Shown: positions 1 through 64,000 of the stretch, piece by piece | How positions within the stretch are numbered: the first letter of the stretch is position 1 | How the letters are laid out: every line of letters starts with the position of its first letter | Source: a bacterium | GTDB taxonomy: Bacteria > Patescibacteriota > Minisyncoccia > UBA6257 > WO2-44-18 | DNA: 64,000 nt | Direction of reading: 5' to 3' | Assembly: GCA_030646995.1 (NCBI GenBank) | Contig: JAUSKF010000002.1 | Coordinates: 12,092-76,091, forward strand | Made by a program: the position numbers and the translations under genes | The notes under the pieces: generated by a model | Database searches by the model: none | What the model was told of the DNA's origin: nothing | What the model saw: the letters and a program-made list of their open reading frames with translations, nothing else

Positions 1-1
1 G

Positions 2-187
2 GTAGTTGCGGGAGTGGCTCAAGCATTGATAGATTTCGTGTTTCGTGTGCATTTTATGGAGCCGCTCTATCATATCGGAGAATTTAGCCTTGGAACTGCG
101 GTGGCGCTGGTTTTAGTAACTTCGATTATTGGTTATATTTTCGGCTGGTTGATTGGGACGGTTTGGAATAGGATTTACCGGTCTTAA
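2..187 (+). CDS. 3' end of an upstream membrane protein (partial; start lies outside the window)
   Basis: Open frame from the window edge to TAA at 185-187; hydrophobic C-terminus (…LGTAVALVLVTSIIGYIFGWLIG…); followed by a hairpin plus T-run. Confidence 0.3.
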   Translation, partial: VVAGVAQALIDFVFRVHFMEPLYHIGEFSLGTAVALVLVTSIIGYIFGWLIGTVWNRIYRS

Positions 188-194
188 ATAAAAA

Positions 195-226
195 ACCGCC
201 CCTGCGCATTAGGGGCGGTTTTTTAT
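195..226 (+). terminator. Rho-independent terminator
   Basis: accgcccct-gcgcatt-aggggcggt stem-loop followed by tttttt. Confidence 0.6.
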
Positions 227-299
227 TTGAAGAGTGGGGTGTTTGTGATAGCATCTTAAGCAGTTCTTACTATGAACCCAATCATAAATAGGAGGCTGG

Positions 300-1562
300 A
301 TGACATTTCTCTGGTGCCTGCTTTTACTGCTGATTATCGCTCAATTGGCCGTGATTCCGTTCTGGCCGAGGATTGTACGGAAAGTAATTCGTCGCAGGCC
401 AGCCTCGTCGAGTCTAGGCGGGCCGACGCGGAAATTCTGGAATTTGGTTTTGAATGCCTCAATTTACGGAGTAGTGCTATTTTTTACCTTGATTCCGTTT
501 ATTCGGGTAAGTCTGATTATCGCTGTAGAATCGGCGGTTGTTGATAAAAAAGAGGCGCCTAGTGTGTATTTTAGCCATGAAAGCGAACGGTTTGTGGACA
601 TCCGCGGGCAGATTCATGTGCATTGTTATCTTTCACATGATTCAAAGGGAACTCTGGAGGAAATTACCGACGCTGCAGTAAAAAACGGTGTGCGCTGGAT
701 CATTCTCACCGACCACATCAGTAGGCTGCCCCCCGGCGATTACCCGGATCAACTTAACGGAGTTCTGTTGGTTTACGGATGTGAGCGGAATTATCTCGAA
801 GGAACTTCGGTCTTCCGAGCTTCGTTGAAAGATCAGAAAGAAACGCTTTACCTGCATGGACACGTCGAGAGTTTCAGCGGAGCCGCGGATTCAAAATGGA
901 TTTACCAAAAAGAGGATAAGGATCCGGTAATCCATTGGGACGCTCTAGAAGTGGTGAATTTTCACGCCAACGCGTTGGATAACAAGTTGGGTATTCTAGG
1001 CTCGGTATTTTTTTACCCAACTAGTTTGTACAACAATATCACCACTCTGATTCCCAGAAATTTTGACTATTGGCAGAAGCTGGCGGAGCGTGAAGGTCGG
1101 CCCATCCCAATTTTCGGAGCCCCCGACGCGCATCAGAACATAAAAATTCTGGGTGTGCAGGTTGATCCCTACGAGCTGACTCTCGGCCTCATCTCGACTC
1201 ACATCTGGATAGAGAAAGATGGCGAATTGAATCAAGATACTATTTTCGAAGCAATTAAAAAGGGGCGCAGCTACATTGCCTTTGATTATCTCGGGGATCC
1301 GACCGGATTTAAATTTTACGCGGAATCTCTGAAGAGTCGGTGTATGACTGGAGAATCAATGTCGGCGCCGAAATATCTTAGTGTTTGGGCGCCCGGCGAA
1401 GACTCATATGTCAAAACAAAATTCTATCGGGACAATGTATTTGTTGGTGAAGTGTCCGGTGGTCTGGCTTATATGCTCGATCCTCAGCCGGGATTTTGGC
1501 GTGTGGAGCTTTGGAAAGATGACCGCCCGTGGATTATCAGCGGGCAAATCCTTGTTAAGTAA
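300..1562 (+). CDS. PHP-domain (polymerase/histidinol-phosphatase-like) phosphoesterase with 2 N-terminal TM helices
   Basis: AGGAGG 8 nt upstream of ATG 300; HVHCYLSHDS…WIILTDH metal-binding His motifs typical of PHP domains; hydrophobic N-terminus. Confidence 0.55.
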   Translation: MTFLWCLLLLLIIAQLAVIPFWPRIVRKVIRRRPASSSLGGPTRKFWNLVLNASIYGVVLFFTLIPFIRVSLIIAVESAVVDKKEAPSVYFSHESERFVDIRGQIHVHCYLSHDSKGTLEEITDAAVKNGVRWIILTDHISRLPPGDYPDQLNGVLLVYGCERNYLEGTSVFRASLKDQKETLYLHGHVESFSGAADSKWIYQKEDKDPVIHWDALEVVNFHANALDNKLGILGSVFFYPTSLYNNITTLIPRNFDYWQKLAEREGRPIPIFGAPDAHQNIKILGVQVDPYELTLGLISTHIWIEKDGELNQDTIFEAIKKGRSYIAFDYLGDPTGFKFYAESLKSRCMTGESMSAPKYLSVWAPGEDSYVKTKFYRDNVFVGEVSGGLAYMLDPQPGFWRVELWKDDRPWIISGQILVK

Positions 1563-1624
1563 CCTCGACATTGTCGGGGTTTTTTATTACTCTATCTGCG
1601 TACTTTGAAAAAAGAGGAGGTAGG

Positions 1625-3430
1625 ATGAAGCGCTGGCTGAAGCGATTGGCGATTCCGGTTGCAGCACTTTTGGCGTTCGCCGGCGTGTATTACGCCGCGA
1701 ATTACAATACTGCCCGATACAATTTTGCGGTAGTGCAAGAAGGAAAGATTTACCGTTCCGGTTTGCCGGATGAAGCCTTTCTTGCCGAGATGGTTGAAAA
1801 AAGGAAAATCAAAACCATTATCAGTTTTTTGGGACGGCCGACAGATGACGAAAAAAAGCTTATTGAAACTCATGGAATCCGGGTTGTGAATATAAAAATG
1901 TATGTATCCAGAGATCCGACTGATGAGCAGATTGAACAGTTCCTTACATTAGTCAGCGACCCTGCAAATCAGCCGGTGCTGGTTCATTGCCGGGGCGGCG
2001 CGGACCGGACCGGTCTGATGATCGCTCTCAAGCGAGTACTGCATGACGGCTGGAGCTTGGAAGCGGCGGAAAAAGAGATGAGTTTCTACCGAAATCTTCC
2101 GCTGTTCACGCCGATGCCGCAGAGGAAACTCCGGCAGTACGTTTTGGAAAAATCGGTCGTGGATAAGCGCTGCGCCTACTCTAACAAGTCGGTGGGCAGT
2201 TTCCGGGCGGCGGCCGACAAAGAAGTGATCACACCGATCGGTCAGACGAATCTTGCGGGATTTTCTCCAAAGCGGCTGTCGCTGGGGGTTCATGATGATC
2301 TTTACGCGCGTTGCTTGATTTTGGAATGTCCTCACGGAGAAAAATTGGCGATTGTTTCACTGGATCTGGTGGGCTTCCTTCGTTATGACGTTCTAAAAGT
2401 TCGCGAAGAGCTTAGGAAAAAAGGAGTAATCCATCCGGATTCTTTGATTATTGTTTCCACTCATCAGCATGCCGGTCCGGATCCTATCGGAGTTTGGGGA
2501 AGATCTATTCCATTCGCCCCGCATCTATCAGGTTCCGGACGAGACGAAGAGTATCTTGCCTCGGTGCGCGCAAAGATCGTAAACCTCGTTGAGCGCTCAA
2601 CGAAGAAGCTGGAGAAAGCCGAGTTGTCGGTGATCCAAGCATCGGGCAAGGGATATTCCAAAAACGTTCGGATCAACGAAGATTTGGACACCTCACTAAT
2701 GGCTCTAGTAGCAAAGGGCGATAAGGGAGTGATCGGCACATTGGTGAACTTTGGAGTTCATCCGGAAACCTATCGGGACAAAAATCAGGTGATTACGGCC
2801 GATTTTCCGGGAGTGCTGGTTCAGAAAATGGAGGCCGAATTCGGTGGTACGTCGCTTTTCGTGAACGGACTCTGCGGAGCGATGGTTTCGGTCCGTACGA
2901 ACGACCTCAAGATCGAAAACCCGACCTATGAACAGCGCGCGGAAGCAGTGGGCGCCGGCTTGACCAAGCGTCTAGTTGAAGAAGCGATTAGCGTAAAACC
3001 GATTGATTGTTCCGGAGGATGTTTGCGGATTCGGAAAAAGCTGGTCAAGATCCCGCTGACTAATTTCGTGTTTCAGGAATGCGTGAAGTTGGGTGTCTTG
3101 CCGCACAACCGCGATACGATGACCGAAAAACAGGAAGCGATCACCGAAGTCGGGATCATCGACATTGGTGATCTGCGGATCCTGTTGGTACCCGGAGAGA
3201 TGCAGCCCGGATTCGGACTGAAGATCAAAGAGATGACCGGCGCCGATATGGTTTTTGGTCTCGCCAACGACGAGATTGGCTATATCATCGCCACTGAAGA
3301 GTTCTATCGGGTAATCGATCATCCCAAAAAAGGAAAAGTGGACGTTTACGCTTACGAGCGGACGATGTCGCTCGGTGAAGAAACCGGAAATAAGATATAC
3401 GAAGCATTCAAACAACTGGTAACCGAATAG
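1625..3430 (+). CDS. Fusion protein: N-terminal TM anchor + protein-tyrosine-phosphatase-like domain (CX5R) + neutral/alkaline-ceramidase-like hydrolase domain
   Basis: GGAGG RBS then ATG 1625 (the track start at 1571 is an upstream extension); VHCRGGADRTG matches the HCX5R(S/T) PTP P-loop; downstream part carries ADKEVITP…LAGF…GVHDDLYAR…STHQHAGPD, resembling the N-terminal block of neutral ceramidases. Confidence 0.6.
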   Translation: MKRWLKRLAIPVAALLAFAGVYYAANYNTARYNFAVVQEGKIYRSGLPDEAFLAEMVEKRKIKTIISFLGRPTDDEKKLIETHGIRVVNIKMYVSRDPTDEQIEQFLTLVSDPANQPVLVHCRGGADRTGLMIALKRVLHDGWSLEAAEKEMSFYRNLPLFTPMPQRKLRQYVLEKSVVDKRCAYSNKSVGSFRAAADKEVITPIGQTNLAGFSPKRLSLGVHDDLYARCLILECPHGEKLAIVSLDLVGFLRYDVLKVREELRKKGVIHPDSLIIVSTHQHAGPDPIGVWGRSIPFAPHLSGSGRDEEYLASVRAKIVNLVERSTKKLEKAELSVIQASGKGYSKNVRINEDLDTSLMALVAKGDKGVIGTLVNFGVHPETYRDKNQVITADFPGVLVQKMEAEFGGTSLFVNGLCGAMVSVRTNDLKIENPTYEQRAEAVGAGLTKRLVEEAISVKPIDCSGGCLRIRKKLVKIPLTNFVFQECVKLGVLPHNRDTMTEKQEAITEVGIIDIGDLRILLVPGEMQPGFGLKIKEMTGADMVFGLANDEIGYIIATEEFYRVIDHPKKGKVDVYAYERTMSLGEETGNKIYEAFKQLVTE

Positions 3431-3489
3431 GTTGCCAGTTTTTTATTTTTTCTGTATTGTATGGGGCAGAACGTTGAAAGGAACAAACG

Positions 3490-4341
3490 ATGAACATCTT
3501 CGGAGTCGCCGTGGAAGCGGTGTACGGCCTGATTTTAATGGTGATCGTTGCCGCTTTTGTGTTGGGTTGGAAGCCTAAATTTTCTCCAAAAAAATTCCAG
3601 CTCATTAGCGGAATTTTGATAGTGAGCAATCTTGTTCTCTTGGCTATTCTCAAAGAACAGGGAATGTACAATAGGACGTTTGCCTACTTGCTGGTCCCTC
3701 TCTTTTTGATCGGCATCGGCTACAAGCCGTTTTCAAACAAGCTGATGGTTTTTCTCGCTGGCTGGATGTGGCTTTGCCTTGAATTAGGGGTGGTGTATAG
3801 CAATTACGTCACCATGCTTTCGCTGGCGGTCATCCTGATTCCGGCTTTTCAATACTGGCGAAACTCCAAAGAAGAAGGATTCATCCGGACTAAAACCGCA
3901 GATTGGAGATTGATGCTAAACGTCTTCTTCTTTTTCCTAATCTCTACCTTCCTGGTGGCGGCAGCCGGCTGGGAAAGCGTGATGGTCGCCCAGTATCCCG
4001 GCAAACTCAAATGGATACCGCTGATTAGCATTATTCCGTTTTTCCTGGTGAAGGCGATTCCTGAAGAACTTGTTTTTCGTGGAATTTTTCAGGGAACGCT
4101 GAAAGACAAGTTCGGTTTCATCCCGGCCTTGATCGGTGCCTCGATGATTTACGGAATCGCTGCTATCAATAACCCGGCCGTTTGGGCTTTTCCCAACTGG
4201 CATGCAATGGTGAACGCGCTAGTCTTGGGGTTGGTCTGCGGATTCGTCTACAACAAAACTAAATCATTAGCTGTTTCGGGAGCGCTGAATGCTTCCGTTA
4301 GCTTTCTCTGGTGGATGTTGTTCGCGAACGGAGGACACTAA
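3490..4341 (+). CDS. CPBP-family intramembrane metalloprotease (CAAX protease/Abi-like)
   Basis: Multi-TM protein with all three CPBP motifs: EELVFRG (EExxxR), FPNWH (FxxxH), HAMVN (HxxxN). Confidence 0.7.
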   Translation: MNIFGVAVEAVYGLILMVIVAAFVLGWKPKFSPKKFQLISGILIVSNLVLLAILKEQGMYNRTFAYLLVPLFLIGIGYKPFSNKLMVFLAGWMWLCLELGVVYSNYVTMLSLAVILIPAFQYWRNSKEEGFIRTKTADWRLMLNVFFFFLISTFLVAAAGWESVMVAQYPGKLKWIPLISIIPFFLVKAIPEELVFRGIFQGTLKDKFGFIPALIGASMIYGIAAINNPAVWAFPNWHAMVNALVLGLVCGFVYNKTKSLAVSGALNASVSFLWWMLFANGGH

Positions 4342-5051
4342 TGAATAGGGTAAAATCCTGGGCGATAGCTGAAGTGGTTACTATTTTTGCGTTAGTGATG
4401 GTGGCCATCTGGTTTTTCCAAGAAAACTACGTCCCTTTTGTTGTGATACTAATCGCAATCGCGGGAGTGATGATTGTTAGTTCTGCGGTGCGGATGCGTG
4501 GCGTTAAAGTCGGGGACTATACTGAAACGCTCGGGCTTGGTTGCTTGGAGAAGAACGAGGATGGCCGCAATTACTTAAAGCTGGATTGCAGTTGGATCTG
4601 GAAGCTGGCGCTCCTGGCACTGCTCGGACTGACACTGATCCTGATCGCCGGATACTTCTTTAGGCCGGAGTTCTGGCTAGAGAGAAAATTCTGGCGAAAA
4701 ACGTTTTCCGGTGTTCAGGGCTATATTGTTTGGGGAGTGATCCAGCAATTTGTTCTGCACGCCGGAGTAACAAGCAGACTCTACTCGATCTTTGTTAAAA
4801 GTCCTGACCCGAAAAACTTTGAGAGAAGAGCCGCCCTGCTCACCGCCTTGGTGTCCGGAGTTCTGTTCTTTCTAGCGCACACTCCGAATCCAAAGCTGAT
4901 GATCGTGACTCCGATTGCCGGAGCAGCCACGGCTTACGTTTTTCTGAACTGCCGCAATGTCTGGATATTGGGCATCGCGCATGGGATTCTGGGAACGGCT
5001 GTCGAGCATTGTTTGCCCCTGAACATCAATGTCGGTCCTAATTATTGGTAG
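4341..5051 (+). CDS. Membrane protein, divergent CPBP-like paralogue (degenerate catalytic motifs)
   Basis: ATG 4341 overlaps the previous stop (TAATG); multi-TM; FFLAH (FxxxH) retained but motif 1 is QQFVLH instead of EExxxR. Confidence 0.45.
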   Translation: MNRVKSWAIAEVVTIFALVMVAIWFFQENYVPFVVILIAIAGVMIVSSAVRMRGVKVGDYTETLGLGCLEKNEDGRNYLKLDCSWIWKLALLALLGLTLILIAGYFFRPEFWLERKFWRKTFSGVQGYIVWGVIQQFVLHAGVTSRLYSIFVKSPDPKNFERRAALLTALVSGVLFFLAHTPNPKLMIVTPIAGAATAYVFLNCRNVWILGIAHGILGTAVEHCLPLNINVGPNYW

Positions 5052-5093
5052 AAGCCCCGAGAAATCGGGGCTTTTTGTTATAATCAAAATATT

Positions 5094-5498
5094 ATGTCGG
5101 TGATGTTGCTGAAAATATTTGTTGTAGCTTTTTTAATCAATGTGATCTGGGAATTTTCCCATTGCTGGCTTTATGCAACCATTCAGAAAATGAAAGGAGA
5201 GGATATCGTGAAGTTACTTTTGAAAATGTCCGTTAAAGACGGGGTTTGGATATCAATATTTTATTTAATTACCTATGCGGTATTTCAGAATCTGAATCCT
5301 TGGGATAACTGGATGCAGGTGGCCATTTTTGCAGTGATCGCTCTGATGTTTGCTTTCATTGATGAAAAGATTTCCGTGACTATGGGCCGTTGGGAATATG
5401 GTCCGAAGATGCCGCTAGTTTATGGTGTCGGCCTTACTCCGCTCTTAGAATTGGCCGTGACCGGTCTATTGACTTTTTGGGTCGTGACCAGCTTTTAA
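5094..5498 (+). CDS. Small hypothetical membrane protein
   Basis: 134-aa ORF with 3-4 hydrophobic segments; no recognisable motif. Confidence 0.35.
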   Translation: MSVMLLKIFVVAFLINVIWEFSHCWLYATIQKMKGEDIVKLLLKMSVKDGVWISIFYLITYAVFQNLNPWDNWMQVAIFAVIALMFAFIDEKISVTMGRWEYGPKMPLVYGVGLTPLLELAVTGLLTFWVVTSF

Positions 5499-5503
5499 TT
5501 TTT

Positions 5504-5584
5504 ACCTACTGCTCCAAATTTTCAATTCGAAGAAGCAGAAAATTTGGTTAGCAGTAGCAATCCCGAGCGTAGCGAGGGACTACC
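5504..5584. repeat. Family A two-hairpin intergenic repeat element, copy 1 of 4
   Basis: tacctactgctccaaattttcaattcgaagaagcagaaaatttggttagcagtagcaatcccgagcgtagcgaggga; near-identical copies at 40154, 47258 and 57948. Confidence 0.8.
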
Positions 5585-5825
5585 TACTCTCGATTAGCTT
5601 TAATTTCTTTTCCCTGTTCCATCCCTTTATCTCCATTTCCCTTTTTAATGCCGAGCCGCGAGTTTTACGTTTCTCCGTGTAAAGAATTTTTACAATGCGT
5701 TTTGCTCTTGTGTACTTCGCGCCGATGCCGGCTTTGTGTTCGGCAAAGCGGCGTTTAACATCGGTCGTGATTCCGGTATAAAGACTTTTGTCGGCGCAAA
5801 GCGCCATATATACAAACCAGGTCAT
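5580..5825 (-). CDS. GIY-YIG nuclease family protein (UPF0213-like)
   Basis: VYMALCADKSLYTGITTDVKRRFAEH… matches the GIY-YIG fold signature; 81 aa. Confidence 0.75.
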   Translation of the reverse strand: MTWFVYMALCADKSLYTGITTDVKRRFAEHKAGIGAKYTRAKRIVKILYTEKRKTRGSALKREMEIKGWNREKKLKLIESR

Positions 5826-5858
5826 ATTGAATTAAGCATACCGTAAAAGTAAGATTAT

Positions 5859-6329
5859 ATGATGGATATACGAACACTGGATCAAGGTGACGTCATCGAG
5901 CTCTCTAGACTTGTGGGCGAGGTAGCTAATTATCATCACGAGATAGATCCGGTTTATAAATCTCATAATCAGTATTCCGGTCTGAAAGAAATGGTTGAAG
6001 GCTGGCTGACGGATGCCGACACTTTAGTTTTACTGGCGGAAGAAAATAAGAAATTAATCGGATATATCCGCATCGGAGTAGAGCCGGCGCCGGAGTATTC
6101 TACAGAAAAGAAAATTGGAATGGTCTATGACGCTTTCATTGAAGAAGAAAGCCGGAGGCAGGGGATTGCCGAACTTCTTTTTCAAAGATCGCTGGAGTGG
6201 TTTGCAAAAAAAGGAGTAGAGAACATAGAGCTGAACGTGGACGCCCGCAATAGTGGGGCAATCGAATTTTGGCGCCAGCTAGACTTCGCTGATTATAAAA
6301 TCCGGATGCGCCGCCCCCTCGATCTCTAG
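5859..6329 (+). CDS. GNAT family N-acetyltransferase
   Basis: …IELNVDARNSGAIEFWRQLDF… acetyl-CoA binding motif region; 156 aa. Confidence 0.7.
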   Translation: MMDIRTLDQGDVIELSRLVGEVANYHHEIDPVYKSHNQYSGLKEMVEGWLTDADTLVLLAEENKKLIGYIRIGVEPAPEYSTEKKIGMVYDAFIEEESRRQGIAELLFQRSLEWFAKKGVENIELNVDARNSGAIEFWRQLDFADYKIRMRRPLDL

Positions 6330-6350
6330 GTTTTGATTTTTTTGCATAAC

Positions 6351-6490
6351 CAAAGCGTAGGGAATAGTTTCGAGGAACATGCCGGAGCCCCGACGGCTTG
6401 GTCTTAATAGCCTCGGGGCGAGGGAGAGGCGAAATTGTTCGCTGGAAACAATTTACGCCGTTTCCGAGGGGCTATTCCCGGAGTCCTTGA
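6351..6490. ncRNA. Family B conserved structured element, copy 1 of 2 (unclassified ncRNA or structured repeat)
   Basis: ~95% identical flanks with copy at 34826-34984; internal hairpin differs with compensatory changes (aaattgtt…aacaattt vs aattgagc…gctcaatt). Confidence 0.5.
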
Positions 6491-6547
6491 TTTATAGGTG
6501 ATTTTTTGTTATTTTAATTATCGGCACATACAGAGAAGGAGGAGGCA

Positions 6548-6772
6548 GTGATGGAAAACTTCGAAAAAGAGAATCCCGAAAAGAAGGATCGCTGTGTTGA
6601 TTGTGGTGGCAAGGACGGTGTAGAGAAGCTCTCTGGCAAGACTGTTCCCGCTGGCAGGGAGGTACCGGTTTGTAGGATCTGCAAGGAGTCGCGCGCCGTG
6701 TTCTATCAGAAGAATGAAGTTCCGAAGCCTCTGCCGCAAAATCCCGATGGTCCGAATCGACGCTGTTGTTGA
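6548..6772 (+). CDS. Small zinc-ribbon-like Cys-rich protein
   Basis: Strong RBS GGAGGAGG upstream of ATG; CVDCGG…CRIC…CC motif; 74 aa; terminator follows. Confidence 0.5.
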   Translation: MMENFEKENPEKKDRCVDCGGKDGVEKLSGKTVPAGREVPVCRICKESRAVFYQKNEVPKPLPQNPDGPNRRCC

Positions 6773-6789
6773 AAAATAAGCTGACAAAT

Positions 6790-6822
6790 AAAATACTCCC
6801 ATTTCTGGGAGCCTTTTTTATT
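6790..6822. terminator. Hairpin terminator (between convergent genes)
   Basis: ctcccatttctgggag stem followed by ccttttttatt. Confidence 0.5.
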
Positions 6823-6828
6823 TAGTGG

Positions 6829-7185
6829 TTATTGCTTGGGGGGTTCGGGAGGGGAATCTTCGGATGCATTATCCGTCATTCCAATAATTCTCTTATACCA
6901 CTGGTCATACTTTTCACGCTCCAGATTGGAGGCATCGGCGGGCAGGCGGTAGAGCGTTACCGCAACAAAGTGTTGAGGCTTTTCGCTATTCCAATGACCA
7001 ACGGTCGAAATTTGGTAGCTTACCGGAAACCCAACGTCTTCAGCATGCTTCTTGGCACACAAGCCTTGCAACCAGGCCTCTGATCGTTTGGTGGGGTCGT
7101 GTGTGTTCAAATATTCTTCAAGGCAATTTTTCATTACCTGCGCCCATAGGGACGCGTCCTTGTAGCTGTCGCCGTCGGTTTTCAT
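6829..7185 (-). CDS. Hypothetical protein
   Basis: 118-aa ORF, weak RBS AAGGGA upstream; no recognisable motif. Confidence 0.4.
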   Translation of the reverse strand: MKTDGDSYKDASLWAQVMKNCLEEYLNTHDPTKRSEAWLQGLCAKKHAEDVGFPVSYQISTVGHWNSEKPQHFVAVTLYRLPADASNLEREKYDQWYKRIIGMTDNASEDSPPEPPKQ

Positions 7186-7316
7186 GAGAGTTCCCTTAGA
7201 TGTTCTGCATTTAGACTAACGGATTTTAAAATAATTTACTAACCCGTAATATTCTATTTGTTTTTGGTTGCGCAGCTCTTGGCTAGCCCGCAAACTTTCT
7301 ATAAACTATTTGAATA

Positions 7317-7541
7317 ATGAAGATTGTAGTTACGGCAAAACCAGGGGCAAGAAAAGAGCGGGTAGAGAAAATTTCAGAGACTGAATATATTGTTGCGGTC
7401 AGAGAGCTTCCGGTAGACGGTAAGGCTAATGCCGCAATTTTGGCCGCGCTGGCCGCTTATTTTAAAGTTTCCCGCGCCAATGTCCGGATAGTCATAGGGC
7501 ATACGACTAAAAAAAAGATTATAGGCATAACCGGCATTTAG
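7317..7541 (+). CDS. DUF167 (YggU/UPF0235) family protein
   Basis: MKIVVTAKPGARKERV…VAVRELPVDGKANAAILAALAAYFKVSRANVRIVIGHTTKKK matches the DUF167 consensus. Confidence 0.75.
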   Translation: MKIVVTAKPGARKERVEKISETEYIVAVRELPVDGKANAAILAALAAYFKVSRANVRIVIGHTTKKKIIGITGI

Positions 7542-7578
7542 TGGTATTTTCGTATTAGTAGTTTGAAAGGAGGCGCGA

Positions 7579-8058
7579 TTGAACCGGACTACGGCAAAGT
7601 ACTGGACTAAGAAGGACAGAAAAGCGGTAAAACGCGCGAAAAGTTTCAAGTCACTAGCGAGGATTGCAATCCGCATCATCCGGAGAATGCCGCAACCGGT
7701 CGTCCAGGTTTGCGGACCAATTACCACGGGAGGCGTGGGAACGGTGGCGGGAAATATCGAAATTTTCAAACAGGCCATTAAAAAAGTGCAGAGGTCGGGG
7801 AAAAGCGTTTTTGACCAGCTGCCGTTTGAAAAACCGATTTGGAAAATTATGAAAGATTTTCCACGCAGGTGGGGCAGGCCGAACAAAAAAGACTGCCAAC
7901 TGTTGGATGAATTCTATGGGACTATTTTCCGCTCCGGAGTATTGAAAGAATTGCACTTCATACCTGGTTGGGAATATTCCTTCGGCGCCTGCTGGGAATA
8001 TGGCCTTGGTAATGAGTTGGGGTTAAAGATTGTCACGTTGATTGACAATGTTCGATGA
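7579..8058 (+). CDS. Hypothetical protein (TTG start)
   Basis: AAAGGAGG RBS 7 nt before TTG 7579; 159 aa; basic N-terminus. Confidence 0.4.
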   Translation: MNRTTAKYWTKKDRKAVKRAKSFKSLARIAIRIIRRMPQPVVQVCGPITTGGVGTVAGNIEIFKQAIKKVQRSGKSVFDQLPFEKPIWKIMKDFPRRWGRPNKKDCQLLDEFYGTIFRSGVLKELHFIPGWEYSFGACWEYGLGNELGLKIVTLIDNVR

Positions 8059-8098
8059 TTCTTGCAAAATGCTAATCAGAATATTAAGGAGCGGCCAG

Positions 8099-8437
8099 AT
8101 GAAAGTCATTCCTGCCATGGATTACCCGATTCGGCCGGAAGATATCGACACCGAGCGCTCTTTTCAGAATGCTTTCGGGCATTTTGAAGCAGAAGAAACA
8201 GCCAGAGCGATTGTGCGCTTTTTTCAGCGGGAAGGAGATTGGGGTCCGTTTACCCGCGCTGACGTAATCGAATTTGCTCCCACGGAACTGTGGCCTGTTA
8301 CCCAGCTGATCAAAGGTCCGCACGCCCTCGGTGCGAAATTTATTGAGCGGGATGAATGCGACGAAAAGGTCCATTATGTGACCGGCCAATTCATTGAGCG
8401 TTGCCATCAGGCTTCGCCCGCCGACAAAAGAGTCTAA
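8099..8437 (+). CDS. Hypothetical protein
   Basis: TAAGGAG RBS before ATG 8099 (the track ORF starts earlier at 8042); 112 aa; Rho-independent terminator at 8449-8490. Confidence 0.45.
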   Translation: MKVIPAMDYPIRPEDIDTERSFQNAFGHFEAEETARAIVRFFQREGDWGPFTRADVIEFAPTELWPVTQLIKGPHALGAKFIERDECDEKVHYVTGQFIERCHQASPADKRV

Positions 8438-8751
8438 AAACAAAATCTCCCCCAGCCCCCTATTCCCTCATAAATCTCTGCAGCGATGCGGAGATTTTTT
8501 ATTTAGTACGAGGCTTTTCGGAATGAAGATGTAGACTCTACTTCCATTCCGAAAAACGAAGTAATAAATAAAAAAGATTGCATCCCTCCGGGTTGTGGTT
8601 AAAATTCTTTATTTCTATGTCGTAGAACAATGGGCATAGAGTCTATGCCTCAATATTCTCCTCCTCGAAATAAAGAATTTTACCTCACAACGCTGCGAGA
8701 GCTTATGTGGGAATAGGGGGCCTATCGGGGAGATTTTATTTACCAACTAAC

Positions 8752-8988
8752 CTAGCAGCACTTTCCGCTGTTGGGTTGGCAGCCATCGCAACACTTGCAC
8801 ATTCCCTTGGTCATTTTGGTGACTCCAGCCAAGATTACGATAATCGGCCAGCCAATTTTTACCATTTCGCTAGAAACTACACCCAAAGCTCCCAAGAGAA
8901 AAAGCATACCGAATAGAATCATCCAGATTGCTTTCATGTTGTGGTGGACGCATTTGCAACGCCCGCCTTGTACTATTTCTCCTTCCAT
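8752..8988 (-). CDS. Small membrane protein with Cys-rich C-terminus (possible metal-binding)
   Basis: One TM segment plus C-terminal CKCCDGCQPNSGKCC; 78 aa; no clear RBS. Confidence 0.3.
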   Translation of the reverse strand: MEGEIVQGGRCKCVHHNMKAIWMILFGMLFLLGALGVVSSEMVKIGWPIIVILAGVTKMTKGMCKCCDGCQPNSGKCC

Positions 8989-9091
8989 GGATTATTTTTA
9001 AAATTTGAATTTCGTCGACCTTATAAGTTTATTATACCATCAAACCCTCTTCTGTTATTGTAATAACTGACGGCAAAGGCCGTCATAGATA

Positions 9092-9598
9092 ATGAAATTG
9101 GAGGATCAATTCATAAAATTATACGACGATTTATCCGACGCAATTTTCCGGCATTGCTACTTTCGCGTATTTGAAAAGGAGCGCGCAAAGGAGCTGATGC
9201 AGGAGGTGTTCATCAAAACTTGGGAATATATGAAAAAAGGAGGGAAGATTGATAATCCTAAGGCCTTTCTCTATAAATCGGCGAATAACATAGTAATTGA
9301 TGAATCCCGTAAGAAAAAGGCGGCTTCGCTGGAGGCGATGGAAGAAACAGGATTTAATCCGGCCGATAACACTCACGAACGGCTGCTAAAATTTATCGAG
9401 GGCGGGGAGATGATCCGGCTTTTAAGAAAATTGGAGCCGAAGCACCGGCAGGCAATTTCAATGAAATATATAGACGACCTAGATATTAAAGAGATTGCGG
9501 AGGTGCTCGGAGAAACGGAAAATAACATCACCGTCCGAATCCATCGAGGCTTGAATCAGATAAGAGAAATTCTAAAAGAAAATGGAACAGAAATTTAA
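9092..9598 (+). CDS. ECF-type RNA polymerase sigma-70 family factor
   Basis: Region 2 (…FIKTWEYMKK…) and region 4 HTH (…DIKEIAEVLGETENNITVRIHRGLNQIR). Confidence 0.8.
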   Translation: MKLEDQFIKLYDDLSDAIFRHCYFRVFEKERAKELMQEVFIKTWEYMKKGGKIDNPKAFLYKSANNIVIDESRKKKAASLEAMEETGFNPADNTHERLLKFIEGGEMIRLLRKLEPKHRQAISMKYIDDLDIKEIAEVLGETENNITVRIHRGLNQIREILKENGTEI

Positions 9599-10412
9599 CG
9601 AAATAATTAAAAAAGCGAAAGAAATCCGGATGAAACCGGAAGAAAAATCCGATTTACGGGCGCGTCTTTATGCTGTGGCAAAAGGCGAAGCTGTAATGAG
9701 CGAGCCGGTTAGCCGTCAGGCCAATCAAAGGTCAGTAATTTTTAGATTTTTAAAACCCATGCCAATGTTTGCATCTTTGATGATTGCGCTGTTAGCCGGG
9801 GGAGGGGTCTCTTTCGCATCCGAAAATTCTTTACCGGGGGATATTTTATATCCGATTAAAGTGGGTATTAACGAGGAAATCCGCGCCAAGATCACCCTGT
9901 CCGCCGAAGCAAAGGCTGATTGGGAGGTCCGCAGAGCAGAGCGGAGACTTGAGGAGGCGGAAAAATTGTCCAACAATGGTGAGTTGGATGAGGAAAAGAA
10001 GGCCATAGTGGAAGCTAGATTTGAACAACACGCGGCTAAGGCAGGCCAGCAAGCGGAAAAAAGTGAGGAGCGTGCCTTGGTTAAAGCCAAAGCGAAATCT
10101 CTCGTGAAACTTGAAGCAGTGCTACAAAAGCACGGCCGAATTTTATCCCGTTTAGCAGAAAAAGACTCCATACAGGCCGCGGCTTCCATGAGAGTTGCCG
10201 CTGATGCAGATGTTCAAGCGGAAGCTCCAGTTCAGATTACCGATGACCAAGGTTCACAGGCGGTTCAAAATAAGATTGAGGAAGTTTCAAAATTTTTCTC
10301 CGCTGAAACCAGGGTGCCTGAAGAGTTCAAGGAAGAAATTCGCTATGAGGTAAAATCACTGCTTATACCGAAAAGGATTGAATCGAAAATTAAAGCGGGA
10401 ATAGAGTTGTAA
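9582..10412 (+). CDS. DUF5667-like protein (putative anti-sigma/partner of the ECF sigma), coiled-coil
   Basis: Overlaps sigma gene by 17 nt; TM segment then LPGDILYPIKVGINE… and coiled-coil; paralogue at 40758. Confidence 0.55.
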   Translation: MEQKFNEIIKKAKEIRMKPEEKSDLRARLYAVAKGEAVMSEPVSRQANQRSVIFRFLKPMPMFASLMIALLAGGGVSFASENSLPGDILYPIKVGINEEIRAKITLSAEAKADWEVRRAERRLEEAEKLSNNGELDEEKKAIVEARFEQHAAKAGQQAEKSEERALVKAKAKSLVKLEAVLQKHGRILSRLAEKDSIQAAASMRVAADADVQAEAPVQITDDQGSQAVQNKIEEVSKFFSAETRVPEEFKEEIRYEVKSLLIPKRIESKIKAGIEL

Positions 10413-10434
10413 GGGCGCTGCGTGCTATAATCAG

Positions 10435-10929
10435 GTGATGGTCAAGCATATTATTATTGCTTTGATGACGATTACTGTTGTGAATTGTGGCTCCGGGTTA
10501 GCTCTAGCTCATGGTTCCTTTGAATTGCCACTGGCTGGGTTAACTCCCTCTAATTTTTTCTATTTTCTCGATAGATTAGGCGAAACTCTTAGGGAGATTT
10601 TTGCTTTTAGTCCCGAAGCTAAAGTGAAATTACAGTTAAGCTTTGCCGCCGAACGGGTGGCGGAGCTGGAGTTAGAATTGGAGACGAATGGCGTAGAAGC
10701 AAAGGGCCTTGAGATAGCTCGCAATCGTCTTGCAGAACACATAGTGAGGGGCAATGAAATTATTCACGCAGAAATCGTGAAGGGGAGTGATATGGAAATG
10801 ATTTCTGAGGATTTTGACCATGATCTGAAAGAGCTCCTACAAAGAGCTGAGGAAGGTTCTGATGATTTAACCGCTGAGATAGAAAAAATGGAAGAGTTGT
10901 TGATGATTGAAGACGAGGGGCAAAAATAA
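10435..10929 (+). CDS. Hypothetical secreted/coiled-coil protein (short DUF5667-like)
   Basis: Signal-like N-terminus; LTPSNFFYFLDRLGE… loosely resembles the LPGDxLYPxK block; acidic C-terminus. Confidence 0.4.
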   Translation: MMVKHIIIALMTITVVNCGSGLALAHGSFELPLAGLTPSNFFYFLDRLGETLREIFAFSPEAKVKLQLSFAAERVAELELELETNGVEAKGLEIARNRLAEHIVRGNEIIHAEIVKGSDMEMISEDFDHDLKELLQRAEEGSDDLTAEIEKMEELLMIEDEGQK

Positions 10930-10968
10930 TATAGTATTTAGGTAAAAAAATCCCCTCAAATTAGGGGA

Positions 10969-11042
10969 TGGGCCCGGAGGGAATCGAACCCTCAACCCGC
11001 AGATTATGAGTCCGCTGCTCTGACCTTTTGAGCTACGGGCCT
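10969..11042 (-). tRNA. tRNA-Met (anticodon CAT; A1·C72 mismatch)
   Basis: Reverse complement folds as a cloverleaf: D-arm tagctcaaaaggtcagagc, anticodon loop ctCATaa, T-arm gagggttcgattccctc, acceptor aggcccg/cgggccc. Confidence 0.8.
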
Positions 11043-11057
11043 ACATATTAAGAAGCA

Positions 11058-11127
11058 TGGGCGCAGTGGGAGTTGAACCCACATCTCCGGTGTACGACCG
11101 GATCCTGATAAGTTGGAAGATGCACCC
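11058..11127 (-). tRNA. tRNA-like sequence (non-canonical; possible anticodon GTA, or a pseudogene)
   Basis: Good acceptor (gggtgca/tgcgccc) and T-arm (gtgggttcaactcccac), but irregular D and variable regions; anticodon loop tcGTAca with C33. Confidence 0.35.
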
Positions 11128-11177
11128 ACGCTATGAGGGATTATAGCATAAGGGAAACACTAAGTCAATGATACGTG

Positions 11178-11210
11178 GTACCAGACTTATAAAAAATAAA
11201 TAGAATGGTA
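11178..11210 (+). promoter_or_regulatory. GTACCAGACTTATA…ATGGTA motif (single copy) overlapping the M23 peptidase start codon
   Basis: gtaccagacttataaaaaataaatagaATGgta; same motif in three tandem copies at 48965-49078. Confidence 0.4.
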
Positions 11211-12392
11211 AGAAAAAGAATAATTCTGCTGGGCTTATTTTTGGGGATTGCCGCCGCTATTGTGGTTGCCCAAATTAAACCGGCCGGCCTTATCTTGGAT
11301 CCCTTACAAACAATTCGAATTTCTATCCCGACCGGAGCAACATTCATAGACGCAATGCGTTACCTGGGCGTAGCGACTTCTACCTCTCAATCTATTTTGA
11401 ATTCCGCTCAAGATAAATATAATCTGGCAAAGATTGTGAGCGGCCGGGAGCTGGCCCTTTCCTTCGATGTATTTTCCGGAGATTTAAAGAAAATGGTTTA
11501 TAAAATAGACGTTGATAATCAGTTAATCGTTGAAGACGCAGACTCGGAAGCTGATCCAGAAAATAAGTGGGGGGCAAAAGTTGAACCGATACCTTATGAA
11601 GTACGAGAGCGGTCAGGAGGAGGAGTAATTTCGAAATCATTATATCAAACCATTGTCAGCCAGGGCTTAGATGAGCGTTTAGCGCTGGCGCTAGCGGAGG
11701 CCTTTGCTTGGCAGATAGATTTTGCCACAGATATTCAAGAAGACGACAGTTTCAAAGTTGTCTACGAAGAGCGCTATCTGGATGGAAGATATGTCATGCC
11801 GGGAAGGATCATGGCGGCGAGCTTTATCAATGCGGGCGAATCCTTCAAGGGATATTATTTTGAGGGAACTGAGAAAACTCGCGCCGGTCATTATGATGAG
11901 AACGGCGGGGCTCTGCAGAAAGAATTTTTAAAATCTCCGCTTCAGTATAAATATATCAGCTCCGGATACTCTTTGGCGCGCTATAATCCGATTACCAAAA
12001 AAACATCACCGCATCGCGGCATTGATTATGCCGCTCCATCCGGCACACCCGCGGTTTCCGTTGGCGACGGCACAGTTACCCAGGCCGGCTGGAATGGTTA
12101 CTACGGGATTTCGGTTACTGTACGTCATAACGACACGTATAAAACGGTCTATGGTCATTTTTCTCGCCTAGCCAAGGGGATTAAGGTTGGCGCGAAAGTG
12201 AGTCAGGGTCAGGTTGTCGGCTATGTGGGCTCAACCGGGCTTTCCACAGGCCCCCACCTGCATTATGAAATGCATAAATTCAGTTCTTATGTGAATCCTT
12301 TCAAGGTAGAAATTCCACCGGGCGATCCGGTGAACGAGATGGATCGCGCAGCTTTTGAAAAAGTTGTAAGTAAATATTCGGGAAGCATATAA
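11205..12392 (+). CDS. M23 family metallopeptidase (murein DD-endopeptidase-like)
   Basis: HRGIDYAAPSGTPAVSVGDGTV…GHFSRL…VGYVGSTGLSTGPHLHYEM (HxxxD / HxH M23 motifs); N-terminal TM anchor. Confidence 0.85.
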   Translation: MVRKRIILLGLFLGIAAAIVVAQIKPAGLILDPLQTIRISIPTGATFIDAMRYLGVATSTSQSILNSAQDKYNLAKIVSGRELALSFDVFSGDLKKMVYKIDVDNQLIVEDADSEADPENKWGAKVEPIPYEVRERSGGGVISKSLYQTIVSQGLDERLALALAEAFAWQIDFATDIQEDDSFKVVYEERYLDGRYVMPGRIMAASFINAGESFKGYYFEGTEKTRAGHYDENGGALQKEFLKSPLQYKYISSGYSLARYNPITKKTSPHRGIDYAAPSGTPAVSVGDGTVTQAGWNGYYGISVTVRHNDTYKTVYGHFSRLAKGIKVGAKVSQGQVVGYVGSTGLSTGPHLHYEMHKFSSYVNPFKVEIPPGDPVNEMDRAAFEKVVSKYSGSI

Positions 12393-12393
12393 A

Positions 12394-12415
12394 AACCGCC
12401 GAAGCGGCGGTTTAG
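12394..12415. terminator. Bidirectional hairpin terminator
   Basis: accgccgaagcggcggt stem-loop; T-run on the minus strand. Confidence 0.5.
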
Positions 12416-12849
12416 TTACGGGTTTTTTCCAATTGGATCACTATGTCTTTTGCCAAAGCGTCGATAGAATCGTAGATCTTATGAGCCAACCGATGCTCCC
12501 AGGGTACAAAAACGATGTCTTGGCACAATGCCTGAGAGATGCTAATTGGCTTCTTGGGCAATCCGGCATCGCTGAGTCGGTCGTCTCTTAGCAGATCAAC
12601 TCTTAACGTCACTATGGGTATCGAACAAGCGGCCCCCTGTGCCTTACCTTTTTTGCCCGCATTTGCCAGGGGATCTCCAATATTCATTCTGGCCTGCCAA
12701 ACCAGTCGTTCCCAGTCAAACTTAAATGGAAAAGCCTTCTCGACTTTTCCGGCCAGCTCCAACCAACGGTCCATAAACAAAGGAAATTCTACTCTGCTCG
12801 GTGGATGTTCGCTCGGTTCAAAATCAACTAAGAGTCTCGTTCGAAACAT
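12412..12849 (-). CDS. Hypothetical protein
   Basis: 145-aa ORF ending at the shared terminator; no recognisable motif. Confidence 0.4.
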   Translation of the reverse strand: MFRTRLLVDFEPSEHPPSRVEFPLFMDRWLELAGKVEKAFPFKFDWERLVWQARMNIGDPLANAGKKGKAQGAACSIPIVTLRVDLLRDDRLSDAGLPKKPISISQALCQDIVFVPWEHRLAHKIYDSIDALAKDIVIQLEKTRN

Positions 12850-12893
12850 TCAAACCTCCTTGAGTGAGCTGTGTATTTTATAGCATAGATACT

Positions 12894-13640
12894 TTATTTT
12901 GCAAAAGGCCGGTTGAAAAAGATTACCCAGACAAAATTCAGAAAATAGCGGCTGACAGTAGCAAAGTAACCATTTTTCTTAAACCGGCGCGCCGAAGACA
13001 GGGTGACTAATTTATGAGTAAATAGAACCTTGCCAATCTTGCGTAGCTGTTTTCCTGTATTCACGTCATCACCATAAAAAACATAGTTGATGTCCAAGCC
13101 GCCGATCCTTTGCAGAGCGGAGCGCCAAACTGCTAAATTGCCCCCTTGCACTACGCTGCCTTTTCGGAGGATGTAATGCACCAGCCAATAGACCGGGTAG
13201 GCGACCAGCAAAAAGCCGTAGAGAGTGAACCAACGGCCGATTGGACCAACGTCGCGATAGCGGTAAACTCCGGCAACAGCGACAACTCCCGGCTGCGTAA
13301 GATAACTTAAAGCCACTTCGCTCCAATTTTCCGCAAGCCAATTGTCAGCATCGATGAACGCTAAGATGTCGCCCGTGGCGACATCCACCCCACGCTGACG
13401 GGTCCGGTTGGTTCCCGACACCGTTTCCTTAAGAACTTTCACTTTGGGATACCTGGCGGCAACCTCCGATGTGCGGTCAATGCTGTTGTTGTCTACCACA
13501 ATTATTTCTTTGACCAAATCGGCGGGCTGTTTTAAGATGTGCTCAATAGTTGATCCGATGTAGGCCTCTTCGTTCTTGGCGGGTATAATAAAAGATATGC
13601 CCGGTGCTAAAACTTTCACTGTGCTATTGTTTGTTTGCAT
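12894..13640 (-). CDS. Family 2 glycosyltransferase (dolichyl-phosphate/undecaprenyl-phosphate sugar transferase-like) with C-terminal TM
   Basis: ISFIIPAKNEE…IVVDNNSIDRT…IDADN (GT2 DxD-type motifs). Confidence 0.75.
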   Translation of the reverse strand: MQTNNSTVKVLAPGISFIIPAKNEEAYIGSTIEHILKQPADLVKEIIVVDNNSIDRTSEVAARYPKVKVLKETVSGTNRTRQRGVDVATGDILAFIDADNWLAENWSEVALSYLTQPGVVAVAGVYRYRDVGPIGRWFTLYGFLLVAYPVYWLVHYILRKGSVVQGGNLAVWRSALQRIGGLDINYVFYGDDVNTGKQLRKIGKVLFTHKLVTLSSARRFKKNGYFATVSRYFLNFVWVIFFNRPFAK

Positions 13641-13700
13641 AACTTAATTTATAGAATTTGTGATGAATAAGAAAATGATAAAAATATTTTAGCACCGGGT

Positions 13701-14018
13701 ATGTTCATAAAATTATTTCTGGCTGTGCCGTTTATATTACTGGCGTTTGCCGTTGCTTTATTTTACATTCATTTTGGCGGATCAGGCAATCTGCTGGTGG
13801 TTAGACTAGACAGCGTTCGAGGAATAAATTTTATCAGCCAAGTTGGTGAAGTTTGGGGGACGTTAGCAGTTGTTTTGGCGATCAATGTAGTGAATTTTTT
13901 GCTGACTTTAGGATTGTTAAAAAGAGATAGAAAAATAGCTGTTTTGCTCCCATTTACCAGCACCCTCATCAGCCTGTTGATTTTAATTTATATTTCGGTT
14001 ATAGTATCTGTTAATTAG
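13701..14018 (+). CDS. Small hypothetical membrane protein
   Basis: 3 hydrophobic segments; 105 aa; directly upstream of rplU. Confidence 0.35.
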   Translation: MFIKLFLAVPFILLAFAVALFYIHFGGSGNLLVVRLDSVRGINFISQVGEVWGTLAVVLAINVVNFLLTLGLLKRDRKIAVLLPFTSTLISLLILIYISVIVSVN

Positions 14019-14020
14019 AT

Positions 14021-14329
14021 ATGTTCGCAGTAATAGAAACCGGAGGAAAGCAATATAAGGTTGCAGCCGGGCAAAAACTTAAGATTGAAAAATTAGAATC
14101 TCCGGTAGGGGATAATTTAGCTTTCGATAAAGTTTTGTTAGTAGCGGACGGTGAGAATGTAAAAATCGGCGCTCCTTATGTTGCGGACGCTAAAGTAGAA
14201 GCGAAAATTCTCCGCCAAGGACACGCTAAAACGGTGATTGTATTTAAATACAGCTCCAAGACCCGTTTCCGTAAGAAGAAGGGCCATCGCCAGAAGTTCA
14301 CTGAAGTAGAGATTACCGGCATTAAATAA
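14021..14329 (+). CDS. rplU: 50S ribosomal protein L21
   Basis: MFAVIETGGKQYKVAAGQKLKIEKL…FKYSSKTRFRKKKGHRQKFTEVEI is the canonical L21 sequence. Confidence 0.9.
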   Translation: MFAVIETGGKQYKVAAGQKLKIEKLESPVGDNLAFDKVLLVADGENVKIGAPYVADAKVEAKILRQGHAKTVIVFKYSSKTRFRKKKGHRQKFTEVEITGIK

Positions 14330-14330
14330 A

Positions 14331-14358
14331 AAAGCCCCCGATTTTAGGGGGCTTTGCC
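14331..14358. terminator. Rho-independent terminator after rplU
   Basis: aaaagcccccgattttagggggctttg. Confidence 0.6.
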
Positions 14359-14386
14359 GCTAACTGCGGTTTTTTCCGTGTCCTCC

Positions 14387-14671
14387 TCAACAATGGCCAG
14401 GATCTTCTTCGCAGCCATTCTCTTGCCCTGCTGGCGGGGGAGTCGGGAGCTTACCTTCTTCTTCGGTCATCGTGAGGTTGTGGTGGAAGATGCCTCCTAC
14501 AATCATGAGACTCGTTCCTCCAATCAGAAAAATGCTAAGTACCCACGCCGGTCGATCTCCAATCACTGCCATTGTCAGTCCGGCTATCCAAATAATTCCT
14601 CCAAAAACCATCATCATTGCGGCAATCATTGCCATTCCGGACACCTTCATCGGCTGCTCTTCCGGATTCAT
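14387..14671 (-). CDS. Small hypothetical membrane protein
   Basis: 94 aa with 2 TM segments; competing plus-strand ORFs lack features; ends at the bidirectional terminator. Confidence 0.35.
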   Translation of the reverse strand: MNPEEQPMKVSGMAMIAAMMMVFGGIIWIAGLTMAVIGDRPAWVLSIFLIGGTSLMIVGGIFHHNLTMTEEEGKLPTPPPAGQENGCEEDPGHC

Positions 14672-14715
14672 AAGACCCTCCTTATTTGGGGTTTCTGCCT
14701 TGGATTATATCAAAA

Positions 14716-15285
14716 TTATGACCTATTGTCAATTGCGCTGGCCAGGGTTTCTTCGTCGGCAAATTCAATTTCTCCGCCCGTGGGGATGCCCCGGCCAAGA
14801 CGAGTTATTTTTCCAACGGTTTCTTTGAGCTCTTGGGCAATCAGGGAGGCGTTGATGTCGCCGTAAGTAGTCGGATTCATCGCTAAAATTGCTTCCTCTG
14901 CGGAGTTAATTGTCCTCAAGCGCAGCTTTTGCATACTGGTAAGAAAGCCGTCCTTTTTGAGTTCTCCCAAAACCAAATACCTTCCGTCAAACTTTTTAGC
15001 TTTTTCCAAAGAAATCAAATCCGTTTCTTTTTCCACGATTGCCACTAAGTCTTTCCGGCGGTTTGGATTAGAGCAGATGGCGCAAATTTCAGAATCCGGA
15101 GTAGTGGCAAAGCAAAATGAGCAGACCGCCAATGAGTTTAAGCCGCTGACCGCCTGCGCCAACTCCAGCACGTCCGCCCTTCCCTGATTTGCCAGATAAA
15201 AAGCTAAACGGGTAGCTTGGCGAGGTCCGATGCCCGGAAGCTTCGCTACTGCTTCAACGAATTTTTTAATAGGCTCCGGTACCAT
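14716..15285 (-). CDS. recR: Recombination protein RecR
   Basis: HhH (KLPGIGPRQATRLAFYL), C4 zinc finger (CSFCFATT…CAICSNP) and Toprim domain. Confidence 0.9.
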   Translation of the reverse strand: MVPEPIKKFVEAVAKLPGIGPRQATRLAFYLANQGRADVLELAQAVSGLNSLAVCSFCFATTPDSEICAICSNPNRRKDLVAIVEKETDLISLEKAKKFDGRYLVLGELKKDGFLTSMQKLRLRTINSAEEAILAMNPTTYGDINASLIAQELKETVGKITRLGRGIPTGGEIEFADEETLASAIDNRS

Positions 15286-15328
15286 TGTAGGATATTTTTA
15301 TTATTTAAATATTTAAACGTTTAAACCT
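15286..15328 (-). promoter_or_regulatory. Conserved TTTAAA-rich palindromic upstream module (copy upstream of recR; overlaps the dnaB stop)
   Basis: Reverse complement reads TTTAAACGTTTAAATATTTAAATAATAAAAATATCCTACAATG; near-identical modules before cysS, groEL and fusA. Confidence 0.55.
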
Positions 15329-16685
15329 CGGTCGGGCTGACATGAGCTTTATCGATATTTTTAAAGCTGGCTTTTTCTTGGTCGAATCTCAACTCTACCG
15401 CTCCCGTAGGTCCGTTGCGGTGTTTAGCAATAATGACCTGGGCGATATTTTGCTCTTCCGGAGACGGGTTGGCTTTCGTTTTATCCTCGCGATAAAGAAG
15501 CAGTACGATATCCGCGTCCTGTTCGATAGAGCCGGACTCCCGAAGGTCGGCCAGGCGGGGGACTTTACTGTCCCGTTGTTCAACGCCGCGAGATAACTGG
15601 GACAAAGCCAGAATTGGCACATTTAATTCCCGGCCCAGCGCCTTCAGGTTGCGGGAGATTTCTGTAATTTGGTGGACCATATTATCGGAGTGGGTGCGGG
15701 GCTGGATTAACTGCAGATAGTCCACAATCAGCAGACTTAATCCGTGCTCGGCTTGCAGGCGGCGCGCCATTGAGCGCATCTGCAGAATATTCGGAGAAGC
15801 AGTGTCGTCAACGAAGATCGGGGCCTTGGAGAGTTTATCCAAAGCTTCCTGGATCAGCTGGAAGTCGGAATCATCCATTTGTTTCCCGGTGCGTAATTTC
15901 CAAAGTGACACTTCGGATTCGGCGGAGATCAGACGATCAATAACCTGATCCTTGGACATTTCCAGGGAAAAAATACCCACCGGCTTTTGTTCATGGATAC
16001 CGACATGGCGGGCGATATCCAAAGCCAGAGAAGTTTTACCCAAAGACGGGCGGGCGCCGAGGATTATCAGGTCGGAATTGCGCAGTCCGGATAATTTCTG
16101 GTCTAATCCGTAGAAGCCGGTACTCAAACCACCCAGGATCTTTTCGCCACTGTGCAATTTAGCCATTCGTTCGTAAGCTTTCGGCAGTTCTTCGTGGATT
16201 CGGACGAACTTTTGCGGAACGGACCGCTGGGAAATTGAAAAGATTTTTTGCTCAATACTGTCCATCGCCTCCTCAATATCACCTTCCGGATTAAAAGCTT
16301 TTTCAGCAATCTCCGCGGAGGCGCGAATCATATCCCGCAAAATCTTTTTTTCTTTTACGATTTGCGCGTAATGAGCAATGTTGGAGGCGGTCGTAACGCC
16401 GTCCAGCAGGTTACTTAAATAGGTTGACCCGCCGATTTCTTTTAGAAGCCCCTTTTCTTTTAATTCGTTGGAGACGGTGGAAATATCGATTGGTTGGTGC
16501 TTTTCATAAAGACTAAAAATCGCCTCATAGATTTTGGCGTTGCCGGGGTGATAAAAATCAATATGAGACAGCGTATCCGCTACCTGAATAATCGAGCTTT
16601 TGTCGATCATCAAAGATCCGAGCACGGAATTTTCCGCCTCGATGCTTTGTGGAGGCAATTTAAGTTGTGATTTTCCCGAGGGCAT
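15321..16685 (-). CDS. dnaB: Replicative DNA helicase DnaB
   Basis: N-terminal DnaB domain; Walker A GARPSLGKT; …LSQLSR… RecA-like core; 454 aa. Confidence 0.9.
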   Translation of the reverse strand: MPSGKSQLKLPPQSIEAENSVLGSLMIDKSSIIQVADTLSHIDFYHPGNAKIYEAIFSLYEKHQPIDISTVSNELKEKGLLKEIGGSTYLSNLLDGVTTASNIAHYAQIVKEKKILRDMIRASAEIAEKAFNPEGDIEEAMDSIEQKIFSISQRSVPQKFVRIHEELPKAYERMAKLHSGEKILGGLSTGFYGLDQKLSGLRNSDLIILGARPSLGKTSLALDIARHVGIHEQKPVGIFSLEMSKDQVIDRLISAESEVSLWKLRTGKQMDDSDFQLIQEALDKLSKAPIFVDDTASPNILQMRSMARRLQAEHGLSLLIVDYLQLIQPRTHSDNMVHQITEISRNLKALGRELNVPILALSQLSRGVEQRDSKVPRLADLRESGSIEQDADIVLLLYREDKTKANPSPEEQNIAQVIIAKHRNGPTGAVELRFDQEKASFKNIDKAHVSPTEV

Positions 16686-18065
16686 TTATTTTTTTAGAAT
16701 CAGCGGACCGACTGGTGTGTCGTCTACTATGTATCCTAGCTCTTCCACTTCTTTCCGCAAGACATCAGCAGGAACAAACTGTTGATTATTTCTTAATAAC
16801 ATTCTTTGCTTCACCAGTCCCCGTATTTTAAAGGGAATATGAGGAAATTTCAGCTCAACTCCGAGCGTCTGCAGTCTCGCCAGGAGCCAATCGGCCACCA
16901 TCTCCGCTTCTTTTTGGGACAAGCTCCAGATTTCCGGATTAACGGCGTTCACTACACCAAACAAAGCGGCTAAAGCTTCAGGAGTATTGAAGTCGTCGGC
17001 CATAGCTGCATGAAAAACAGCTTCGGATTTTTTAAGCAGGGCTGCAATGTCCAGTTTGCCGGATTCTTTTTTTCTAACTAGTCGTAATTTTCCGATGAAC
17101 TGGCGTAAATTGGAAATAGAATTTTTTGTCTGCTCAGCTAATTTATCGGAGTAATCGAGAGGGGAGCGATAATGATGGCTGACCACCAGATATCGGAAAA
17201 GGGTGGGGGAGTGGGTTTTTAAAAAGTCGCGGATAGTGATGAAATTTCCCGCGCTCTTCGCCATCTTGGCGCCGTTTACCAAAAGATGCCCAGCATGCAT
17301 CCAAAGTTTCACCATCGGTTTTTTACCGGAAGCCGATTCCTGCTGGGCTATCTCCGCTTCGTGATGAGGAAATTTCAAATCGATACCGCCGCCGTGGATG
17401 TCATATTGCGGGCCGAAGAAATATTCAGTGATTGCCGTATCTTCAATATGCCAGCCGGGCCTTCCGGATCCCAGAGGGGTTTTCCAGCTCGGCTCTCCCT
17501 GCTTCTCGAATTTCCAGAGGCAGAAATCTCCTTTGTTGCGTTTATTTATCGCGTCATCAATTCTGGAAACCGAATCCTCGGCCTGCTCTAGTGTGCGATG
17601 GGATAATTTCCCGTAATCCGGAAATTTTGAAATATCAAAATAATATCCTTCGCTTTCAATCTTATAGGCGACTCCTTTATCAATCAAAGCTTGAATCTGT
17701 TTAACAATTTGCCTGATGTAGCTGGTAGCTTTAGCGTATTTATTGACCGAATCCACTCGCAGCTCCTTCATATCCTGCTTGTAGGCTTTGGTATAAAAAT
17801 TAGCGATTGTTTCCGGATATTTTTTCTCTTCCTTGGCGCGGTTGATTATTTTATCATCAATGTCAGTGATGTTTTGTAAATAAAAAACTTTTATCTTTTG
17901 CGAGCGCAGATAGCGGATTATGGAATCAAAAGCGGCATAAGTACGGCCGTTGCCGATATGCGCCAAGTCGTAAACGGTCGGCCCGCAGACGAACAGCTTT
18001 AATTTACCGCTCTCCGGAATCAGGAGCGGTTTTTTTTCACCGGACAAGGTATCAAAAATTATCAC
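16686..18065 (-). CDS. cysS: Cysteine--tRNA ligase (GTG start)
   Basis: HIGNGRTY (HIGH), KMAKS (KMSKS) and class I anticodon-binding domain; 459 aa. Confidence 0.9.
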   Translation of the reverse strand: MIIFDTLSGEKKPLLIPESGKLKLFVCGPTVYDLAHIGNGRTYAAFDSIIRYLRSQKIKVFYLQNITDIDDKIINRAKEEKKYPETIANFYTKAYKQDMKELRVDSVNKYAKATSYIRQIVKQIQALIDKGVAYKIESEGYYFDISKFPDYGKLSHRTLEQAEDSVSRIDDAINKRNKGDFCLWKFEKQGEPSWKTPLGSGRPGWHIEDTAITEYFFGPQYDIHGGGIDLKFPHHEAEIAQQESASGKKPMVKLWMHAGHLLVNGAKMAKSAGNFITIRDFLKTHSPTLFRYLVVSHHYRSPLDYSDKLAEQTKNSISNLRQFIGKLRLVRKKESGKLDIAALLKKSEAVFHAAMADDFNTPEALAALFGVVNAVNPEIWSLSQKEAEMVADWLLARLQTLGVELKFPHIPFKIRGLVKQRMLLRNNQQFVPADVLRKEVEELGYIVDDTPVGPLILKK

Positions 18066-18098
18066 CCTTTTTATTTAAATATTTAAATTTTTAAACAT
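18066..18098 (-). promoter_or_regulatory. Conserved TTTAAA-rich palindromic upstream module (copy upstream of cysS)
   Basis: Reverse complement reads TGTTTAAAAATTTAAATATTTAAATAAAAAGGGTG(start). Confidence 0.5.
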
Positions 18099-18117
18099 TG
18101 CAATATTGCGCTTCGCG

Positions 18118-19026
18118 CTATAGCCAGCCCTTTCTTCTAAAAGAGACGACCAGCGTGACTAGAATTATACCAATAATTACGAAGATGGCCCAAAAAGTGA
18201 GCTGGTGCTCAACAATATATCTTTCAACGAAGTTGATTGAAGCGAGAGATAAAAAGATGGACAAGGGAACGGCCAGAAAAGCGAAGATTGTGAATCGTTG
18301 CATTACCGAGTTGGTTTTTGCGTTAAGAAGCTGGCCGTTAGTGGTCTCCAGAGCTTCAATGGTCGCGCGATAATTTTCCACGTGCTGGGTTACCTTAGAA
18401 TAATCGCCGACCAAATCATCAAAATAGATTCCGAAGTCTTCTCCCCAAAATTTCACTCCGACGTCTCCAAGGGAAGTCAGTAAAATTTCTTGCGGAGCGC
18501 TGATGATGCTGTAGTCGAGAACGTCGCGCTTGGCGTAAGAAATCTTTTGCAATAACTGCGTCTCCTTGCCTTTGAAAATCTCTTTTGATATTTCCTGAAT
18601 GTTGTCTTCCACGTGGCGCAACTGGCGCATTGAGAAGCTGATAATCGCCTGAATTAAATAGTAGCCACAGCGTGCTGTGTCCTGCATCGCCTGATTTTTG
18701 AAATTTTGATTATTACTTATAGTCCTCATAAATGTATCAATCGGCTCCAAATCTTCATAATGGATGGTAATAATCTTATTTTTAGTTATCAAGAAATCCA
18801 CCTCCGCTTTTCTGGAGGTTTTTAAAGATTTATCGTAGATAGGCAGATGATAGGTAAGGAACAAATAATTATTGTAAAATTCAACGCGGGATCGACTGGA
18901 AAAATGCAGCAGCTCATCCAAAATGATCGGGTGAAAGTCATGTTGTTTCTTCAAAAAATCAATGTCCGTTTTAGTGGGCTTTAGGATGTCTATCCAGGTA
19001 ATTTTAGGGGATTTGGTTATCCACAT
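18118..19026 (-). CDS. CorA-like divalent-cation transporter family protein
   Basis: Soluble N-domain plus 2 C-terminal TM helices; …MQRFTIFAFLAVPLSIFLSLASINF… resembles the CorA pore region (the GMN motif is degenerate). Confidence 0.5.
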   Translation of the reverse strand: MWITKSPKITWIDILKPTKTDIDFLKKQHDFHPIILDELLHFSSRSRVEFYNNYLFLTYHLPIYDKSLKTSRKAEVDFLITKNKIITIHYEDLEPIDTFMRTISNNQNFKNQAMQDTARCGYYLIQAIISFSMRQLRHVEDNIQEISKEIFKGKETQLLQKISYAKRDVLDYSIISAPQEILLTSLGDVGVKFWGEDFGIYFDDLVGDYSKVTQHVENYRATIEALETTNGQLLNAKTNSVMQRFTIFAFLAVPLSIFLSLASINFVERYIVEHQLTFWAIFVIIGIILVTLVVSFRRKGWL

Positions 19027-19082
19027 AGGGGCAGCAACTAGCCACTAGCCATTAGCGACTAGCACTACTATAATTATACAAT

Positions 19083-19547
19083 ATGGTAATGACTCTGAAG
19101 AAACCTCTTTTTTGGATTAGCGTTCTAGCTTTAGTTGGCTTGGGTTTAGTGATGGCGAATTACGCTTTCGGTTTCTGGCCATTCACTTCTCCAAAAATAA
19201 AAATCGTCTGGTCTCAAATTGGAGATATTCCCGCCGACTGTGGCAAGGGTTATGTTTTGCAGTCAATTAATCCGCGTATCTGCGTTTCGCTAATCACCGG
19301 ATCGGTTGCGCCTTCCAGTTCTGCTAGCGGCCCGGGATGCACGGGAAATGTCGGGGCCACCGGTCCGGGGCTCACTTCCGGTACCGCTATCTGTTCCGTG
19401 CTCTGCCCAGCAGGCAAAAAACCTCAGATCGTGAAATATACAGGCGTCGGCACGCCGTTCGTATCGTTTGATCAGGCGCAAGGGAAATATATTTGTAACG
19501 GTAAACCGACTGTCGGAGCGAGCAGTATTCAGTGCGAATGCCAATAG
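19083..19547 (+). CDS. Secreted Cys-rich protein, short member of a tandem paralogue family
   Basis: Signal peptide (…GLVMANYAFG|); the C-terminal ~100 aa aligns with the C-terminus of the next gene (CxxNVGATGPGLTSGTAICxxLC…GTP…GKxTVGxSSIxCxC). Confidence 0.6.
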   Translation: MVMTLKKPLFWISVLALVGLGLVMANYAFGFWPFTSPKIKIVWSQIGDIPADCGKGYVLQSINPRICVSLITGSVAPSSSASGPGCTGNVGATGPGLTSGTAICSVLCPAGKKPQIVKYTGVGTPFVSFDQAQGKYICNGKPTVGASSIQCECQ

Positions 19548-19572
19548 TTCGGCATGGTATAATAAAAAATAT

Positions 19573-20742
19573 ATGAAGTTAATTAAAAAACCTTTGTTTT
19601 GGACGAATGTTGTTTCCATTTCAGTAACCGGAGTAATGGTTGCCGGTCTAGCATTCGGCTGGACCAATCCAAAAGAAACTCCTCCGAACGGATCCGGAGA
19701 GGTAATCGTTACTTCAGACAGAAAAGTTGGCGTTGGCACTTTGTCGCCGACACAAAAATTAGATATTACCGGTTATCTGGTTGGCCGTTCGGGTTTTTGC
19801 TTGGGCAAAGATGATTTGACGGTTGTTCCCAGTCCAACTGCAGTTGATGGCCTATTCTCATTATCCAACACCGTTTCAGTAAGCTCCCACAGCACTACAG
19901 ATTCACGTGAACGAACTTTTCCATCTTCTCATAGCGTCTCTCTTAGCGCCATGCATGACACTTTATCCAGTGCTGGCTATACGGATAAAAGTACATTGAG
20001 GACTGCCAGTGAAAGTGGCGCAGTTACTCTACGTGACGCGGCGACAGAAAGTGGTATTACTACCAGTGTTACTAGCGCGGCGGGTACAGTCAGCACAGTT
20101 GCCTATAAGGCCGTTGGTTGTCGCACTACTTGGCCAGCTCCGGGAGTCGGAGTTGAAAAAACAGAAGGCGCGGAAATAGTTTCCGGATCAGGTTTATCAG
20201 TTATTAAAACAAAATCGTCAATTGCTACTTTTGGGACCCCAAGCGATCAAATCGTCAATAAAAACCGTTTAGCGAAATTCGCATCAGACAAGCGGGGGCA
20301 AGAGACAATCGGAAACGCTAATATTATTGATGATGGATCTACTGTATCGGTCACCAGTAATTTTTCTTTCAGCGGTAAGTTGGTTGGAGGCGCTGTACCG
20401 TGGGGCAATCTTTCAGAAATTCCCAAAATAGATTGTGGTGCCGGCAAGGTTTTGCAGGGCATCTTCCCAACAAAATGCGTCACTTTGTCCGCTGGCGCTC
20501 CGGCTCCAGCTCCGGCTCCAGCTCCCGGCCCGGCAACCTGCACTTCTTCTATACCCGCTACTGGCCCAGGTCCGACCAGTGGAACAGCAATTTGCGGTCT
20601 AACCTGTGCAACCGGAGCAAAAGTTGTCAGCTATATCGGCTCCGGCACTCCATATGCGGCCCTGACCACTCCACCGACCGGATATACCTGTAGTGGGAAA
20701 TATACCGTTGGACCCAGTAGCATCACCTGTTCTTGCTTATAA
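19573..20742 (+). CDS. Secreted Cys-rich surface protein (tail-fibre-like PTQKLD repeat region, AP-repeat linker, conserved C-terminal Cys domain)
   Basis: ATG 19573 (MKLIKKPLFW…) parallels the neighbours' N-termini; the track ORF start at 19468 is an upstream extension; AFG|WTNP signal cleavage motif; APAPAPAPAPGPA linker. Confidence 0.6.
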   Translation: MKLIKKPLFWTNVVSISVTGVMVAGLAFGWTNPKETPPNGSGEVIVTSDRKVGVGTLSPTQKLDITGYLVGRSGFCLGKDDLTVVPSPTAVDGLFSLSNTVSVSSHSTTDSRERTFPSSHSVSLSAMHDTLSSAGYTDKSTLRTASESGAVTLRDAATESGITTSVTSAAGTVSTVAYKAVGCRTTWPAPGVGVEKTEGAEIVSGSGLSVIKTKSSIATFGTPSDQIVNKNRLAKFASDKRGQETIGNANIIDDGSTVSVTSNFSFSGKLVGGAVPWGNLSEIPKIDCGAGKVLQGIFPTKCVTLSAGAPAPAPAPAPGPATCTSSIPATGPGPTSGTAICGLTCATGAKVVSYIGSGTPYAALTTPPTGYTCSGKYTVGPSSITCSCL

Positions 20743-20746
20743 AAAT

Positions 20747-21580
20747 ATGAAGATTAGAAATTTAGCCAACGTAATCTCTTTTTCAGTAGCGGGCTTAGTG
20801 ATTGCCGGAGTCGCTTTTGGCTGGACGAATCCAAGCGCTACTCCTCCGGACGTTGGTGGGGCTTTGAAAGTTGATTCAGCAACCGGCAATGTTGGCATTA
20901 ACTTGGGAACTGCTGCCCCGACCCAAAAATTGGACGTTGGTGGATATGTTAAAGGAAGAACTGGTCTTTGCATTGGAACTGGCGATGTTGTCGGTGTTGA
21001 TTGCCGAACCTCCTGGCCAACCGGAACCGGCAATGTCAGTGTTGTTGGTAGTGGAACTTCCGGAAAATTAACTAAATTCACCGGAGCAACGACTATTGGC
21101 AATTCTAATCTCACTGAAGGCTCTACCGGAAATATCAGTATCGGTGGGACTCCCGGGTCAACTTACAAGCTGGACGTTACCGGGAAGATCAATGGTACAG
21201 AGATCTGTATCGCCGGAGTCTGCAAGACCACATGGCCCTCCGGATTAACCGGCAGCGGTACGACCGGAAAAATTCCGAAATGGACAGGAGCCTCCTCTCT
21301 GGGAGATTCTTCATTGACTGAATCCGGAGGTATTACGAGCGTTGGCCCGACCAATGATCTTTCTGCCGATGGAAATATCTGGGGTTCGCAATCGAACACG
21401 AGCATAGGTCCTAGTGCCGCATATGGAACTCACCCTTGGATTGTTCCTGGTGGAGTTTACGGAGCTGGAACGGGAGGATGGGAATTAAAATGCCCAGATG
21501 GTCAATTTATGATTGGTATTACTCAAACAGTTAACAGCTCCAATTATCCTGGAGCTAAGATTCTCTGCGCCAAGCTCTAA
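20747..21580 (+). CDS. Secreted surface protein paralogue (Gly/Thr-rich beta-repeat region)
   Basis: MKIRNLANVISFSVAGLVIAGVAFGWTNPSATPP…; shares GNVGI…PTQKLDVGGY…GRTGLCIG and CRTSWP blocks with the previous gene. Confidence 0.6.
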   Translation: MKIRNLANVISFSVAGLVIAGVAFGWTNPSATPPDVGGALKVDSATGNVGINLGTAAPTQKLDVGGYVKGRTGLCIGTGDVVGVDCRTSWPTGTGNVSVVGSGTSGKLTKFTGATTIGNSNLTEGSTGNISIGGTPGSTYKLDVTGKINGTEICIAGVCKTTWPSGLTGSGTTGKIPKWTGASSLGDSSLTESGGITSVGPTNDLSADGNIWGSQSNTSIGPSAAYGTHPWIVPGGVYGAGTGGWELKCPDGQFMIGITQTVNSSNYPGAKILCAKL

Positions 21581-21599
21581 CCTGATATTTGCATAGGTT

Positions 21600-21628
21600 T
21601 TGACAGCCGGCTTTTAATTTCTTATAAT
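21600..21628 (+). promoter_or_regulatory. Sigma-70-like promoter of grpE-dnaK (TTGACA-17-TATAAT), giving a leaderless transcript
   Basis: TTGACA 21600-21605, 17-nt spacer, TATAAT 21623-21628, ATG at 21636 (7 nt downstream). Confidence 0.55.
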
Positions 21629-21635
21629 ATTGGCC

Positions 21636-22088
21636 ATGGCTACTATAGAGGTTCCCCAAGAAGGAGAATTAGAAAAATTAATCAAAGAAAAAGAGGAGTA
21701 CTTGAATGGCTGGAAAAGAGCAAAGGCTGACCTGATAAATTATCAAAAGGATGAATCTGTGCGGGCCCAGGAATTTATGAAGATTGCCAATACGGCCATA
21801 CTCCTTGATTTGATACCAATTTTAGACAGCTTCGATCTCGCAATGGCCGCTTCCCAATCTGATAAAAGCGCCGCGGTAATAAAATCTCAATTTGAGGAAG
21901 TTTTAAAAAGATATGGAGTAGAGAAAATATCTATTGAGCTTGGAAAGCCATTGGATACCAAAAGCCAGGAATCGGTAGGGGAGATGGAATCTAGTCACCC
22001 GCCGGGATCGGTAGCAGAGGAGGTAAGTAAGGGGTATGTAATGAATGGGAGGGTGATTCGTCCGGCAAAGGTTAAGGTCGCAAAATAA
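21636..22088 (+). CDS. grpE: Nucleotide exchange factor GrpE (short form)
   Basis: Coiled-coil N-terminus plus C-terminal beta-domain (…GYVMNGRVIRPAKVKVAK); directly upstream of dnaK; the ATG start implies leaderless mRNA. Confidence 0.8.
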   Translation: MATIEVPQEGELEKLIKEKEEYLNGWKRAKADLINYQKDESVRAQEFMKIANTAILLDLIPILDSFDLAMAASQSDKSAAVIKSQFEEVLKRYGVEKISIELGKPLDTKSQESVGEMESSHPPGSVAEEVSKGYVMNGRVIRPAKVKVAK

Positions 22089-22113
22089 CATTTAAACAAT
22101 TAGATATAAAAAT

Positions 22114-23979
22114 ATGGGGAAAATAATCGGCATAGATTTAGGCACTACCTATTCTGAAATAGCGATTACGGAAGCAGGTATACCGAAAATTCTAGAAAAC
22201 GCGGAAGGTATGCGCACCACGCCTTCAATGGTCGCGGTGAATAAAACTAATGAGCGATTGGCCGGACTTTTGGCTAAGCGGCAGGCGATTACTAACCCAA
22301 AGAACACTATTTTTTCGGTAAAGCGTTTAATCGGCCGGAAATTTAGTGACGCAGAAGTTCAGAACGATAAAAAATGGTTGCCTTATGAAATAAAGGAATC
22401 GGCAACTGGAGGCGTTGAGGTGAAGATGGGTGAAGATTGGTATAAGCCGGAAGAAATTTCCGCTATGGTTTTAGCTAAATTGAAAGCTGACGCTGAAGCA
22501 AAACTGGGAGAAAAAATAGATGGAGCGGTTATTACCGTACCTGCATATTTTGATGACAGCCAACGTCAGGCCACTAAAAACGCCGGTGAAATTGCCGGTT
22601 TTAAAGTAGAAAGAATCCTCAATGAGCCAACTGCGGCGGCGCTTGCGTATGGTTTGAATAAAAAGAAAGACGAAAAGATTGTTGTCTATGATTTTGGTGG
22701 AGGAACTTTTGACGTATCTGTGCTGGAAGTAGGGGAGGATAATGGCCAGATTACTGTAGAAGTTAAGGCCACCGGCGGAGATACCCACCTTGGAGGTGAT
22801 GACTTTGATAAGAGAATTATTGAGTATTTAGTTAATGAATATAAAAAGCTTGAAGGAGTGGATCTTTCTAAAGATGCGCTCGCCATTCAGCGCTTAAAAG
22901 AAGCGGCGGAGCGCGCCAAGCATGAGCTATCGGTATCTTTTGAGACTGAAATAAATTTACCCTACGTTACCTCTGATGCTTCCGGACCGCGTCATTTCCT
23001 GATGAAATTTAGCCGAACCAAACTCGAAGAGTTAGTGAGAGGATTAATTGATACTTCAATTTCAATTCTGGATAAAACCATTAAGGAGGCGGGGTATACT
23101 ACGGCCAATATAAACGAGATAGTGCTGGTTGGCGGCCAGACTAGAATGCCCGCAATGCAGGAGGCAGTGAAAAAGTACTTTGGCCGTGAGCCGCATAAAG
23201 AATTAAATCCTGACGAAGTAGTGGCGCTTGGCGCTGCGGTGCAGGCGGAAAATCTATCTGCGAAAGCTGAAGGCCGGACTTCTGAAGGCTCCGTGAAAGA
23301 CATTCTTTTGCTCGACGTTACACCACTTTCTCTTGGTATTGAAACGCTCGGCGGAGTTTTCACTAAACTTATTGATAAAAACACTACCGTTCCAACCACT
23401 AAAGCGCAGGTATTCTCTACCGCTGCGGATAATCAGCCATCCGTGGAAATTCACGTTTTGCAGGGAGAGCGCGAAATCGCTTCGGGAAATAAAACCTTGG
23501 CCAGATTTATGCTGGATGGAATCCCTCCGGCTCCTCGAGGAACCCCGCAGGTTGAAGTTAGCTTTGACATTGACGCTAATGGAATCGTGAGTGTTTCTGC
23601 AAAAGACAAAGCTAGCGGTAAAACCCAAACTGTTCGTATTGAAGCGAATACCAGCTTATCCAAAGAGGAAATCGAAAAACTGAAGGCGGAGGCGGTGCAA
23701 TATGCCGCTGAAGACCGGCAGAAAAAAGAATTAGCAGAAGCAAAAAATAATGCGGAGCATCTGATTTATGCTTCGGAAAAGGCTCTTAAAGACGGCGGCG
23801 AAAAAGTTCCGGCAGATGTTAAAGAGGCAATCACTAAAAAAATTGAGGCTGTGAAAGCGGTCAAAGATGGGCAGGATGCCGCTATGATCAAAACTGCTTC
23901 CGATGCTCTTTCCGTTGAAATTCAGAAAATCGGTCAGGCAATGTATGGCAACCCGCCTAAAGAACCAGAGGCTAAGTAG
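22114..23979 (+). CDS. dnaK: Molecular chaperone DnaK (Hsp70)
   Basis: [27 protein letters not shown] Hsp70 signatures; 621 aa. Confidence 0.95.
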
Positions 23980-24009
23980 GGATAATGTATAATTAACTCA
24001 TAGCTCGCA

Positions 24010-24939
24010 ATGCACAATAACTTCTCAGTTAAGGTGCTCTTTATAACCTCTTTACCGGTCGTATCGGCGTTTTTGTTTGGTGTTTTCTTCAAAAACTTCA
24101 TTAGTTCCGCCCATTTGGGTATTTTTGTAGTCGCGATAGTAATGGGTTTGGTATTTCTGGCTGCTGTAATTGTATTCAACATTCTAGAGGGAGATTGGGT
24201 GATTTCCTCCGTGAGTTCCGGCTTATCGGCAGCAGCAATGACTGTGTCGTTTTTGGGTAGCGCCTCAATGATTCTTTTCTCCGGCACCCTAATCGCTTTC
24301 TGTTTGATATTTTTCTCAAACCGGCGAACTCAATTCTCTGTGCAAAATAATCTGAAAGTTAAGTTTTGGGGAATGGCGAGTACATCGGCAAGTTTTGCCT
24401 CATCCGGAATTTCTATTTTTGCTATCTTGGCCTATCTGTCATTATTTAATTTTTCCGATCCGGCCTCGCTAAAAAAGACTTTGGAGGTAGCAATTAAACC
24501 GATGGAGCCGATTTTTTCCAGCTACATACCCGGTTTTACTATCCGCCACACCATCACACAGATTGCCGCCAGTCTTTTACCCGATGATTTAAAACTCGCC
24601 CCAGCAGAAATAAAGAGTCAGGTGATTCAGCAGGCCTCTGATCGGCTGATGGTTATCTTGGGAAATTACATTAAAATACCGGTTTCCGGCGGAGATAAGG
24701 TTATTGATATAGTTTATAAGGCTACGCTGGGGAAAATATTAAATTATTCCCCACTGGTGAGAAACTTAATTTTGGTAGCAGCGGGATTCATTATTTTCCT
24801 ACTTTTGAAATTTATTTTGATTTTTGTTAATTGGCTGGCGATTGCTTTGGCGTATGGAATTTATAGCTTGCTACTTAGTTTAAAATTTTTCGAAATTCAA
24901 TTGCAGAGTATAGATAAAGAAGTTATAGTTATCAAATAA
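24010..24939 (+). CDS. Hypothetical polytopic membrane protein inserted between dnaK and dnaJ
   Basis: 309 aa with ~8 hydrophobic segments; no motif; start uncertain. Confidence 0.45.
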   Translation: MHNNFSVKVLFITSLPVVSAFLFGVFFKNFISSAHLGIFVVAIVMGLVFLAAVIVFNILEGDWVISSVSSGLSAAAMTVSFLGSASMILFSGTLIAFCLIFFSNRRTQFSVQNNLKVKFWGMASTSASFASSGISIFAILAYLSLFNFSDPASLKKTLEVAIKPMEPIFSSYIPGFTIRHTITQIAASLLPDDLKLAPAEIKSQVIQQASDRLMVILGNYIKIPVSGGDKVIDIVYKATLGKILNYSPLVRNLILVAAGFIIFLLLKFILIFVNWLAIALAYGIYSLLLSLKFFEIQLQSIDKEVIVIK

Positions 24940-24940
24940 A

Positions 24941-26041
24941 ATGAAGGATTATTACAAGATTTTGGGAGTTGAGCGGGGCGCCACCGAGGACGACATCAAG
25001 AAAGCCTACCGAAAGCTGGCCCATCAATACCATCCGGATAAATCCGGAGGCAGCGCCGACAAATTTAAAGAAATAAATGAGGCTTATCAAATACTGTCCA
25101 ACAAGGAGAAGAAGGAGCAATTTGATCGCTTTGGCCGGGTTCACGATGGGCAAACGGGTGGCTCTCCGTTTGGAAATGGCTCACCCTTTGGCAGTAATTT
25201 TGAGTTCGGCTTTGGTTTTGACCCGAGCAATATTGATGATATGGGTAATGTCAGTGAAATATTTGAGGCCTTCTTTGAAGGAATGGGTGTGAAAAAACGT
25301 AATAATTACCGACGAGGCTCTGATGTAGAATTTATCCAAGAACTTACCCTCGAAGAAGCTTTTCGAGGCACGGAAAAGCTAATTAGAACTAAGATATACT
25401 CCGTCTGTGAGGCCTGCACCGGCATCGGCTATGACAAAACTGCCGGCACGACCGAATGCGCTACTTGCAGTGGCCGGGGCGAGATAAAAGAAAGCCGGAA
25501 TACTTTTTTCGGTAATTTTGCGCAGGTAAAAACTTGCCCGAAATGTGTAGGTTCAGGGCAGGTGCCAAATAAGCCTTGCGATAAATGCGGGAATGCCGGT
25601 CGTGTCCTTTCCAGTCGGGAAATTACCGTAGAGATTACTCCGGGAGTCAGTGATGACCAATTGATTAAGATTACTAAGGCTGGTGAAGCGGGAGAGCGCG
25701 GCGCAGAGGCTGGTGATTTGTATGTACGGATAAGAATTGCGCCGCATAAAATTTTTGAGCGTCGGGGCGACGACTTGGTTACTAAGAAGCAGGTTGATCT
25801 GGTGAACGTCCTGCTTGGCGAGAAGATTGAAATTTTCACTATTGGCGGAAATAAACTCCATGTTGAAATCCCCGCGGGAATTAGTTTGAAAGATAAAATG
25901 CGTATTCCGGGAGAAGGAATGAATCGTTTTGGTGGCCGTGGCCGAGGAGATTTGTATGTGGAGTGGGATATTAAAACTCCAAAAAAAGTAAGCTCGAAAG
26001 TTAAAAAGCTTCTCGAGGAATTGAAAGACGAACTGAACTAA
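24941..26041 (+). CDS. dnaJ: Molecular chaperone DnaJ
   Basis: J domain (YYKILGV…HPDK), G/F region and 4 CxxCxGxG zinc-finger repeats. Confidence 0.9.
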   Translation: MKDYYKILGVERGATEDDIKKAYRKLAHQYHPDKSGGSADKFKEINEAYQILSNKEKKEQFDRFGRVHDGQTGGSPFGNGSPFGSNFEFGFGFDPSNIDDMGNVSEIFEAFFEGMGVKKRNNYRRGSDVEFIQELTLEEAFRGTEKLIRTKIYSVCEACTGIGYDKTAGTTECATCSGRGEIKESRNTFFGNFAQVKTCPKCVGSGQVPNKPCDKCGNAGRVLSSREITVEITPGVSDDQLIKITKAGEAGERGAEAGDLYVRIRIAPHKIFERRGDDLVTKKQVDLVNVLLGEKIEIFTIGGNKLHVEIPAGISLKDKMRIPGEGMNRFGGRGRGDLYVEWDIKTPKKVSSKVKKLLEELKDELN

Positions 26042-26076
26042 CTCCGCTGGCTAAACCCTGCCTACGGCAGGCAGAC

Positions 26077-27744
26077 CTAGTCGCTATTTTTGAACACTCT
26101 AGCTGTTTTCAAATACCAAGCAGCCACGTTATCGAATCGATTCGAAGAATAAGCAATAGGGTCCTCGGCGAAACCGCCTAGTTTTTTTGACACCGCGTAA
26201 ATGTAATCGGGGGAGTAGAGGAACACTGCGGCTTTTGCCTCATAAATAGTTTTTTGAATCTTGGACATATTTTGATTACGGATGGATTCATCCAGGGCTT
26301 GCCTGGTATTTTCTAATAAAGTATCAACGGCTTTATCGTTGAGCAATGAAAGATTCAGGCCCGGATCAAAACGCTGCGATGAATGCCAGAAAGAAAAAAT
26401 GTCGGGAGTTTTATTTAAAGTGTTGCCGAATAGAATCATTTGGTAGTTTCTCGGCTTGATTATGCCGTTGATGATATCGGCCGATTTCAAAACTGCAGGA
26501 TTAATTTTAACTCCAATTTTCGCCCAAGACTCTTTTAGGGCATTGGCGGTTTCCACCAAAAAACGGGCTTCGGGTAAAACTAAATCAAATTCCAAAATCA
26601 CTTTGCTTTTTTGAATCAGCTTTTCCCGGATTCCTTTATCGTTTAACTTCCAGCCGGCCTTTTCCAAAGCCTGATTGGCCTTTTCTATCGAAAATTCCTG
26701 GCTGGAATATACGGATGCATCATATCCGGAAACACTTGATGGAATGGGTCCATAAGCGACGGTTCCATATCCACCCAAAACTTCAGACACCAAGCTTTGA
26801 TTATCGGTGGCTAGGCTAAGAGCGTTACGGACGTCTTTTTCTTTCAAAGAAAGCCCGGTATTCGGGTTCAAGAAAACCGCGTAATATCTGGAACGAGATG
26901 GAGAAAATACACTATGGCCAATTTTTATTCCGTTTAGGTCGTCTATTTCTAATCCGCCGATGCCATCAATACCCTTTATATTGAAAGCCTTTAATGCATC
27001 TTCTTTGTTGGGAAAAAATTTAACTGTGAAATTTTTAATGAAAGGTTTTGTGAGAGAATAATTTTTGTTGGCAATTAAGTTGTATTGCTCAATAAAGCCA
27101 TCAGGCCGTTTTTCGTAATTAACGAATTTATAGGGACCGCTTCCGATCGGCTTCAAACCATATTCGGATAAGCGAAAATTTTGCGGAGGAATGCCGTCGT
27201 ATATATGTTTAGGCGCAATCCTCAAATTTTTCATGTTCTCCAAGAAGAAGGCGTAGGTATTTTTTAAAGACAGATGTAACTCCAGTTCACTAACCCTTTC
27301 TATGGTCACGCCCTGCCATGTCGCAAAAAGAGGGGATCGGGCCTCCGGATCCTGCACCATATTGATAGTGAAAATCACGTCGTCGCTGGTCAGCGGGGCG
27401 CCATCGCTCCATTTTAAGTCAGGTCGCAAAGTGACCGTCCAGTTTTTCTGGTCGGTATCCGCTTCGCGTTTTTCGGAAATATCATAGAGGCTGGCGAAAA
27501 GTAGAGTAATCAGGTCGCGGTCGGCCTCATTGTCTCCCGAGATTAAAGGATTAATAGCGACCGGCTGACCGATAACACCTTCAACATAATTCCCGCCCTC
27601 TACCGGCTGGGCATCGGTATTTTGGTAATACCAAACCAGACTGAATGCGATTGAAGCTACGGCAAAAACCATCAAAGCTCCGCCGAAGAGTTTTTGCTCT
27701 GCGCCAGAAAAAGACCGCCAGATTTTTAAAAGCTTATAAAACAA
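26077..27744 (-). CDS. ABC transporter substrate-binding protein, family 5 (oligopeptide/nickel-type), N-terminal TM anchor
   Basis: 555 aa; SBP_bac_5-like architecture and conserved blocks (…YDISEKREADTD…, …NPNTGL…). Confidence 0.7.
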   Translation of the reverse strand: MFYKLLKIWRSFSGAEQKLFGGALMVFAVASIAFSLVWYYQNTDAQPVEGGNYVEGVIGQPVAINPLISGDNEADRDLITLLFASLYDISEKREADTDQKNWTVTLRPDLKWSDGAPLTSDDVIFTINMVQDPEARSPLFATWQGVTIERVSELELHLSLKNTYAFFLENMKNLRIAPKHIYDGIPPQNFRLSEYGLKPIGSGPYKFVNYEKRPDGFIEQYNLIANKNYSLTKPFIKNFTVKFFPNKEDALKAFNIKGIDGIGGLEIDDLNGIKIGHSVFSPSRSRYYAVFLNPNTGLSLKEKDVRNALSLATDNQSLVSEVLGGYGTVAYGPIPSSVSGYDASVYSSQEFSIEKANQALEKAGWKLNDKGIREKLIQKSKVILEFDLVLPEARFLVETANALKESWAKIGVKINPAVLKSADIINGIIKPRNYQMILFGNTLNKTPDIFSFWHSSQRFDPGLNLSLLNDKAVDTLLENTRQALDESIRNQNMSKIQKTIYEAKAAVFLYSPDYIYAVSKKLGGFAEDPIAYSSNRFDNVAAWYLKTARVFKNSD

Positions 27745-27952
27745 GGTTTAAGAGAGCGAGACCTGCAAAGGCAAAAGCCACCACGATAGTTAAGCCAAAA
27801 ATTGCTTTTTCGAATCCACGGCGGGTTTGATAAAAGCCGCCGTCACTACCTCCGAAAATACCTAAGCCACCAGTGGAAGAGCGCTCTTGAAGTAGAATCA
27901 AGATGATTAATATAACCGAAACTAATATTTGAGCTAATGTCATTATATTCAT
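27734..27952 (-). CDS. secG: Preprotein translocase subunit SecG
   Basis: 2-TM 72-aa protein with LLQERSSTGGLGIFGGSDGG Gly-rich loop typical of SecG. Confidence 0.7.
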   Translation of the reverse strand: MNIMTLAQILVSVILIILILLQERSSTGGLGIFGGSDGGFYQTRRGFEKAIFGLTIVVAFAFAGLALLNLVL

Positions 27953-27955
27953 AGT

Positions 27956-28327
27956 TTATTTGAAAGCTTTAGCTCCATAGGAGATAGTCGCGTTCACCGC
28001 TCCAATCACTATAGTCGCCAAAACCAAAGGTATTAATCCACTTATTGTAAGCCCCGAAGAGAAAATGTCAACCAAATAGATAAGGGCGCCGTTCAGCACA
28101 AAACCTAAGATTCCCATCGTTAGCCAGATTAGAGGTTTGAGCATAAAGCGCAAAATGGGTAGGACGAACGAGTTAGCGAGGGTCAAAAGGACTACGACGA
28201 TCGCGATTCCCATCCAATCATCGGTAACCGCGAACCCCGAGATTAAGTACTCCGCCGCCAATAAAGCCGCTAAGTTAGAACCGAGGCTAATTAATATGCT
28301 AATCATTACTTTATTATACCATCCCAC
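27956..28327 (-). CDS. DUF360/phage-holin-4-like membrane protein
   Basis: 4 TM helices with repeated …ISGF…/…LPILRF… pattern resembling the DUF360 (Phage_holin_4_2) family. Confidence 0.5.
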   Translation of the reverse strand: MGWYNKVMISILISLGSNLAALLAAEYLISGFAVTDDWMGIAIVVVLLTLANSFVLPILRFMLKPLIWLTMGILGFVLNGALIYLVDIFSSGLTISGLIPLVLATIVIGAVNATISYGAKAFK

Positions 28328-28332
28328 TTAAT

Positions 28333-29583
28333 TTATATCAGGCTGGTACGCGTAGCAAACATTGCCTTGCTGCGAACCTGGCGGTGATAGCGGATCACGA
28401 AGTTGTGAGTTTGATGAATAGCGCGCTCGATCAACTCTTGAAGTTCTTTTGGCGCTTCGGCCATGCCGATTACTTTGCGATGAGGTTTGGCGTACGAAAC
28501 AAGTCGTATGTCGTCAGTCGTGTGTCGTTTGTGGAATTCGTCCAGTACTCGTTTCGCCGCCCGATATTGGGTAATACCGCCATCGATCACGATCAGATCG
28601 GGATATGGCCATTCGGGATGATTTAAGCGGCGCCCCAAAACCTCACTAATCATCCTCGGGTCGTCACGAGTAGGCGCTGATTTTATCTTAAATTTCCGGT
28701 AAGAGTTTTTATCCGACATCCAAACGCCATCTCGTTTTACCAATACCGTCATCGCTCCTACCGCTTCTTTCCCGGCAAAGTTTGAGTTGTCGTAGCATTC
28801 TATTTTTTGGATATCCAACTCCGAGGGTTTAACGGTATAAGTATTCAAAAATTCTTTGTGCTCAAAGATTCTTTCCAATGCCCAGCGCTCCTTTTCGTCT
28901 TTAAGCGATGCCATAAGCTTTTTGCCCGTGCCATTTAAAACCATTTTTATCGCCCGGATATTCTTCTGATATTGTTTTCTATTCGCAATATTACTTTTCC
29001 AGATTCGCATTACCTGCCTGCCGGCAGGCAGGTTGGCGATTACTCCATCTTTTTTGCAGCAAAAACCGAAGCATTTTCCGATTTGCGCGTTTAAGCAGTC
29101 GCGGAAATGAAGTTGGAAGCAAGAGCAGTAGGGGAATGAGCGGCGAAGTAATTTTAAAACAATCCGCAGGGCGCCACCGTCGGTGAAGGGGCCGATCCGT
29201 GCACGACTAACGACTAACGACGAACGACGATGAAGATTTTCATGCCCAACGACGATTTTCGGGAAGGTGTCCTTTGTAAAGTGGACATAAGAATAAGTCT
29301 TGTCGTCCATCCACAAAACGTTGTATTTCGGCTTTAAAGATTTAATCAGCCGCGATTCTTCTATCAGGGCTTCGATGTCGGAGCGTAAAACCGTGTATTC
29401 CAAATGATCCGCTTCTTCGTGAAGGGACTGGGTTTTCAGGTCGGTAATCTTCAAATACGATTTAAGCCTATTTTTGAGATTAGCCGCCTTTCCTATATAT
29501 AGGACTGCATTGCCCTGATAGAAGGTATAAACTCCTGGTTCGGTGGGTGAGTTTTTAATTTTTTGGATAATTGACTGGTGCAT
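28333..29583 (-). CDS. uvrC: UvrC-like excinuclease, short form (GIY-YIG plus RNase-H-like endonuclease domain, no C-terminal HhH)
   Basis: N-terminal PGVYTFYQGNAVLYIGKAANLKNRLKSYL (GIY-YIG of UvrC); C-terminal …IECYDNSNFAG…PDLIVIDGGITQ… endonuclease V-like block; 416 aa vs ~600 typical. Confidence 0.7.
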   Translation of the reverse strand: MHQSIIQKIKNSPTEPGVYTFYQGNAVLYIGKAANLKNRLKSYLKITDLKTQSLHEEADHLEYTVLRSDIEALIEESRLIKSLKPKYNVLWMDDKTYSYVHFTKDTFPKIVVGHENLHRRSSLVVSRARIGPFTDGGALRIVLKLLRRSFPYCSCFQLHFRDCLNAQIGKCFGFCCKKDGVIANLPAGRQVMRIWKSNIANRKQYQKNIRAIKMVLNGTGKKLMASLKDEKERWALERIFEHKEFLNTYTVKPSELDIQKIECYDNSNFAGKEAVGAMTVLVKRDGVWMSDKNSYRKFKIKSAPTRDDPRMISEVLGRRLNHPEWPYPDLIVIDGGITQYRAAKRVLDEFHKRHTTDDIRLVSYAKPHRKVIGMAEAPKELQELIERAIHQTHNFVIRYHRQVRSKAMFATRTSLI

Positions 29584-29910
29584 ATTGCGCTGGTATTATA
29601 GCCGAAGCTCTCTAAATCTCAAAGGAATAGAATGACTCACGACAAAGATACGTGCCTTAAGAGCGTCGATCTGCTCTTGGGTTGGCCTCTAAAAAAAGCG
29701 CCTCACGAGAAAGTGTTGAAACTATTCGCCGTATCCATATGTGGTTTAACCGTAGAGCGATGTCTTGCGGGCAAGAAAGGAAAACGGTCCGCCGTTTCTG
29801 GGAATCTCGGGAAGATTGCCAATATCTTGTATAAAGAAACTTTGCGAAGGATGGAAATGAAAAACAAAACCCGCTAGTAAGGCGGGATTTTTTATAGAGA
29901 GACTCTCGAA

Positions 29911-30627
29911 TCATTTTTTTTCGGCGATTACTAAACGGATACCGGATTCCTTTCCACCGATTTCCAGAGAAATCACTTTCACCGAGCTCCATTTCGCTTC
30001 ATCGAATAGGTTTAATATGTCAGGCAAAAGAAAATTCATGTAATACATTACGAATTCCGGCTTAATCCAGTGATTGCGTAATTTCATCGTAGCGTCAAAA
30101 GCAAAGTAGGGCCACGCAGAAAGGTGATACCACTTTGGGCGTTCGGCGGTAATGAAGGCGAATTTTCCTTCCCGACGAAGCATCGAGTAAACCACATCAA
30201 TGAATTCTTTCTGCTGGTTCTTTTCGATATGCCCCAGCGCTCCGAAGCAAGTAATCAGATCGAAATCTTTTAGAAACTGGATATCAAAGATGTTTTTACA
30301 CACAAATCGGACTTCAGGCTTGGTGACGGCGGAAAATTTCTTTCTCGCTTCAGCCAGCATCGGCTCGCTCCAGTCGATTCCCACAATTTCTCTTCGGACA
30401 ATTGGCAGCAAGCCTTCAATGCCTGCGCCCGTTCCGGTGCAAAGATCAATCGCATATTCAAAAGGTCCTTCAGTTTTCAGATAATCGGAGGTGGCATCAA
30501 TGATTTCTTTAGGGGTCAGAAATGGCGTGTAGTCAAATTTCGACGCCAGTTGGTCGTAGCCTTCTTTGGTTGAAGAAAGTCCCTGCTTGATCAATTCTCG
30601 CAGGCTCGGTCCTTTTGGATGAAACAT
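29911..30627 (-). CDS. Class I SAM-dependent methyltransferase
   Basis: Motif I DLCTGTGAG, motif post-I …VGIDWSEPML…; start at ATG 30627 chosen because the longer track ORF (to 30765) runs into tRNA-Ser; an alternative TTG start at ~30672 would add a TM segment. Confidence 0.65.
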   Translation of the reverse strand: MFHPKGPSLRELIKQGLSSTKEGYDQLASKFDYTPFLTPKEIIDATSDYLKTEGPFEYAIDLCTGTGAGIEGLLPIVRREIVGIDWSEPMLAEARKKFSAVTKPEVRFVCKNIFDIQFLKDFDLITCFGALGHIEKNQQKEFIDVVYSMLRREGKFAFITAERPKWYHLSAWPYFAFDATMKLRNHWIKPEFVMYYMNFLLPDILNLFDEAKWSSVKVISLEIGGKESGIRLVIAEKK

Positions 30628-30718
30628 TTGTTTTCTCGATTCAAAAAACTGAATAAAATATACCGCTAATTCACCAAGCAAAGCAATCAAAAACACCCGT
30701 TTGAGGTGTTTTTTATTT

Positions 30719-30808
30719 TGGCGGAAGCGGAAGGATTCGAACCTTCGGAACCCTTTCGGGTTCAACGCATTAGCAGTGCGCTGCTTTCGGCCGCTCAGCC
30801 ACGCTTCC
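30719..30808 (-). tRNA. tRNA-Ser (anticodon GCT), CCA encoded
   Basis: Reverse complement: ggaagcgtggctgagcggccgaaagcagcgcactGCTaatgcgttgaacccgaaagggttccgaaggttcgaatccttccgcttccgcca; class II long variable arm. Confidence 0.85.
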
Positions 30809-31019
30809 GTATATATTTATTTTCTCGGCAGAGCCTCGATCAAAAATCAGGGGAATCGTGTCTGCCCGGGTTGCCCTTGCAACCCGTTGAATGCCACATA
30901 GCCATTCAACCCACGCTTCCAAAACTTTCTATATAATAACAGTCTTTTTGCAATTTTGCCAGATTTCTCATACTATCAGCGTAGCCGTTTGATGGTGCGT
31001 AATAACAAAGGAGGCCAGA

Positions 31020-31597
31020 TGCAAACGGAATCCTGGCATAGATGGATTACTGACATTACACTTGATATTCCGGCTGGCACAATTCTGGGAGCTATTCAGG
31101 AAATGGTACGGATCTCCAGGTTTTCCAATGCCAGAGTGCATGCGGATATTAACGATATTTGGATGTGTGTAAGCCCAGACGAGACATCGCTAGAGGTAAT
31201 GGAACTCTACAAGCAGGCAAATAGAGAAAGAAATCTGGCGGAAAAAGCGAGGAGAAAAAAGAAGCCCTGCTACAAACGCGAAGTACTGTACGCTGACGCA
31301 AAGATGGAGATTGTGCGTATCGTCTGGCTTCCCGGTTCAAAAAGTCGTCCGCATGATCACGGAAAATCTCATGGAGTAACGATTGTCTTGAAGGGTTCAG
31401 TCTTCGAGAAAGTATTCGACAAGAAAACAAAAATGTTCCTGCGGAGTGAAATCCATCCGGCCAACCTCAATGCATCCTTTGATGAGTCGCCCCGCCTGAT
31501 TCACATCATCGGCAACGCCCGCCCTGATATGGAAGCGATCACCCTCCATATCTATATGCCTCCGCTGAAAATGAAATTCTACGACGACCTCGCCTAA
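31020..31597 (+). CDS. Cupin-domain protein (cysteine-dioxygenase-like fold)
   Basis: AAAGGAGG RBS then ATG 31020; PHDHGKSHGVTIVLKG and later His residues form a cupin metal site. Confidence 0.45.
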
Positions 31598-31626
31598 TCG
31601 CGAGGTTTTTTGTTAATATTACAGGA

Positions 31627-32586
31627 ATGAAAGAATCTCCGAAAAAAATTCGCATCGCCGTATTAATCGGCGGGCCGTCGGCGGAATATGACGTGTCGCT
31701 GAAAACCGGTGGGCAAATTCTCACCAACTTAGATCACGATAAGTATCAGGCGCGGGCTATTGTAATCTCCAAAAATGGAAACTGGCCGATGAAGCCATCG
31801 GAGATAAAAAAGAAATTCGACCTCGCCTTTATTGCGATGCACGGAGAATATGGAGAAGACGGCACCGTCCAAAAGATTTTGGATAAATACCGGATTAAAT
31901 ACACCGGCTCCGGAGCCAGGGCTAGCGCTCTGGGAATGGATAAGGTTTTGTCGTCAAAGATTTTCACAAAAGCCGGTCTAAGTGTCCCGCAGTTTTCTTT
32001 ATTGAAAATCAAGAATGGCAATCTCGCTCCCAGCGATACTAGGCAATCACTTTTCCATCTTCCGGTTGTGGTAAAGCCAACCGACAGGGGATCGAGTGCC
32101 GGTACGATGGTTGTGAAAAAGGTGCAGGATCTTCTTCCGGCAATTCAAAAAGCGGCCAAGTTTTCCGAGAATATAATGATTCAAAAATATATTGAGGGCA
32201 GGGAATTCACCTGCGGAGTAATTGAGGTCAAAGGAAAACTAAAAGCCCTTCCACCTACGGAGATTGTGCCGAAGCTCCGAGGATTCTTCGATTACTATTC
32301 AAAATATACTTCGGGCGCTTCCCGAGAAATTACGCCGCCGAGAATTTCCCGCAAAGAGATGAAAAAGATCCAAGCCCAATCACTGAAAGCACATCGCGCA
32401 ATCAGGGCAAAAGGAATGTCCCGCACAGATTTTATGCAAAACGAAGATGGCAAGCTGTATGTGCTGGAAATTAATACCATTCCGGGTATGACCGCCACTA
32501 GTTTACTGCCTCAAGAAGCCCGAGCGGCCGGAATTGAGTTCCCAAAACTGTTGGATTTGATTATTGCTTCGGCACTGGCGAAATAA
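31627..32586 (+). CDS. ddl: D-alanine--D-alanine ligase
   Basis: IRIAVLIGGPSAEYDVSLKTG… N-domain and ATP-grasp C-domain (…EINTIPGMT…); 319 aa. Confidence 0.85.
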   Translation: MKESPKKIRIAVLIGGPSAEYDVSLKTGGQILTNLDHDKYQARAIVISKNGNWPMKPSEIKKKFDLAFIAMHGEYGEDGTVQKILDKYRIKYTGSGARASALGMDKVLSSKIFTKAGLSVPQFSLLKIKNGNLAPSDTRQSLFHLPVVVKPTDRGSSAGTMVVKKVQDLLPAIQKAAKFSENIMIQKYIEGREFTCGVIEVKGKLKALPPTEIVPKLRGFFDYYSKYTSGASREITPPRISRKEMKKIQAQSLKAHRAIRAKGMSRTDFMQNEDGKLYVLEINTIPGMTATSLLPQEARAAGIEFPKLLDLIIASALAK

Positions 32587-32643
32587 CTGGATTTGTGCTA
32601 ATATAGGCAGGTTGTTTGACATATTTTTAATGAGGAGAATCCG

Positions 32644-33600
32644 GTGATCAAGCTCGTAATCGAGCCAGGGGTTAAAAAGACATGGGAGCAATTTCTTGCC
32701 GAAAATCCGCCCTTTTCTATCGGTATCGATGGTTATGTGAATGCGCCGCCACTCCTTTCTGAAAAAGGTCCCCATCTTAATCTCGACCACCACGAAGGCG
32801 TAGATCGACTCGCCACTTACAGTACTTGCAAGCAGATGATGCTTGCTATCAATGGGCGACTTTTCAGAACCTTCCAAAAAGATGGAGTTCCGACAGCAAC
32901 GCTTTTCGGAAATGACTGCGATCAGGATGTTTGGGTTGTTGACGCAACGATCAATCATCACGAACGTTTTGTCGGCGCGAAAAGCGAACCGAGGTTGAGG
33001 CAGTTGATTGACGTGGTTGATCTGCTAGACACCACCGGCGGACTTTACCTGATGGATATTAATTCCCGACTTCGCAAAGAAGTGAACTGGATTTTTCACC
33101 CCTATACCGAAGCCCGGACAAGCGGCACGCTTGAGAAAATGACAGGTGAAGAAATGGTCAACCTTGTGAAGTTGGGCGGGCGGAGAATTATTGATTATGC
33201 AAACGGCAGAGGTGGGCAAATTGAACCTGATACGCGCCACAAGATACGTCACAAGGGAAATGGCTGGGTGATGTTTGAGGAAATCGGAGCTGATGCCCGA
33301 TACAAGGTTTGTATGGAGGGAGACGGCGCTTACGTGATGATTAAAGAGGGAGGCAGTAGTAGCCGTTTCCATTATTCTGTAGGACGAATTTCCAAGTTTG
33401 TTCCCTTTCCGGTCAGAGAGATTATTAATGCTCTCAATGCCGTGGAGGGACCCACGGTGGTAATGGAAAAAACACACCGACCCACTTGGGGTGGTTCGGA
33501 CATTATTGGTGGTTCACCAAGGGTGTTTGGCAGCTGTCTGACACCTGAAGAAGTAATTAAAATCGTTGAAGAAGTTTTAGCAAAAACAGGCCCCGCTTAG
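32644..33600 (+). CDS. Hypothetical protein (GTG start)
   Basis: GAGGAG RBS 10 nt before GTG; 318 aa; contains LNLDHHEGVDR (possible metal-binding) but no assignable family. Confidence 0.45.
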   Translation: MIKLVIEPGVKKTWEQFLAENPPFSIGIDGYVNAPPLLSEKGPHLNLDHHEGVDRLATYSTCKQMMLAINGRLFRTFQKDGVPTATLFGNDCDQDVWVVDATINHHERFVGAKSEPRLRQLIDVVDLLDTTGGLYLMDINSRLRKEVNWIFHPYTEARTSGTLEKMTGEEMVNLVKLGGRRIIDYANGRGGQIEPDTRHKIRHKGNGWVMFEEIGADARYKVCMEGDGAYVMIKEGGSSSRFHYSVGRISKFVPFPVREIINALNAVEGPTVVMEKTHRPTWGGSDIIGGSPRVFGSCLTPEEVIKIVEEVLAKTGPA

Positions 33601-33666
33601 CGGGGTTTTTTATTGCTCGCCACTCCCTACTTAATACTCACTACTTACTACTGTATACTTATCTTT

Positions 33667-34146
33667 ATGGACCCCGAAAAGAAAATCTACTGGAGCGCGC
33701 CCGAGTTTGAATATCACGAAAAAACTCATGTTTGGTTTTGGATGATTGTGATTGGGGTAATCGCTATGGTTGCTGTAGCCCTCATTCAAAAGAACATTCT
33801 TTTTGCAATTTTTGCTGTCTTAGCAGGAGTTCTGGTGTTGCAGTGGGGGAAGACCAAGCCGGATTACGTAGATTTTCAATTAGATGAAGTGGGGATTAGC
33901 GTGGGCGGAAAAAATCCGCATCCATGGCAAGAATTTTCCGGCTTTGCGATTCACCGGCTTCATCACGAAGAAGAGGGGCTTTCCGAGTTAGTACTCCAGC
34001 GCACCGGCAGTCTTGGAACGCATTGGAAATTTCTGGTGCCAAATAAAGACGTGGATAGGGTCCGCCATTTCTCCAACCAGCATTTACATGAAATTGAATT
34101 TGAAGATTCGCTAATTGAGCACATCTCGCGCCTGTTGCGCTTCTAG
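33667..34146 (+). CDS. Hypothetical membrane protein (2 TM plus soluble domain)
   Basis: ATG 33667 (MDPEKKIYW…); hairpin-loop membrane anchor then ~100-aa soluble domain; start uncertain (track ORF from 33613). Confidence 0.4.
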   Translation: MDPEKKIYWSAPEFEYHEKTHVWFWMIVIGVIAMVAVALIQKNILFAIFAVLAGVLVLQWGKTKPDYVDFQLDEVGISVGGKNPHPWQEFSGFAIHRLHHEEEGLSELVLQRTGSLGTHWKFLVPNKDVDRVRHFSNQHLHEIEFEDSLIEHISRLLRF

Positions 34147-34180
34147 CTAAAAGTTGTAAAATACGTAAAGTTAGAAATAA

Positions 34181-34252
34181 GCCCTCGTCGTTCAATGGTT
34201 AGGACGCAAGATTGCGGATCTTGCGATTGTGGTTCGATTCCACACGAGGGCA
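34181..34252 (+). tRNA. tRNA-Arg (anticodon read as GCG; identity tentative)
   Basis: gccctcg-tc-gttcaatggttaggac-g-caaga-ttGCGga-tcttg-cgatt-gtggttcgattccac-acgagggc-a cloverleaf. Confidence 0.7.
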
Positions 34253-34431
34253 CAAAGTTACTCAAATAGTTCTCTCGCATCACCAGAGCTCTTTTTGGCC
34301 AGCGCCAAAAATGCTCTTTTCTCTCGGCGATTTACTCCGACTTAGCGTCGGAGACCGGCTAAATCACCTCCGAGATATGCTGCTCAAAAACTATTCTCGC
34401 TGTTGGGAAAATCAGCGAAGCGAGACCCCTG

Positions 34432-34450
34432 TTCCACACGAGGGCACAAA
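34432..34450 (+). repeat. 19-bp direct repeat of the tRNA-Arg 3' end (att-like duplication)
   Basis: ttccacacgagggcacaaa at 34239-34257 and again at 34432-34450. Confidence 0.7.
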
Positions 34451-34518
34451 TATAAAACTAGTTTTGCTATCCTTTATTTAGCTCCTTAATTAAGGACACC
34501 TACCTATGAGGTGCCCCG

Positions 34519-34737
34519 ATGAATGAGATAGCAGACGACATCCTGATGATTGCAAAAGTCTTCGCCGCATCGATTGTTGGGTTCTTGGTATTGGCGGGAT
34601 TCTTCGCGGCAGGGGAGGCCGAGGCTATTCTTTATGGCCTTCTAATACTCGCTAACATCCTCCTCGCAACCTTAATTTCCGTGACTGCTATGGTAATTAT
34701 GATTCTGCTGGGAGGTAGGTTTTGCCGGTTATTTTAG
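34519..34737 (+). CDS. Small hypothetical membrane protein
   Basis: 72 aa, two hydrophobic helices; terminator immediately downstream. Confidence 0.35.
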   Translation: MNEIADDILMIAKVFAASIVGFLVLAGFFAAGEAEAILYGLLILANILLATLISVTAMVIMILLGGRFCRLF

Positions 34738-34764
34738 GCCCCTTTTTTGGGGTCTATTTTTGTC
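34738..34764 (+). terminator. Rho-independent terminator
   Basis: ggccccttttttggggtc followed by T-run. Confidence 0.6.
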
Positions 34765-34825
34765 CCCGAATTAAACAAAGCGAATAAGGCTTTACCCCAA
34801 TGCTCTGAATAAGATTCCGTTCCCT

Positions 34826-34984
34826 CAAAGCGCAGGGAATAGTTTCGAGGAACGTGCCGGAGCCCCGACGGCTTGGTCTTATTAGCGTCGGGGCGAGGGA
34901 GAGGCAAATTGAGCCGCAGGCTTGCCCGCCTTAGGCGGGAGCTCAATTATGCCGTTTCCGAGGGGCTATTCCTGGAGCCCTTGA
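34826..34984. ncRNA. Family B conserved structured element, copy 2 of 2
   Basis: Flanks ~95% identical to 6351-6490; central hairpin replaced by a longer hairpin with compensatory pairing. Confidence 0.5.
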
Positions 34985-35098
34985 CAAAATGATATAAAGT
35001 ATGCTATTATGGTTTGGTAGTCGTTAGCAGTACATTCAATTAACCCCGGGCGTTCCGACTAAATAGTCGAGAATTAGCCCAAAATAAGGAGTAAAGCA

Positions 35099-35542
35099 AT
35101 GAACCCCAACAGCCACCTGTACATGTCCGCAGCGGTGATCGTCATCGCCGCCCTCGTGATCTTCGGAAGGAAGATCTGGGCGGCAGCGAAGGCGCCGTTC
35201 CAGTGGCTCGACCGCTGGATGAAGGACCTCACCAATGACTACAGTGGTGAGGATTCGGATCAGCGCGCGGATGTCTCCACGGAGCCGCTGACGCTGGCGA
35301 GAATCGAAGCGACGATGCTCCAGGACGAGCTCGTTGCCGGCCGCAACACGGGTCGGGTCCGCCAGTATCTGCGTAAGAAAGGCTGGCGGCTCGTCGAGTT
35401 CAAGGGCCACAGCGGCGGAATGAAGTTCGGGCTTGTGGTCGCCACGCGGAAGCGCGGTCTCCATGGGCAGGCCAGGATCAACGTCGGACCGGGAAAGTAC
35501 TCGGTCTGGCGCAGCCTGGCCAGCCTCCAAAAGGTGGCCTAA
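35099..35542 (+). CDS. Hypothetical protein with N-terminal TM helix, encoded by a strongly GC-rich (foreign) segment
   Basis: AAGGAG RBS 6 nt before ATG; ~60% GC vs ~45% surroundings; G/C-ending codon bias; long antisense ORF as expected for high-GC DNA. Confidence 0.55.
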   Translation: MNPNSHLYMSAAVIVIAALVIFGRKIWAAAKAPFQWLDRWMKDLTNDYSGEDSDQRADVSTEPLTLARIEATMLQDELVAGRNTGRVRQYLRKKGWRLVEFKGHSGGMKFGLVVATRKRGLHGQARINVGPGKYSVWRSLASLQKVA

Positions 35543-35591
35543 CCACTTCAAGTCCTATCGCCAGGTAGGCACCCCGGTATCTAAACCGGGC

Positions 35592-35643
35592 GCCCCGCAA
35601 GACTTTGAGCTATTTAGCTCTGGTCTCCGCGGGGCTTTTTTTA
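35592..35643 (+). terminator. Rho-independent terminator (compound hairpin)
   Basis: gccccgc…gcggggc stem enclosing gagctatttagctc, followed by ttttttt. Confidence 0.55.
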
Positions 35644-35692
35644 TTCAACATAAAGTGTTACAATATCCCCAGTTCATCAAGGAGAAAAAGAA

Positions 35693-35839
35693 GTGGGTTA
35701 TTTTGTTCCTGCCGCCCTGTTGATCTGCGCAATCATCTCTTTCGGCGTCGCTTGCTATATGAGCTACCGCGACAGAAATAAGAAAGATGAGTATTACAAA
35801 ATCCAACAGGAGCTGAAAAAGAAAAATGCCCGAGGTTGA
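35693..35839 (+). CDS. Small membrane peptide (48 aa, GTG start)
   Basis: AAGGAGAAAAAG RBS before GTG; single TM helix then KR-rich tail; followed by a terminator hairpin 35846-35892. Confidence 0.3.
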   Translation: MGYFVPAALLICAIISFGVACYMSYRDRNKKDEYYKIQQELKKKNARG

Positions 35840-35969
35840 CACAACCCCGCATCTTTTGCCAATTCGGCACAAGGTGCGGGGCTTTATTTTTCTCCCATTC
35901 GGATGTACCATCCCACAATAGTTATATTTGTCTGGTATATGAATAAGCTATACTTTGTTTAGTAAGTAT

Positions 35970-36041
35970 GGTGCCCATAGTGTAGCGGCAACACTAGAGT
36001 TTGTGGAACTCTCATCACGGGTTCGAATCCCGTTGGGCACC
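35970..36041 (+). tRNA. tRNA-His (anticodon GTG) with encoded G-1
   Basis: g-gtgccca-ta-gtgtagcggcaacact-agagt-ttGTGga-actct-catc-acgggttcgaatcccgt-tgggcac-c; G-1:C73 pair is diagnostic of tRNA-His. Confidence 0.85.
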
Positions 36042-36122
36042 CTAAGGGCTTCCTCGGAAGCCCAGTTTTAGGGGGCTTTCTTTTTGTTAAAAATTGATTA
36101 TAATAGGTAAACAGAAAAACTT

Positions 36123-36416
36123 ATGACTAATTTCAAACCGCTCTCAAATCACTTATTTATTGAACCTCTCAATACCGAGAAGGCCACGAAGTCCGGAATT
36201 GTTTTGCCGGAAACTGCCGAGAAAGAAAAGCCGATGGTGGGAATTGTGATAGCGGTCGGTGAAGGAAAACGAAATGAAAAAGGCGATGTTGTGCCGATGG
36301 CGGTAAAAGTCGGCGACAAGGTTTTATTTAAAAAATACGGCCCCGACGAAATTGAAGTAGAGGGGAAAAAATATCTGGTCGGAGAGGAAGATGATGTCCT
36401 CGCGATCCTGGAATAA
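36123..36416 (+). CDS. groES: Co-chaperonin GroES
   Basis: …KPLSNHLFIEPL…GIVLPETAKEKP…GEVVAVG… canonical Hsp10; 97 aa. Confidence 0.9.
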   Translation: MTNFKPLSNHLFIEPLNTEKATKSGIVLPETAEKEKPMVGIVIAVGEGKRNEKGDVVPMAVKVGDKVLFKKYGPDEIEVEGKKYLVGEEDDVLAILE

Positions 36417-36461
36417 TAATATTTAAACGTTTAAATATTTAAATAATAAAAATATTCTACA
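36417..36461 (+). promoter_or_regulatory. Conserved TTTAAA-rich palindromic upstream module (copy upstream of groEL)
   Basis: TATTTAAACGTTTAAATATTTAAATAATAAAAATATTCTACAATG; no CIRCE element seen. Confidence 0.55.
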
Positions 36462-38081
36462 ATGAGTAAACAAATTCTATTCAACGAAAAAGCCCGCGAG
36501 GCGATGAAAAAAGGTATTGATAAGCTGGCTCAAGCTGTCATTGCGACTCTTGGCCCGCGCGGCAAGGCGGTAGTTATTGAAAAGGGCTATGGCGCTCCGC
36601 AGGTTACTTTTGACGGCGTTACTGTTGCCAAAGAAATTGAACTCGAAGATAAATTCGAGAATCTTGGCGCTGATTTAATTAAACAGGCCGCTGATAAAAC
36701 CAATGATGCCGTTGGTGATGGCACCACTACTTCTATTGTATTGGCGCATTCTTTGATTGAAGAGGGCGAAAAGATGCTCAAATCCAAGGACGTAAATGTA
36801 ATTCAGCTCGCCGAAGATTTAAAGAAAGGCGCTCTTATTTTGGCGAAAAATCTTGAAGCTCAAAAAGAACCGGTGAATGATCTGGCGAAATTGGCTGAAG
36901 TTGCTTCACTTTCCGCGAAAGACAAAACCATCGGCGGCTTAATCGCTGAAGTAATTCACAAAGTTGGAAAGGAAGGCGTAGTCACCGTGGAAGATTCAAA
37001 CACCATCAGTAATTCGTATGAAGTAGTGGAGGGTATGCAGTTTGATCGTGGTTTCATCTCGCAATATATGATTACCAACAGCGAGCGGATGGAGTCCTCT
37101 TTGGAAAATCCGTATATTTTGGTTACCGATAAGAAAATTTCCGCCATCGCGGAGATTCTGCCGATTTTGGAAAAGGTGGTGCAAAGCGGAAAAAAGGAAA
37201 TGGTAATTATCGCCGATGATGTGGAAGGCGAGGCTCTGACTACTCTGGTAGTCAACAAACTCCGCGGCGTGTTCACCGTGCTTCCTTTGAAAGCTCCGGG
37301 ATTCGGAGATAGAAAAAAAGAAATGCTTCAGGATATCGCCACAATTACCGGCTCTCAATTTATTTCTGAAGAGCTTGGCAAAAAGCTGGAGGCGGTAGAA
37401 CTGGCCGATCTTGGTACGGCTCATCGGGTTGTGTCTAATAAAGACACCACCACAATCGTGGGCGGAAAAGGCGATAAGAAAAAAATTGAAGAGCGTGTTG
37501 CTCAATTGAAAGCCCAACTGCAAAAAGCGGAGTCCGGTTTTGATAAAGATAAATTACAGGAACGTTTGGGTAAGCTAGCCGGCGGAGTAGCCGTCATTAA
37601 AGTTGGCGCTCCGACCGAATCTGCCCAGAAAGAATTAAAAGATAGAGTTGAAGATGCTGTGGCCGCCACGAAGGCCGCGATGGAAGAAGGGATTGTGCCG
37701 GGAGGTGGAATGGCTTTGTTCTACGCAGGAATGGAATTACGTCATCCGCCAGCTGGCGGAAGCAGTATTGCCAACGATATTTTAATTGCCGCCTCCGAGG
37801 CTCCTATCCGCGCCATTGTGGAAAACTGCGGCCAATCTCCTGATTTTATTTTGAACCAACTTCCGAAGAAAGCGGGCTGGCAGGGTTTTGATGCCAACAA
37901 AGGAAAGATGGGGGATTTAAAGGCCGCCGGCATTGTGGATCCGCTGAAAGTCACCAAGACTGCCTTAATGAACGCCGTTTCCGTTGCCGCAAACTATCTC
38001 ACCATTGGCGCCGCCGTTACCGATATTCCTAAGAAAGAATCTCCAGTCGCCCCGCAGATGGGAGGAATGGGGGAGTACTAG
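36462..38081 (+). CDS. groEL: Chaperonin GroEL
   Basis: …[17 protein letters not shown]…, [10 protein letters not shown]…, C-terminal GGMGG-like tail; 539 aa. Confidence 0.95.
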
Positions 38082-38088
38082 AGATAAA

Positions 38089-38119
38089 AAATCCGCCCTT
38101 TGTCAGGCGGATTTTTTAA
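38089..38119 (+). terminator. Rho-independent terminator after groEL
   Basis: atccgccctttgtcaggcggat followed by tttttt. Confidence 0.65.
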
Positions 38120-38243
38120 CCACTTCTTTATTATAGATTGACAAATCTAAAGAAGTGAGTTATCTTATTTGCAGTTCCGTAATGGCTTGATTAATCCAAC
38201 GGGATTGATCGCCAGCGCATACTTTCTTATTCAGGAGAGTCCT

Positions 38244-38510
38244 ATGAAGATGGACGAAAAAGCTACGTTCAGCACGGTAGTTATCGTAATTGCGTCGATG
38301 ATTGTCGCGATGAGTCTTTCGATTGCTTTCGGCTTTTTTGCCGGAATTGCAGGGATGATCTTCTCCATTGTGCTATTCCTGATGCTTGATTCCATCGATG
38401 AGAGTCTCTCCATGTTGGCCAGTGCCAAAGCTGCGGATAGTCTGGTGAATCAGAAAAAGCCCGCCGAAACCTACACTGACAAGGGTGAAAAAGTTGAAGT
38501 GAAGGCTTGA
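38244..38510 (+). CDS. Small hypothetical membrane protein
   Basis: AGGAGAG RBS before ATG 38244; 2 TM helices; terminator 38517-38546. Confidence 0.4.
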   Translation: MKMDEKATFSTVVIVIASMIVAMSLSIAFGFFAGIAGMIFSIVLFLMLDSIDESLSMLASAKAADSLVNQKKPAETYTDKGEKVEVKA

Positions 38511-38582
38511 AATTTGTCCGCCTCGACACCGAGGCGGATTTTTATTACTCTGATTCAGGTTAATTGAAATAAAAGAGGCGCG

Positions 38583-40088
38583 ATGAAACCCGACGAATAC
38601 GAGCTGACGCTGGCCGAGTGGGAATTTATCAAAACTTTTTTGACCGACAGGGGATTGCCGATTGATGTCGACAAAACCTTCAACGATGTGTATATCAAGA
38701 CCCGTTATTCGAAAGTTCGTTCGCGTTCGGAAATTTATGATTTTTCCACCGAGATTGCGCCTGGGCTAACCTTGGGATTGCCGTTTATTATGGCGAATAT
38801 GGTTTGTGTCGCGGACGCCAAGGCGATCGTGGCTCTGGAAAGAGAGGGCGGCCTCGGAATTCCTCCACAAATGTTGGAATTGAAGACGCGCTTGGAGATG
38901 TTGGATGAGATCGGCCGGAGAGATTCCGCGCTAATCGATAATCCGCTTACTATTTATCCCGACGCCACCCTGGAAGAAGCCAAAAAATTAATGGGTAAGC
39001 GCGGCGTTTCTAGTTTGATCGTGATCAACGGAGAAGATAGGCCGATCGGCATCTTGAGTACGCGAGACTGGATGTACGAAGCTGATGAAGGGAAATTCGT
39101 TGGCGATCTGATGGGCGGAAAAAGAAAACTTTACGCCGCCAAAAAGGGCATAAGCTTCGGGGAGGCGGCCAAGATCTTGAAGCGTCATGAGATTGAAAAA
39201 CTGCCGCTGCTGGGAAAGAATGGCGCTTTGGCCGGTCTGATCACGGCTCACGGCTTGTTCTACAAACACCATCATCCCCGCGCTACGCGCGACGAGAAAG
39301 GACGTTTTCTGAAAGTCGGAAGTGTAGGAGTCGGCCAATATTTCACCGCAGCTCATATGCGAGAGGTGGAAACGCAGGTCCGTAAAGGAATTTGTCTGTT
39401 ACTGATCGATACGGCGCGCGCGTTTTCTATTAACACCAAAGAGGCGGTGGAAGCGGTGCGGGCGCGGTTCCCTGAGCTTCCGCTGATGGTCGGCAACGTG
39501 GATTGTCCCGAAGGAGCGAAGGCTCTTTTCCAGTGGGGTGTGGATATCGTAAAAGTCGGCATCGGCCCCGGAGAGGCTTGCCGCACCCGCGAAGTCGGCG
39601 TCGGAATGCCCCAGCTTTCCGCTGTTGCCAAGTGCGCGGCGGTAGCGCGGATGGAATCAGTGAACGGAAAACGAAAATATATCGTTGCCGACGGGGGAAT
39701 GAAAAACCCGGGCGACATTTGCAAGGCGCTGGTTGCCGGAGCGGACGCGGTAATGTCGGGCTCGCTGTTCATTGGAGCCATTGAATCGGCCGCTGAAGCG
39801 AACGTGAATAAACATGGGTTGCGGATCAAAGAATACGTTGGTTCGGCTTCATCTAAAGCGCAAAAGGAGCGCATCAACCATGGAACACTTGTTAAAAAAC
39901 GTCGCCCCGAAGGTGTATCGCAAGAAATGCCAGTGCTGGGTACGATGGAAGAAGTAGTTGAGGAATTGGTCGACGGAATGAAGTCTACCCTTAGCTTCCT
40001 CGGAGCTTGGAATATTCAGGAACTGAAAACCAGAGGAAAATTCGGCTTGCAAACCTCCGCCGGACTGAAAGAAGGAATAAAAAAGTAA
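38583..40088 (+). CDS. guaB: IMP dehydrogenase family protein (CBS pair present)
   Basis: TIM-barrel blocks …GLPFIMANM…, tandem CBS domains, catalytic loop VGIGPGEACRTREV (Cys), …ADGGMKNPGDICKALVAGADAVMSG. Confidence 0.75.
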   Translation: MKPDEYELTLAEWEFIKTFLTDRGLPIDVDKTFNDVYIKTRYSKVRSRSEIYDFSTEIAPGLTLGLPFIMANMVCVADAKAIVALEREGGLGIPPQMLELKTRLEMLDEIGRRDSALIDNPLTIYPDATLEEAKKLMGKRGVSSLIVINGEDRPIGILSTRDWMYEADEGKFVGDLMGGKRKLYAAKKGISFGEAAKILKRHEIEKLPLLGKNGALAGLITAHGLFYKHHHPRATRDEKGRFLKVGSVGVGQYFTAAHMREVETQVRKGICLLLIDTARAFSINTKEAVEAVRARFPELPLMVGNVDCPEGAKALFQWGVDIVKVGIGPGEACRTREVGVGMPQLSAVAKCAAVARMESVNGKRKYIVADGGMKNPGDICKALVAGADAVMSGSLFIGAIESAAEANVNKHGLRIKEYVGSASSKAQKERINHGTLVKKRRPEGVSQEMPVLGTMEEVVEELVDGMKSTLSFLGAWNIQELKTRGKFGLQTSAGLKEGIKK

Positions 40089-40117
40089 TAACTGATGACT
40101 AACAACTAACGACTAAG

Positions 40118-40150
40118 AACCGGTACGCCCGCTTGCAAAAGCGGGTTTTT
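40118..40150 (+). terminator. Rho-independent terminator after guaB
   Basis: ccgcttgcaaaagcgg followed by tttttttt. Confidence 0.6.
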
Positions 40151-40153
40151 TTT

Positions 40154-40233
40154 ACCTACTGCTCAAAATTTTCAATTCAAAGAAGTAGAAAATTTTGTGT
40201 GCAGTAGCAATCCTGGGCGTAGCGTAGGATTAT
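40154..40233. repeat. Family A two-hairpin intergenic repeat element, copy 2 of 4
   Basis: tacctactgctcaaaattttcaattcaaagaagtagaaaattttgtgtgcagtagcaatcctgggcgtagcgtaggatta. Confidence 0.8.
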
Positions 40234-40291
40234 CTTGCAAAAAATCAACAGAAGTGTTAATATCTCGCCAGAACCCTAACAGGAAAGGAGA

Positions 40292-40642
40292 GTGCTCATG
40301 GTTCGTATGCACGACGGAGAGATGTATCTGGTATCTGTGGCGCACGGAGGCAGAGGGCATGGCGAAGAAATGTCGATGCTTTGTTTGGCCGACGACTTGG
40401 AGTTCGCGCTGAACACCGCCCGGACGGCCGAAAAGTTCGGCTATGACATTTCGCGCGGTGATGACGGCATCTTCATCTGGAAGTTTAATGTTAACGTTAT
40501 CTACGCAAATCGTTTTCCTATCTTCGAGCGGCGTCTGACTTATAAAAGGGTTTCCGACACGGAAAAATCTTGGGTCGAGCATTGGAACTCCGCCGCCCAC
40601 AAGGCTTTGGTTAAAAATAAGGTGGTCCGATCCCGCAAGTAG
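40292..40642 (+). CDS. Hypothetical protein, moderately GC-elevated gene (start GTG 40292 or ATG 40298)
   Basis: AAAGGAGAG RBS; 116 aa; local GC ~55%; terminator 40650-40680. Confidence 0.45.
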   Translation: MLMVRMHDGEMYLVSVAHGGRGHGEEMSMLCLADDLEFALNTARTAEKFGYDISRGDDGIFIWKFNVNVIYANRFPIFERRLTYKRVSDTEKSWVEHWNSAAHKALVKNKVVRSRK

Positions 40643-40757
40643 CATCACCCACCCCGCTTGAATAAAGCGGGGTTTTTTGTTCTGGGGAGAAGTCTATTTA
40701 TCATTTTAGTTATAATGTATAAAACGGTCTCCAATTATAAAAATAATAAATATAAAT

Positions 40758-41642
40758 ATGCCAGCAATATTAGTTATTCTCGTATTAGTGCTAGGAGGAG
40801 GGGCATCTGTCGCGTCGGAACAGGCTACTCCCGGTAGCTTGCTTTACCCCGTAAAGGTCAATATCAATGAAGGGGTGATCGGAGCGCTTTCCTTCTCAGC
40901 CAAAGCTAAGGCAAATTGGGATGTCCGGGTTACAGAGCGACGTCTTGAGGAAGCCGAAGAGCTTTCGGCGGAAGGGAAGCTTGATGCTGATGCTCGGGCG
41001 CAGATTGAAGAGAACTTTGCAGCGCATGCCGACCGGGTTCATGAGCGCATTAGTGATTTCCAGGCTCGCAGCGATTTCAACGCGGCCGCGGATGTGGCCG
41101 CCAATTTTGCAACTTCTCTCCGCGTGCACCAGACGATTCTTGAACGCCTTGCTCTAGAGAATAGTTCGCAAGCGGTTGAAGTAAACCACATAGTGGTAAA
41201 AGTTCGCGAGCAAGAGTTGGTGACTGCCAAAGAGCGAACCAAAGCGGAAGCAAGCGCATCTTCTCAAGCCAGCCCAGACGTGCAAGCGGCGGCAGAGGGC
41301 CGGATGGGAGCGGCGCAGAATAAGATTTCCGAGGTCAGAGCTTTTCTGAACCGAATGAAGACATCTCTCACCGCATCGGCAGTAGCCAACGCGGAAGCGC
41401 AATTAGCTGTTGCTGACAAGCTCTTCGCTGATGGAAAAGTAAAACTGGATGCGAAAGCTTACGCTGAAGCCTTTACGCTGTTTGGCAAAGCTCACGAAGC
41501 CGCTCAAGCGGTAAAATTGATGCTGGATTCCAGCGAACGACTCGATCTTGATATTCGCGTGGATACTAAGATGGATGTCGAGACTAGGACAACTAATTCA
41601 GCTGGAGTTAAAGTAGACGCTTCGGTAAAAATCGGTCTGTAA
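40758..41642 (+). CDS. DUF5667-like secreted coiled-coil protein (paralogue of 9582-10412)
   Basis: Signal/TM N-terminus then TPGSLLYPVKVNINEGV…ANWDVRVTERRLEEAEEL…, parallel to the other copy. Confidence 0.55.
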   Translation: MPAILVILVLVLGGGASVASEQATPGSLLYPVKVNINEGVIGALSFSAKAKANWDVRVTERRLEEAEELSAEGKLDADARAQIEENFAAHADRVHERISDFQARSDFNAAADVAANFATSLRVHQTILERLALENSSQAVEVNHIVVKVREQELVTAKERTKAEASASSQASPDVQAAAEGRMGAAQNKISEVRAFLNRMKTSLTASAVANAEAQLAVADKLFADGKVKLDAKAYAEAFTLFGKAHEAAQAVKLMLDSSERLDLDIRVDTKMDVETRTTNSAGVKVDASVKIGL

Positions 41643-41776
41643 GGTTTGGATCAAATAAAAATCCCCCAAAGAGGTTCACCCGCCTCCGGCGGGGGATTTT
41701 TTTATTTCTTTCCATTCCCACTTATTCCACTATTCGCGCGAATAAGGTCATAAGGGGAGTAGGGCGGGAGGAAATT

Positions 41777-42334
41777 TCACTGCAGCATTCCGTATTTTTT
41801 GTTCTGAGCCGTCATTTTCAGAAAGTAGGCCAAGCGAGTTTTTCGGCCTTGGTTCCAGGCGGAGGCAGTAATCCAAGCGATGCGAATCCGGCGATAATGC
41901 TCCGGAAACTTTTTAAAATTATTCCAGACTTGCATATCTTTTTTCATCGCCTTTTGTAGCCAGAGGGGGATTACAATCTTTCCGGCGTTTTCGGCTTTGT
42001 GGTGGCCCTTGGTGGCGGCGATTCCGGCTGGGTGCATCAATCCAGCCTTAAATAACCGGCGGGCTTTTTCTTTATTCAACTCCGACCAGCTACTTTTTGG
42101 ATTGCGCGGGCTGAACCTTTGAGCAAAGGAATCTTTATCAACCGTCTTCACGGTGCTGTCTATCCAGCCGAAACAGAGCGCCTCATTTACTGCGTCGCCA
42201 TATTCCACCCGCGGCTTGCCGGAACTCTTTTTGTAATAGACCAGCCAGATCTCTTTGGCCTTGGCGTGATTCTTCTCCAACCACTTCCGCCAAGTTTTCC
42301 GATTAGGAGCGTAAAAAAGTTTACCTAGTTTCAC
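41777..42334 (-). CDS. YdeI/OmpD-associated family protein (DUF1905 plus OmdA-like)
   Basis: …TWRKWLEKNH…EIWLVYYKK…YGDAVNEALCFGWIDS… conserved blocks of the YdeI-like family. Confidence 0.6.
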   Translation of the reverse strand: MKLGKLFYAPNRKTWRKWLEKNHAKAKEIWLVYYKKSSGKPRVEYGDAVNEALCFGWIDSTVKTVDKDSFAQRFSPRNPKSSWSELNKEKARRLFKAGLMHPAGIAATKGHHKAENAGKIVIPLWLQKAMKKDMQVWNNFKKFPEHYRRIRIAWITASAWNQGRKTRLAYFLKMTAQNKKYGMLQ

Positions 42335-42792
42335 TGTCTAAGATTTTTTATTTCTTCAAGTTCTTCTTCTGAATCACACCAAATAAGAGCCCAGTATTTT
42401 TCTCGGCCTAATTTTTCATATGCTCCGTAGCGGTGATTTCCATCTCGAACGGAAAAAATGCCGCCGGCGTAAGAAACAATAAATGGGGCGAGATCTCCCT
42501 CTGATTGAATATACTCAATCAAAGAATTAACTTTTCTATTCCAATTTTCTATGGATTCCTGATATTCCATTTCTTTTTCCGGACCACAACACCTTTCCAA
42601 CTTTTTCAGAGGGAAGAGCATGGGGCCAGCCCAGTACCTTTTTCGTTTCTTCAACCCATCGGCTAAGGCGGAATTTTTTCCTTCCGCGCGCAAAAAAGTA
42701 TCTATCCATTTTTCCAATTGGCCGTCTTGGGAGTGTTTTGTGATCTCTGCTATCAAGTCGTGATGGGTGGACTTATTGTTGGACTGATTCAT
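42331..42792 (-). CDS. Hypothetical protein with ParB/Srx-like motif (VRDGNHR)
   Basis: Overlaps the downstream gene by 4 nt (ATGA); …GIFSVRDGNHRYGA… resembles the ParB-like nuclease/NTPase fold motif DGxHR; 153 aa. Confidence 0.4.
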   Translation of the reverse strand: MNQSNNKSTHHDLIAEITKHSQDGQLEKWIDTFLRAEGKNSALADGLKKRKRYWAGPMLFPLKKLERCCGPEKEMEYQESIENWNRKVNSLIEYIQSEGDLAPFIVSYAGGIFSVRDGNHRYGAYEKLGREKYWALIWCDSEEELEEIKNLRQ

Positions 42793-42936
42793 CGAAAAAT
42801 TATAACACCAGCTTGAACAAAGGCGAGTTTTTCATTATTCTATGAAAAGACTTTGCTTCCGGCTCCTGCTCTGCGGGGGCTCGGGCAAGTCCAGGAAAAG
42901 TGTTCATTAAGTTAGGCGCACGTGCTATAATAGCAA

Positions 42937-43356
42937 GTGATGACCTCAAAAGAATTACGAATCGCAGGAGCAATGTTGTATGTAGGGGAGGGGACGAAAT
43001 TACGCAAAGATCCTCGCTACAAAAACACATTCATCTACGCTATTGAGCTCACTAATTCTGACCCGCAGATTGTCGCGCTGTTCATCAAGTTCTTGAAAGA
43101 AGAGCTGGAAGTTGATTTCAGTAAGGTTAGAGGCCAGCTCTTTATTTACCCCGACCTGAACCGGGAAAAGGTTATGCGGGTCTGGAGCCGCAAAACCGGG
43201 ATTCCGATTGCGCAGTTCCAAAAGGTCATTATGCTGAAACCGAGAAGTTTGGTATTCAGACATAGTCCGTTGGGAACTTTTAAAGTCCGAATGAGCAGTA
43301 AGGAGAAGTTTCTAAAGCTTCAATCTATAATTGAAAGCGTTTGGAAAAGCGTATAG
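42937..43356 (+). CDS. Possible single-motif LAGLIDADG-like endonuclease-fold protein
   Basis: N-terminal …SKELRIAGAMLYVGEGTK… resembles the LAGLIDADG helix (E-L-x-x-[LI]-A-G-x-x-x-G-[DE]-G-[ST]); 139 aa; adjacent to a tRNA. Confidence 0.35.
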   Translation: MMTSKELRIAGAMLYVGEGTKLRKDPRYKNTFIYAIELTNSDPQIVALFIKFLKEELEVDFSKVRGQLFIYPDLNREKVMRVWSRKTGIPIAQFQKVIMLKPRSLVFRHSPLGTFKVRMSSKEKFLKLQSIIESVWKSV

Positions 43357-43373
43357 TATCGACAAGTTAACAC

Positions 43374-43461
43374 GGAGGCGTCGCATAGCGGCCTAGTGCG
43401 TGCGCTTGGAAAGCGCATATACCGAAAGGTATCGAAGGTTCGAATCCTTCCGCCTCCGCCA
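43374..43461 (+). tRNA. tRNA-Ser (anticodon GGA), CCA encoded
   Basis: ggaggcgtcgcatagcggcctagtgcgtgcgcttGGAaagcgcatataccgaaaggtatcgaaggttcgaatccttccgcctccgcca; class II variable arm. Confidence 0.85.
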
Positions 43462-43624
43462 GTTGGGAAATGAAGTCATTGGCTCGCCCGCTACGCGGGC
43501 TCGCCAGCCGTTTTGAATTCAGTAAGGCCAGAAGCGGGTTTTTCTTTTCTGAATTGAATAAAACTGGTATCTTAATAATGTGTGAATATTGAGAACCTAT
43601 TGTGATAGGCGTGTAATAAAAAGT

Positions 43625-44563
43625 ATGAACCAAAAAGGATTTCCACAACTTATCTTAATGGTCGTTGTTGTAGTAGTTGTCGTGGCAGGAGGTGGTATTT
43701 GGTATTATCAGAAATCGGCTGAACAAAATAAACCTGTATCAGAGGTGCAAGTGGTCCCGGAATCGCCCTCTGTTCCAACCGAACAGCCCAAACAGCAAGT
43801 TAAAGAACAAGAACAGCCGCAAACAACAGAGGTGTTAAAACCTTCGGAGAAACCCGTTACTCAAGAAACCACAAACAATAATAGCCCGATTTCTCCTTAT
43901 TCGGTTATATGGAATAGCAAAGATTTTACCTGGTATCCAAATGGGACTCCGCCTGCCTGTCCGCAGCCGCTTACATTAAAAACGCCAGTAGATATGCAAT
44001 TGGTGACCGGAGCGTTATGGCCCGGTCAGGTGCGAGGTGGATACAAAGCCCACGGTGGTTTTCGATTTAATAACGACGGCACAAATGATATAACGGTTCG
44101 TGCTCCGGTTGGCAGCCATCTTATTCAAGCAAGTCAATATTTAGAGGGTGGAGAGAAACAGTATTTCTTTGTTTTTTCCGTTCCATGTGGATTTGTTTAT
44201 CGCTTAGATCACGCCAGAGTATTATCTGTGAAACTATCAGAAGCAGTAAAGAATCTACCGCCCGCGACCGAGGGCGATAGCAGGACAAGTTATATTAACC
44301 CTCCGGTGTGGGTAGATGCTGGAGAAGTTGTGGCTACTTCAATAGGAGTTACCAAAAATATATTTGTTGACTTTGGGTTGTACGATGTGCGAAAACCAAA
44401 TAATGTAACACCAAATCCAGCTTGGGCTGATCTTTATGCAGCCGATAAAGAATTCGGGCATTACGGAGTCTGTTTTTTTGATTATCTTTCCGGCAATGAC
44501 GGCACAACCATGCGCTCCCTTCCCACTGGAAAGGAGGGCAAGGTCAGCGATTATTGTAAATAA
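43625..44563 (+). CDS. Hypothetical secreted protein (signal anchor plus Pro/Gln/Glu-rich linker plus globular domain)
   Basis: ATG 43625 (MNQKGFPQLILMVVVVVVV…); 312 aa; no assignable family. Confidence 0.5.
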   Translation: MNQKGFPQLILMVVVVVVVVAGGGIWYYQKSAEQNKPVSEVQVVPESPSVPTEQPKQQVKEQEQPQTTEVLKPSEKPVTQETTNNNSPISPYSVIWNSKDFTWYPNGTPPACPQPLTLKTPVDMQLVTGALWPGQVRGGYKAHGGFRFNNDGTNDITVRAPVGSHLIQASQYLEGGEKQYFFVFSVPCGFVYRLDHARVLSVKLSEAVKNLPPATEGDSRTSYINPPVWVDAGEVVATSIGVTKNIFVDFGLYDVRKPNNVTPNPAWADLYAADKEFGHYGVCFFDYLSGNDGTTMRSLPTGKEGKVSDYCK

Positions 44564-44655
44564 AAAAGCCGAGTTTCTGGAAAAGCAAAATTGAGAAACA
44601 TAAAGAAATAATTTAAAAGACCCGCCTCATCGGCGGGTTTTAATTTATCAATTTA

Positions 44656-45276
44656 CTATGGCTCGAGCGGTGGGAGGGAATCGCCGGTGATGGCGTCGAT
44701 CACATCATTGATCTGAATCGGGGATTGGATCAGGCCCTCGGGCGGGGTGATTGTCGCGGTTTGGGGCTTGGTGTTTGGCTTCTTCACACCTACCGTAGTG
44801 CTGGTCGGGGTTGTGCTTATGGTACCTTTTACTTCTGGTTCAGGCTCGGTGTCTCCTTCGGGATTTTTGAGTTTACCCAAAGATTCGCGCGAAACAGTGA
44901 GCGCATCCTCGACAGCTTGTTTTACCTCGCCCTCGGCTTGCGGCACCACATCGGACAGTGCTTGCTCTTCCGCGGCGGCAAGATCAGCGACTTGATCGGC
45001 CAATTCCGGTTTTTGGCTTGAGACCGCGACCACTGCGTCAGTGGTGTTTTTGAGCGCGGCCAGGGTTTGGTTCACGATTTCAGTGGTTTCTTTATTCTCC
45101 ACAAGCTTGGCGACTTCCTGTATCGTCAAAAGCGACGGGTTTCTAACGCCCCGCTCTAAACCGCTAATGTATGTTCGGTGGACGCCCAAAACCCTTGCTA
45201 TATCGCCCTGCGACATTTCTTTTTGTAGGCGCACTTTGCGGACTTTTTGCCCGAATTTCGATACTTCTTTATTCAT
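44656..45276 (-). CDS. XRE-family helix-turn-helix protein with acidic/Thr-Pro-rich C-terminal extension
   Basis: …EMSQGDIARVLGVHRTYISGLERGVRNPSLLTIQEVAKL… HTH_XRE; start at ATG 45276 (MNKEV…) chosen, upstream extension possible. Confidence 0.55.
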   Translation of the reverse strand: MNKEVSKFGQKVRKVRLQKEMSQGDIARVLGVHRTYISGLERGVRNPSLLTIQEVAKLVENKETTEIVNQTLAALKNTTDAVVAVSSQKPELADQVADLAAAEEQALSDVVPQAEGEVKQAVEDALTVSRESLGKLKNPEGDTEPEPEVKGTISTTPTSTTVGVKKPNTKPQTATITPPEGLIQSPIQINDVIDAITGDSLPPLEP

Positions 45277-45667
45277 ATGCGTAAAATCCACTTGCAGATA
45301 TTTTAGCAAATGTTGTATAATTGGTCTATGGAGAGCAATTACTCTATAAGCATTTCGGGGAGAAGAGTTGTGTTGCCCGCGCAATGGGAGGGTTGGGCAA
45401 GGGCAACTCTATTTTGTTTTAGTGGCGGCGCATTTCTGAAATCCGAAACCCCCAGTCCGAAACCCGCCCACATTCCTCCCCAGACCCCTCCTGCGGGCGG
45501 GAAAAGAGCCGGGGCAGGGCGAATCCATTCCCCCAGACAAATTGTTTCGCCCTGCCGAGTCCGCTTTAATCATCTGGATTCTGCTCGAAATAGTTTCGAA
45601 CTTTGTCCAACAAACACCGCCAGTTATTAAGTTAAGCTATGCTTAGTTCAAAGGGGCCTAAACAAAC

Positions 45668-46189
45668 ATGGAACACTCAATCTACTTAGCGAAAGTAATC
45701 GGTTTAGTGAGTGTGATTGCCTCACTGGCAATTTTAGCGCGCTATAAGAGGAATATAGAGCTTGAAATAGAAGTGACGAAAATTCCCGGTCTGACTTTTT
45801 TGGCCGGATTCGGCATTCTCGTTCTCGGCGCCTTGATGGTGGTGAGCCATAACATCTGGGTAGCTGACTGGCGGGTTGTCATCACAATCCTCAGCTGGTC
45901 CGTGCTGTTGAAAGGAACTGGAAGGATCTTCGTCCCGGAAGCGGTGAAATATATGATTGAAAAGAAGCGCACCGTCCGCTGGTTCATCCTCGGCGAGATT
46001 GTTCTTTTGCTGGTTGGTTTATTCCTGATGTATCAAGGATTTGTTGCTCCGAAACTGGCCGAAAGTTACAAGCCCGGAATTCCTGATGGAGTAGCGTGCA
46101 CAATGGACGCGAAGATGTGCGCTGATGGTTCATATGTCGGCAGAGGCGGCCCGAAGTGCGAGTTCTCTAAGTGTCCGAATGAAATCTAA
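45668..46189 (+). CDS. Hypothetical membrane protein with Cys-containing C-terminal tail
   Basis: 4 TM segments then …GVACTMDAKMCADGSY…GGPKCEFSKCPNEI. Confidence 0.45.
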   Translation: MEHSIYLAKVIGLVSVIASLAILARYKRNIELEIEVTKIPGLTFLAGFGILVLGALMVVSHNIWVADWRVVITILSWSVLLKGTGRIFVPEAVKYMIEKKRTVRWFILGEIVLLLVGLFLMYQGFVAPKLAESYKPGIPDGVACTMDAKMCADGSYVGRGGPKCEFSKCPNEI

Positions 46190-46242
46190 AGGCCCCTCGT
46201 TAAGAAGGGGCTTTTTTATTTTACGCGGAACTTGATGCTAGA

Positions 46243-46635
46243 ATGAAGCAAATGAAAAAACTACCGCACGACAACGTTTGGACCCGTCTGATGCCTTCCA
46301 AAATCAGCGGCGTTGGCGTTTTTGCTATTAGAGATATTTCGGCCAACACTAATCTTTTCGAAGATGATGATGTAAAAATGGTTACGCTTCAGAAACCGGA
46401 AATTGATGCGATGGACTTGGAAACCAAAAAGCTCTACGATGATTTTTGCGTAATTAGAGGCGACAAATACATCTGCCCGCAAAACTTCAATGATATCACC
46501 GTGGGCTGGTTCATAAATCACTCCACGAATAATCCGAATGTCCGTTGTGATAAAAATCTTGTATTCCACAGCGCCAGAGATATCAAGGCAGGGGAGGAGC
46601 TCACGCTGGATTACTCAACTTACAGCGAAAAATAA
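46243..46635 (+). CDS. SET-domain protein (putative lysine methyltransferase)
   Basis: …GWFINHSTNNPNV… (NHSxxPN) and …GEELTLDYSTY (ELTFDY-like) SET signatures; 130 aa. Confidence 0.65.
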   Translation: MKQMKKLPHDNVWTRLMPSKISGVGVFAIRDISANTNLFEDDDVKMVTLQKPEIDAMDLETKKLYDDFCVIRGDKYICPQNFNDITVGWFINHSTNNPNVRCDKNLVFHSARDIKAGEELTLDYSTYSEK

Positions 46636-46649
46636 ATAAATGATCCCGT

Positions 46650-46762
46650 TAGAAGCAGCCAATCTAAATAACTATAATAATCAACATGCAAAAAACAGTC
46701 GTAAATAACAAAGTAGTCTGCGTGTCACGGGTACGCCCGGCAGGCGCACCCTGCTTCTAACG
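46650..46762 (+). promoter_or_regulatory. Long-range inverted repeat (17-bp arms) spanning the bcp 5' region and abutting its start codon
   Basis: gatcccgttagaagcagcc (46650-46668) pairs with cctgcttctaacgggATG (46745-46767). Confidence 0.4.
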
Positions 46763-46764
46763 GG

Positions 46765-47223
46765 ATGAAAAAACGTCGTAATTTCTCACTTCCGGACCAG
46801 AACGGAAAAATTCATACCTTAAGCGACTACAAAGGCCAGTGGGTACTGGTGTATTTTTATCCGAAAGATGACACGCCGGGATGCAATGCTGAGGCCTGCG
46901 CGATTCGCGATAACTTTCCGGAATTCCAAAAGCTCGGCATCCGGGTTTTCGGCATCAGCGCCGATCCGGTTAAAAGTCATGCTAAATTTGCGGAAAAATT
47001 TAATCTACCGTTCACTTTAATTTCCGATGAAAAAAGAACCACCATTAAAAGATGGGGTGCTTGGCAGAAAAAAAGAGCGATGGGAAAGACGTATATGGGC
47101 ATCGCACGCATGTCCTTTCTGATTGACCCCGATGGCGATATTGCCATCACCTATGGAGAAGTGACGCCGGAAACTCATGCGCAAGAAGTTTTAGACGATT
47201 TGAAGGAATTATTGAATAAATAA
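46765..47223 (+). CDS. bcp: Thiol peroxidase Bcp/PrxQ (peroxiredoxin)
   Basis: …VLVYFYPKDDTPGCNAEACAIRD… (DxTPGCT active site) and resolving Cys. Confidence 0.85.
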   Translation: MKKRRNFSLPDQNGKIHTLSDYKGQWVLVYFYPKDDTPGCNAEACAIRDNFPEFQKLGIRVFGISADPVKSHAKFAEKFNLPFTLISDEKRTTIKRWGAWQKKRAMGKTYMGIARMSFLIDPDGDIAITYGEVTPETHAQEVLDDLKELLNK

Positions 47224-47224
47224 A

Positions 47225-47252
47225 AACCGCTTCTTATAGGGGCGGTTTTTTT
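47225..47252 (+). terminator. Rho-independent terminator after bcp
   Basis: aaaccgcttcttataggggcggttttttt. Confidence 0.6.
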
Positions 47253-47257
47253 GTTGT

Positions 47258-47354
47258 TACCTACTGCTCAAAATTTTCAATTCAAAGAAGTAGAAAATTT
47301 TGTGTGCAGTAGCAATCCTGAGCCTGCCTGCCGGCAGGCGTAGCGTAGGACTAC
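47258..47354. repeat. Family A two-hairpin intergenic repeat element, copy 3 of 4 (with a 17-bp palindromic insertion)
   Basis: Same element as 40154-40233 but hairpin 2 carries the inserted cctgcctgccggcaggc. Confidence 0.8.
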
Positions 47355-47403
47355 AAATAACTTGATATTTTATATCAATTATGATACTCTATGAGCCTAT
47401 TAA

Positions 47404-48768
47404 ATGAACGAGGAAATAACTCCCAAAGTAGAGACGAAAGCATCCGGGTTTAACGGACTAGGAATTGCGCCGGGCATATTAGAAATGTTGGCTAAATTCG
47501 GTTATGAAACTCCGACTCCAATCCAAGAGCAGGCTATTCCGGTAGCAATGCAGGGAAAAGATATGGTGGGCATCGCTCAAACCGGCACGGGTAAAACTTT
47601 TGCTTTCGGAATTCCGATGATTCAGCGTTTGGCGCAAATCAAAGGCAGGGGATTAGTAGTACTTCCAACCCGCGAGCTGGCTACACAGGTAGATGAATCA
47701 CTTCACAAAATCGGAGGTCCGGGTTTACGCACTGCAGTTTTAATTGGCGGTATGGCAATGGGACCGCAAAAAGGCGCTTTGGCTCGTGATCCGCATATTA
47801 TTGTGGCCACCCCCGGACGCTTAAATGACCATCTTCAGCAAAGACTGGTGAGTTTGAGTAATGTGAAAATTGTGGTGCTTGATGAAGCCGACAGAATGTT
47901 GGATATGGGTTTTGCTCCGCAAATTCAGAAAATTTTTAACGCTCTTCCGGCTGAACGCCAAACGATGCTTTTTTCCGCCACAATGCCTCCGGAAATTATG
48001 ACGATGGCGACTAAGCATATGAAGCTGCCTATTCGCATTGAAGTAGCGCGATCCGGAAGTACCGCCGACAAAGTTACGCAGGAAATTTTTATTATCCGCA
48101 AAGAAGACAAAGTTCGCTTACTTGAAAAGCTTCTTCAGCAATATATCGGACCGGTATTAATTTTTACCAGAACTAAGCACGGAGCTAAGCGGCTTACTAG
48201 AGATGTTGCCGATATGGGTCACACCTCCGCCGAGTTGCACTCTAATCGCTCGGTCAATCAGCGCCGCGAAGCTTTGGACGGATTCAAAGCCGGAAAATAT
48301 CGCGTATTAATCGCTACCAATATTGCAGCCCGCGGTATTGATGTGAGCGGGATTGAATTGGTAGTCAATTTTGATTTACCGAGCGATACCGACGACTACG
48401 TGCACCGCATTGGCCGCACTGCTCGCGCCGGCGCTGAAGGTCACGCCATTTCTCTCGCTACTCCTGAACAACGAGGCGAGCTTCGCGACATTGAACGCCT
48501 GATTCAAAAGCGTTTGCAGGTTTCTCCGGTTCCGGAGCTTCCGCCTGCCCGACCGACAAGATACGTCCCAAGGGACGAGCCGAGATCTTTTCGTGGCGGC
48601 GGTCGGCCATCTTTTGGCGGAAGCCACGCTCAGCGGGGCGGTTCTCGCTCCGGTGGCGCTGGTCGCCCAAGTTTTGGGGGAGCCCTCCGCCGGCCGGCGG
48701 ACCGCCCGCATCCAGGAGGTTCTTTCGGCGGCGCTCGCCGCTCTCCTCGCCCCCGATTCCGCCGCTAG
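47404..48768 (+). CDS. DEAD-box ATP-dependent RNA helicase with Arg/Gly/Pro-rich C-terminal tail
   Basis: Q-motif, AQTGTGKT (Walker A), DEAD, SAT, HRIGRTARAG; 454 aa. Confidence 0.9.
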   Translation: MNEEITPKVETKASGFNGLGIAPGILEMLAKFGYETPTPIQEQAIPVAMQGKDMVGIAQTGTGKTFAFGIPMIQRLAQIKGRGLVVLPTRELATQVDESLHKIGGPGLRTAVLIGGMAMGPQKGALARDPHIIVATPGRLNDHLQQRLVSLSNVKIVVLDEADRMLDMGFAPQIQKIFNALPAERQTMLFSATMPPEIMTMATKHMKLPIRIEVARSGSTADKVTQEIFIIRKEDKVRLLEKLLQQYIGPVLIFTRTKHGAKRLTRDVADMGHTSAELHSNRSVNQRREALDGFKAGKYRVLIATNIAARGIDVSGIELVVNFDLPSDTDDYVHRIGRTARAGAEGHAISLATPEQRGELRDIERLIQKRLQVSPVPELPPARPTRYVPRDEPRSFRGGGRPSFGGSHAQRGGSRSGGAGRPSFGGALRRPADRPHPGGSFGGARRSPRPRFRR

Positions 48769-48825
48769 TTTATAATAGGTGCTATACTATTCCAGAAAGG
48801 TCTTTGGTTTTTCACAAAAAATAAA

Positions 48826-48921
48826 ATGATCATTCTGAAAGAAGGAGAGGGCGAAAATTGCCCGACCTGCAGCCATCCGAAACACGAGGGAAAGCCCTGC
48901 GATTGCGGTTGCGGAAAATAA
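48826..48921 (+). CDS. Tiny Cys/His-rich peptide (31 aa), candidate metal-binding
   Basis: MIILKEGEGENCPTCSHPKHEGKPCDCGCGK; own hairpin terminator 48924-48957; sits at the head of the copper cluster; no SD. Confidence 0.35.
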   Translation: MIILKEGEGENCPTCSHPKHEGKPCDCGCGK

Positions 48922-48964
48922 CTTTTAAAAAACTGCTCTCGCAAGAGGGCAGTTTTTGTTACGT

Positions 48965-49078
48965 GTACCAGACTTATAGAAATTTAATGGGATGGTACGC
49001 GTACCAGACTTATAGAACTAAAGTGGGATGGTACTGCGTGCGTACCAGACTTATAGAAATTTAATAGGATGGTATAAT
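48965..49078 (+). repeat. Three tandem ~34-37-bp direct repeats (GTACCAGACTTATAGAA-N7-GGGATGGTAC) upstream of the copper cluster; the last unit ends in TGGTATAAT
   Basis: Units at 48965-48998, 49001-49034, 49042-49078; a related single unit at 11178-11210. Confidence 0.75.
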
Positions 49079-49102
49079 TAAAATAATTTCGTGAGAGGGT
49101 TG

Positions 49103-49582
49103 ATGGAAAAATTCTGGCTTTGGTATGAGCGGCACTATCGCATCAGTCTGGCGATTACCGCTTTTTTGTTTACCCTACAAATCGTCCATTTGATTTGGCT
49201 CGCCACAGACATTGTCTTGCCAGCAATTATCGGCACGCCCCATGTTTTCGCAGAAAATTCTTTCGCCAGAATCATTCTGGCGTTGGTGGATTACACCGAG
49301 ATACCGGCTCTCATCTCCGTCAATATACTTTATTTACGCCATCTGAAAATTTCGCCGTCCTTCAAGCATTACACCTACCTCGTCTTCATTAATCTCCAGT
49401 GGGCGCATTTGTTTTGGATTACTGATGAGATTATTCTTGAAACTTTTGGAAAGCATGGCGTCACGCCTGAATGGAATGTGTGGCTGGCGGTGCTGGCAAT
49501 CGGAATCGATTATCTGGAGCTTCCGGTGATTTATGAAACACTAAGGGAATTTTCCCGTCGTTTTTTAAGAAAAGCAGTATAA
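49103..49582 (+). CDS. Hypothetical polytopic membrane protein (first gene of the copper cluster)
   Basis: ATG 49103; 159 aa with 4-5 TM; no family assigned. Confidence 0.5.
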   Translation: MEKFWLWYERHYRISLAITAFLFTLQIVHLIWLATDIVLPAIIGTPHVFAENSFARIILALVDYTEIPALISVNILYLRHLKISPSFKHYTYLVFINLQWAHLFWITDEIILETFGKHGVTPEWNVWLAVLAIGIDYLELPVIYETLREFSRRFLRKAV

Positions 49583-49589
49583 TCAGGTT

Positions 49590-51656
49590 ATGAATTATAC
49601 CTGCCCGATGCATCCGGAGATAAAACGGAGTCAGCCCGGTATTTGCCCGGAATGCGGAATGACCCTAGTACCCGATAAAGAAAAACGGAGTTCGGATAAA
49701 CACGCCGGCCACCGCACTGCGGATTTTTTAAAAAAGTTTTCAATCAGCTTATTATTGACCATTCCGGTTATTTTATATTCCGACATCATCACCAATCTGA
49801 CCGGATTTCGGGCGCCAACTTTCCCTGGCGCCGGTTTTCTGCCGTTGATCTTAAGTTCAATAGTATTTTTTTATTGCGGATGGGTTTTCTTGACGGGCGC
49901 CTGGAGAGAAATAACCGCAAAATTGCCGGGTATGATGACGCTGATAGCCATCGCCACCTCTACCGCCTACCTATACAGCGTTATTTCTGTCTTTCTGAAA
50001 GGAGAAACTCTTTTTTGGGAGTTGACCACGTTAATCACTGTGATGCTTCTGGGTCATTGGCTGGAAATGCGTGCGGTCAGTGGCGCTCAAGGAGCGCTTA
50101 AAGAACTTTCAAAACTACTACCGGACACAGCAGAAATTTTGCGAAACGGCCAGCCGGAAAAAATACCGGTGGGTGATTTGAGAGAATGGGATTTGGTTTT
50201 CGTCCGACCGGGAGGCCGGATTCCGGCTGATGGGATAATTTCTGACGGACAATCACAAGTAAATGAGGCAATGATTACCGGCGAATCAGCGCCCGTTGCA
50301 AAGAAAATCGGCAGTGAAGTGATCGCAGGCACTATCAACGGCGACGGTTCTTTAACTATAAAAATCACCAAAGTAGGAGAAAAAACTTTTTTGTCCGGAA
50401 TAATGCGTCTTGTGTTGGAGGCTCAATCTTCTAAATCCCGTCTTCAAGTTCTTTCTGACAGGGCCGCCTTTTACCTGACGACAGTTGCGGTGGCCGGAGG
50501 AGGGGCAACTTTAATTTCTTGGATTCTTTCCGGGGCGGGAGCGGGTTTCGCGATTGAAAGAATGGTGGCAGTGCTGGTTATTGCTTGCCCTCACGCTCTC
50601 GGACTCGCCGTTCCACTGGTCGCCTCTATATCTACGACACTCGCGGCTCGCAACGGATTTTTAGTGCGTCAACGTTTAGCATTGGAGCAAGCCAGAAATA
50701 TTGACGTGGTTCTTTTTGATAAAACCGGCACGCTGACCAAGGGAGAGTTCGGCGTTACCAATATTTGGCCGGTGGGCTCGGAAAATGAAAAAGAAATTTT
50801 AGAACTGGCCGCTAGTGTGGATGCGCAATCGGAGCATGTTATCTCAAAGGCAATCGTCACAAGAGCGATGGGCGCGGGAACGAAACTAAAAGAAGTAAAA
50901 AACTTTAAACGATTACCCGGCAAGGGCGTGAGCGGAGAAATTGATGGCTCGGAAATAGCAGTCGGCGGGCAGGCAATGCTGGAAAGTTACGATTTAAATA
51001 TTGAAGGCGGCCTAAGAGAAATAACTGAAGCCGAAAGTAAAAAAGGAAAGACTTTAATCTTCTTAATTAAAGATAGAAAACTTTGGGGAATCTTGGCCTT
51101 GGCAGATTTAATACGCGAAGAATCGCGAGAGGCTATTTCGTCTTTGCAAAAATCCGGAGTAAGGGTTGCGATGATTACCGGTGATTCCGAGGGCGTGGCC
51201 GCTTGGGTTGCTGGTGAATTAAACATAAGTGAATATTTTTATAAGGTTTTGCCGGGTGAAAAAGCCGAGAAAGTGAAATTACTGCAATCTAAGGGGCAAA
51301 AAGTGGCGATGATCGGTGACGGCATCAACGACGCGCCGGCTCTTACGCAGGCTGACCTCGGCATCGCAATCGGCGCGGGGACTAACGTTGCAATTGAATC
51401 AGCTGGAATTATTTTAATGAGAAGCGATCCGCGGGATATTATAAAAATCATTAGACTCTCAAAGCTAACTTACTCCAAGATGATCCAAAATCTTTTCTGG
51501 GCGACCGGATATAATGTGGTGGCAATGCCGCTGGCCGCGGGAGTCCTAGTGAGCCAGGGGATTATTCTGGAACCGGCACTGGCGGCCTTACTGATGTCGG
51601 TCAGCACCATAATTGTGGCCTTGAACGCTGTCTTGTTGAAAAGAAGGCGTTTGTAA
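49590..51656 (+). CDS. Heavy-metal (copper) translocating P1B-type ATPase with CPH transmembrane motif
   Basis: N-terminal CPMHPE…CPECGM metal-binding motif, TGES, CPH (…VIACPHALGLAVP…), DKTGTLT, GDGINDAPAL; 688 aa. Confidence 0.9.
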   Translation: MNYTCPMHPEIKRSQPGICPECGMTLVPDKEKRSSDKHAGHRTADFLKKFSISLLLTIPVILYSDIITNLTGFRAPTFPGAGFLPLILSSIVFFYCGWVFLTGAWREITAKLPGMMTLIAIATSTAYLYSVISVFLKGETLFWELTTLITVMLLGHWLEMRAVSGAQGALKELSKLLPDTAEILRNGQPEKIPVGDLREWDLVFVRPGGRIPADGIISDGQSQVNEAMITGESAPVAKKIGSEVIAGTINGDGSLTIKITKVGEKTFLSGIMRLVLEAQSSKSRLQVLSDRAAFYLTTVAVAGGGATLISWILSGAGAGFAIERMVAVLVIACPHALGLAVPLVASISTTLAARNGFLVRQRLALEQARNIDVVLFDKTGTLTKGEFGVTNIWPVGSENEKEILELAASVDAQSEHVISKAIVTRAMGAGTKLKEVKNFKRLPGKGVSGEIDGSEIAVGGQAMLESYDLNIEGGLREITEAESKKGKTLIFLIKDRKLWGILALADLIREESREAISSLQKSGVRVAMITGDSEGVAAWVAGELNISEYFYKVLPGEKAEKVKLLQSKGQKVAMIGDGINDAPALTQADLGIAIGAGTNVAIESAGIILMRSDPRDIIKIIRLSKLTYSKMIQNLFWATGYNVVAMPLAAGVLVSQGIILEPALAALLMSVSTIIVALNAVLLKRRRL

Positions 51657-51670
51657 GCTAACTTACCAAT

Positions 51671-52012
51671 ATGGTTAAAGCGTTCTCAATTTTAATGTTG
51701 CTCGCTATCGGTCTAACCTTGGGGGCCGGTCTTTTTGTTTACGCCTCAGATCATTCGGAAGCTAACGGCCTCTGCCCAATATCCGTGATGTCAAAGGCCG
51801 CCTGCCCAGCCAAGAGCGGCCTTTTGAGCTTATTGTTGGCAATCAGCTTTCTGTTCGCTGTATTTTTTAACAAAAAAATCTTCGCATCATTAAAACCGAA
51901 GAAACAATACTATGGTCACCGGATCACCTTTTCCAGTCTCTATCAATTGAAATTTTCCGATTGGCTGACTTTGCATGAGAAACGCGACCCTTCTTTGTTT
52001 TTAGGGTATTGA
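51671..52012 (+). CDS. Small hypothetical membrane protein with two CP(x) motifs
   Basis: 113 aa; 2 TM; …NGLCPISVMSKAACPAKSG…; terminator 52040-52080. Confidence 0.35.
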   Translation: MVKAFSILMLLAIGLTLGAGLFVYASDHSEANGLCPISVMSKAACPAKSGLLSLLLAISFLFAVFFNKKIFASLKPKKQYYGHRITFSSLYQLKFSDWLTLHEKRDPSLFLGY

Positions 52013-52092
52013 TTTGCGCAGTCTAACTGCGTGTTTAGTATTACAAATCAATGCCCGCTTTAGTCGAGCGGGCATTTTTAACTGAAAGATAA

Positions 52093-52545
52093 ATGGACAA
52101 AAAATCATTCTTACTGGGTCTGAGCGCTATACTGATAGTAGTATCGGCTTTTGCTTTTATGGCGACCCGTTCTTCATCCGGACAAAGCATAACCGTCTAT
52201 AAATCTCCCACTTGTGGGTGCTGCGGAGGATATATCACCTATCTGAAGAAAAACAATTTCCAGGTTACGGTCGTGGAAAAAACAAACCGTACGGAATTAA
52301 GGGAAAAATTCCACATCCCGGCTGATATGGAGAGTTGCCATACTTCCGTTGTGAATAATTATGTTGTCGAAGGGCATGTCCCAGTAGAGGCAATCAATAA
52401 GTTACTGGCGGAAAAGCCCGATATAGACGGCATTACCTTACCGGAAATGCCGGCCGGATCTCCCGGAATGGGCGGCGCAAAATCCGGTCCGTGGACAGTC
52501 TACGCCTTATCGAAAGGCGCAAAATCAGAATTCCTAATTAAATAA
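52093..52545 (+). CDS. DUF411 family metal-binding protein (CopG-like periplasmic copper protein)
   Basis: …VYKSPTCGCCGGYITYLKK…SCHTSVVNNYVVEGHVP…LPEMPAGSPGMGG… matches DUF411 conserved Cys/His/Met blocks. Confidence 0.75.
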   Translation: MDKKSFLLGLSAILIVVSAFAFMATRSSSGQSITVYKSPTCGCCGGYITYLKKNNFQVTVVEKTNRTELREKFHIPADMESCHTSVVNNYVVEGHVPVEAINKLLAEKPDIDGITLPEMPAGSPGMGGAKSGPWTVYALSKGAKSEFLIK

Positions 52546-52547
52546 AT

Positions 52548-53771
52548 ATGGCTTTCCTAACTTTGGTTGAATTCGTTGTTGTGTATCTTTGGGGTTGGTT
52601 AGTCCTGACTATTCTTGCCAGTGTCGGCATTTTCTTGCTAATTAAAAAGTACTATAGAATAGAGATGGCGATTTTTGGTGTGATAGCGGTCGTGGGGCTG
52701 GTGGCGATTTTATTCGGACCCAAAATCTTCCCAAAGGCTTTTGAATACCCCCCATTTCTTACCACCTTCGGACCATCAGACGGTCCGGCTCTGCCGTTCA
52801 AAAGCGCCATTGCTTTCCTGAAAAACTATTCAAAAATGGAAAAGGTGGAGAATATCGCGCGTAATCCAAACGATATTCCTCCACCAATTACCCGCAATTA
52901 TCCTGAAAAGATAAAAATTAATCTGACGACGAAAGAAGTGATATCGGAAATTGCGCCCGGCACCTTCATGAATTACTGGACGTTTAACGGCACGGTTCCG
53001 GGTCCATTTTTACGGGTTCGCGAGGGCGATACGGTGGAATTGACGCTCACCAATGACAAGTCCAGCGTCCACGCGCACAACATAGATCTGCACGCGGTGA
53101 ATGGGCCTGGAGGAGGAGCGGCGCTGACAAATGTTGATCCGGGCGAAACAAAGTCTTTTACTTTCCAAGCTCTAAACCCCGGGTTATATGTATATCACTG
53201 CGCTCATCCCAATGTCGCTACGCATGACACGCATGGTATGTACGGCTTGATTTTAGTTGAACCGATAGGAGGATTAACAAAAGTTGATAAGGAATTTTAT
53301 GTGATGCAGGGCGAGCTTTACACGACGGGCGATATTGGTAAAAAGGGATTGCAAATTTTTGACGCAGTCAAAATGCTGAACGGCAAACCGGAATACATAG
53401 TCTTCAACGGAAAAACTTCAGCGTTAACCACGAACGTCAAAGCGAAGGTGGGGGACCGGGTCCGGTTTTTTGTCGGTAACGGAGGAGTAAATCTGATTTC
53501 TTCCTTCCATGTCATCGGCGAAATTTTCGACACTGTTTATCCAGAGGCTTCAATTGGTGGGGCGTTATTCAAGAATGTTCAGACAACGATAGTGCCGGCT
53601 GGCGGGGCGACAATAACGGAATTTTTGCTCAACGTTCCGGGTAAATATCCTTTCGTGGATCATGCTTTGGCCAGAATTGAGCGCGGCGCCTGGGGAGTTT
53701 TAGATGTAGCGGGCGAAGAAGACGTCAGAATCTTTTCTGGAGATTTTGAAGCAGACGACCATAGTCATTAA
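52548..53771 (+). CDS. nirK: Copper-containing nitrite reductase (NirK)-like two-domain cupredoxin protein with N-terminal membrane extension
   Basis: …HAHNIDLHAVNGPGGGAALTNVDPGETKSFTFQALNPGLYVYHCAHPNVATHDTHGMYGLILVEP… reproduces the type-1/type-2 Cu ligand pattern of NirK. Confidence 0.7.
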   Translation: MAFLTLVEFVVVYLWGWLVLTILASVGIFLLIKKYYRIEMAIFGVIAVVGLVAILFGPKIFPKAFEYPPFLTTFGPSDGPALPFKSAIAFLKNYSKMEKVENIARNPNDIPPPITRNYPEKIKINLTTKEVISEIAPGTFMNYWTFNGTVPGPFLRVREGDTVELTLTNDKSSVHAHNIDLHAVNGPGGGAALTNVDPGETKSFTFQALNPGLYVYHCAHPNVATHDTHGMYGLILVEPIGGLTKVDKEFYVMQGELYTTGDIGKKGLQIFDAVKMLNGKPEYIVFNGKTSALTTNVKAKVGDRVRFFVGNGGVNLISSFHVIGEIFDTVYPEASIGGALFKNVQTTIVPAGGATITEFLLNVPGKYPFVDHALARIERGAWGVLDVAGEEDVRIFSGDFEADDHSH

Positions 53772-53805
53772 TTAACAAATAGCCGGAAGGTGGTAGAATA
53801 GAAGG

Positions 53806-54600
53806 ATGAAAAAAATAAATTATTCAGCCGCCGCCGGAGCCGTTGTTTTGTTCGCCATGCCCATCTTAGTGGGAGCTACATCTGTGATTCCGGTTCAATA
53901 TGAATTACGTGACAGCTCATCTGATTCGGTGGATTTGAAAGTTGAAAGCTCTGTGATTGTAGATGTTAATAGAGACGGATTACCGGATTTGCAGACTGTC
54001 GGTGGGCGGGCAGAGCTGGATAAATTCAATTCCGGAACGGGTGGCGACGCGCCAAGCGCGATTAACACCAGTCATTCGAATATAAAAAATATGATTTCGT
54101 CAGACAACGATCCGAATGATCCTCAAGGTTCGCCAAGATTACTCCCGACCGTCAATAAAAAAACCGCGAAAGTAACGGTTCGTGGTTGGGATGCCGAAAA
54201 GAAAGAGGCAATAATGGGAATGGAAGCCAACGTGAAGGCGACCGTTGAGGCTGACGAAAATATCAGCTCGATTACGATTGCTCCCGATAAGATTGAAATG
54301 GCTTACCGCCGCCCGGCGAAACTATTTGGATTTATTCCGGTAGCTTATCAGCACGCTTTTACAGTTGATGAAAAAGGTAATGTGGCCCAAGGGCACCCGT
54401 GGTGGCTGATGTTTGCGAAGGACGATGCTGATAATTTTGGTTCTGACGTAAAATATATTTTCCAGAATAATCAAACCGATTTAGTTTTCATCAAAATGCA
54501 GACAATAATGCAACAGCAGATGCAACGATTTAGCGCGTTGAGCAATGTCATGAAGAGCCGGCACGAGGCGGCGATGAATTCCATCCGGAACATGAAGTAG
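53806..54600 (+). CDS. Hypothetical secreted protein
   Basis: Signal peptide (…FAMPILVGATS); 264 aa; Gln-rich C-terminus. Confidence 0.45.
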   Translation: MKKINYSAAAGAVVLFAMPILVGATSVIPVQYELRDSSSDSVDLKVESSVIVDVNRDGLPDLQTVGGRAELDKFNSGTGGDAPSAINTSHSNIKNMISSDNDPNDPQGSPRLLPTVNKKTAKVTVRGWDAEKKEAIMGMEANVKATVEADENISSITIAPDKIEMAYRRPAKLFGFIPVAYQHAFTVDEKGNVAQGHPWWLMFAKDDADNFGSDVKYIFQNNQTDLVFIKMQTIMQQQMQRFSALSNVMKSRHEAAMNSIRNMK

Positions 54601-54612
54601 GAGGATTGGGTT

Positions 54613-54939
54613 ATGCACAATAGAAAATTCCCCTTTGTCGGGGAATTTTCTATAATTAAGGAGATGGAAGGAGAAGCATTACCCGCCCAGAGAAAACCAA
54701 CCCTAATAACGGCAATTATTATTTTGGCCGTTGTTATTGCCGCGGTGGCTGGGTATTTTGTTTGGAGAAATTCATCCACCACTCCGGAAGAGCGAGCCTT
54801 TAATGCTCTGGACCAGGCCGCGCAAACCGGCACGTTGCCAATAATCGATCCGTCCGGCAATCCGGCGGAGAGTTTACCGACGGTTAATCCGGTTGATCAG
54901 ATCAATCCTTTCGGGAAAACTTATAAAAATCCATTTTAA
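54613..54939 (+). CDS. Small membrane-anchored hypothetical protein
   Basis: 1 TM then Pro-rich tail; 108 aa; 2-nt gap to the next gene. Confidence 0.35.
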   Translation: MHNRKFPFVGEFSIIKEMEGEALPAQRKPTLITAIIILAVVIAAVAGYFVWRNSSTTPEERAFNALDQAAQTGTLPIIDPSGNPAESLPTVNPVDQINPFGKTYKNPF

Positions 54940-54941
54940 AA

Positions 54942-57008
54942 ATGACGAAACAATCTTTAGCTTTGCTGGTTTCCGCGATGCTGGTCTTAACGGGGCTAGC
55001 CGTTTCTTACAGTTTAGTCGCCCAAGCGCAAACAAATTTAAATTCTTCGGTTTCTGTAAAAAAACAACCGGATGATGGACTTTTTACTATTACGGTTAGT
55101 GATTCCGATGGTATCCAGGAATTTAATTTTCAACCGGCCGCGGGGGCTAGATATGGTGGGGAATTGAAATGCCCAAAAACTTTCTCAAACAACAACGTAT
55201 TATTTGTTGAATCAGAAGCTTTTAATCCGGCGATGAAAGTGACAATTACCGATTGCAAAAAAAATGTCGCTGAATTTGAAATCGGCCCATTAACAAATGG
55301 ATCCGGCAAAGGAGTTTTGACCAATCAGCCGAAAGTGGAGCCAGTTCCTACGCCGGCGCCGAAACCGGAACCAAAAGAAGAATCAACTGCGCCTTCTAAA
55401 GAAGACATCAAATATCCCATTAAAGAATTAGGAAATTGCGGCAGTGAGACAGCTTGCCGAACATACTGCGACAAACCTGATAACTATTCCGAGTGCTTTG
55501 CTTTTGCAAAAAAATTCGGTCTTTTAGATGAGAAATTGGCGAATAAATCAGAAGAGGAATTAGAAGATTTCGCCAAGACTCTAAAAACCGGTGGTCCTGG
55601 TGGCTGTAAAGACCAAAAGTCTTGCGAAGCTTATTGCAACGACACCTCTCGCTTAAATGAATGTTTGGCTTTTGGCGAGAAGCACGGCCTTATGAGTCAA
55701 AAAGATCTGGAAGAGGGCAGGAAAATACAAGCTATTCTAGCGCAAGGCGGAACGTTGCCCGGTGGATGCAAAAATAAAAATGAGTGCGAGGCCTACTGCG
55801 CTGGCGGGGATCATATTGAAGAATGTTTGGCCTTCGCGGAAAAAGCCGGATTTATGCCACCGGAGGAATTGAAGCAAGCAAGAAAGGCGATGGAATTTAT
55901 GGCCCGAGGAGAAACTCCAGGCAACTGCAAATCTAAAGCGCAATGCGAGGCCTACTGTGAAGATGAAAGTCATTTTGAGTCCTGCATCGCTTTCGCGGAA
56001 AAAGCAGGGTTTATGTCTCAAGAAGAGCTGCAAATGGCGAAAAAATCCGGTGGTAAAGGCCCCGGTGGCTGTCGTGGTAAATCACAATGCGAAACTTTTT
56101 GCCAAGACGAACGCAACATTGAACAATGCCTGTCTTTTGCAGAAGAACACGGATTGATGAAGAAGGAGGACGTTGAAAGAGCTAGGAAGACCGGCGGGAA
56201 GGGGCCTGGAGGATGTCGCGGTAAAGCATGTGAAACTTTCTGTGACACTCCGGATCATCAGGATGTTTGCGTAGAGTTCGCCAAAGAGCATGGCCTGCTT
56301 TCTGAAGAAGATCTCAAACGAATGGAGGAGGGTCAACAAAGTTTCCGCAACGCTCTGGATCAAGCTCCGCCGGAAGTTAAGGAATGTTTAGCAAAACAAG
56401 GAATTGATGAAAATAATCCGCCGAGAAGGGGCATAGAAAAACAAATGCAGGAATGCTTCCAGGCCTTCCAGGGGCAAGGCGGACCTGGTGAGGGTGGTAC
56501 TGGCGGCCAGCACAATGAAGAATTCTCTCGCCAGCACGATGAAATACGATCGGCTCAATTCCAGAAAGAAGGTGGTCCGTCCGGCGAACACAACCAAGAA
56601 CGCTCCAGCCAACAATATTTAGAAGGCAAGCCGCCGATGCACGACTCAACAGTTTCCGCCGAACAGTATTCAGGAGGCAAGCCACCAGAGCACGACTCCA
56701 AGATTTCCTCAGAACAGTATTTAGGCGGAGATAAAAGGATGACGTGTCCTTCTATGCCGACAGTGGATTCTTGCCCTGACGGCCAAGAAAAGTTTGCCGC
56801 TTACAGCTCTCCGGATTGCGGCACTTACTATGCCTGCCAGCCAAAGCAACAAGAGTATCAACAACAGCAACACTCAGAAGACCAATCGCGCCTTCAATCC
56901 CAACAGCAATATCCGACCCGAGAGGTTTCGTCACCAACTACCGCAAATATCAATGATTCTTTGTTGGGGCAAGTTCTACACATCCTAGCCAATCTTTTGC
57001 ACTTGTAG
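54942..57008 (+). CDS. Secreted repeat protein with seven tandem ~42-aa four-cysteine modules and Gln-rich C-terminus
   Basis: Signal peptide; repeats of C(K/R)xxxxCExxCxxxxxxxxCxxFAExxG(L/F)Mxx(E/K)(E/D)L between ~55400 and 56330. Confidence 0.6.
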   Translation: MTKQSLALLVSAMLVLTGLAVSYSLVAQAQTNLNSSVSVKKQPDDGLFTITVSDSDGIQEFNFQPAAGARYGGELKCPKTFSNNNVLFVESEAFNPAMKVTITDCKKNVAEFEIGPLTNGSGKGVLTNQPKVEPVPTPAPKPEPKEESTAPSKEDIKYPIKELGNCGSETACRTYCDKPDNYSECFAFAKKFGLLDEKLANKSEEELEDFAKTLKTGGPGGCKDQKSCEAYCNDTSRLNECLAFGEKHGLMSQKDLEEGRKIQAILAQGGTLPGGCKNKNECEAYCAGGDHIEECLAFAEKAGFMPPEELKQARKAMEFMARGETPGNCKSKAQCEAYCEDESHFESCIAFAEKAGFMSQEELQMAKKSGGKGPGGCRGKSQCETFCQDERNIEQCLSFAEEHGLMKKEDVERARKTGGKGPGGCRGKACETFCDTPDHQDVCVEFAKEHGLLSEEDLKRMEEGQQSFRNALDQAPPEVKECLAKQGIDENNPPRRGIEKQMQECFQAFQGQGGPGEGGTGGQHNEEFSRQHDEIRSAQFQKEGGPSGEHNQERSSQQYLEGKPPMHDSTVSAEQYSGGKPPEHDSKISSEQYLGGDKRMTCPSMPTVDSCPDGQEKFAAYSSPDCGTYYACQPKQQEYQQQQHSEDQSRLQSQQQYPTREVSSPTTANINDSLLGQVLHILANLLHL

Positions 57009-57030
57009 TTTTTAGGTTAGAATTAACGAG

Positions 57031-57663
57031 ATGAATGATTTTGTAATTTCAGCTTTCCAACTCTTATCCCTAGTATTCTCCGTGATGATTCACGAAGTTT
57101 TACACGGTCTTATGGCACTAAAACTCGGCGATACCACTGCCAAAGATCAGGGGCGGTTGACCTTAAATCCTCTAAAACACATCGATCCCTTTGGCTCTGT
57201 CGTAGTGCCATTAGTGCTCCTCGTGACCGGTAGTCCGATATTGATTGGATGGGCAAAGCCGGTGATGTATAACCCCGCCAATATTAAAAATCCGAAAACC
57301 GGAGACCTGCTAATCAAGTTGGCCGGTCCGGCGAGCAATTTGGCCTTGGCAGTCGTTTTTGGTTTGATTCTACGTCTGCTTTTCCCTTTCGTGAATGTTC
57401 CAATTTTCGGCAGTCTGGTTATTTTTCTAAAAATCATAGTTGCTACTAATGTATCACTCGCTATATTTAATTTGGTTCCTCTGCCGCCGCTGGACGGCTC
57501 AAGTATCTTATTTGCGCTGATCCCGGACAAGTGGCACGCTCTCCAGGAATTTTTGACCAGACACGGCTTTTGGTTGCTTATAATCTTTATTTTCTTCGGT
57601 TTCCAATTAATTCTTCCTATTATAGGCAGCATCTACCTCCTACTGACGGGTCCGGCTGGATAG
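57031..57663 (+). CDS. Site-2 protease family zinc metalloprotease (M50-like)
   Basis: HEVLHG (HExxH) in TM1 and …FNLVPLPPLDG… (LDG motif); 210 aa. Confidence 0.75.
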   Translation: MNDFVISAFQLLSLVFSVMIHEVLHGLMALKLGDTTAKDQGRLTLNPLKHIDPFGSVVVPLVLLVTGSPILIGWAKPVMYNPANIKNPKTGDLLIKLAGPASNLALAVVFGLILRLLFPFVNVPIFGSLVIFLKIIVATNVSLAIFNLVPLPPLDGSSILFALIPDKWHALQEFLTRHGFWLLIIFIFFGFQLILPIIGSIYLLLTGPAG

Positions 57664-57712
57664 TTCTAAAATTTCTGATATAGTTTCGGCAGTTCTTGAT
57701 AAGGAGGACCTT

Positions 57713-57916
57713 ATGCAGCTCGCCGTGAAGATTGTGGGAACCATTTTTATTCTTGGAGTAATTCTCGGCGCCTTGCTCGGCTTCCTATGTATGCACACTA
57801 AGCCCGGCTCCAGACTGCAAAAATGCGCCTCTACATTCGGAAATATCAGCTTAGGAACGGCCGCCTTGAGTATGCTGACGATGCTAGCGCTAGTTGGCTT
57901 GAGCCTTTGGCTTTGA
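57713..57916 (+). CDS. Small hypothetical membrane protein
   Basis: 67 aa, 2 TM; AAGGAGG RBS; terminator 57926-57947. Confidence 0.4.
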   Translation: MQLAVKIVGTIFILGVILGALLGFLCMHTKPGSRLQKCASTFGNISLGTAALSMLTMLALVGLSLWL

Positions 57917-57947
57917 AGATGATTTCCAGCCCCTTTCGGGGCTTTTT

Positions 57948-58029
57948 TACCTGTTGCTTAAAATTTTCAATTCGCAGAAGCCGAAAATTTTTCCAGCAAC
58001 AGCAATCCTGAGCGCAGCGTAGGATTACC
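57948..58029. repeat. Family A two-hairpin intergenic repeat element, copy 4 of 4 (compensatory stem changes)
   Basis: tacctgttgcttaaaattttcaattcgcagaagccgaaaatttttccagcaacagcaatcctgagcgcagcgtaggattacc; ctgttgct/agcaacag replaces ctactgct/agcagtag. Confidence 0.8.
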
Positions 58030-58120
58030 TTAAAAATTATTATAATTGACTTTTCGGCTCTAGCGTGCTAAATTATCGCCAGTCAGTTGAGTTCTTCGAA
58101 AACCCAATAAGGAGCAGCCT

Positions 58121-58624
58121 GTGAGCGACGAAAATGATCCGAAGATCCGAAACAGCCAAGAAATTCCGCCAGACAAAGATTTTGATCTGGCGGCCGAGAA
58201 CGGCCGGCTCAAAGACAAGATCAAGGATATGGAGGCCGGGCTGAAGAACGGCGAGAAGATCGCTGGAGAACAGATCGCCACGCTGCGAAAAACCCTGAAT
58301 ACCAGAGAGAGCGCCAACTTCGGCCTCATCCTGGCGTTCGGCGCAACCTTGCTCGGACTTCTTGGCTGGTTCTCATACCTGAGCGCCGGAAATCATTATT
58401 TCGAAAAGCTGGCCAATGATGAGAGCGACGCTTGTAAGCTTGTGGAGACACAAAGAGATCGGGCCGAAGCCGAGGTTCGGGCTATCTCGGTAATCCACAC
58501 CGAAGACGGCTACATCAGCACGCAGGACCTCCTGCATCAGCTCAACGGCGCCACTCGTCCACTCCATGACCAGATCGAAAAGTTAGAAGCGGAAAAAGCC
58601 GAGTTGGAAAAGAAGCTAAAGTAA
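58121..58624 (+). CDS. Hypothetical coiled-coil protein with one TM helix (GTG start), moderately GC-elevated
   Basis: AAGGAG RBS before GTG; 167 aa; coiled-coil flanks around a central TM; hairpin terminator 58627-58655. Confidence 0.45.
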   Translation: MSDENDPKIRNSQEIPPDKDFDLAAENGRLKDKIKDMEAGLKNGEKIAGEQIATLRKTLNTRESANFGLILAFGATLLGLLGWFSYLSAGNHYFEKLANDESDACKLVETQRDRAEAEVRAISVIHTEDGYISTQDLLHQLNGATRPLHDQIEKLEAEKAELEKKLK

Positions 58625-58663
58625 AACCCAAGAGGACCAAAAGGTCCTCTTTTTATTTACCTT

Positions 58664-58693
58664 TTGACAAGGATGAGCCTGTTTTGCTATACT
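58664..58693 (+). promoter_or_regulatory. Sigma-70-like promoter of the str operon (TTGACA-18-TATACT)
   Basis: TTGACA 58664-58669, TATACT 58688-58693, ATG 18 nt downstream. Confidence 0.5.
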
Positions 58694-58711
58694 TCTTCCT
58701 ATTGAATTCAG

Positions 58712-59128
58712 ATGCCAACGATTAGACAATTAGTCAGATACGGCCGGAAAAAGACGGTCTACAAATCAAAGGCCATCGCGACCCAGCGTTATTTTAATTA
58801 TCTGAAAAATAAACCGTTGACCGTAGCCGCTCCGTTCAAGAGGGGAGTCTGCGTGAAAGTTTTCACTACCACTCCAAAGAAGCCGAACTCTGCTTTGCGT
58901 AAAGTTGCCCGCGTGCGCTTAACCAACGGCATGGAAGTCACCGCCTACATTCCGGGAGAAGGACACAACCTGCAGGAACACTCTATCGTGATGATTCGCG
59001 GTGGCCGTGTAAAAGATTTGCCGGGAGTCCGCTACCACATCGTCCGTGGAGTTTTGGATACCGTGGGAGTTGTTGCTCGAAATCAACAGCGTTCTAAATA
59101 TGGAGCCAAAAAGAAAAAGGCAGAGTAA
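58712..59128 (+). CDS. rpsL: 30S ribosomal protein S12
   Basis: MPTIRQLVR…[22 protein letters not shown]…[16 protein letters not shown]…[19 protein letters not shown]. Confidence 0.9.
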
Positions 59129-59142
59129 AAAAATAAAAGAAC

Positions 59143-59610
59143 ATGCGTAGAAAAGTAAACTATAAAAGAGAAAAAGTAGCGGATATGAAATACAACAGCG
59201 TCGCTCTCGGACGCTTTATTAACTATGTAATGAAAGACGGCAAAAAATCGACCGCCCAAAGAGTTGTGTACGGAGCTTTCGCCATAATCAACAAAGAAAC
59301 TAAGGGTGAGCCTCTTCCGGTTTTTGAAAAGGCTTTAGAAAATGCCGCTCCGGCTGTGGAAGTAGCTTCCAAGCGCGTTGGTGGAGCCAACTATCAGGTG
59401 CCTCGCGAAGTCCGCGCCGACCGGAAATTCATTTTGGCCTGCCGCTGGATTATCGAAGGCGCCCGCAGCAAAAAAGGCAAACCGATGGCCGCTAAGTTAG
59501 CTGAAGAGCTTATGTTGACCGCGAAAAACGAAGGCAACGCGATTAAAAAGAAACAGGATATGCACAGAATGGCTGAAGCCAACCGCGCTTTTGCTCACTT
59601 CAGTTGGTAG
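59143..59610 (+). CDS. rpsG: 30S ribosomal protein S7
   Basis: …DGKKSTAQRVVYGAF… and …ANRAFAHFSW C-terminus typical of S7. Confidence 0.9.
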   Translation: MRRKVNYKREKVADMKYNSVALGRFINYVMKDGKKSTAQRVVYGAFAIINKETKGEPLPVFEKALENAAPAVEVASKRVGGANYQVPREVRADRKFILACRWIIEGARSKKGKPMAAKLAEELMLTAKNEGNAIKKKQDMHRMAEANRAFAHFSW

Positions 59611-59651
59611 CCTGAAAAGTTAATAAAGCTTCTAAAAAGAAACCTGAATAA

Positions 59652-59693
59652 TGTTTAAATATTTAAACATTTAAATAATAAAGATATCCTACA
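59652..59693 (+). promoter_or_regulatory. Conserved TTTAAA-rich palindromic upstream module (copy upstream of fusA)
   Basis: TGTTTAAATATTTAAACATTTAAATAATAAAGATATCCTACAATG. Confidence 0.55.
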
Positions 59694-61802
59694 ATGGCAA
59701 GATTATATCCAGTTGAAAGAGTCCGAGACTTCGGAATTATTGCGCACATTGATGCAGGAAAGACTACTGTGTCCGAGCGGGTGCTTTTTTATACCGGCGT
59801 TTCCCACAAAATCGGTGAAGTGCACACCGGCGACACTGTTATGGACTGGATGGAGCAGGAGCGCGAGCGTGGCATCACTATTACCGCCGCCGCTACCACC
59901 GCTTTTTGGATTCCAAGCTATGCAAATGGCGACAAAACAAAAGAATATCGCTTCAACCTGATTGATACTCCCGGCCACATCGACTTTACAGTTGAGGTAA
60001 AGCGTTCTTTGCGTGTTTTGGACGGCGCAGTCGTGGTATTCGACGGCGTATCCGGCGTAGAACCGCAATCCGAAACCAACTGGCGCTATGCCGATGACTA
60101 CGGCGTACCGAGACTTTGCTTCATTAATAAATTGGATCGTATGGGAGCGAGCTTTGAAAATAGCTTGGCTTCGATTCGCGAGCGCTTAAACCCGAATGCA
60201 ATAGCCATTCAGTTGCCGATTGGCTTGGAGGCCGCCTTTGAGGGTCTGGTGGATTTAATCAAAATGAAGGCGTATAAGTTCGAGGGCGAGAAAGGTTCCG
60301 ATATCATAGAAATTGAAATTCCGGAAAATATGAAAGTGGAGGCTCTTAAGCGCCGAAAGGAATTGATTGAAAAGATTGTTGAACAGGACGATGCGTTGAT
60401 GGCTTTGTATCTCGACGGGCAGGAACCAAGCGTTGATGAACTAAAGCGCGTACTTCGCAAAGCTACTTTGGAATTGAAAATCGTGCCGGTCTTAACCGGT
60501 TCGGCTTTGAAAAACAAAGGCGTACAGCTGATGTTGGACGCGGTTGTGGATTATCTACCGTCTCCAGCCGACATTAAGCCGACCAAAGCTACCGACTTGA
60601 AAACTAATCAGGAAGTTTTTCGTAAACCGGACGACAAGGAACCGTTTACGGCGTTGGCTTTTAAAATCGCAACCGATCCTTTCGTGGGCAGCTTAACTTT
60701 TTTTCGAGTCTATTCCGGAACCCTCAAACGTGGAAGCTACATCCAAAACTCTAATAAGGGGACACAGGAACGCGTCGGCCGTATTTTAAAAATGCATGCC
60801 AACCAACGGGAAGAAATCGAAGAAATTTATGCCGGTGAAATCGGCGCTTTGGTAGGTATGAAAGCCACAACTACCGGTGATACACTTTGCGATCCTGAAT
60901 CAAATCCGGTAATGCTTGAGAAAATTATCTTCCCACAGCCGGTTATCGGCATCCGCATTGAGCCGAAAACAAAAGCTGACCAAGAAAAAATGGGTATGGC
61001 TTTGCATCGCTTAGCTGACGAAGATCCGACTTTCCGCGTGGCCGGCGATCCGGAAACAGGAGAGACCATCATTTCCGGTATGGGTGAGTTGCACTTGGAA
61101 ATTATTGTGGACCGTATGAAGCGCGAATTCGGCGTGGACGCCAACGTGGGCAGGCCACAAGTAGCTTATAAAGAAACCATTAAAGGAAAAGCTGAAGCCG
61201 AAGGTAAATACATCAAGCAGTCCGGCGGTAAGGGTCAGTACGGACACGTTTGGATTAAAATGGAGCCGCTGGAGCGTGGCAAGGGATTTGAATTCGTCGA
61301 TGAAACCAAAGGAGGTTCCGTTCCGAAAGAATTTATTAAGCCTGCGATGAAAGGTATCGAAGAAGCGATGGCCCGCGGTGTTGTGGCCGGCTTCCCGATG
61401 ATTGACGTGATGGTTACTCTTTTTGATGGTTCTTTCCACGAAGTAGACTCTTCGGAATCTGCTTTCAAAATCGCCGGCTCAATGGCTTTCCAGGAAGGCG
61501 CCAAGAAAGCGAAGGCGATTATGCTTGAGCCGATTATGAAAATACAGGTTTTGGCCCCGGCTAATTATTTGGGAGATATCACCGGAGATTTAAGCTCGAA
61601 ACGTGGTCAGATTAATGAAATGAGCGACCGAATGGGTGGCATTAAAGTTGTGGATGCTAAGGTTCCGCTTTCGGAAATGTTCGGCTACGCAACCAAACTT
61701 CGCTCTATGACGCAAGGCCGCGGAAACTTCACTATGGAATTCTCCAGCTATGAAGAAGTGCCGGCAAGCGTTGCGGCTTTGATCAAAGACCGAAAGAAAT
61801 AG
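59694..61802 (+). CDS. fusA: Elongation factor G
   Basis: [22 protein letters not shown] GTPase motifs and EF-G domains II-V; 702 aa. Confidence 0.95.
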
Positions 61803-61805
61803 CCC

Positions 61806-61835
61806 TTGACAGGGAGGGGAAGTTTTATATACAAT
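61806..61835 (+). promoter_or_regulatory. Possible sigma-70-like promoter upstream of tuf (TTGACA-17/18-TACAAT)
   Basis: TTGACA 61806-61811 and ATACAAT ~61829-61835. Confidence 0.35.
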
Positions 61836-61902
61836 CTGATATAACGTTTGTTAATAAAAACTTTAAGAAAAAGTCGTCGAAAACATAAAATAATAAAATA
61901 AA

Positions 61903-63102
61903 ATGGCAGAAAAAGAGAAATTCGTCAGGAACAAGCCTCACGTAAACGTCGGCACAATCGGACACGTCGATCACGGGAAAACTTCCCTGACCGCGGCTAT
62001 TACGCACGTCCTTTTCTTGAAGGGTTGGGCGAAGAAAGAAGAGAAAGTCGATGATATCGATAACGCACCGGAAGAAAAAGCCCGTGGTATCACTATCGCG
62101 TTGCACCACTCTGAATATGAGTCCGAGAAGCGTCACTATGCTCACATCGACGCTCCTGGTCACGCCGACTACATCAAAAACATGATTACCGGCGCCGCCC
62201 AGATGGACGGAGCAGTCTTGGTAGTTTCCGCCGCTGATGGACCTATGCCTCAAACTAGAGAGCACATCTTGCTTGCCCGCCAGGTCGGCGTGCCGGCTTT
62301 GGTTGTATTCTTGAACAAATGCGATATGGTGGACGATCCGGAATTGATTGACTTGGTTGAATCCGAAGTCCGCGAACTTTTGAAGAAATATGAATTCCCG
62401 GGTGACACAACCCCGGTCATTCGTGGTTCCGCTACCCTTGCTTTGGCCGCGAAAACTGCTGAAGATCCGGCCGCTAAGCCGATTCTGGACTTGATAAAGG
62501 CCCTGGATGAATTCATTCCTGACCCGATTCGCGATACTTCCAAGCCGTTCTTGATGCCAGTAGAAGACATCTTCTCGATTGAAGGCCGCGGTACTGTGGT
62601 TACCGGCCGTATCGAGCGTGGCATCGTAAAAGTAAACGAAGAAATCGAAGTCATCGGCTTGAAAGCGACTCAGAAAACCGTAGTTACTGGCATTGAAATG
62701 TTCAATAAATTATTGGACGAAGGCCAAGCCGGAGATAACGTAGGTATTTTGCTCCGTGGATTGAAAAAAGAAGATGTTGAGCGTGGTCAGGTGCTTGCCA
62801 AGCCGGGAACATCCAATCCGCACACCGAATTCGATGCCGAAATCTATGTATTAAGCAAAGAAGAAGGTGGCCGTCACACTCCTTTCTTTAAAGGCTACAA
62901 ACCTCAATTCTATATCCGCACGACCGACGTAACCGGCGATGTAACTTTGCCGGAGGGAATGGAAATGGTTATGCCTGGAGATACCGTAAAAATCGGCGTT
63001 AAGCTGATTGCTCCGGTCGCTCTTGAAGATAAGCAGAGGTTTGCTATCCGCGAAGGTGGCAAAACTGTAGGCGCTGGTGTAGTGTTGAAAATCACTAAAT
63101 AA
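61903..63102 (+). CDS. tuf: Elongation factor Tu
   Basis: [22 protein letters not shown] GTPase motifs; 399 aa. Confidence 0.95.
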
Positions 63103-63129
63103 GCTACCTAGTACCGAGCACTTAGAAAT

Positions 63130-63462
63130 ATGGCAAAAGCAAAAATAAAGGAAGAACAGGAAAAATTGCGGCTTAGGATAAAGGCCTACGACAGCAAGCT
63201 GATTGATAATTCAGCCCGCCAGATCGTGGATACCGCTAAGCGTTTCGACGCGGAAGTGGTTGGCCCGATTCCTTTGCCTACGGAGATAAAAAAATATACC
63301 GTAAATCGCTCGACTTTCGTTCACAAAAATTCGAGAGAGCAATTTGAATTGAGAATCCATAAGCGCCTGATAGACATTCTGAATCCGAGTCAGGCGATCA
63401 TCGGATCACTGTCTCAATTGAACTTGCCTTCCGGAGTAGACATTGAGATAAAGATGATCTAA
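63130..63462 (+). CDS. rpsJ: 30S ribosomal protein S10
   Basis: …[19 protein letters not shown]…GPIPLPT… S10 signature; 110 aa. Confidence 0.9.
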
Positions 63463-63467
63463 TCAAT

Positions 63468-63500
63468 CAAAAAACCGGGAAATCCCCGGTTTTTTGATTG
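63468..63500 (+). terminator. Hairpin plus T-run between rpsJ and rplC (possible attenuator)
   Basis: aaaaaccgggaaatccccggtttttt. Confidence 0.45.
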
Positions 63501-63613
63501 CAAACACTAATCTCTAAACCCTAAATCCTAAGCCCGATCAAGGGGCTAGACATATTAATTAAAATAGGATAGAATTCTTCCTATCGCGTCTATCCAAACG
63601 GGAGCTCGAAAAA

Positions 63614-64000
63614 ATGGAAAAATTCAAAGGCAAAAAACTGAAAATGACTCAGGTCTACTCCGGCGACAAACTTATGCCGGTTACTCCGGTTAAAATTGAA
63701 TCCGGAGATTTAAGTTTGCTAAAAATCGGCGATCTCATAAAAGGAAGCGGCACGATGAAGGGAAGGGGATTCCAAGGCGTAGTTAAGCGTCATGGTTTCC
63801 ACGGCGGCCCGAAAACTCATGGTCAAAAGAACCGCCAGCGCGCCCCTGGTTCGATCGGCAACACTACTCCACAACGTGTTATTCCGGGAAGAAAAATGGC
63901 CGGTCACATGGGTACAACCCGAACCACTATGAGTGGTCTTACTGTTGTTGATATTAAAGTTGAAGAAAAAATTGTTTTAGTAAAAGGCGGCCTACCGGGC
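63614..64000 (+). CDS. rplC: 50S ribosomal protein L3 (5' part; continues beyond the window)
   Basis: [24 protein letters not shown]…[53 protein letters not shown]; open to the window end. Confidence 0.85.

Follow-up and report, generated by a model that had tools for sequence, protein, structure and literature searches.

Neutral ceramidases (Pfam PF04734) have been described from P. aeruginosa (CerN, also PaCD; 2zws, 2zxc) and from human (ASAH2; 4wgk), the human enzyme having a type-II anchor topology. Residues His196, Arg257 and Tyr591 (human numbering) are catalytic, and the human elements 358-387 and 451-487 lie around the substrate pocket (PMC6952831). The P. aeruginosa enzyme is encoded in the conditional operon cerN-plcH(-plcR), in which a terminator stands between the genes for the secreted ceramidase and for a phospholipase C/sphingomyelinase, and CerN and PlcH act sequentially on a phospho-sphingolipid. 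Among the phosphatases of the Pfam family Y_phosphatase2, those used for comparison were TpbA (4r0s, 2m3v), a periplasmic DUSP, and Siw14 and the PFA-DSP enzymes (6byf, 7mod). In addition, the PTPMT1-type lipid phosphatases, including the enzyme of Rhodopirellula baltica, have a DSP fold and act on a lipid head-group phosphate at the membrane, and the bacterial DSP-fold phosphatidylglycerophosphate phosphatase is a precedent for a lipid-phosphate role (PMC3576122). They form a different DSP subfamily, which acts on the cytoplasmic or matrix side, and the sequence comparisons did not assign the phosphatase described here to PTPMT1.

Here a gene is described that joins a membrane-anchored CX5R phosphatase to a domain of the neutral-ceramidase family (Table 1). 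It lies in a stretch of DNA of 64,000 nucleotides, called here the window, and second copies of either domain were not found elsewhere in these 64 kb. The source is a tiny groundwater bacterium of Patescibacteria type. The fusion had been proposed from the DNA letters and translations (the original prediction) and is confirmed, as Pfam, a profile of the family and the comparison of an AF2 model by Foldseek all agree on it. The open reading frame is uninterrupted from 1571 to 3430 of the forward strand, and the N-terminus that follows from the start codon at 1625 has the form M-[KR]-R, common to all 11 aligned fusion homologues. An assembly or frameshift artefact was ruled out because independent assemblies carry the same fusion ORF. 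The same architecture was present in twelve sequence clusters, one of them partial, with 58-100% identity and from different samples (NCBI, ENA and Logan assemblies).

The original prediction was not aware of any such fusion, and the fusion proved to be rare. In an exhaustive HMMER search, one of 1.84 billion representatives at 50% identity spanned both domains, and the literature searched contained no account of the fusion and nothing relevant linking ceramidase with Patescibacteria/CPR, the rhodanese-phosphatase superfamily or DSP fusions. The fusion proteins form, together with the sequence P0013, one clade in 100 of 100 bootstraps, so there was a single fusion event, within a clade of Patescibacteria/Parcubacteria type. 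The source names of the orthologues are consistent with this type and with the reduced-genome bacterium that had been suggested as the origin of the DNA.

Table 1. Features of the fusion gene and of its surroundings in the window.
Feature	Position	Strand	Residues	Remarks
Upstream partner, PHP protein	300-1562	+		2 TM helices, PHP-family metal phosphoesterase domain, C-terminal beta-sandwich; conserved
Terminator-like hairpin and T-run	1561-1581	+		Between PHP gene and fusion gene
Shine-Dalgarno GAGGAGG	1614-1620	+		4 nt before ATG 1625, the start codon of the fusion gene
Fusion gene	1625-3430	+		601 aa and stop; NCBI protein MDO8466608.1; TM anchor, DSP phosphatase, linker, compact neutral-ceramidase-like Zn hydrolase, in this order
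N-terminal TM/signal-anchor helix	1643-1705	+	7-27	Hydropathy; helix 3-26 in AF2 model
DSP/Y_phosphatase2-type Cys phosphatase domain	1718-2152	+	32-176	
General-acid loop SRDPTDE	1907-1927	+	95-101	
P-loop HCRGGADRTG	1985-2014	+	121-130	
Inter-domain linker	2153-2197	+	177-191	Conservation in fusion alignment and AF2 model
Compact neutral-ceramidase-superfamily catalytic domain	2198-3427	+	192-601	No Ig-like C-terminal domain
STHQHAGPD	2456-2482	+		H280, Zn ligand (human H194, PaCD H97); H282, catalytic His (human H196, PaCD H99)
SKNVR	2657-2671	+		R349, aligned with catalytic Arg R160 of PaCD; human R257 within one position
NFGVHPE	2747-2767	+		H379, Zn ligand (PaCD H204, human H303)
PGEMQ	3191-3205	+		E525, Zn ligand (PaCD E411, human E540)
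LANDEIGYII	3260-3289	+		Y553, Zn ligand/catalytic Tyr (PaCD Y448, human Y579)
DVYAYERTM	3341-3367	+		Y577, second catalytic Tyr (PaCD Y460, human Y591)
Terminator-like hairpin (11 bp stem) and T-run	3414-3440	+		Overlaps the fusion stop codon
Downstream partner CPBP1	3490-4341	+		Rce1-like/CAAX-protease-family intramembrane protein; conserved
CPBP2, second Rce1-like protein	4341-5051	+		GGAGGA upstream

The phosphatase domain matched Pfam Y_phosphatase2 over residues 32-155 (E=3.7e-17; 62.8 bits, cutoff 27), and its best sequence match in the PDB was TpbA (E=7e-12). When the N-terminal part of the model was compared by Foldseek, the top matches were Siw14, AtPFA-DSP1 and TpbA, with E values of 1e-7 to 1e-8. 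The target-normalised TM scores were 0.66-0.78 against Siw14, At1g05000 and AtPFA-DSP1 and 0.61-0.70 against TpbA chains, and RMSD values of 2.3-2.8 Å for the best chains confirmed the DSP fold. The domain has this fold, the HCX5R(T/S)G signature and a putative general-acid loop in common with TpbA and Siw14/PFA-DSP, at 24-28% identity, and differs from them in being TM-anchored and joined to an amidase. Residues H121, C122, G125, D127, R128, T129 and G130 were invariant in the fusion clade (11 of 11). The P-loop, CRGGADR, has its invariant Asp (D127) before the Arg, in contrast to the C-N-R-G-K-H-R of Siw14, and the basic Lys/His of the polyphosphate-binding PFA-DSP P-loops are absent from it. 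A P-loop devoid of a general-acid loop had been considered as a sign of a non-catalytic domain; the loop is present, its P98 being invariant in the clade and its D100 kept in 10 of the 11 sequences, with Asn in the remaining one. D100 is the candidate general acid. It aligns with D108/D109 of TpbA and is thus displaced with respect to TpbA D105, beside which the fusion has the variable D97. Given the invariant C122 and R128 and the conservation of D100, the active site of the phosphatase appears to be intact.

The motifs on which the second half had been called ceramidase-like (ITP, LAGF, GVHDDLYAR and STHQHAGPD) were all found in the protein. Pfam Ceramidase_alk matched residues 202-409 (E=3.4e-14; 52.8 bits, cutoff 32.1), a match that spans only profile positions 11-233 of 509. 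A profile built from 61 members of the compact family covered the whole catalytic domain of both P. aeruginosa 2zws (chain 6-486, E=2.2e-32) and human 4wgk (chain 6-521, E=6.2e-29), and Foldseek with the C-terminal part of the model recovered the same two structures (3.6e-24 and 1e-22, respectively, probability 1.00). The profile and Foldseek thus lead to the neutral ceramidases and not to an unrelated metallohydrolase. The fold, the Zn ligands H, H, E and Y, the second His of HxH, the Arg and the second Tyr are shared with CerN and ASAH2, although the identity in the structural alignment is only 15-17%. H280, H282, H379 and Y553 were invariant in the family (61 of 61), while E525 was present in 60, Y577 in 53 and R349 in 49 members, seven others having His in place of this Arg. 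Judged from the alignment, the Zn and catalytic residues are complete and the active site is intact. For both domains a pseudo-enzyme or non-catalytic reading was rejected, since the catalytic residues, with D100 as the candidate general acid of the phosphatase, are conserved.

The protein ends at a point equivalent to chain residue ~486 of 646 in PaCD and ~521 of 688 in the human enzyme. The shortness of this half had been put down to a missing C-terminal domain; this domain, which is Ig-like, is indeed absent, but it is not the sole cause, as about 70-100 residues of internal inserts of the characterised neutral ceramidases are missing too. The compact-family profile has no counterpart of the human 358-387 subdomain, the human 451-487 eta2-alpha8 element and ~57 residues of PaCD, which appear as insertions when aligned to it. 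According to the alignments, the second half holds an entire catalytic domain in compact form, for which the name ceramidase is not established. Its relatives are labelled in databases as 'ceramidase N-terminal domain-containing', yet their catalytic domain is complete.

Residues 7-27 are the sole strongly hydrophobic segment of the fusion protein. They are preceded by MKRWLKR, with four K/R residues, and in the AF2 model the DSP fold begins only about eight residues after the TM helix. The predicted topology is single-pass, N-in and C-out, with an N-terminal signal anchor as in human ASAH2. Stand-alone DSPs bear the same anchor, stand-alone ceramidase-like proteins of CPR type bear lipoboxes, and signal peptides are present in most members of the compact family. 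The outward orientation is predicted because of the KRxxKR pattern before the TM helix, the lipoboxes and signal peptides of the relatives, the short spacing between helix and DSP fold and the periplasmic location of TpbA, which was counted in favour of an exofacial DSP domain. An extracytoplasmic position, as for TpbA, CerN and ASAH2, and the export signals are well supported predictions, and all parts are predicted to face outward. The AF2 model has a pLDDT of 92.1 and a pTM of 0.91. The segment between the domains is kept across the 11 aligned fusion sequences, and on either side of the linker stands a motif that is invariant in the fusions and specific to them, TPMPxRKLRxY before it and AADK after it. 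Both the high pTM and these motifs suggest a fixed two-domain unit rather than a loose tether.

The compact subfamily, to which the VHDD motif is specific and which sets the fusion apart from CerN and ASAH2, is widely distributed in prokaryotes. In the exhaustive HMMER search 245 of its representatives reached E<=1e-30, and the matches listed from the scan of genome contigs came from numerous bacterial phyla as well as from archaeal MAGs. Counts from the genome-contig and metagenome scans are to be read as "at least", and the CPR fusions themselves are absent from the genome-contig listing. Literature searches found no biochemical or substrate data on any member. In several proteins the compact domain is fused to SCP2 lipid-binding domains, a hint of an amphiphilic substrate, and a fusion to DUF1028 also exists. 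A cytoplasmic subgroup in Chloroflexota sits in amino-sugar-type clusters with GFO/IDH/MocA, DegT, GH4 and MFS_2 genes, so the compact fold is not tied to lipids.

This subgroup brings in a processing of envelope glycopolymers or cell-wall precursors, in which the amidase would take N-acetyl or N-acyl groups off amino sugars and the DSP domain would remove phosphate or pyrophosphate, for instance from undecaprenyl pyrophosphate or from the sugar-phosphate linkage units of wall polymers. The clusters themselves (DegT aminotransferase, GFO/IDH/MocA, GH4, sugar transporters) speak for it, and so do the DUF1028 fusion, the cleavage of phosphoanhydride bonds by PFA-DSP relatives (entry descriptions of 6byf and the 7mo entries) and the location of the DSP active site near the membrane, where lipid-pyrophosphate carriers sit. 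Nevertheless, we consider it improbable. The sugar-cluster proteins are cytoplasmic and have no signal peptides, unlike the exported CPR proteins, and because of this lack of export signals their context was down-weighted as a guide to the substrate of the CPR enzyme. Moreover, the SCP2 fusions point to hydrophobic ligands, and conserved cell-wall synthesis genes were not found beside the fusion gene or its relatives in the loci compared.

The fusion gene belongs to a recurrent module with a PHP phosphoesterase gene and two CPBP/Rce1-like genes. CPBP2 is translationally coupled to CPBP1 through a TAATG overlap, and the catalytic part of the PHP protein is predicted to face outward. Co-transcription of the fusion gene with its neighbours is putative, since terminator-like hairpins bracket the gene. 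At least 10 distinct gene orders were found in which PHP, DSP, ceramidase-like and CPBP genes lie together. Separate DSP and ceramidase-like genes adjoin each other in two loci (L007, L097), and the split halves are always found amid PHP-phosphoesterase and CPBP/Rce1-like genes; the best explanation is that the fusion joined two genes that elsewhere stand side by side as separate genes. The PHP and ceramidase-like genes are also paired outside CPR (L009), and these linkages speak for a functional coupling; against it, one locus has PHP and CPBP without phosphatase or amidase (L090), and two have the PHP gene alone (L089, L091). No other genes accompany the two halves as constantly as the CPBP genes do: one adjoins every DSP gene, fused or free (the window, L001, L004, L007, L008, L092, L096 and L097), and they stand beside ceramidase-like genes in three non-CPR contigs (L135, L152, L154).

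The PHP/CPBP surroundings were a point missing from the original prediction. A defence-system, toxin-immunity or phage origin was rejected, as there was no PADLOC match for the PHP protein, the fusion, CPBP1, CPBP2 or the 134-aa protein downstream, and the only PHROG was a generic DSP. The similarity of the C-terminal beta-sandwich of the PHP protein to the lipid-binding PDE6D, RhoGDI and Unc119 was too weak to be retained (Foldseek E ~1e-2, TM 0.28-0.34).

Two further readings depend on these neighbours. In the first, the DSP domain would be a regulatory phosphatase similar to TpbA, acting on exofacial phospho-Tyr/Ser/Thr of a membrane protein, which might be the CPBP proteins encoded nearby or the amidase of the fusion, while the amidase would act independently and the fusion would merely co-localise both. 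The constant CPBP neighbour agrees with this, as does the best PDB match, which is a periplasmic protein phosphatase that targets the periplasmic part of a membrane protein. We regard it as very improbable, given that a kinase was not found as a member of the module in the loci compared, that it would be unclear how proteins outside a monoderm CPR cell come to be phosphorylated, and that the two domains appear to form a fixed unit. In the second, lipid-anchored proteins would be matured or released: CPBP/Rce1-like proteases would cut beside a lipidated residue, and the amidase and phosphatases would remodel or remove a lipid-phosphate anchor. The constancy of the CPBP genes, also in the three non-CPR contigs, is in its favour, together with a weak similarity of CPBP1 to the C-terminal-sorting proteases of MrtP/MrtS/MrtJ type in NCBIfam (E=1e-4 to 4e-4). 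However, these NCBIfam scores fall far short of the family thresholds, the analysis turned up no protein with a sorting signal that could serve as substrate, and the function of CPBP proteins in bacteria is heterogeneous, so that there is little chance of this being the role of the module.

On balance, we favour a two-step exofacial hydrolase that removes phosphate from, and N-deacylates, an amphiphilic molecule of the envelope or of a host, a function that we hold to be somewhat probable. The fusion would be a single-pass, outward-facing protein holding two hydrolases beside the membrane surface, the first a cysteine-dependent phosphatase of TpbA/PFA-DSP (Y_phosphatase2) type and the second a zinc-dependent amidohydrolase using a compact form of the neutral-ceramidase machinery. 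Both would work within the recurrent envelope module, with the outward-facing PHP phosphoesterase and the CPBP/Rce1-like pair. Their target would most likely be an amphiphilic molecule of the membrane surface that bears a phosphate and an amide-linked acyl group and is dismantled stepwise: the PHP enzyme, the DSP domain or both would take off or shorten the head group with its phosphate, and the hydrolysis of the N-acyl amide to a fatty acid and an amine would fall to the ceramidase-like domain. We infer that both domains act in sequence on one substrate and that this substrate is of lipid nature. Whether drawn from a host or from the envelope of the cell itself, the candidates are either ceramide phosphates or sphingophospholipids, further phospholipids with an N-acyl group, or lipid-A-like or lipid-linked glycoconjugates.

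Several observations go against a lipid. Among the matches listed, the compact subfamily spans many lineages, including archaeal MAGs, without known ceramide synthesis; the inserts of the pocket region of the characterised neutral ceramidases are missing; and the closest solved DSP relatives have as substrates phosphotyrosine (TpbA) or inositol pyrophosphates (Siw14, PFA-DSP) rather than lipids.

The most literal form of a lipid substrate is a two-step sphingolipid catabolism, in which the DSP domain would dephosphorylate the ceramide-1-phosphate or a sphingoid-base phosphate of a host and a true ceramidase would yield sphingosine and fatty acid. The full catalytic set of the neutral ceramidases is conserved and the anchor has the same type-II topology as that of the human enzyme. 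The cerN-plcH operon is a precedent for the pairing of a phosphoesterase with a ceramidase, and in the window the adjoining PHP phosphoesterase could supply the first (phosphodiesterase) step. As in that operon, an enzyme of the ceramidase family is genetically coupled to a phosphoesterase; the operon differs in that CerN and PlcH are secreted as two separate proteins, PlcH has no homology to PHP or DSP enzymes, the ceramidase is of full length, and CPBP partners are absent. We consider this catabolism quite improbable, as the compact subfamily is widespread without a known link to sphingolipids, in archaea too among the matches listed, the two human elements and ~57 PaCD residues are absent, and no ceramide-related gene was found in the neighbourhood within the window. 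In addition, we know of no ceramide-1-phosphate phosphatase that is a DSP-fold enzyme. The host sphingolipid phosphate that the original prediction offered as an example of a substrate is therefore speculative for a member of a compact, uncharacterised subfamily with a wide distribution and without the pocket inserts.

CPR bacteria are generally without de novo lipid synthesis, and the favoured two-step hydrolase can be placed in a broader, rather unlikely scheme for Patescibacteria. In this scheme an outward-facing line of PHP phosphodiesterase, DSP phosphomonoesterase and compact N-deacylase, with the CPBP proteins, would break down N-acylated phospholipids or glycolipids, taken from a host or a neighbour, to free fatty acid, phosphate and amine. 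If so, it would be a dedicated pathway of lipid scavenging for organisms unable to make their own fatty acids, with the joined phosphatase and amidase as its most derived version. The ectodomain may be expressible in soluble form and has two mutable active sites (C122; H280, H282, E525 and Y553), and the substrate of one compact member, once found, would re-annotate thousands of proteins. The fusion gene is a concrete candidate for a part in the way in which the ultra-small Patescibacteria (CPR) obtain membrane lipids or interact with the envelopes of their hosts.

The phosphatase-amidase fusion architecture is real. Its gene lies within a single ORF, an M-[KR]-R N-terminus was common to all 11 aligned fusion homologues, and the 601-aa product is identical to NCBI MDO8466608.1. 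The only strongly hydrophobic segment by hydropathy comprised residues 7-27, preceded by MKRWLKR, and the AF2 model (pLDDT 92.1, pTM 0.91) placed residues 3-26 in one helix. Pfam matches above cutoff were obtained for Y_phosphatase2 (the Cys-based phosphatase domain, DSP; residues 32-155, E=3.7e-17) and Ceramidase_alk (residues 202-409, E=3.4e-14). With a single ORF, a transmembrane (TM) anchor and both domains, the membrane-anchored phosphatase and ceramidase-like fusion of the original prediction is confirmed, and the P-loop (HCRGGADRTG) and ceramidase-like blocks it quoted are present where it placed them. Activity is predicted for each of the two domains.

The Ceramidase_alk match covered only profile positions 11-233 of 509; it must be noted that this family (PF04734) is prone to truncated ("unbounded partial") Pfam alignments (PMC4443539). 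A family profile built from 61 homologues spanned the whole catalytic domain of the neutral ceramidases of P. aeruginosa (PaCD; 2zws, E=2.2e-32, chain 6-486) and human (4wgk, E=6.2e-29, chain 6-521), which upholds the proposed assignment of the second half to the neutral-ceramidase family. The top Foldseek matches of the fusion model were 2zws, 2zxc and 4wgk (E=1e-22 to 4e-24). Catalytic and Zn residues were paired through the profile alignments to 2zws and 4wgk and the residue list of PMC6952831. H280 (human H194, PaCD H97), H282 (H196, H99), H379 (H303, H204) and Y553 (Y579, Y448) were conserved in 61/61 homologues, E525 (E540, E411) in 60/61, Y577 (Y591, Y460) in 53/61 and R349 (human R257, within one position; PaCD R160) in 49/61, with His in 7. 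The catalytic domain in the second half is therefore complete and not an N-terminal fragment. It is nevertheless compact (~410 aa vs ~480-515 aa in solved neutral ceramidases), ending where their Ig-like C-terminal domain would start and lacking ~57 residues of PaCD as well as the 358-387 subdomain and 451-487 element of the human enzyme, all of them internal inserts. Its shortness had been attributed to a missing C-terminal tail; the Ig-like domain is indeed absent, but this is only part of the reason given the missing inserts.

The best PDB sequence matches of the DSP half were TpbA (7e-12), Siw14 (8e-11) and Arabidopsis PFA-DSP1, in agreement with Foldseek. Residues H121, C122, G125, D127, R128, T129 and G130 were invariant across the 11 fusion proteins. 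The general-acid loop, whose absence would have marked the domain as non-catalytic according to the original prediction, is present as SRDPTDE (residues 95-101), with P98 invariant and Asp at position 100 in 10/11 fusions. D100, the candidate acid, aligns to TpbA D108/D109, and the variable D97 adjoins TpbA D105; in TpbA the same loop bears three Asp, and D105A costs only about half of catalytic efficiency (PMC4409338). A TpbA-like regulatory phosphatase, which these matches bring to mind, is considered quite improbable. A Siw14-type identity was set aside because the fusion P-loop lacks the basic residues seen in the inositol-pyrophosphatase subgroup.

A single anchor lies at the N-terminus of the fusion and follows the positive-inside rule, and in the AF2 model the DSP fold starts only ~8 residues past the TM helix. 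The anchor is also found on stand-alone DSPs, stand-alone ceramidase-like proteins of Patescibacteria type (CPR) carry lipoprotein signal peptides (lipoboxes LISC, VLGC, ISGC), and most members of the wider family, archaeal included, have signal peptides or anchors. The upstream partner, a phosphoesterase-family membrane protein (PHP) annotated as hypothetical by NCBI (Q7S83_00510), has two N-terminal TM helices joined by a basic loop, which would place its catalytic domain outside; a beta-sandwich follows at the C-terminus. Its best fold match was the TM0559 PHP phosphoesterase (Foldseek), and its metal-binding set is complete (H106, H108, D114, H139, E162, D276 and H278, invariant in 40 homologues). 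The homologues (P0218-P0258) form ~40 clusters at >=37% identity, and the few named sources are Patescibacteria or Parcubacteria MAGs. An outward-facing PHP phosphoesterase seems unusual. Given the anchors, lipoboxes, signal peptides, PHP topology and the precedent of TpbA as a periplasmic Cys phosphatase (PMC4409338), the module is predicted to have its whole catalytic equipment on the external face of the membrane.

Features of the module, its neighbourhood and related loci
Feature	Position	Strand	Remark
PHP-like membrane protein	300-1562	+	window, first of module
Terminator-like hairpin	1561-1581	+	after PHP stop, before fusion
Single ORF	1571-3430	+	contains fusion gene
Fusion	1625-3430	+	window, after PHP; start ATG 1625, Shine-Dalgarno GAGGAGG 4 nt upstream
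Terminator-like hairpin	3414-3440	+	overlaps fusion stop
CPBP1	3490-4341	+	window, after fusion
CPBP2	4341-5051	+	window, after CPBP1
134-aa multi-pass membrane protein	5094-5498	+	directly 3' of CPBP2
ECF-type sigma factor (Sigma70_r2/r4), then two DUF5667 proteins	9092-10929	+	window
Two tRNA genes	10969-11127	-	window, opposite strand to the preceding genes
M23 peptidase with Csd3-like domain	11205-12392	+	window, after the tRNA genes
428-aa protein	L001-L003, 9986-11272		between fusion and CPBP1
163-aa protein	L004, 5059-5550		between PHP gene and fusion
PHP, then two tandem ceramidase-like paralogues	L009, 6781-10584		signal peptides on all

Downstream of the fusion, CPBP1 and CPBP2, which encode Rce1-like intramembrane proteins of the CAAX-protease family, are translationally coupled (TAATG overlap, GGAGGA Shine-Dalgarno), and the same order was repeated in orthologous loci L001-L005 and L096 at 63-65% identity. 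Other loci showed DSP divergent from the ceramidase-like gene, then CPBP (L007, L097); CPBP2, CPBP1, divergent DSP and convergent PHP (L008); CPBP genes and divergent DSP (L092); ceramidase-like, PHP, CPBP (L093); PHP, ceramidase-like, CPBP (L094); CPBP1, CPBP2, ceramidase-like (L095); PHP, ceramidase-like (L006); PHP, CPBP1, CPBP2 (L090); or PHP by itself (L089, L091). Outside the fusion clade, CPBP adjoins a ceramidase-like gene in at least three metagenome contigs (L135, L152, L154), and a Syntrophobacterales-labelled MAG (L009) held the only non-CPR pairing of PHP with ceramidase-like genes among the matches listed, neighboured by a lipoprotein-type alpha/beta-hydrolase and a TldD/PmbA-like gene. 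Since the linkage outlasts rearrangement and DSP and amidase exist both split and fused, there is good comparative evidence that the DSP, amidase and module activities would work together. Many arrangements keep the CPBP1/CPBP2 pair beside the PHP, DSP and ceramidase-like genes; processing of lipid-anchored proteins together with the CPBP proteases is regarded as highly improbable.

The two hairpins were the strongest terminator-like sites in the first 6.5 kb and flank the fusion exactly, in a region whose total count of such sites was no higher than in shuffled sequence. The inserted 428-aa and 163-aa lineage-specific proteins had no Pfam or NCBIfam match, and the 134-aa protein had none in Pfam, NCBIfam or PADLOC. 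Downstream of the module, three CPR-type contigs (L089, L090, L095) carried a small SPW-domain gene, a glutaredoxin and Pyr_redox_2 (thioredoxin-reductase-like), followed in L090 and L095 by an FAD-linked oxidase; DsbA or DsbA/DsbB genes were upstream in L004, L005 and L090. A redox connection between these neighbours and exported Cys enzymes is possible.

With regard to the substrate, every module component is membrane-tethered and the compact domain has independent fusions to SCP2 lipid-binding domains, both in favour of an amphiphilic or lipid molecule. To our knowledge, the sole characterised relatives of the ceramidase-like family are N-acyl lipid amidases. A functional analogue, the P. 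aeruginosa conditional operon cerN-plcH, likewise favours such a molecule. The hairpins around the fusion resemble the leaky intergenic terminator of that operon. A DSP-fold lipid-phosphate phosphatase also exists as precedent (PMC3576122). The literal reading in the original prediction, action on host sphingolipid phosphates, is improbable: pocket-associated inserts are missing, and the compact subfamily was spread, among the matches listed, over Armatimonadota, Chloroflexota, Planctomycetota, Acidobacteriota, Verrucomicrobiota, Bacteroidia, Myxococcota and archaeal MAGs. Also against it, a Chloroflexota-type subgroup of the compact family (L023, L024, L025, L027, L029, L044, L050, L052, L056, L060) lies in most loci near GFO/IDH/MocA, DegT-type aminotransferase, GH4, MFS_2, ABC sugar transporter and Fe-ADH_2 genes. 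Such sugar-gene clusters suggest an N-acyl or N-acetyl amino-sugar deacylase, probably cytoplasmic, as signal peptides are lacking. This context shows that the ceramidase fold is versatile and tells little on the exported CPR enzymes, for which processing of an envelope glycopolymer or carrier lipid is rather unlikely.

An exhaustive HMMER search of 1.84 billion 50%-identity representatives returned only one protein spanning both domains (P0010, query residues 11-600); the remaining top matches were stand-alone or tandem compact ceramidase-like proteins and two stand-alone anchored DSPs (P0140, P0164). A word-indexed search gave 12 fusion clusters (58-100% identity, one partial), with sources named Patescibacteria or Parcubacteria group, and L096, from a third groundwater well at Hainich, is a further fusion locus. 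No mention of the fusion was found in the searchable literature; the combination, already suspected to be unusual, is rare and undescribed. In the neighbour-joining tree of the ceramidase-like domain, the 11 fusions and the stand-alone P0013, nested inside, formed one clade (100/100 bootstraps), which indicates, at the level of sequence, a single fusion event followed by one loss or fission. The compact domain otherwise occurred stand-alone, in tandem, or fused to DUF1028, FG-GAP/VCBS or C-terminal SCP2 domains. The SCP2 / Alkyl_sulf_C-type set (P0027, P0028, P0032, P0034, P0074) includes a 952-aa tandem-domain-plus-SCP2 protein, and P0169 carries an N-terminal DUF1028 domain in place of SCP2.

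In attention to the above, the most defensible mechanism, to which we give somewhat better than even chances, is an exofacial two-step hydrolase that would dephosphorylate (DSP) and N-deacylate (ceramidase-like domain), together with the PHP phosphoesterase, an amphiphilic envelope or host molecule. The protein joins enzymes of known kinds in a novel fusion within a poorly understood yet widespread subfamily, and it offers an experimentally tractable handle on envelope or host lipid processing by Patescibacteria.

Follow-up and report, generated by a model that had tools for sequence, protein, structure and literature searches.

An 85-base, two-hairpin repeat family of Patescibacteria that behaves like a small parasitic insertion element

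The stretch of Patescibacteria DNA analysed here (64 kb, referred to below as the window) carries a real family of ~85-base repeats, each made of two hairpins, which is undescribed and behaves like a small parasitic insertion element rather than like a small-RNA gene. On balance it is probably a non-autonomous insertion element, specific in orientation and target, with hairpins that would be recognised in folded single-stranded form, much as in IS200/IS605 or REP elements. Patescibacteria have very small, streamlined genomes, and related copies occurred only in a few of their MAGs, mostly from Hainich groundwater. Pattern scans of genomes and metagenomes, in which most matches were chance fits to the 21-23 specified bases, gave genuine copies only from CAZJFE01, H41-bin011_1 and Hainich groundwater contigs. 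A scan of viral contigs returned one chance match only, and blastn of the element against phage and plasmid collections returned none. A full-text literature search found no description of interspersed structured repeats (MITE, REP) in Patescibacteria or Saccharibacteria.

The original prediction had placed four copies in the window, and all four were recovered on the plus strand within a few bases of the predicted positions. The copies and the features that surround them are as follows.

5499-5584, plus strand: copy 1, 110.8 bits with covariance model R1, flanked by the ORF 5094-5498 stop codon and the convergent GIY-YIG gene
5499-5506, plus strand: T-tract and ACC of copy 1
5506-5558, plus strand: hairpin 1 of copy 1
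5559-5581, plus strand: hairpin 2 of copy 1
5582-5584, plus strand: terminal ACC of copy 1
5580-5825, minus strand: GIY-YIG nuclease gene, 81 aa (Pfam PF01541, E 2.5e-18)
10941-10969, minus strand: unoccupied terminator with TTTTTTACC, on the C-rich strand
40127-40146, plus strand: intrinsic terminator of guaB, its T-tract running into copy 2
40149-40234, plus strand: copy 2, 109.5 bits with R1 (hairpin 1 at 40156-40208, hairpin 2 at 40209-40231)
47222-47250, plus strand: intrinsic terminator of bcp, upstream of copy 3
47254-47354, plus strand: copy 3, 94.8 bits with R1, its hairpin 1 identical to that of copy 2
57928-57943, plus strand: intrinsic terminator of ORF 57713-57916 (67 aa), preceding copy 4
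57944-58029, plus strand: copy 4, 104.3 bits with R1, of the subfamily with a CTGTTGC/GCAACAG outer stem
58631-58661, plus strand: unoccupied site, a terminator and TTTATTTACC immediately ahead of the rpsL promoter; L021/L025 carry the element at the orthologous position

Since the next match to R1 in the 64 kb (both strands, filters off) reached only 18.9 bits and was the palindromic hairpin 1 read on the opposite strand, while the four copies scored 94.8-110.8 bits (E 1e-20 to 1e-24), the window holds exactly four copies, far beyond chance, and the same search found no further or degenerate ones in it. They lie 7-35 kb apart with housekeeping genes between them, a density of ~1 per 15-20 kb. 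The element is 80-86 nt long, AT-rich and non-coding, with two unlike hairpins. The comparative sample is small (10 distinct copies at 8 independent sites in several genomes), and identity among copies ranges over 77-96% with no clustering by genome: copy 1 is 90-91% identical to the copies in L006, L017 and L021, versus 79% to copy 4.

Hairpin 1 consists of about 20 bp and a 14-nt loop and hairpin 2 of 7 bp, and their sequences are unrelated. The predicted two-hairpin architecture is borne out by the folding of the copies, which gave z = -4.3 to -4.8 as RNA and z = -3.8 to -6.3 as single-stranded DNA, in each case on either strand. Both compensatory changes that had been noticed in the window are present, namely CTGTTGC/GCAACAG in copy 4 versus CTACTGC/GCAGTAG in the others, and ATCCC/GGGA in copy 1 versus ATCCT/AGGA in the others. 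Across the 10 distinct copies, two-sided changes affect 4 pairs, one of which occurs as three pair types (CG/AU/UA), and 95% of cells hold a pair, compared with 23-46% when the partners are slid by 1-3 columns. The joint change of both arms thus supports selection on structure, as first proposed, and such covariation fits RNA and folded single-stranded DNA alike. The hairpin 1 loop, CAATTC-NN-AGAAG-NN-G, is conserved in sequence across genomes, and the hairpin 2 loop of copy 3 carries a 16-nt GC-rich palindromic insertion at about 47324-47339. Neither terminus is an inverted repeat of the other (TACTGC.. on the left, ..GTAGGA(TTACC) on the right); inverted repeats exist only inside each hairpin.

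A stable, covarying structure with conserved loops would also suit a family of independently transcribed small-RNA genes, one of the roles offered in the original prediction, which we regard as extremely improbable. Each copy begins either at a stop codon or at the T-tract of the terminator before it, so that none has a promoter of its own, and no promoter precedes any window copy. No terminator follows hairpin 2 in any of them, and on the minus strand a usable terminator is found at copy 3 only. Promoters of the downstream genes lie beyond the element. Copies are, moreover, dispensable at orthologous sites. The impression that the repeat belongs to no nameable family holds for Rfam, where no family matches it: the whole window gave tRNAs only at gathering score, and copy 2 gave noise at E<10 (best mir-199, 22 bits versus a threshold of 60).

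All four copies had been described as lying directly 3' of an intrinsic terminator, which is true of copies 2, 3 and 4. Copy 1 has no terminator hairpin upstream and begins right after the stop codon of ORF 5094-5498. A good intrinsic terminator precedes the element at 6 of the 8 independent sites, and the element is therefore mostly untranscribed. The genes behind copies 2 and 4, earlier called GC-elevated, are not so (GC 0.516 and 0.534, versus 0.519 for guaB and 0.522 for the DEAD helicase).

The junction of the element is fixed. T(4-8)ACC starts all 10 distinct copies and TTAC(C) precedes every one, while TTACC or CTACC ends 7/10, giving a general right end of (T/C)TAC(C). TTACC flanks both sides in 7/10 copies and occurs once in the empty rpsL site, an arrangement that a 5-bp duplication fits as well as a target motif combined with an identical element end. 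Every copy is a singleton in sense orientation relative to the upstream gene, with no inverted pairs. The TTAC-bearing strand is the G-rich strand at 8/8 independent sites, which would make it the lagging-strand template, although this bias is confounded with gene orientation.

Presence and absence were compared at five orthologous sites in relatives of about 70-80% nucleotide identity. The clearest case is the site upstream of rpsL, where the alignment of the window with L021/L025 has a clean gap of 82 columns between aligned flanks, the indel containing nothing but the element; the empty site of the window keeps TTTACC within TTTATTTACC. The copy 3 site between bcp and the DEAD helicase gene is filled in the window and empty in L025 (3797-4231), and so is the copy 4 site in the M50-X intergenic region (empty in L025, 15569-15806). 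Conversely, the site at a small membrane ORF after a tRNA is filled in L016/L019/L002 and empty in the window. The convergent pair of ORF 5094 and the GIY-YIG gene has the element in the window and in L001/L042 and lacks it in L029, L030 and L041. Owing to additional genes or to divergence, three of the five empty sites are unclean at the nucleotide level, and no TTACC is seen at the empty counterparts of copies 1 and 3. The window genome and that of Hainich H51 (L016/L019/L021/L025) share none of their comparable sites, although their copies are 81-90% identical. A poly-A-tailed retroposon read from the minus strand was rejected, as the A/T tract is already there in the empty site.

Two insertions have rewritten the 3' ends of genes. 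As predicted, copy 1 abuts the stop codon of the GIY-YIG gene: the CTA at 5580-5582 of this minus-strand gene falls inside the element, and the last codon and stop (AGG TAG) come from the right end of copy 1. In a comparison of this site in the window, L001/L042, L029, L030 and L041, the resulting C-terminus (..SR*) was seen only in the two element-bearing genomes, and in the window and L001 the element truncates the nuclease. In L016 the final codons and stop of the membrane ORF have given way to the element, which lies upstream of that gene's terminator. These insertions look accidental rather than designed. Of the roles first considered, the miniature mobile element is thus the one favoured, given the five filled and empty sites, the fixed 5' junction, subfamilies common to different genomes and the two damaged gene ends.

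Alternatively, the element could be a cis-acting structure selected by the host, which stops or processes read-through transcripts or protects 3' ends and so insulates neighbouring transcription units in a compact genome; both hairpins would then lie past terminators or in the gaps between convergent genes. Hairpin 1, with its about 20 bp, would be a plausible RNase III substrate, and the spread of copies would then be secondary. The consistent sense orientation to the upstream gene would be expected under such a role, as would the covarying stems and the loop sequence kept across genomes, and in L016 the element lies inside the transcript. Copy 1 separates two convergent genes that otherwise lack a terminator and is found at the same site in two genomes ~27% apart in nucleotide sequence, a retention that could reflect selection. 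However, the good terminator at 6/8 sites would leave little transcript on which the element could act, 32 of the 37 terminators predicted in the window lack it, every comparable site differs in presence between the window and Hainich H51 with no sign of replacement, and two insertions damaged gene ends. Overall, host selection appears rather unlikely. The REP/BIME-like mRNA stabiliser put forward earlier is right as to the general kind, that of a hairpin repeat with covarying stems; the defining features of REP are lacking, and stabilisation is unlikely because 6/8 sites lie past the terminator and thus outside the upstream mRNA.

At several polymorphic sites the genomes differ in a small lineage-specific gene as well, which would fit a site-specific recombination site (attC- or att-like) bounding small gene cassettes, the folded hairpin being the substrate of a tyrosine or serine recombinase that shuttles such neighbouring genes. 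ORF 57713 accompanies copy 4, a 106-aa gene stands in place of copy 3 in L025, the hypothetical genes at 40292-40642 and 58121-58624 each have their own terminator, and the element lies upstream of gene X in the window and downstream of it in L025. TTACC on either side would resemble an att core. L017 and L020 share 97.6% of their left flank and diverge from mid-element on, which would look like a switch of flanks; this observation was set aside as evidence of recombination, as it lies 41-140 nt from contig ends, where assemblers misjoin repeats. On the other hand, the element lacks RYYYAAC/GTTRRRY core sites, its copies form no array, and no integrase was found in the window or in neighbouring loci. 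Housekeeping genes flank it and the clean rpsL indel contains the element alone, so that a recombination site is distinctly improbable.

For the favoured insertion element, the steps can be sketched as follows. A selfish structured repeat family, specific to a narrow clade of Patescibacteria, would always insert the same way round, just 3' of a T-tract and ACC (TTAC|C), a motif that compact genomes would offer chiefly at the 3' borders of intrinsic terminators. The two hairpins would be the recognition features, the stems by virtue of their compensatory changes and the hairpin 1 loop by its sequence. A trans-acting enzyme encoded elsewhere in the genome would bind them in single-stranded, folded DNA, following the logic of IS200/IS605 'peel-and-paste' and of REP/RAYT, and the small size of the element would make a single-strand circle a plausible intermediate. 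We infer that the host draws no function from it. Among about 60 window ORFs, Pfam revealed no transposase, integrase or HUH domain, and the annotation of about 60 kb from element-bearing relatives lists no mobilising enzyme. A RAYT (Y1 HUH) gene was found neither among those ORFs nor at the annotated neighbouring loci, and no longer, autonomous element with matching ends was seen.

Patescibacteria commonly encode several copies of small stand-alone GIY-YIG nucleases of about 80 aa. Hairpin 2 adjoins the 3' end of such a gene in the window and in L001. L026, an unrelated locus, has another GIY-YIG gene with inverted hairpin-2-like units on both sides, three in tandem upstream and one 4 nt past its stop codon; L026 excepted, no stand-alone hairpin 2 units were found in the window or 8 loci. 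Perhaps hairpin 2 is a cognate site of these ~80-aa nucleases, which would then mobilise the element in a REP/RAYT-like partnership that may rest on a GIY-YIG nuclease in place of a Y1 transposase. Such a partnership is very improbable. Neither the element nor hairpin 2 was present at six other GIY-YIG loci, so that a general association with GIY-YIG genes was rejected and the link may be coincidence, and a literature search on GIY-YIG together with RAYT found nothing relevant. A further stand-alone hairpin 2 unit was observed inside a Dus gene in L031.

Compared with known systems, the element comes closest in its junction to IS200/IS605 elements and PATEs of the IS608 type. IS608 inserts 3' of TTAC, which remains behind once the donor is sealed, with a preference for the lagging-strand template (PMC5027513). 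The present element likewise always lies 3' of a fixed tetra- or pentanucleotide, the same TTAC as in IS608 (PMC5027513), keeps the motif at an empty site (TTTACC at rpsL), as members of this group do, and has subterminal hairpins, no terminal inverted repeats and copies in a single strand orientation, which would be that of the lagging-strand template. Unlike the similar palindromes of that group, its two hairpins resemble each other in neither sequence nor size, its right end repeats the target motif and no Y1 TnpA was found in the DNA examined, which comprised 64 kb of the 162-kb source contig and about 190 kb of relatives. Its TTAC lies flush against hairpin 1 and shares bases with the 3' arm of hairpin 2, whereas IS608 has cleavage sites 19 and 10 nt from the hairpins and guide tetranucleotides. 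With REP/BIME and REPIN-RAYT systems it shares extragenic hairpin repeats at gene 3' ends, compensatory stems and mosaic hairpin modules, and hairpin 2 occurs alone in the relatives L026 and L031, as REP units do. REP, however, is a 20-40-nt palindrome after GT[AG]G, as opposed to 80-86 nt with two different hairpins here. The element's GTAG, in the 3' arm of hairpin 1, is not conserved (ACAG in copy 4 and L001), copy number is low, inverted pairs or clusters never occur and no RAYT was found.

Like MITEs (Correia, ERIC, RUP, bcr1, Rickettsia palindromic elements), the family is short, non-coding, AT-rich, intergenic and polymorphic between relatives, and it occasionally inserts into gene ends as Rickettsia palindromic elements do, but outer terminal inverted repeats are lacking, and the strictly single orientation and fixed 5' junction motif also set it apart from classical MITEs. 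Group IIC introns similarly insert just after intrinsic terminators in sense orientation, yet at 85 nt the element has no 5' GUGYG, domain V/VI, reverse transcriptase or Rfam group II match. Integron attC sites differ by their R''/R' core sites (RYYYAAC ... GTTRRRY), cassette array and IntI, none of which is present at the element. The element therefore fails the strict definitions of REP, MITE, IS608-type element, attC and group IIC intron; on present evidence it opens no new category of system.

Since the element rewrites gene 3' ends and adds a strong stem-loop behind terminators, a side effect on expression is possible. It offers a lead to a hairpin-recognising enzyme acting in Patescibacteria and, turning over faster than genomes diverge, a strain-level marker of genome dynamics in groundwater populations. 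It is also a recurrent source of contig breaks in assemblies of groundwater Patescibacteria: two independent Logan unitigs of run SRR13727527 end within the element, as assemblers do at repeats.

The four copies of the element in the window, as read and aligned, keep one layout: after a T-tract with ACC come a long hairpin (H1) and, one C further on, a short hairpin (H2), with A(C/T)C at the end. The outer stem of H1, CTACTGC/GCAGTAG, is followed by an asymmetric 1x3 internal loop, a 10-bp inner stem, (C/A)AAATTTTC/GAAAATTT(G/T), and a 14-nt tip, CAATTC-NN-AGAAG-NN-G, in which three extra pairs are possible. H2 reads AATCC(T/C)G...(A/G)GGA(T/C)T. The copies, located by sequence and covariance model, are:

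5499-5584, plus strand, copy 1
40149-40234, plus strand, copy 2
47254-47354, plus strand, copy 3
57944-58029, plus strand, copy 4

In an unfiltered search of the entire window, a covariance model based on 10 distinct copies scored these four, all on the plus strand, at 95-111 bits. It recovered no further copy in the window; all other matches reached at most 19 bits, and these are the palindromic H1 read backwards. Copy 3 carries a 16-nt insertion in its H2 loop (47324-47339), a GC-rich palindrome in itself. The 12-nt core of this insertion, CCTGCCGGCAGG, recurs once in the window, within a UvrC-like gene (29017-29028), against 0.12 matches expected from shuffles.

Compensatory stem changes between copies, as originally described, are borne out by the alignment. 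Over the 10 distinct copies, 95% of stem cells form standard pairs, a share that drops to 23-46% once the partners are shifted by 1-3 columns. Four stem pairs are altered on both sides, and one H1 pair occurs as C-G, A-U and U-A. A standard pair with a one-sided change was seen at 0 of 24 stem pairs in any copy, and uncompensated changes are outright mismatches only, at six pairs. The variable H1 tip positions coincide exactly with predicted loop and internal-loop bases, which together with the covariation indicates that pairing is under constraint. Folding is about equal on both strands (z of -2.4 to -5.8 with RNA parameters and -3.8 to -6.3 with DNA parameters), and covariation and folding distinguish neither RNA from DNA nor one strand from the other. 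The structure itself is all that speaks for a family of small-RNA genes, one of the roles first proposed. There is no space for a promoter before any copy or for a terminator behind it, and the promoters of downstream genes lie beyond the element (TTGACT-17-TAAATT after copy 4, TTGACA-18-TATACT at an empty site upstream of rpsL), so that independent small-RNA genes are very unlikely. Stabilization of the upstream mRNA, also suggested originally, is unlikely since most copies lie behind a terminator.

The most informative evidence is presence or absence of the element at five orthologous sites. Upstream of rpsL, the window has a terminator, TTTATTTACC and the promoter without an element, while a Hainich relative has a terminator, TTTTTTTACC, the element and the promoter; the two align on both flanks around one clean 82-column gap. 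Copy 3 lies in the window between bcp and the DEAD helicase gene; there the relative lacks the element and has an extra 106-aa gene in its place. Between the M50 peptidase gene and gene X, the window contains copy 4, preceded by a 67-aa ORF with its terminator; the relative has none of the three. A small membrane protein gene beside a tRNA has the element at its 3' side in three other loci (L016, L019, L002) and not in the window; there the element lies within the 3' end of the ORF, upstream of its terminator, replacing the last codons and providing a new stop. The fifth site, between the convergent ORF5094 and GIY-YIG genes, is filled in the window and in the CAZJFE01 genome. In L029, L030 and L041 these two genes overlap with no element between them, and L040 and L028 show other arrangements. 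An end in ..SR* is confined to the GIY-YIG proteins of the two filled genomes, with the Arg codon and stop coming from the CTACC end of the element; in relatives the tails are longer and variable. The window genome shares none of the comparable sites with the Hainich H51 genome, yet their copies are 81-90% identical. Fast site turnover together with a conserved element sequence would be expected of a mobile family that is active or was so recently.

The sequence T(4-8)ACC precedes 10 of 10 copies, and 7 of 10 end in TTACC or CTACC. The empty rpsL site retains T-tract-ACC, which makes the motif part of the target or a remnant of excision rather than an element-borne tail. The original observation of a terminator before every copy stands in part: a canonical terminator hairpin lies just before the T-tract at 6 of 8 independent sites, but copy 1 begins directly after the stop codon of ORF 5094-5498. 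As the sites without such a hairpin (copy 1 with its CAZJFE01 counterpart L001, and L016) still have T-tract-ACC, the association is best read as one with this motif, which terminators supply in intergenic DNA. Among 37 predicted terminators in the window, five have a T-tract followed by ACC; three are occupied, and the terminator census gives two as empty:

58631, plus strand, empty terminator with ACC
10969, minus strand, empty terminator with ACC

A T-tract is followed by AC at 10 of the 37 (ACC at five, ACG at three, ACT at two), about three times the chance number, itself a rough estimate; this could reflect an overlap with -35-like boxes, or sites that the element targets or has left as footprints. 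Structures selected by the host behind terminators, for example as a read-through block or RNase III site, would account for the sense orientation and for copy 1 having been retained. Site turnover, the lack of the element at 32 of 37 terminators and the damage done to genes by insertions are difficult to reconcile with such structures, and this explanation is unlikely.

A mechanism is suggested by likeness to known systems. IS608, of the IS200/IS605 family, is a single-strand 'peel-and-paste' element (PMC5027513). With that family, as described for IS608, and with REP elements, the element shares insertion 3' of TTAC, an empty site that keeps the motif, lack of terminal inverted repeats, subterminal hairpins whose stems covary, restriction to one strand and a length too short to form a double-stranded circle. 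Its geometry is not that of IS608: H1 and H2 are dissimilar, and TTAC lies directly against them. From these shared features we think that the element moves, or moved, as folded single-stranded DNA, with the enzyme supplied in trans. The ~60 window ORFs and the annotated neighbouring loci of relatives yielded no transposase, integrase or HUH domain. At 8 of 8 sites the TTAC-bearing strand is the G-rich strand, which is the lagging-strand template; genes are mostly co-oriented with replication, and this bias is thus inseparable from co-orientation with the upstream gene.

Two Hainich contigs, L017 (42-132) and L020/L008 (140-230), have the left flank of the element in common (97.6% over 210 nt), diverge from mid-element on and have unrelated right flanks, either through recombination between copies or because the assembler joined sequences at a repeat close to contig ends. 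The shared left flank, and lineage-specific small genes adjoining several copies, would fit a recombination site or cassette boundary. The element has no core sites, no recombinase was found in the window or neighbouring loci, and the switch falls at contig ends; such a role is quite improbable.

A scan for the H1 tip pattern in one genome per species (596 Gb) and a metagenome collection gave real genome matches from two MAGs only, CAZJFE01 (labelled Saccharibacteria) and H41-bin011_1 ('Patescibacteria group bacterium'). More copies lie on Hainich groundwater contigs, one of which (274 kb) is ~80% identical to the window across rpsL-tuf; the remaining matches are chance. Phage and plasmid collections gave no match. 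Density in element-bearing DNA is ~1 per 15-20 kb (4/64 kb, 1/21 kb, 1/20 kb and 1/13 kb). Within copies 1 and 3, two Logan unitigs from the population of the window break off, as assemblers usually do at repeats. Subfamilies do not follow genome boundaries: copy 1 has 90-91% identity with L006, L017 and L021 and 79% with copy 4, whose outer stem is common to L001. Genes after copies 2 and 4 had been described as GC-elevated, which their GC (0.516 and 0.534) against guaB (0.519) and the helicase gene (0.522) contradicts. The repeat is real and its family seems to be undescribed: no Rfam family matches the element, and literature searches on Patescibacteria/Saccharibacteria gave no description of such repeats. 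It is best classed with small structured non-autonomous repeats (REP/PATE/MITE-like), distinctive in its unlike hairpins, a T-tract-ACC target that leads to placement behind terminators, strict strandedness and a narrow Patescibacteria clade.

H2 also occurs without H1, in L026 (a different Patescibacteria MAG) and L031. In L026, three tandem H2-like units (13915-14013) lie upstream of a small GIY-YIG gene and one inverted unit (14284-14316) lies 4 nt beyond its stop; relative to the gene, this placement matches that of H2 in copy 1, which follows the GIY-YIG gene of the window. In L031, a unit at 1830-1863 is in frame inside a Dus gene and appears to add ~11 codons. RAYT genes are flanked by their REPs, which the GIY-YIG gene with its flanking units recalls. 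Six other GIY-YIG loci have no H2-like hairpins; a partnership argued from this analogy is very doubtful and may be coincidence.

Other repeats occur in the window. A GC-rich repeat of ~140 nt, with an internal hairpin GCCCCGACGG...CCTCGGGGC and no Rfam match, has two copies (6351-6490 and 34826-34984) alike in two blocks at 94% and 92% identity, one after a GNAT gene and the other in a variable region after the tRNA at 34181. The 3' end of this tRNA (34181-34252), TTCCACACGAGGGCACAAA (34231-34257), recurs ~190 nt downstream (34428-34450) like an att remnant, and the following 1.5 kb (to 35964) are GC-rich (0.527) and not alignable with L016. AT-rich leaders of 8-nt periodic TTTAAA(C/T)(A/G) units (15290-15326, 18051-18104, 22084-22133, 36408-36464, 59647-59704) stand directly upstream of highly expressed genes (a 539-aa gene at 36462, EF-G at 59694, a gene at 22114, and dnaB); over 50 nt, those at 36415 and 59647 share 88% identity. 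A 33-nt unit, GTACCAGACTTATAGAAATTTAATGGGATGGTA, occurs three times in tandem at a spacing of 36-41 nt (48965-49074) upstream of a cluster of ORF163, copper ATPase, DUF411 and NirK genes, and a fourth time (11178-11210) upstream of an M23 peptidase gene; these units have no Rfam match and look like operator or leader repeats. The cluster of copper P-type ATPase, DUF411 protein and copper-containing nitrite reductase NirK (49590-53771) is syntenic in L025, L026 and L027, and its NirK is 89% identical to that of a Patescibacteria MAG.

Follow-up and report, generated by a model that had tools for sequence, protein, structure and literature searches.

Three copies of a small, non-coding element, each 140–160 nt long, lie within the window (the whole 64-kb stretch of DNA that was analysed). 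Together with members found in related groundwater bacteria, they make up an element family that had not been described before and that is kept in at least three lineages; the number of copies seen is low. The best explanation, held with moderate confidence, is that of a non-autonomous, insertion-type structured RNA element, in kind like bcr1 of the Bacillus cereus group, whose spread or persistence would be governed by its RNA fold. We infer transcription and mobility for the element, with mobilisation in trans by an enzyme whose gene lies elsewhere.

A first-pass annotation had located two copies in the window, and both were recovered in place, being about 95% identical outside one hairpin. 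Alignment of copies 1 and 2 reveals six differing positions in the sequence flanking this central hairpin, and all six substitutions are either unpaired or keep their pair (G-C to G.U; C.C mismatch to C-G). Diagnostic 19- to 22-mers of these two copies each occur exactly twice in the 64 kb, against an expectation of 0–0.04. The third copy had been missed: it is full-length, divergent, and adjoins a tRNA-Arg gene, and a covariance model built without it assigns it 36 bits (E about 1e-8). Reading frames differ between copies and contain stop codons, leaving no conserved small peptide, and a chimeric six-frame peptide query for spurious ORF calls over the element returned no matches. The copies and their parts are as follows.

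6351–6488, plus strand: copy 1 (from sequence, alignment, and fold)
6351–6359 and 6480–6488: 5′ tail and 3′ tail of copy 1
6360–6371 with 6468–6479: P1 of copy 1
6372–6373 and 6466–6467: tandem G.A of copy 1
6374–6377 with 6462–6465: P2 of copy 1
6387–6419: hairpin 1 of copy 1, loop containing UGGUCUU
6428–6459: hairpin 2 of copy 1, loop CGCUGGA
34826–34982, plus strand: copy 2, with the architecture of copy 1
34903–34953: hairpin 2 of copy 2, its loop enlarged by a further hairpin of about 20 nt (34920–34940)
34256–34404, minus strand: copy 3 (read 34404–34256), a divergent full-length member with the three-way junction fold

Searching beyond the window, as the first-pass annotation had suggested, yielded further members in other contigs (L012/L018, L016/L019, and L020), and the family stands at six distinct sequences, three from the window and these three, scoring 85–158 bits. 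A hairpin resembling hairpin 2 (1807–1776, minus strand; 21 bits), truncated where contig L010 ends, may belong to the family as another divergent member. Genome contigs scanned with TTCGAGGAACNTGCCGGAGCC gave, among the matches listed, five chance matches in coding sequence and no homologue; viral contigs gave two, both likewise chance, and blastn against phages and plasmids gave no match.

All copies share one fold, a Y-shaped three-way junction composed of a closing helix, tandem G.A internal loops, and two co-varying hairpins. The closing helix of 11–12 bp is nearly fixed in sequence (AAUAG/CUAUU plus a U.G run) and is flanked on both sides by the tandem G.A loops; it is this helix, and not a single-stranded seed region, that is the most conserved part of the element. 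The pairing of the outer ends, proposed earlier from copies 1 and 2, was confirmed (GGGAAUAGUUUC with GGGGCUAUUCCC). Within the two hairpins, the stems co-vary freely and the loops are conserved (GGUCU-like and CRYWGGA). Across the six sequences, standard pairs fill 96.1% of pair cells, compared with 74.7% in shuffles and 34%–49% when partners are slid, and 27 of the 44 pairs have changed on both sides. A hand-made, sequence-anchored alignment of four copies contains 21 compensatory positions (8/9 in the hairpin 1 stem and 10/13 in hairpin 2), and hairpin 2 exchanges A-U and G-C pairs between L016 and L020. Covariation is weak from the original two copies alone and strong once the added homologues are included, which bears out the earlier proposal of a structured nucleic-acid element, with RNA the more likely form.

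The earlier description of a swapped hairpin with perfect covariation, however, was overstated. The base of hairpin 2 (GGC, then AAUUG/CAAUU) is identical in copies 1 and 2; only the tip is remodelled, with the distal two to three pairs differing (UU/AA in copy 1 versus AGC/GCU in copy 2) and an insertion of about 20 nt in the copy 2 loop forming the extra hairpin (CCCGCC-UUA-GGCGGG, 34925–34939). The L012 hairpin is an intermediate form between the two.

On the sense strand, copies 1 and 2 fold at −60.9 and −71.2 kcal/mol (z-scores −3.9 and −2.2) and copy 3 at −63.4 kcal/mol (z-score −6.75), with only −42.5 kcal/mol for its antisense strand; folded alone, copy 3 has 49% of its ensemble in the minimum-energy structure. 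Sense and antisense energies for four copies are −60.7/−48.4, −71.1/−62.2, −59.9/−52.9, and −63.4/−42.5 kcal/mol. Each copy has four to six G.U pairs, including runs of three to four consecutive U.G pairs in P1, and their bias towards the sense strand makes RNA the likelier form of the element. DNA folding parameters predict the same architecture. Inspection by eye for kissing of the two conserved loops, or for pairing of a loop with a tail, revealed no convincing complementarity.

The first reading had matched the element to no known family, and this held in an Rfam 15 covariance scan: at gathering thresholds, only tRNAs were recovered from the whole window, and permissive scans of all four loci produced noise of at most 21 bits against thresholds of 39–79. 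The models covered riboswitches, HEARO, 6S, SRP, tmRNA, RNase P, Y RNA, pRNA, and ribozymes. Neither a motif match nor an Rfam match was obtained for group II intron domain 5, the K-turn, hammerhead or other ribozyme cores, or for 5S, SRP, Y RNA, and phi29 pRNA. A template/variable repeat pair of a diversity-generating retroelement (DGR) was dropped, as the differences between copies are not adenine-specific, and a retron msr-msd was rejected since no reverse transcriptase is adjacent, the neighbours being GNAT, zinc-ribbon, 72-aa, and 147-aa ORFs and a tRNA gene. Among the approximately 40 window ORFs scanned, there is no transposase, integrase, reverse transcriptase, TnpB, or Cas gene.

Evidence for insertion comes from the sequences that bracket the copies and from sites in relatives that lack them. 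The flanking features are listed below.

34181–34253, plus strand: tRNA-Arg(GCG) gene, intact, its 3′ end duplicated either side of copy 3
34238–34256, plus strand: first copy of direct repeat TTCCACACGAGGGCACAAA, from the tRNA-Arg(GCG) T-loop to its 3′ end, plus CAAA
34432–34450, plus strand: second copy of direct repeat TTCCACACGAGGGCACAAA, a duplicate of the tRNA 3′ end lying apart from the gene, 27 nt beyond the copy 3 5′ end
6318–6342, plus strand: left repeat of copy 1, CTCGATCTCTAGGTTTTGATTTTTT, taking in the final three GNAT codons and the stop (L D L stop)
6486–6507, plus strand: right repeat of copy 1, CTTGATTTATAGG-TGATTTTTT, beginning at the last bases of the element
34768–34825, plus strand: unique stretch of 58 nt from the terminator of the 72-aa ORF to copy 2, absent from the orthologous spacer of relatives

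The repeat at copy 3 is exact (19/19 nt; null P at most 2e-4), and the insert between these tRNA-derived repeats measures only 175 bp. At copy 1, the repeats are identical at 19/22 positions with a 3-nt gap (shuffle P about 0.008), and none of the three mismatches changes an amino acid in the duplicated GNAT codons. The two pairs of repeats are mutually unrelated and share no attachment core, as expected of target duplications; the tRNA-derived core at copy 3 is missing from the other copies. Across the family, the flanking repeats are non-uniform: those at copies 3 and 1 measure 19 nt and about 22 nt, L016 has one of about 8 nt and L012 one of about 6 nt, each with an indel and the L012 one not significant, and copy 2 has none. 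In the three window copies, unrelated ‘leaders’ of 9, 27, and 58 nt separate the conserved 5′ end from the left repeat; the two longer ones bear no significant similarity to the sequences compared, and a reading of them as decayed older copies or carried-over sequence was rejected. The right junction is TT[G/T][A/G] at each of the five loci.

Location differs between relatives. L008 and L010 have the spacer orthologous to that of copy 2, without the element. L016 and L017 have the convergent gene pair that encloses the copy shared by L012 and L018, with a ZIP protein of at least 90% identity, and between the two genes a 31-nt spacer that contains no copy. Loss is indistinguishable from gain at these positions because the empty sites come from diverged genomes. 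Synteny between L016 and L020 breaks inside the element, as do contigs of the source-sample assembly inside copies. The earlier suggestion of a tRNA-linked mobile element with inverted ends thus gains support, copy 3 lying by tRNA-Arg within its 19-nt repeat and sites being found both filled and empty.

Under the preferred explanation, the copies would be dispersed insertions and not fixed genes or leaders, given their positions at transcription-unit edges, their differing locations in related genomes, and the duplicated target that brackets several of them. A transcript of the sense strand would fold into the Y-shaped junction, the fold would govern spread or persistence, and target duplication would preserve the 3′ end of the adjacent gene.

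The closest counterpart, compared by description, is bcr1, an element of about 155 bp that has no ORF, is intergenic, is flanked by direct repeats, and varies between strains (PMC3184786; PMC6542083). Its RNA fold, kept by compensatory changes, consists of a closing stem and two independent stem-loops (PMC3184786; PMC6542083). The present element resembles it in size, intergenic position, lack of an ORF, flanking direct repeats, variable distribution among relatives, and a fold kept by compensatory changes. However, bcr1 is present in tens of copies per genome, with TTTAT as its fixed 5-bp repeat (PMC3184786; PMC6542083), whereas the element described here has few copies, no TTTAT duplication, and an unrelated host lineage, and its flanking repeats are long and variable (19 and about 22 nt) and duplicate gene ends.

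Miniature elements of the ERIC, Correia/nemis, and RUP type (MITEs) are likewise small, non-coding, and intergenic, with inverted ends, positions near promoters or terminators, and an ability to fold as RNA (PMC2229807, PMC3184786, PMC11602168). Terminal inverted repeats of at least 10–15 bp, by which MITEs are recognised, are present in the element (GGGAATAGTTTC pairs with GGGGCTATTCCC); the outer CAAAG pairs with CTTTG/CTTGA, and the ends are sequence-conserved across copies. MITEs are, however, defined by a fixed short target duplication (2–10 bp) and a partner transposase (PMC2229807, PMC3184786, PMC11602168). The element has no such fixed-length duplication, a partner transposase is not among the approximately 40 window ORFs, and the covariation of its interior hairpins and the strand bias of its G.U pairs are unexpected for a MITE recognised as double-stranded DNA.

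The rival that survives best, possible if not probable, is that the copies are paralogous small RNA genes acting in trans, perhaps by binding protein, their scatter being the product of duplication and loss and the tRNA repeat an unrelated event. Recognition would then perhaps take place at the tandem G.A loops and at the conserved loops of the hairpins. A functional cellular RNA would equally be expected to keep its fold and loops deeply conserved, and the strong conservation of fold, junctions, and loops while stems vary, the strand-specific G.U pairs, the very well-defined fold of copy 3, and the retention of the element in at least three lineages all accord with such genes. No copy, however, has a sigma-70-like promoter of its own upstream or an intrinsic terminator downstream, and neighbouring genes in the same genomes have clear consensus promoters and terminators. 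Close relatives, moreover, differ in location, duplicated ends of adjacent genes flank two copies, and conservation peaks in the closing helix and not in a single-stranded seed; these points tell against such genes.

An improbable reading is that the conserved structure is a single-stranded DNA substrate or the end of a DNA mobile element, whether of IS200/IS605 type, attC-like, or formed by the arms of a tRNA-targeting miniature integrative element. The sequence-conserved closing helix resembles a terminal inverted repeat, DNA parameters return the same architecture, and the 19-nt repeat at copy 3 spans the T-loop to the end of tRNA-Arg. A repeat running from a tRNA T-loop to the 3′ end is the classic attachment-site pattern of integrases, and tyrosine-integrase islands integrate at the 3′ ends of tRNA genes. 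Casposons duplicate 15 bp (occasionally 16–22 bp) overlapping a tRNA 3′ end (PMC5137440). Copy 3 is like both in that the tRNA gene stays intact and its T-loop-to-3′-end duplicate brackets the insert; it is unlike them in the 175-bp length of that insert and in the lack of an integrase, TnpA, or Cas1 gene in the window, and no other copy lies at a tRNA gene. The unrelated repeats of copies 1 and 3, with no shared attachment core, tell against this reading, and the U.G runs in P1 and the large gap between sense and antisense energies fit RNA better. For an integron attC site, GAGGAAC and GTTTCCG misfit the core RYYYAAC ... GTTRRRY, and no cassette array or intI is present. An IS200/IS605 palindromic element or TnpB guide RNA was rejected because the window has no such genes and flanking duplications are present, which IS200/IS605 elements do not make; nor is there a conserved 5′ target motif, the 5′ flanks of the copies (ATAAC, TCCCT, CAGGC, TTCCC, and TAAAA) having none in common.

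Quite doubtful, too, is a bacterial counterpart of the eukaryotic SINEs, in which an enzyme whose gene lies elsewhere in the genome would copy the RNA into DNA or otherwise integrate it via nicks staggered by about 20 bp; in a variant, a miniature element could be integrated by a Cas1/casposase-like enzyme. Like SINEs, it is a structured RNA element whose 3′ end is precise, whose 5′ end carries variable extra sequence, and whose target duplications vary in length up to about 20 bp, and its 3′ end shares short homology with the start of the duplication. The precise 3′ end, the variable 5′ extra, and the long variable duplications fit target-primed insertion better than cut-and-paste transposition. 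Unlike the case in SINEs, no reverse transcriptase is found among the window ORFs scanned, and the likeness rests on five loci. To our knowledge, SINE-type retroposition has never been shown in bacteria.

Position relative to genes bears on the suggestion, implicit in the first-pass annotation, that copies lie in 5′ intergenic regions as leaders. Copies 1 and 2 are indeed upstream of ORFs, but the copy 2 promoter starts only at the end of the element.

34981–35010, plus strand: sigma-70-like promoter of the 147-aa ORF, TTGACA-18-TATTAT with TG, beginning at the last bases of copy 2

The orthologous promoter and 5′ UTR of the 147-aa ORF are present in L008 and L010 without the element. Before the 74-aa zinc-ribbon ORF, there is a weak promoter-like site (TTGATT-17-TATTTT), read by eye and unflagged by the promoter scan (8/12 matches), whose −35-like box TTGATT lies inside the copy 1 right repeat. 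The L016 copy sits between the terminator of a protease gene and the rpsL promoter, the L012 copy points at the stop codon of a gene that runs towards it, and copy 3 is antisense to the tRNA gene. A cis-regulatory leader or riboswitch for the downstream ORFs, in whose favour stands the structured junction upstream of ORFs at copies 1 and 2, is very improbable and largely refuted, since the downstream promoter starts after the element at copy 2 and L016, the L012 copy meets a convergent gene, copy 3 runs antisense to a tRNA gene, the downstream genes (zinc-ribbon ORF, 147-aa membrane ORF, and rpsL) are unrelated and share no expression platform, and relatives have the same gene and promoter without the element. 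The claim that copy 2 precedes a GC-rich foreign ORF in a tRNA-bounded micro-island also fails: this ORF and the preceding 72-aa ORF are syntenic in relatives, by tRNA-His and groES/groEL. A synteny search through the zinc-ribbon ORF found it to be an orphan, and exact matches of the 72-aa and GNAT proteins come from the same sample only.

If the preferred explanation of an insertion-type structured RNA element is true, a new, well-supported structured RNA family would be added from a deeply branching, poorly sampled groundwater lineage; even its GroEL and DnaK, as encoded in this genome, find no relative of at least 90% identity among 15 billion proteins. It would be a small element whose genomic behaviour is insertion-like, yet in which selection is clearly on the RNA fold. 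Long duplications that rebuild the 3′ ends of genes, together with landing exactly at −35 boxes, misfit standard MITE biology, and both could lead to an unrecognised bacterial integration mechanism. The element also breaks assemblies and marks a point of rearrangement in these genomes, for which the covariance model would offer a direct mapping route.

The first-pass observation is confirmed and extended. Both stretches that it named are present in the window as described, and three diagnostic 19–22-mers each occur there exactly twice, against 0–0.04 expected. A covariance model built from three sequences—copies 1 and 2 and a homologue found by metagenome scan (L012: contig OBEQ011583753.1, minus strand 2750–2612)—and run over the window with filters off recovers a full-length third copy that the first reading had overlooked (36 bits, E ~1e-8), and which is too divergent to be linked to the other copies by blastn.

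Members of the family in the window, with the repeat that flanks copy 3
6351–6488 (+), copy 1
34826–34982 (+), copy 2
34404–34256 (−), copy 3, beside tRNA-Arg(GCG) at 34181–34253
34238–34256 and 34432–34450, direct repeat of copy 3, an exact 19-mer

Further contigs of related bacteria were reached through protein-cluster look-ups of the genes adjoining the L012 copy: L018 has an arrangement identical to that of L012, L016/L019 (GCA_964503795.1) carry a copy at another locus (108 bits), and L020 holds a variant of the latter. A hairpin cut by the end of the related contig L010 may be a further member. Six distinct sequences, drawn from three related lineages, make up the family; no copy matches Rfam 15 at gathering or permissive thresholds, and searches of phage, plasmid, and viral collections returned no homologue. 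GroEL (36462–38081), DnaK (22114–23979), and DnaB (15321–16685) of the host are each the sole member of their own 90%-identity cluster, with no relatives at or above 90% identity among ~15 billion proteins, and the host is a singleton lineage, very sparsely sampled.

Each copy, folded alone, adopts one common three-way junction.

Parts of the common fold, from the outside inwards
Outer pairing: short, CAAAG with CUUUG/CUUGA
Outer internal loop: G.A-rich, between the outer pairing and P1
P1: 11–12 bp, almost invariant in sequence, AAUAG/CUAUU then a run of U.G pairs
Inner loop after P1: symmetric tandem G.A
P2: inside the tandem G.A loop
Hairpin 1: on a conserved GGA/GA internal loop; loop GGUCU (GGCUC in L016/L020)
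Hairpin 2: bulged A; loop CRYWGGA

Outside the central hairpin, pairwise alignment of copies 1 and 2 gives six differing positions, and all six substitutions are structure-neutral, being at an unpaired site, from G-C to G.U, or from a C.C mismatch to C-G. The hairpin itself had been described as swapped with perfect covariation. It is instead remodelled: copies 1 and 2 have the same base (GGC, then AAUUG/CAAUU), their stems differ only in the distal two to three pairs, and the loop of copy 2 has received an additional GC-rich hairpin of ~20 nt. Two copies by themselves are thin evidence for covariation; with the added homologues the covariation is strong. Four copies aligned by hand on sequence anchors show compensatory double changes at 21 helix positions, including eight of nine in the hairpin 1 stem and ten of 13 in hairpin 2. 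In the six-sequence model alignment, both sides have changed at 27 of 44 pairs and standard pairs fill 96.1% of pair cells, compared with 74.7% in shuffles (none of 500 is as high as the real alignment) and 34%–49% with slid partners; as this alignment was fitted to the model, its P1 counts are inflated, while its hairpin counts match those of the hand alignment. Even at one locus, hairpin 2 of L016 and L020 differs by two A-U to G-C swaps.

Each copy contains four to six G.U pairs, and folding is always more favourable for the sense strand than for the antisense (−60.7/−48.4, −71.1/−62.2, −59.9/−52.9, and −63.4/−42.5 kcal/mol for four copies); under DNA parameters the architecture is unchanged and the strand asymmetry much smaller. 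No conserved reading frame was found among the copies. The conclusion is that a folded single strand is the target of selection, with RNA the likelier form of that strand; the structured-RNA interpretation is supported.

The first-pass annotation also placed copies 1 and 2 in 5′ intergenic regions, a position that would suggest a leader. At copy 2, an 11/12 consensus promoter (TTGACA-18-TATTAT, 34981–35010) starts at the element's last bases, and two related contigs without the element (L008 and L010) retain, in unchanged order, the 72-aa ORF, the terminator, the promoter, a conserved 5′ UTR, and a homologue of the 147-aa ORF. The 147-aa ORF is therefore not a foreign gene in an island, as had been proposed. 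The L016 copy lies between the terminator of a protease gene and the rpsL promoter (GCCA|TTTACA-17-TACTAT), the L012 copy faces a convergent gene of the ZIP family and overlaps its stop codon with the 3′ end, copy 1 sits 21 nt past the stop codon of a GNAT gene, and copy 3 abuts tRNA-Arg in antisense orientation. None of the copies examined is preceded by a consensus promoter or followed by an intrinsic terminator. A leader role is not supported.

In the 147-aa ORF family, the 5′ UTR has a conserved hairpin of its own (GCGTTCCGAC...GTCGAGAAT; window 35040–35080 (+), L011 150–190), common to the window and the related contig L011 despite diverged proteins (67% identity over less than half of the query), which may be a cis-regulatory leader of that family.

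Evidence of insertion comes from empty sites and flanking repeats. As copy 2 is from L008 and L010, the L012/L018 copy is missing from between the corresponding convergent genes of L016 and L017, where the ZIP protein shares at least 90% identity and the spacer, 31 nt long, holds only a bidirectional terminator; L016 carries its own copy at a different locus. The flanking direct repeats have a uniform geometry relative to element polarity, the right repeat beginning at the TT after ...GGAGYCC or ...GAGUAAC and the left lying upstream of the 5′ end. The repeat of copy 3 (TTCCACACGAGGGCACAAA) starts in the tRNA-Arg T-loop and ends 4 nt beyond the gene, and at most 2e-4 of random window positions do as well. 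That of copy 1 (6318–6342 and 6486–6507) is 19/22 identical with a 3-nt gap (shuffle P ~0.008); the left repeat contains the last GNAT codons (CTC GAT CTC TAG) and the right repeat reads CTT GAT TTA TAG. Each translates as L-D-L-stop, the three mismatches all being synonymous, as expected of a duplicated gene end drifting only in the copy still translated. L016 has a candidate pair, ATTTA-AAA and ATTTACAAA, and L012 has TTTCAGG and TTTAGG, a match that is not significant by itself; no flanking repeat was found at copy 2. Copies 1 and 3 have mutually unrelated repeats, which look like target duplications rather than a shared attachment core.

All five right junctions fit TT[G/T][A/G] (TTGA, TTGA, TTTA, TTTG, and TTTA), and in three of the five the junction is the −35 box of the next gene. 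L020 (4270–4386) and L016 (300–150, minus strand), from two strains, have the left flank in common, together with the first two-thirds of the element from its 5′ end, and synteny breaks inside its 3′ part, with rpsL downstream in one and an opposite-strand gene in the other; L020 has ~13 extra nt (AAGCAAUGCGACC) ahead of the P1 3′ strand. The pattern suggests that element copies have rearranged with one another. Among Logan contigs of SRR13727527, the source sample, the start of L002, end of L015, and start of L014 fall inside copies 1 and 3, consistent with the repeat or its hairpins breaking the assembly graph. Immediately beyond the second tRNA-end repeat, AAAACTAGTTTTGCT (34454–34468 (+)) matches the reverse complement of 34387–34401, the copy 3 5′ end, at 80% identity; shuffles give the similarity no significance, and it probably arose by chance.

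On these sequence comparisons, the best-supported reading, with roughly even chances of being right, takes the family for a non-autonomous, insertion-type element with selection acting on its RNA fold. A family of paralogous genes for trans-acting small RNAs would account for the deep conservation of fold and loops, but is rather unlikely given copies without promoters and terminators and the insertion signatures. That the element serves as a recombinase's structured single-stranded DNA substrate is improbable, and a riboswitch or leader is essentially excluded by the promoter positions. The boldest reading, improbable but compatible with the data, is that insertion would be RNA-mediated and target-primed (SINE-like) or made by a Cas1-like enzyme via staggered nicks.

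A Pfam scan of ~40 window ORFs returned housekeeping proteins (DnaB, CysRS, DnaK/J, GroES/EL, IMPDH, UvrC, and others) and no transposase, integrase, reverse transcriptase, TnpB, or Cas gene. A stand-alone GIY-YIG nuclease-domain protein of 81 aa is encoded at 5580–5825 (−), 0.5 kb upstream of copy 1; none was seen beside the other copies, so that a link to the element finds no support. The window also encodes an ECF-type sigma factor followed by two DUF5667 proteins (9092–10929), with a third DUF5667 paralogue 30 kb away (40758–41642), and holds a weak tRNA-like match at 11058–11127 (−) adjoining tRNA-Met (10966–11043), scoring just above the Rfam tRNA threshold (33 bits) and not called by ARAGORN, perhaps a second tRNA that is degenerate or unusual.

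The bcr1 repeats of the Bacillus cereus group are ~155 bp long, non-conserved in distribution, flanked by direct repeats, and transcribed into a cruciform-like RNA whose two independent stem-loops are kept by compensatory changes (PMC3184786; PMC6542083). They are the closest described analogue of the element. MITEs have a partner transposase. Their duplications are short and of fixed length (2–10 bp; PMC11602168), whereas those of the element are long and unequal, and it has no known partner; it falls outside the MITE definition. The copy 3 duplication, from tRNA T-loop to gene end, resembles integrase attachment sites and also the casposon duplication of 15 bp, occasionally 16–22 bp, overlapping a tRNA 3′ end (PMC5137440); however, the insert is only 175 bp and no recombinase was found in the window. 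The element represents a new family within an already familiar class, the structured interspersed repeats, and has insertion signatures that are unusual.
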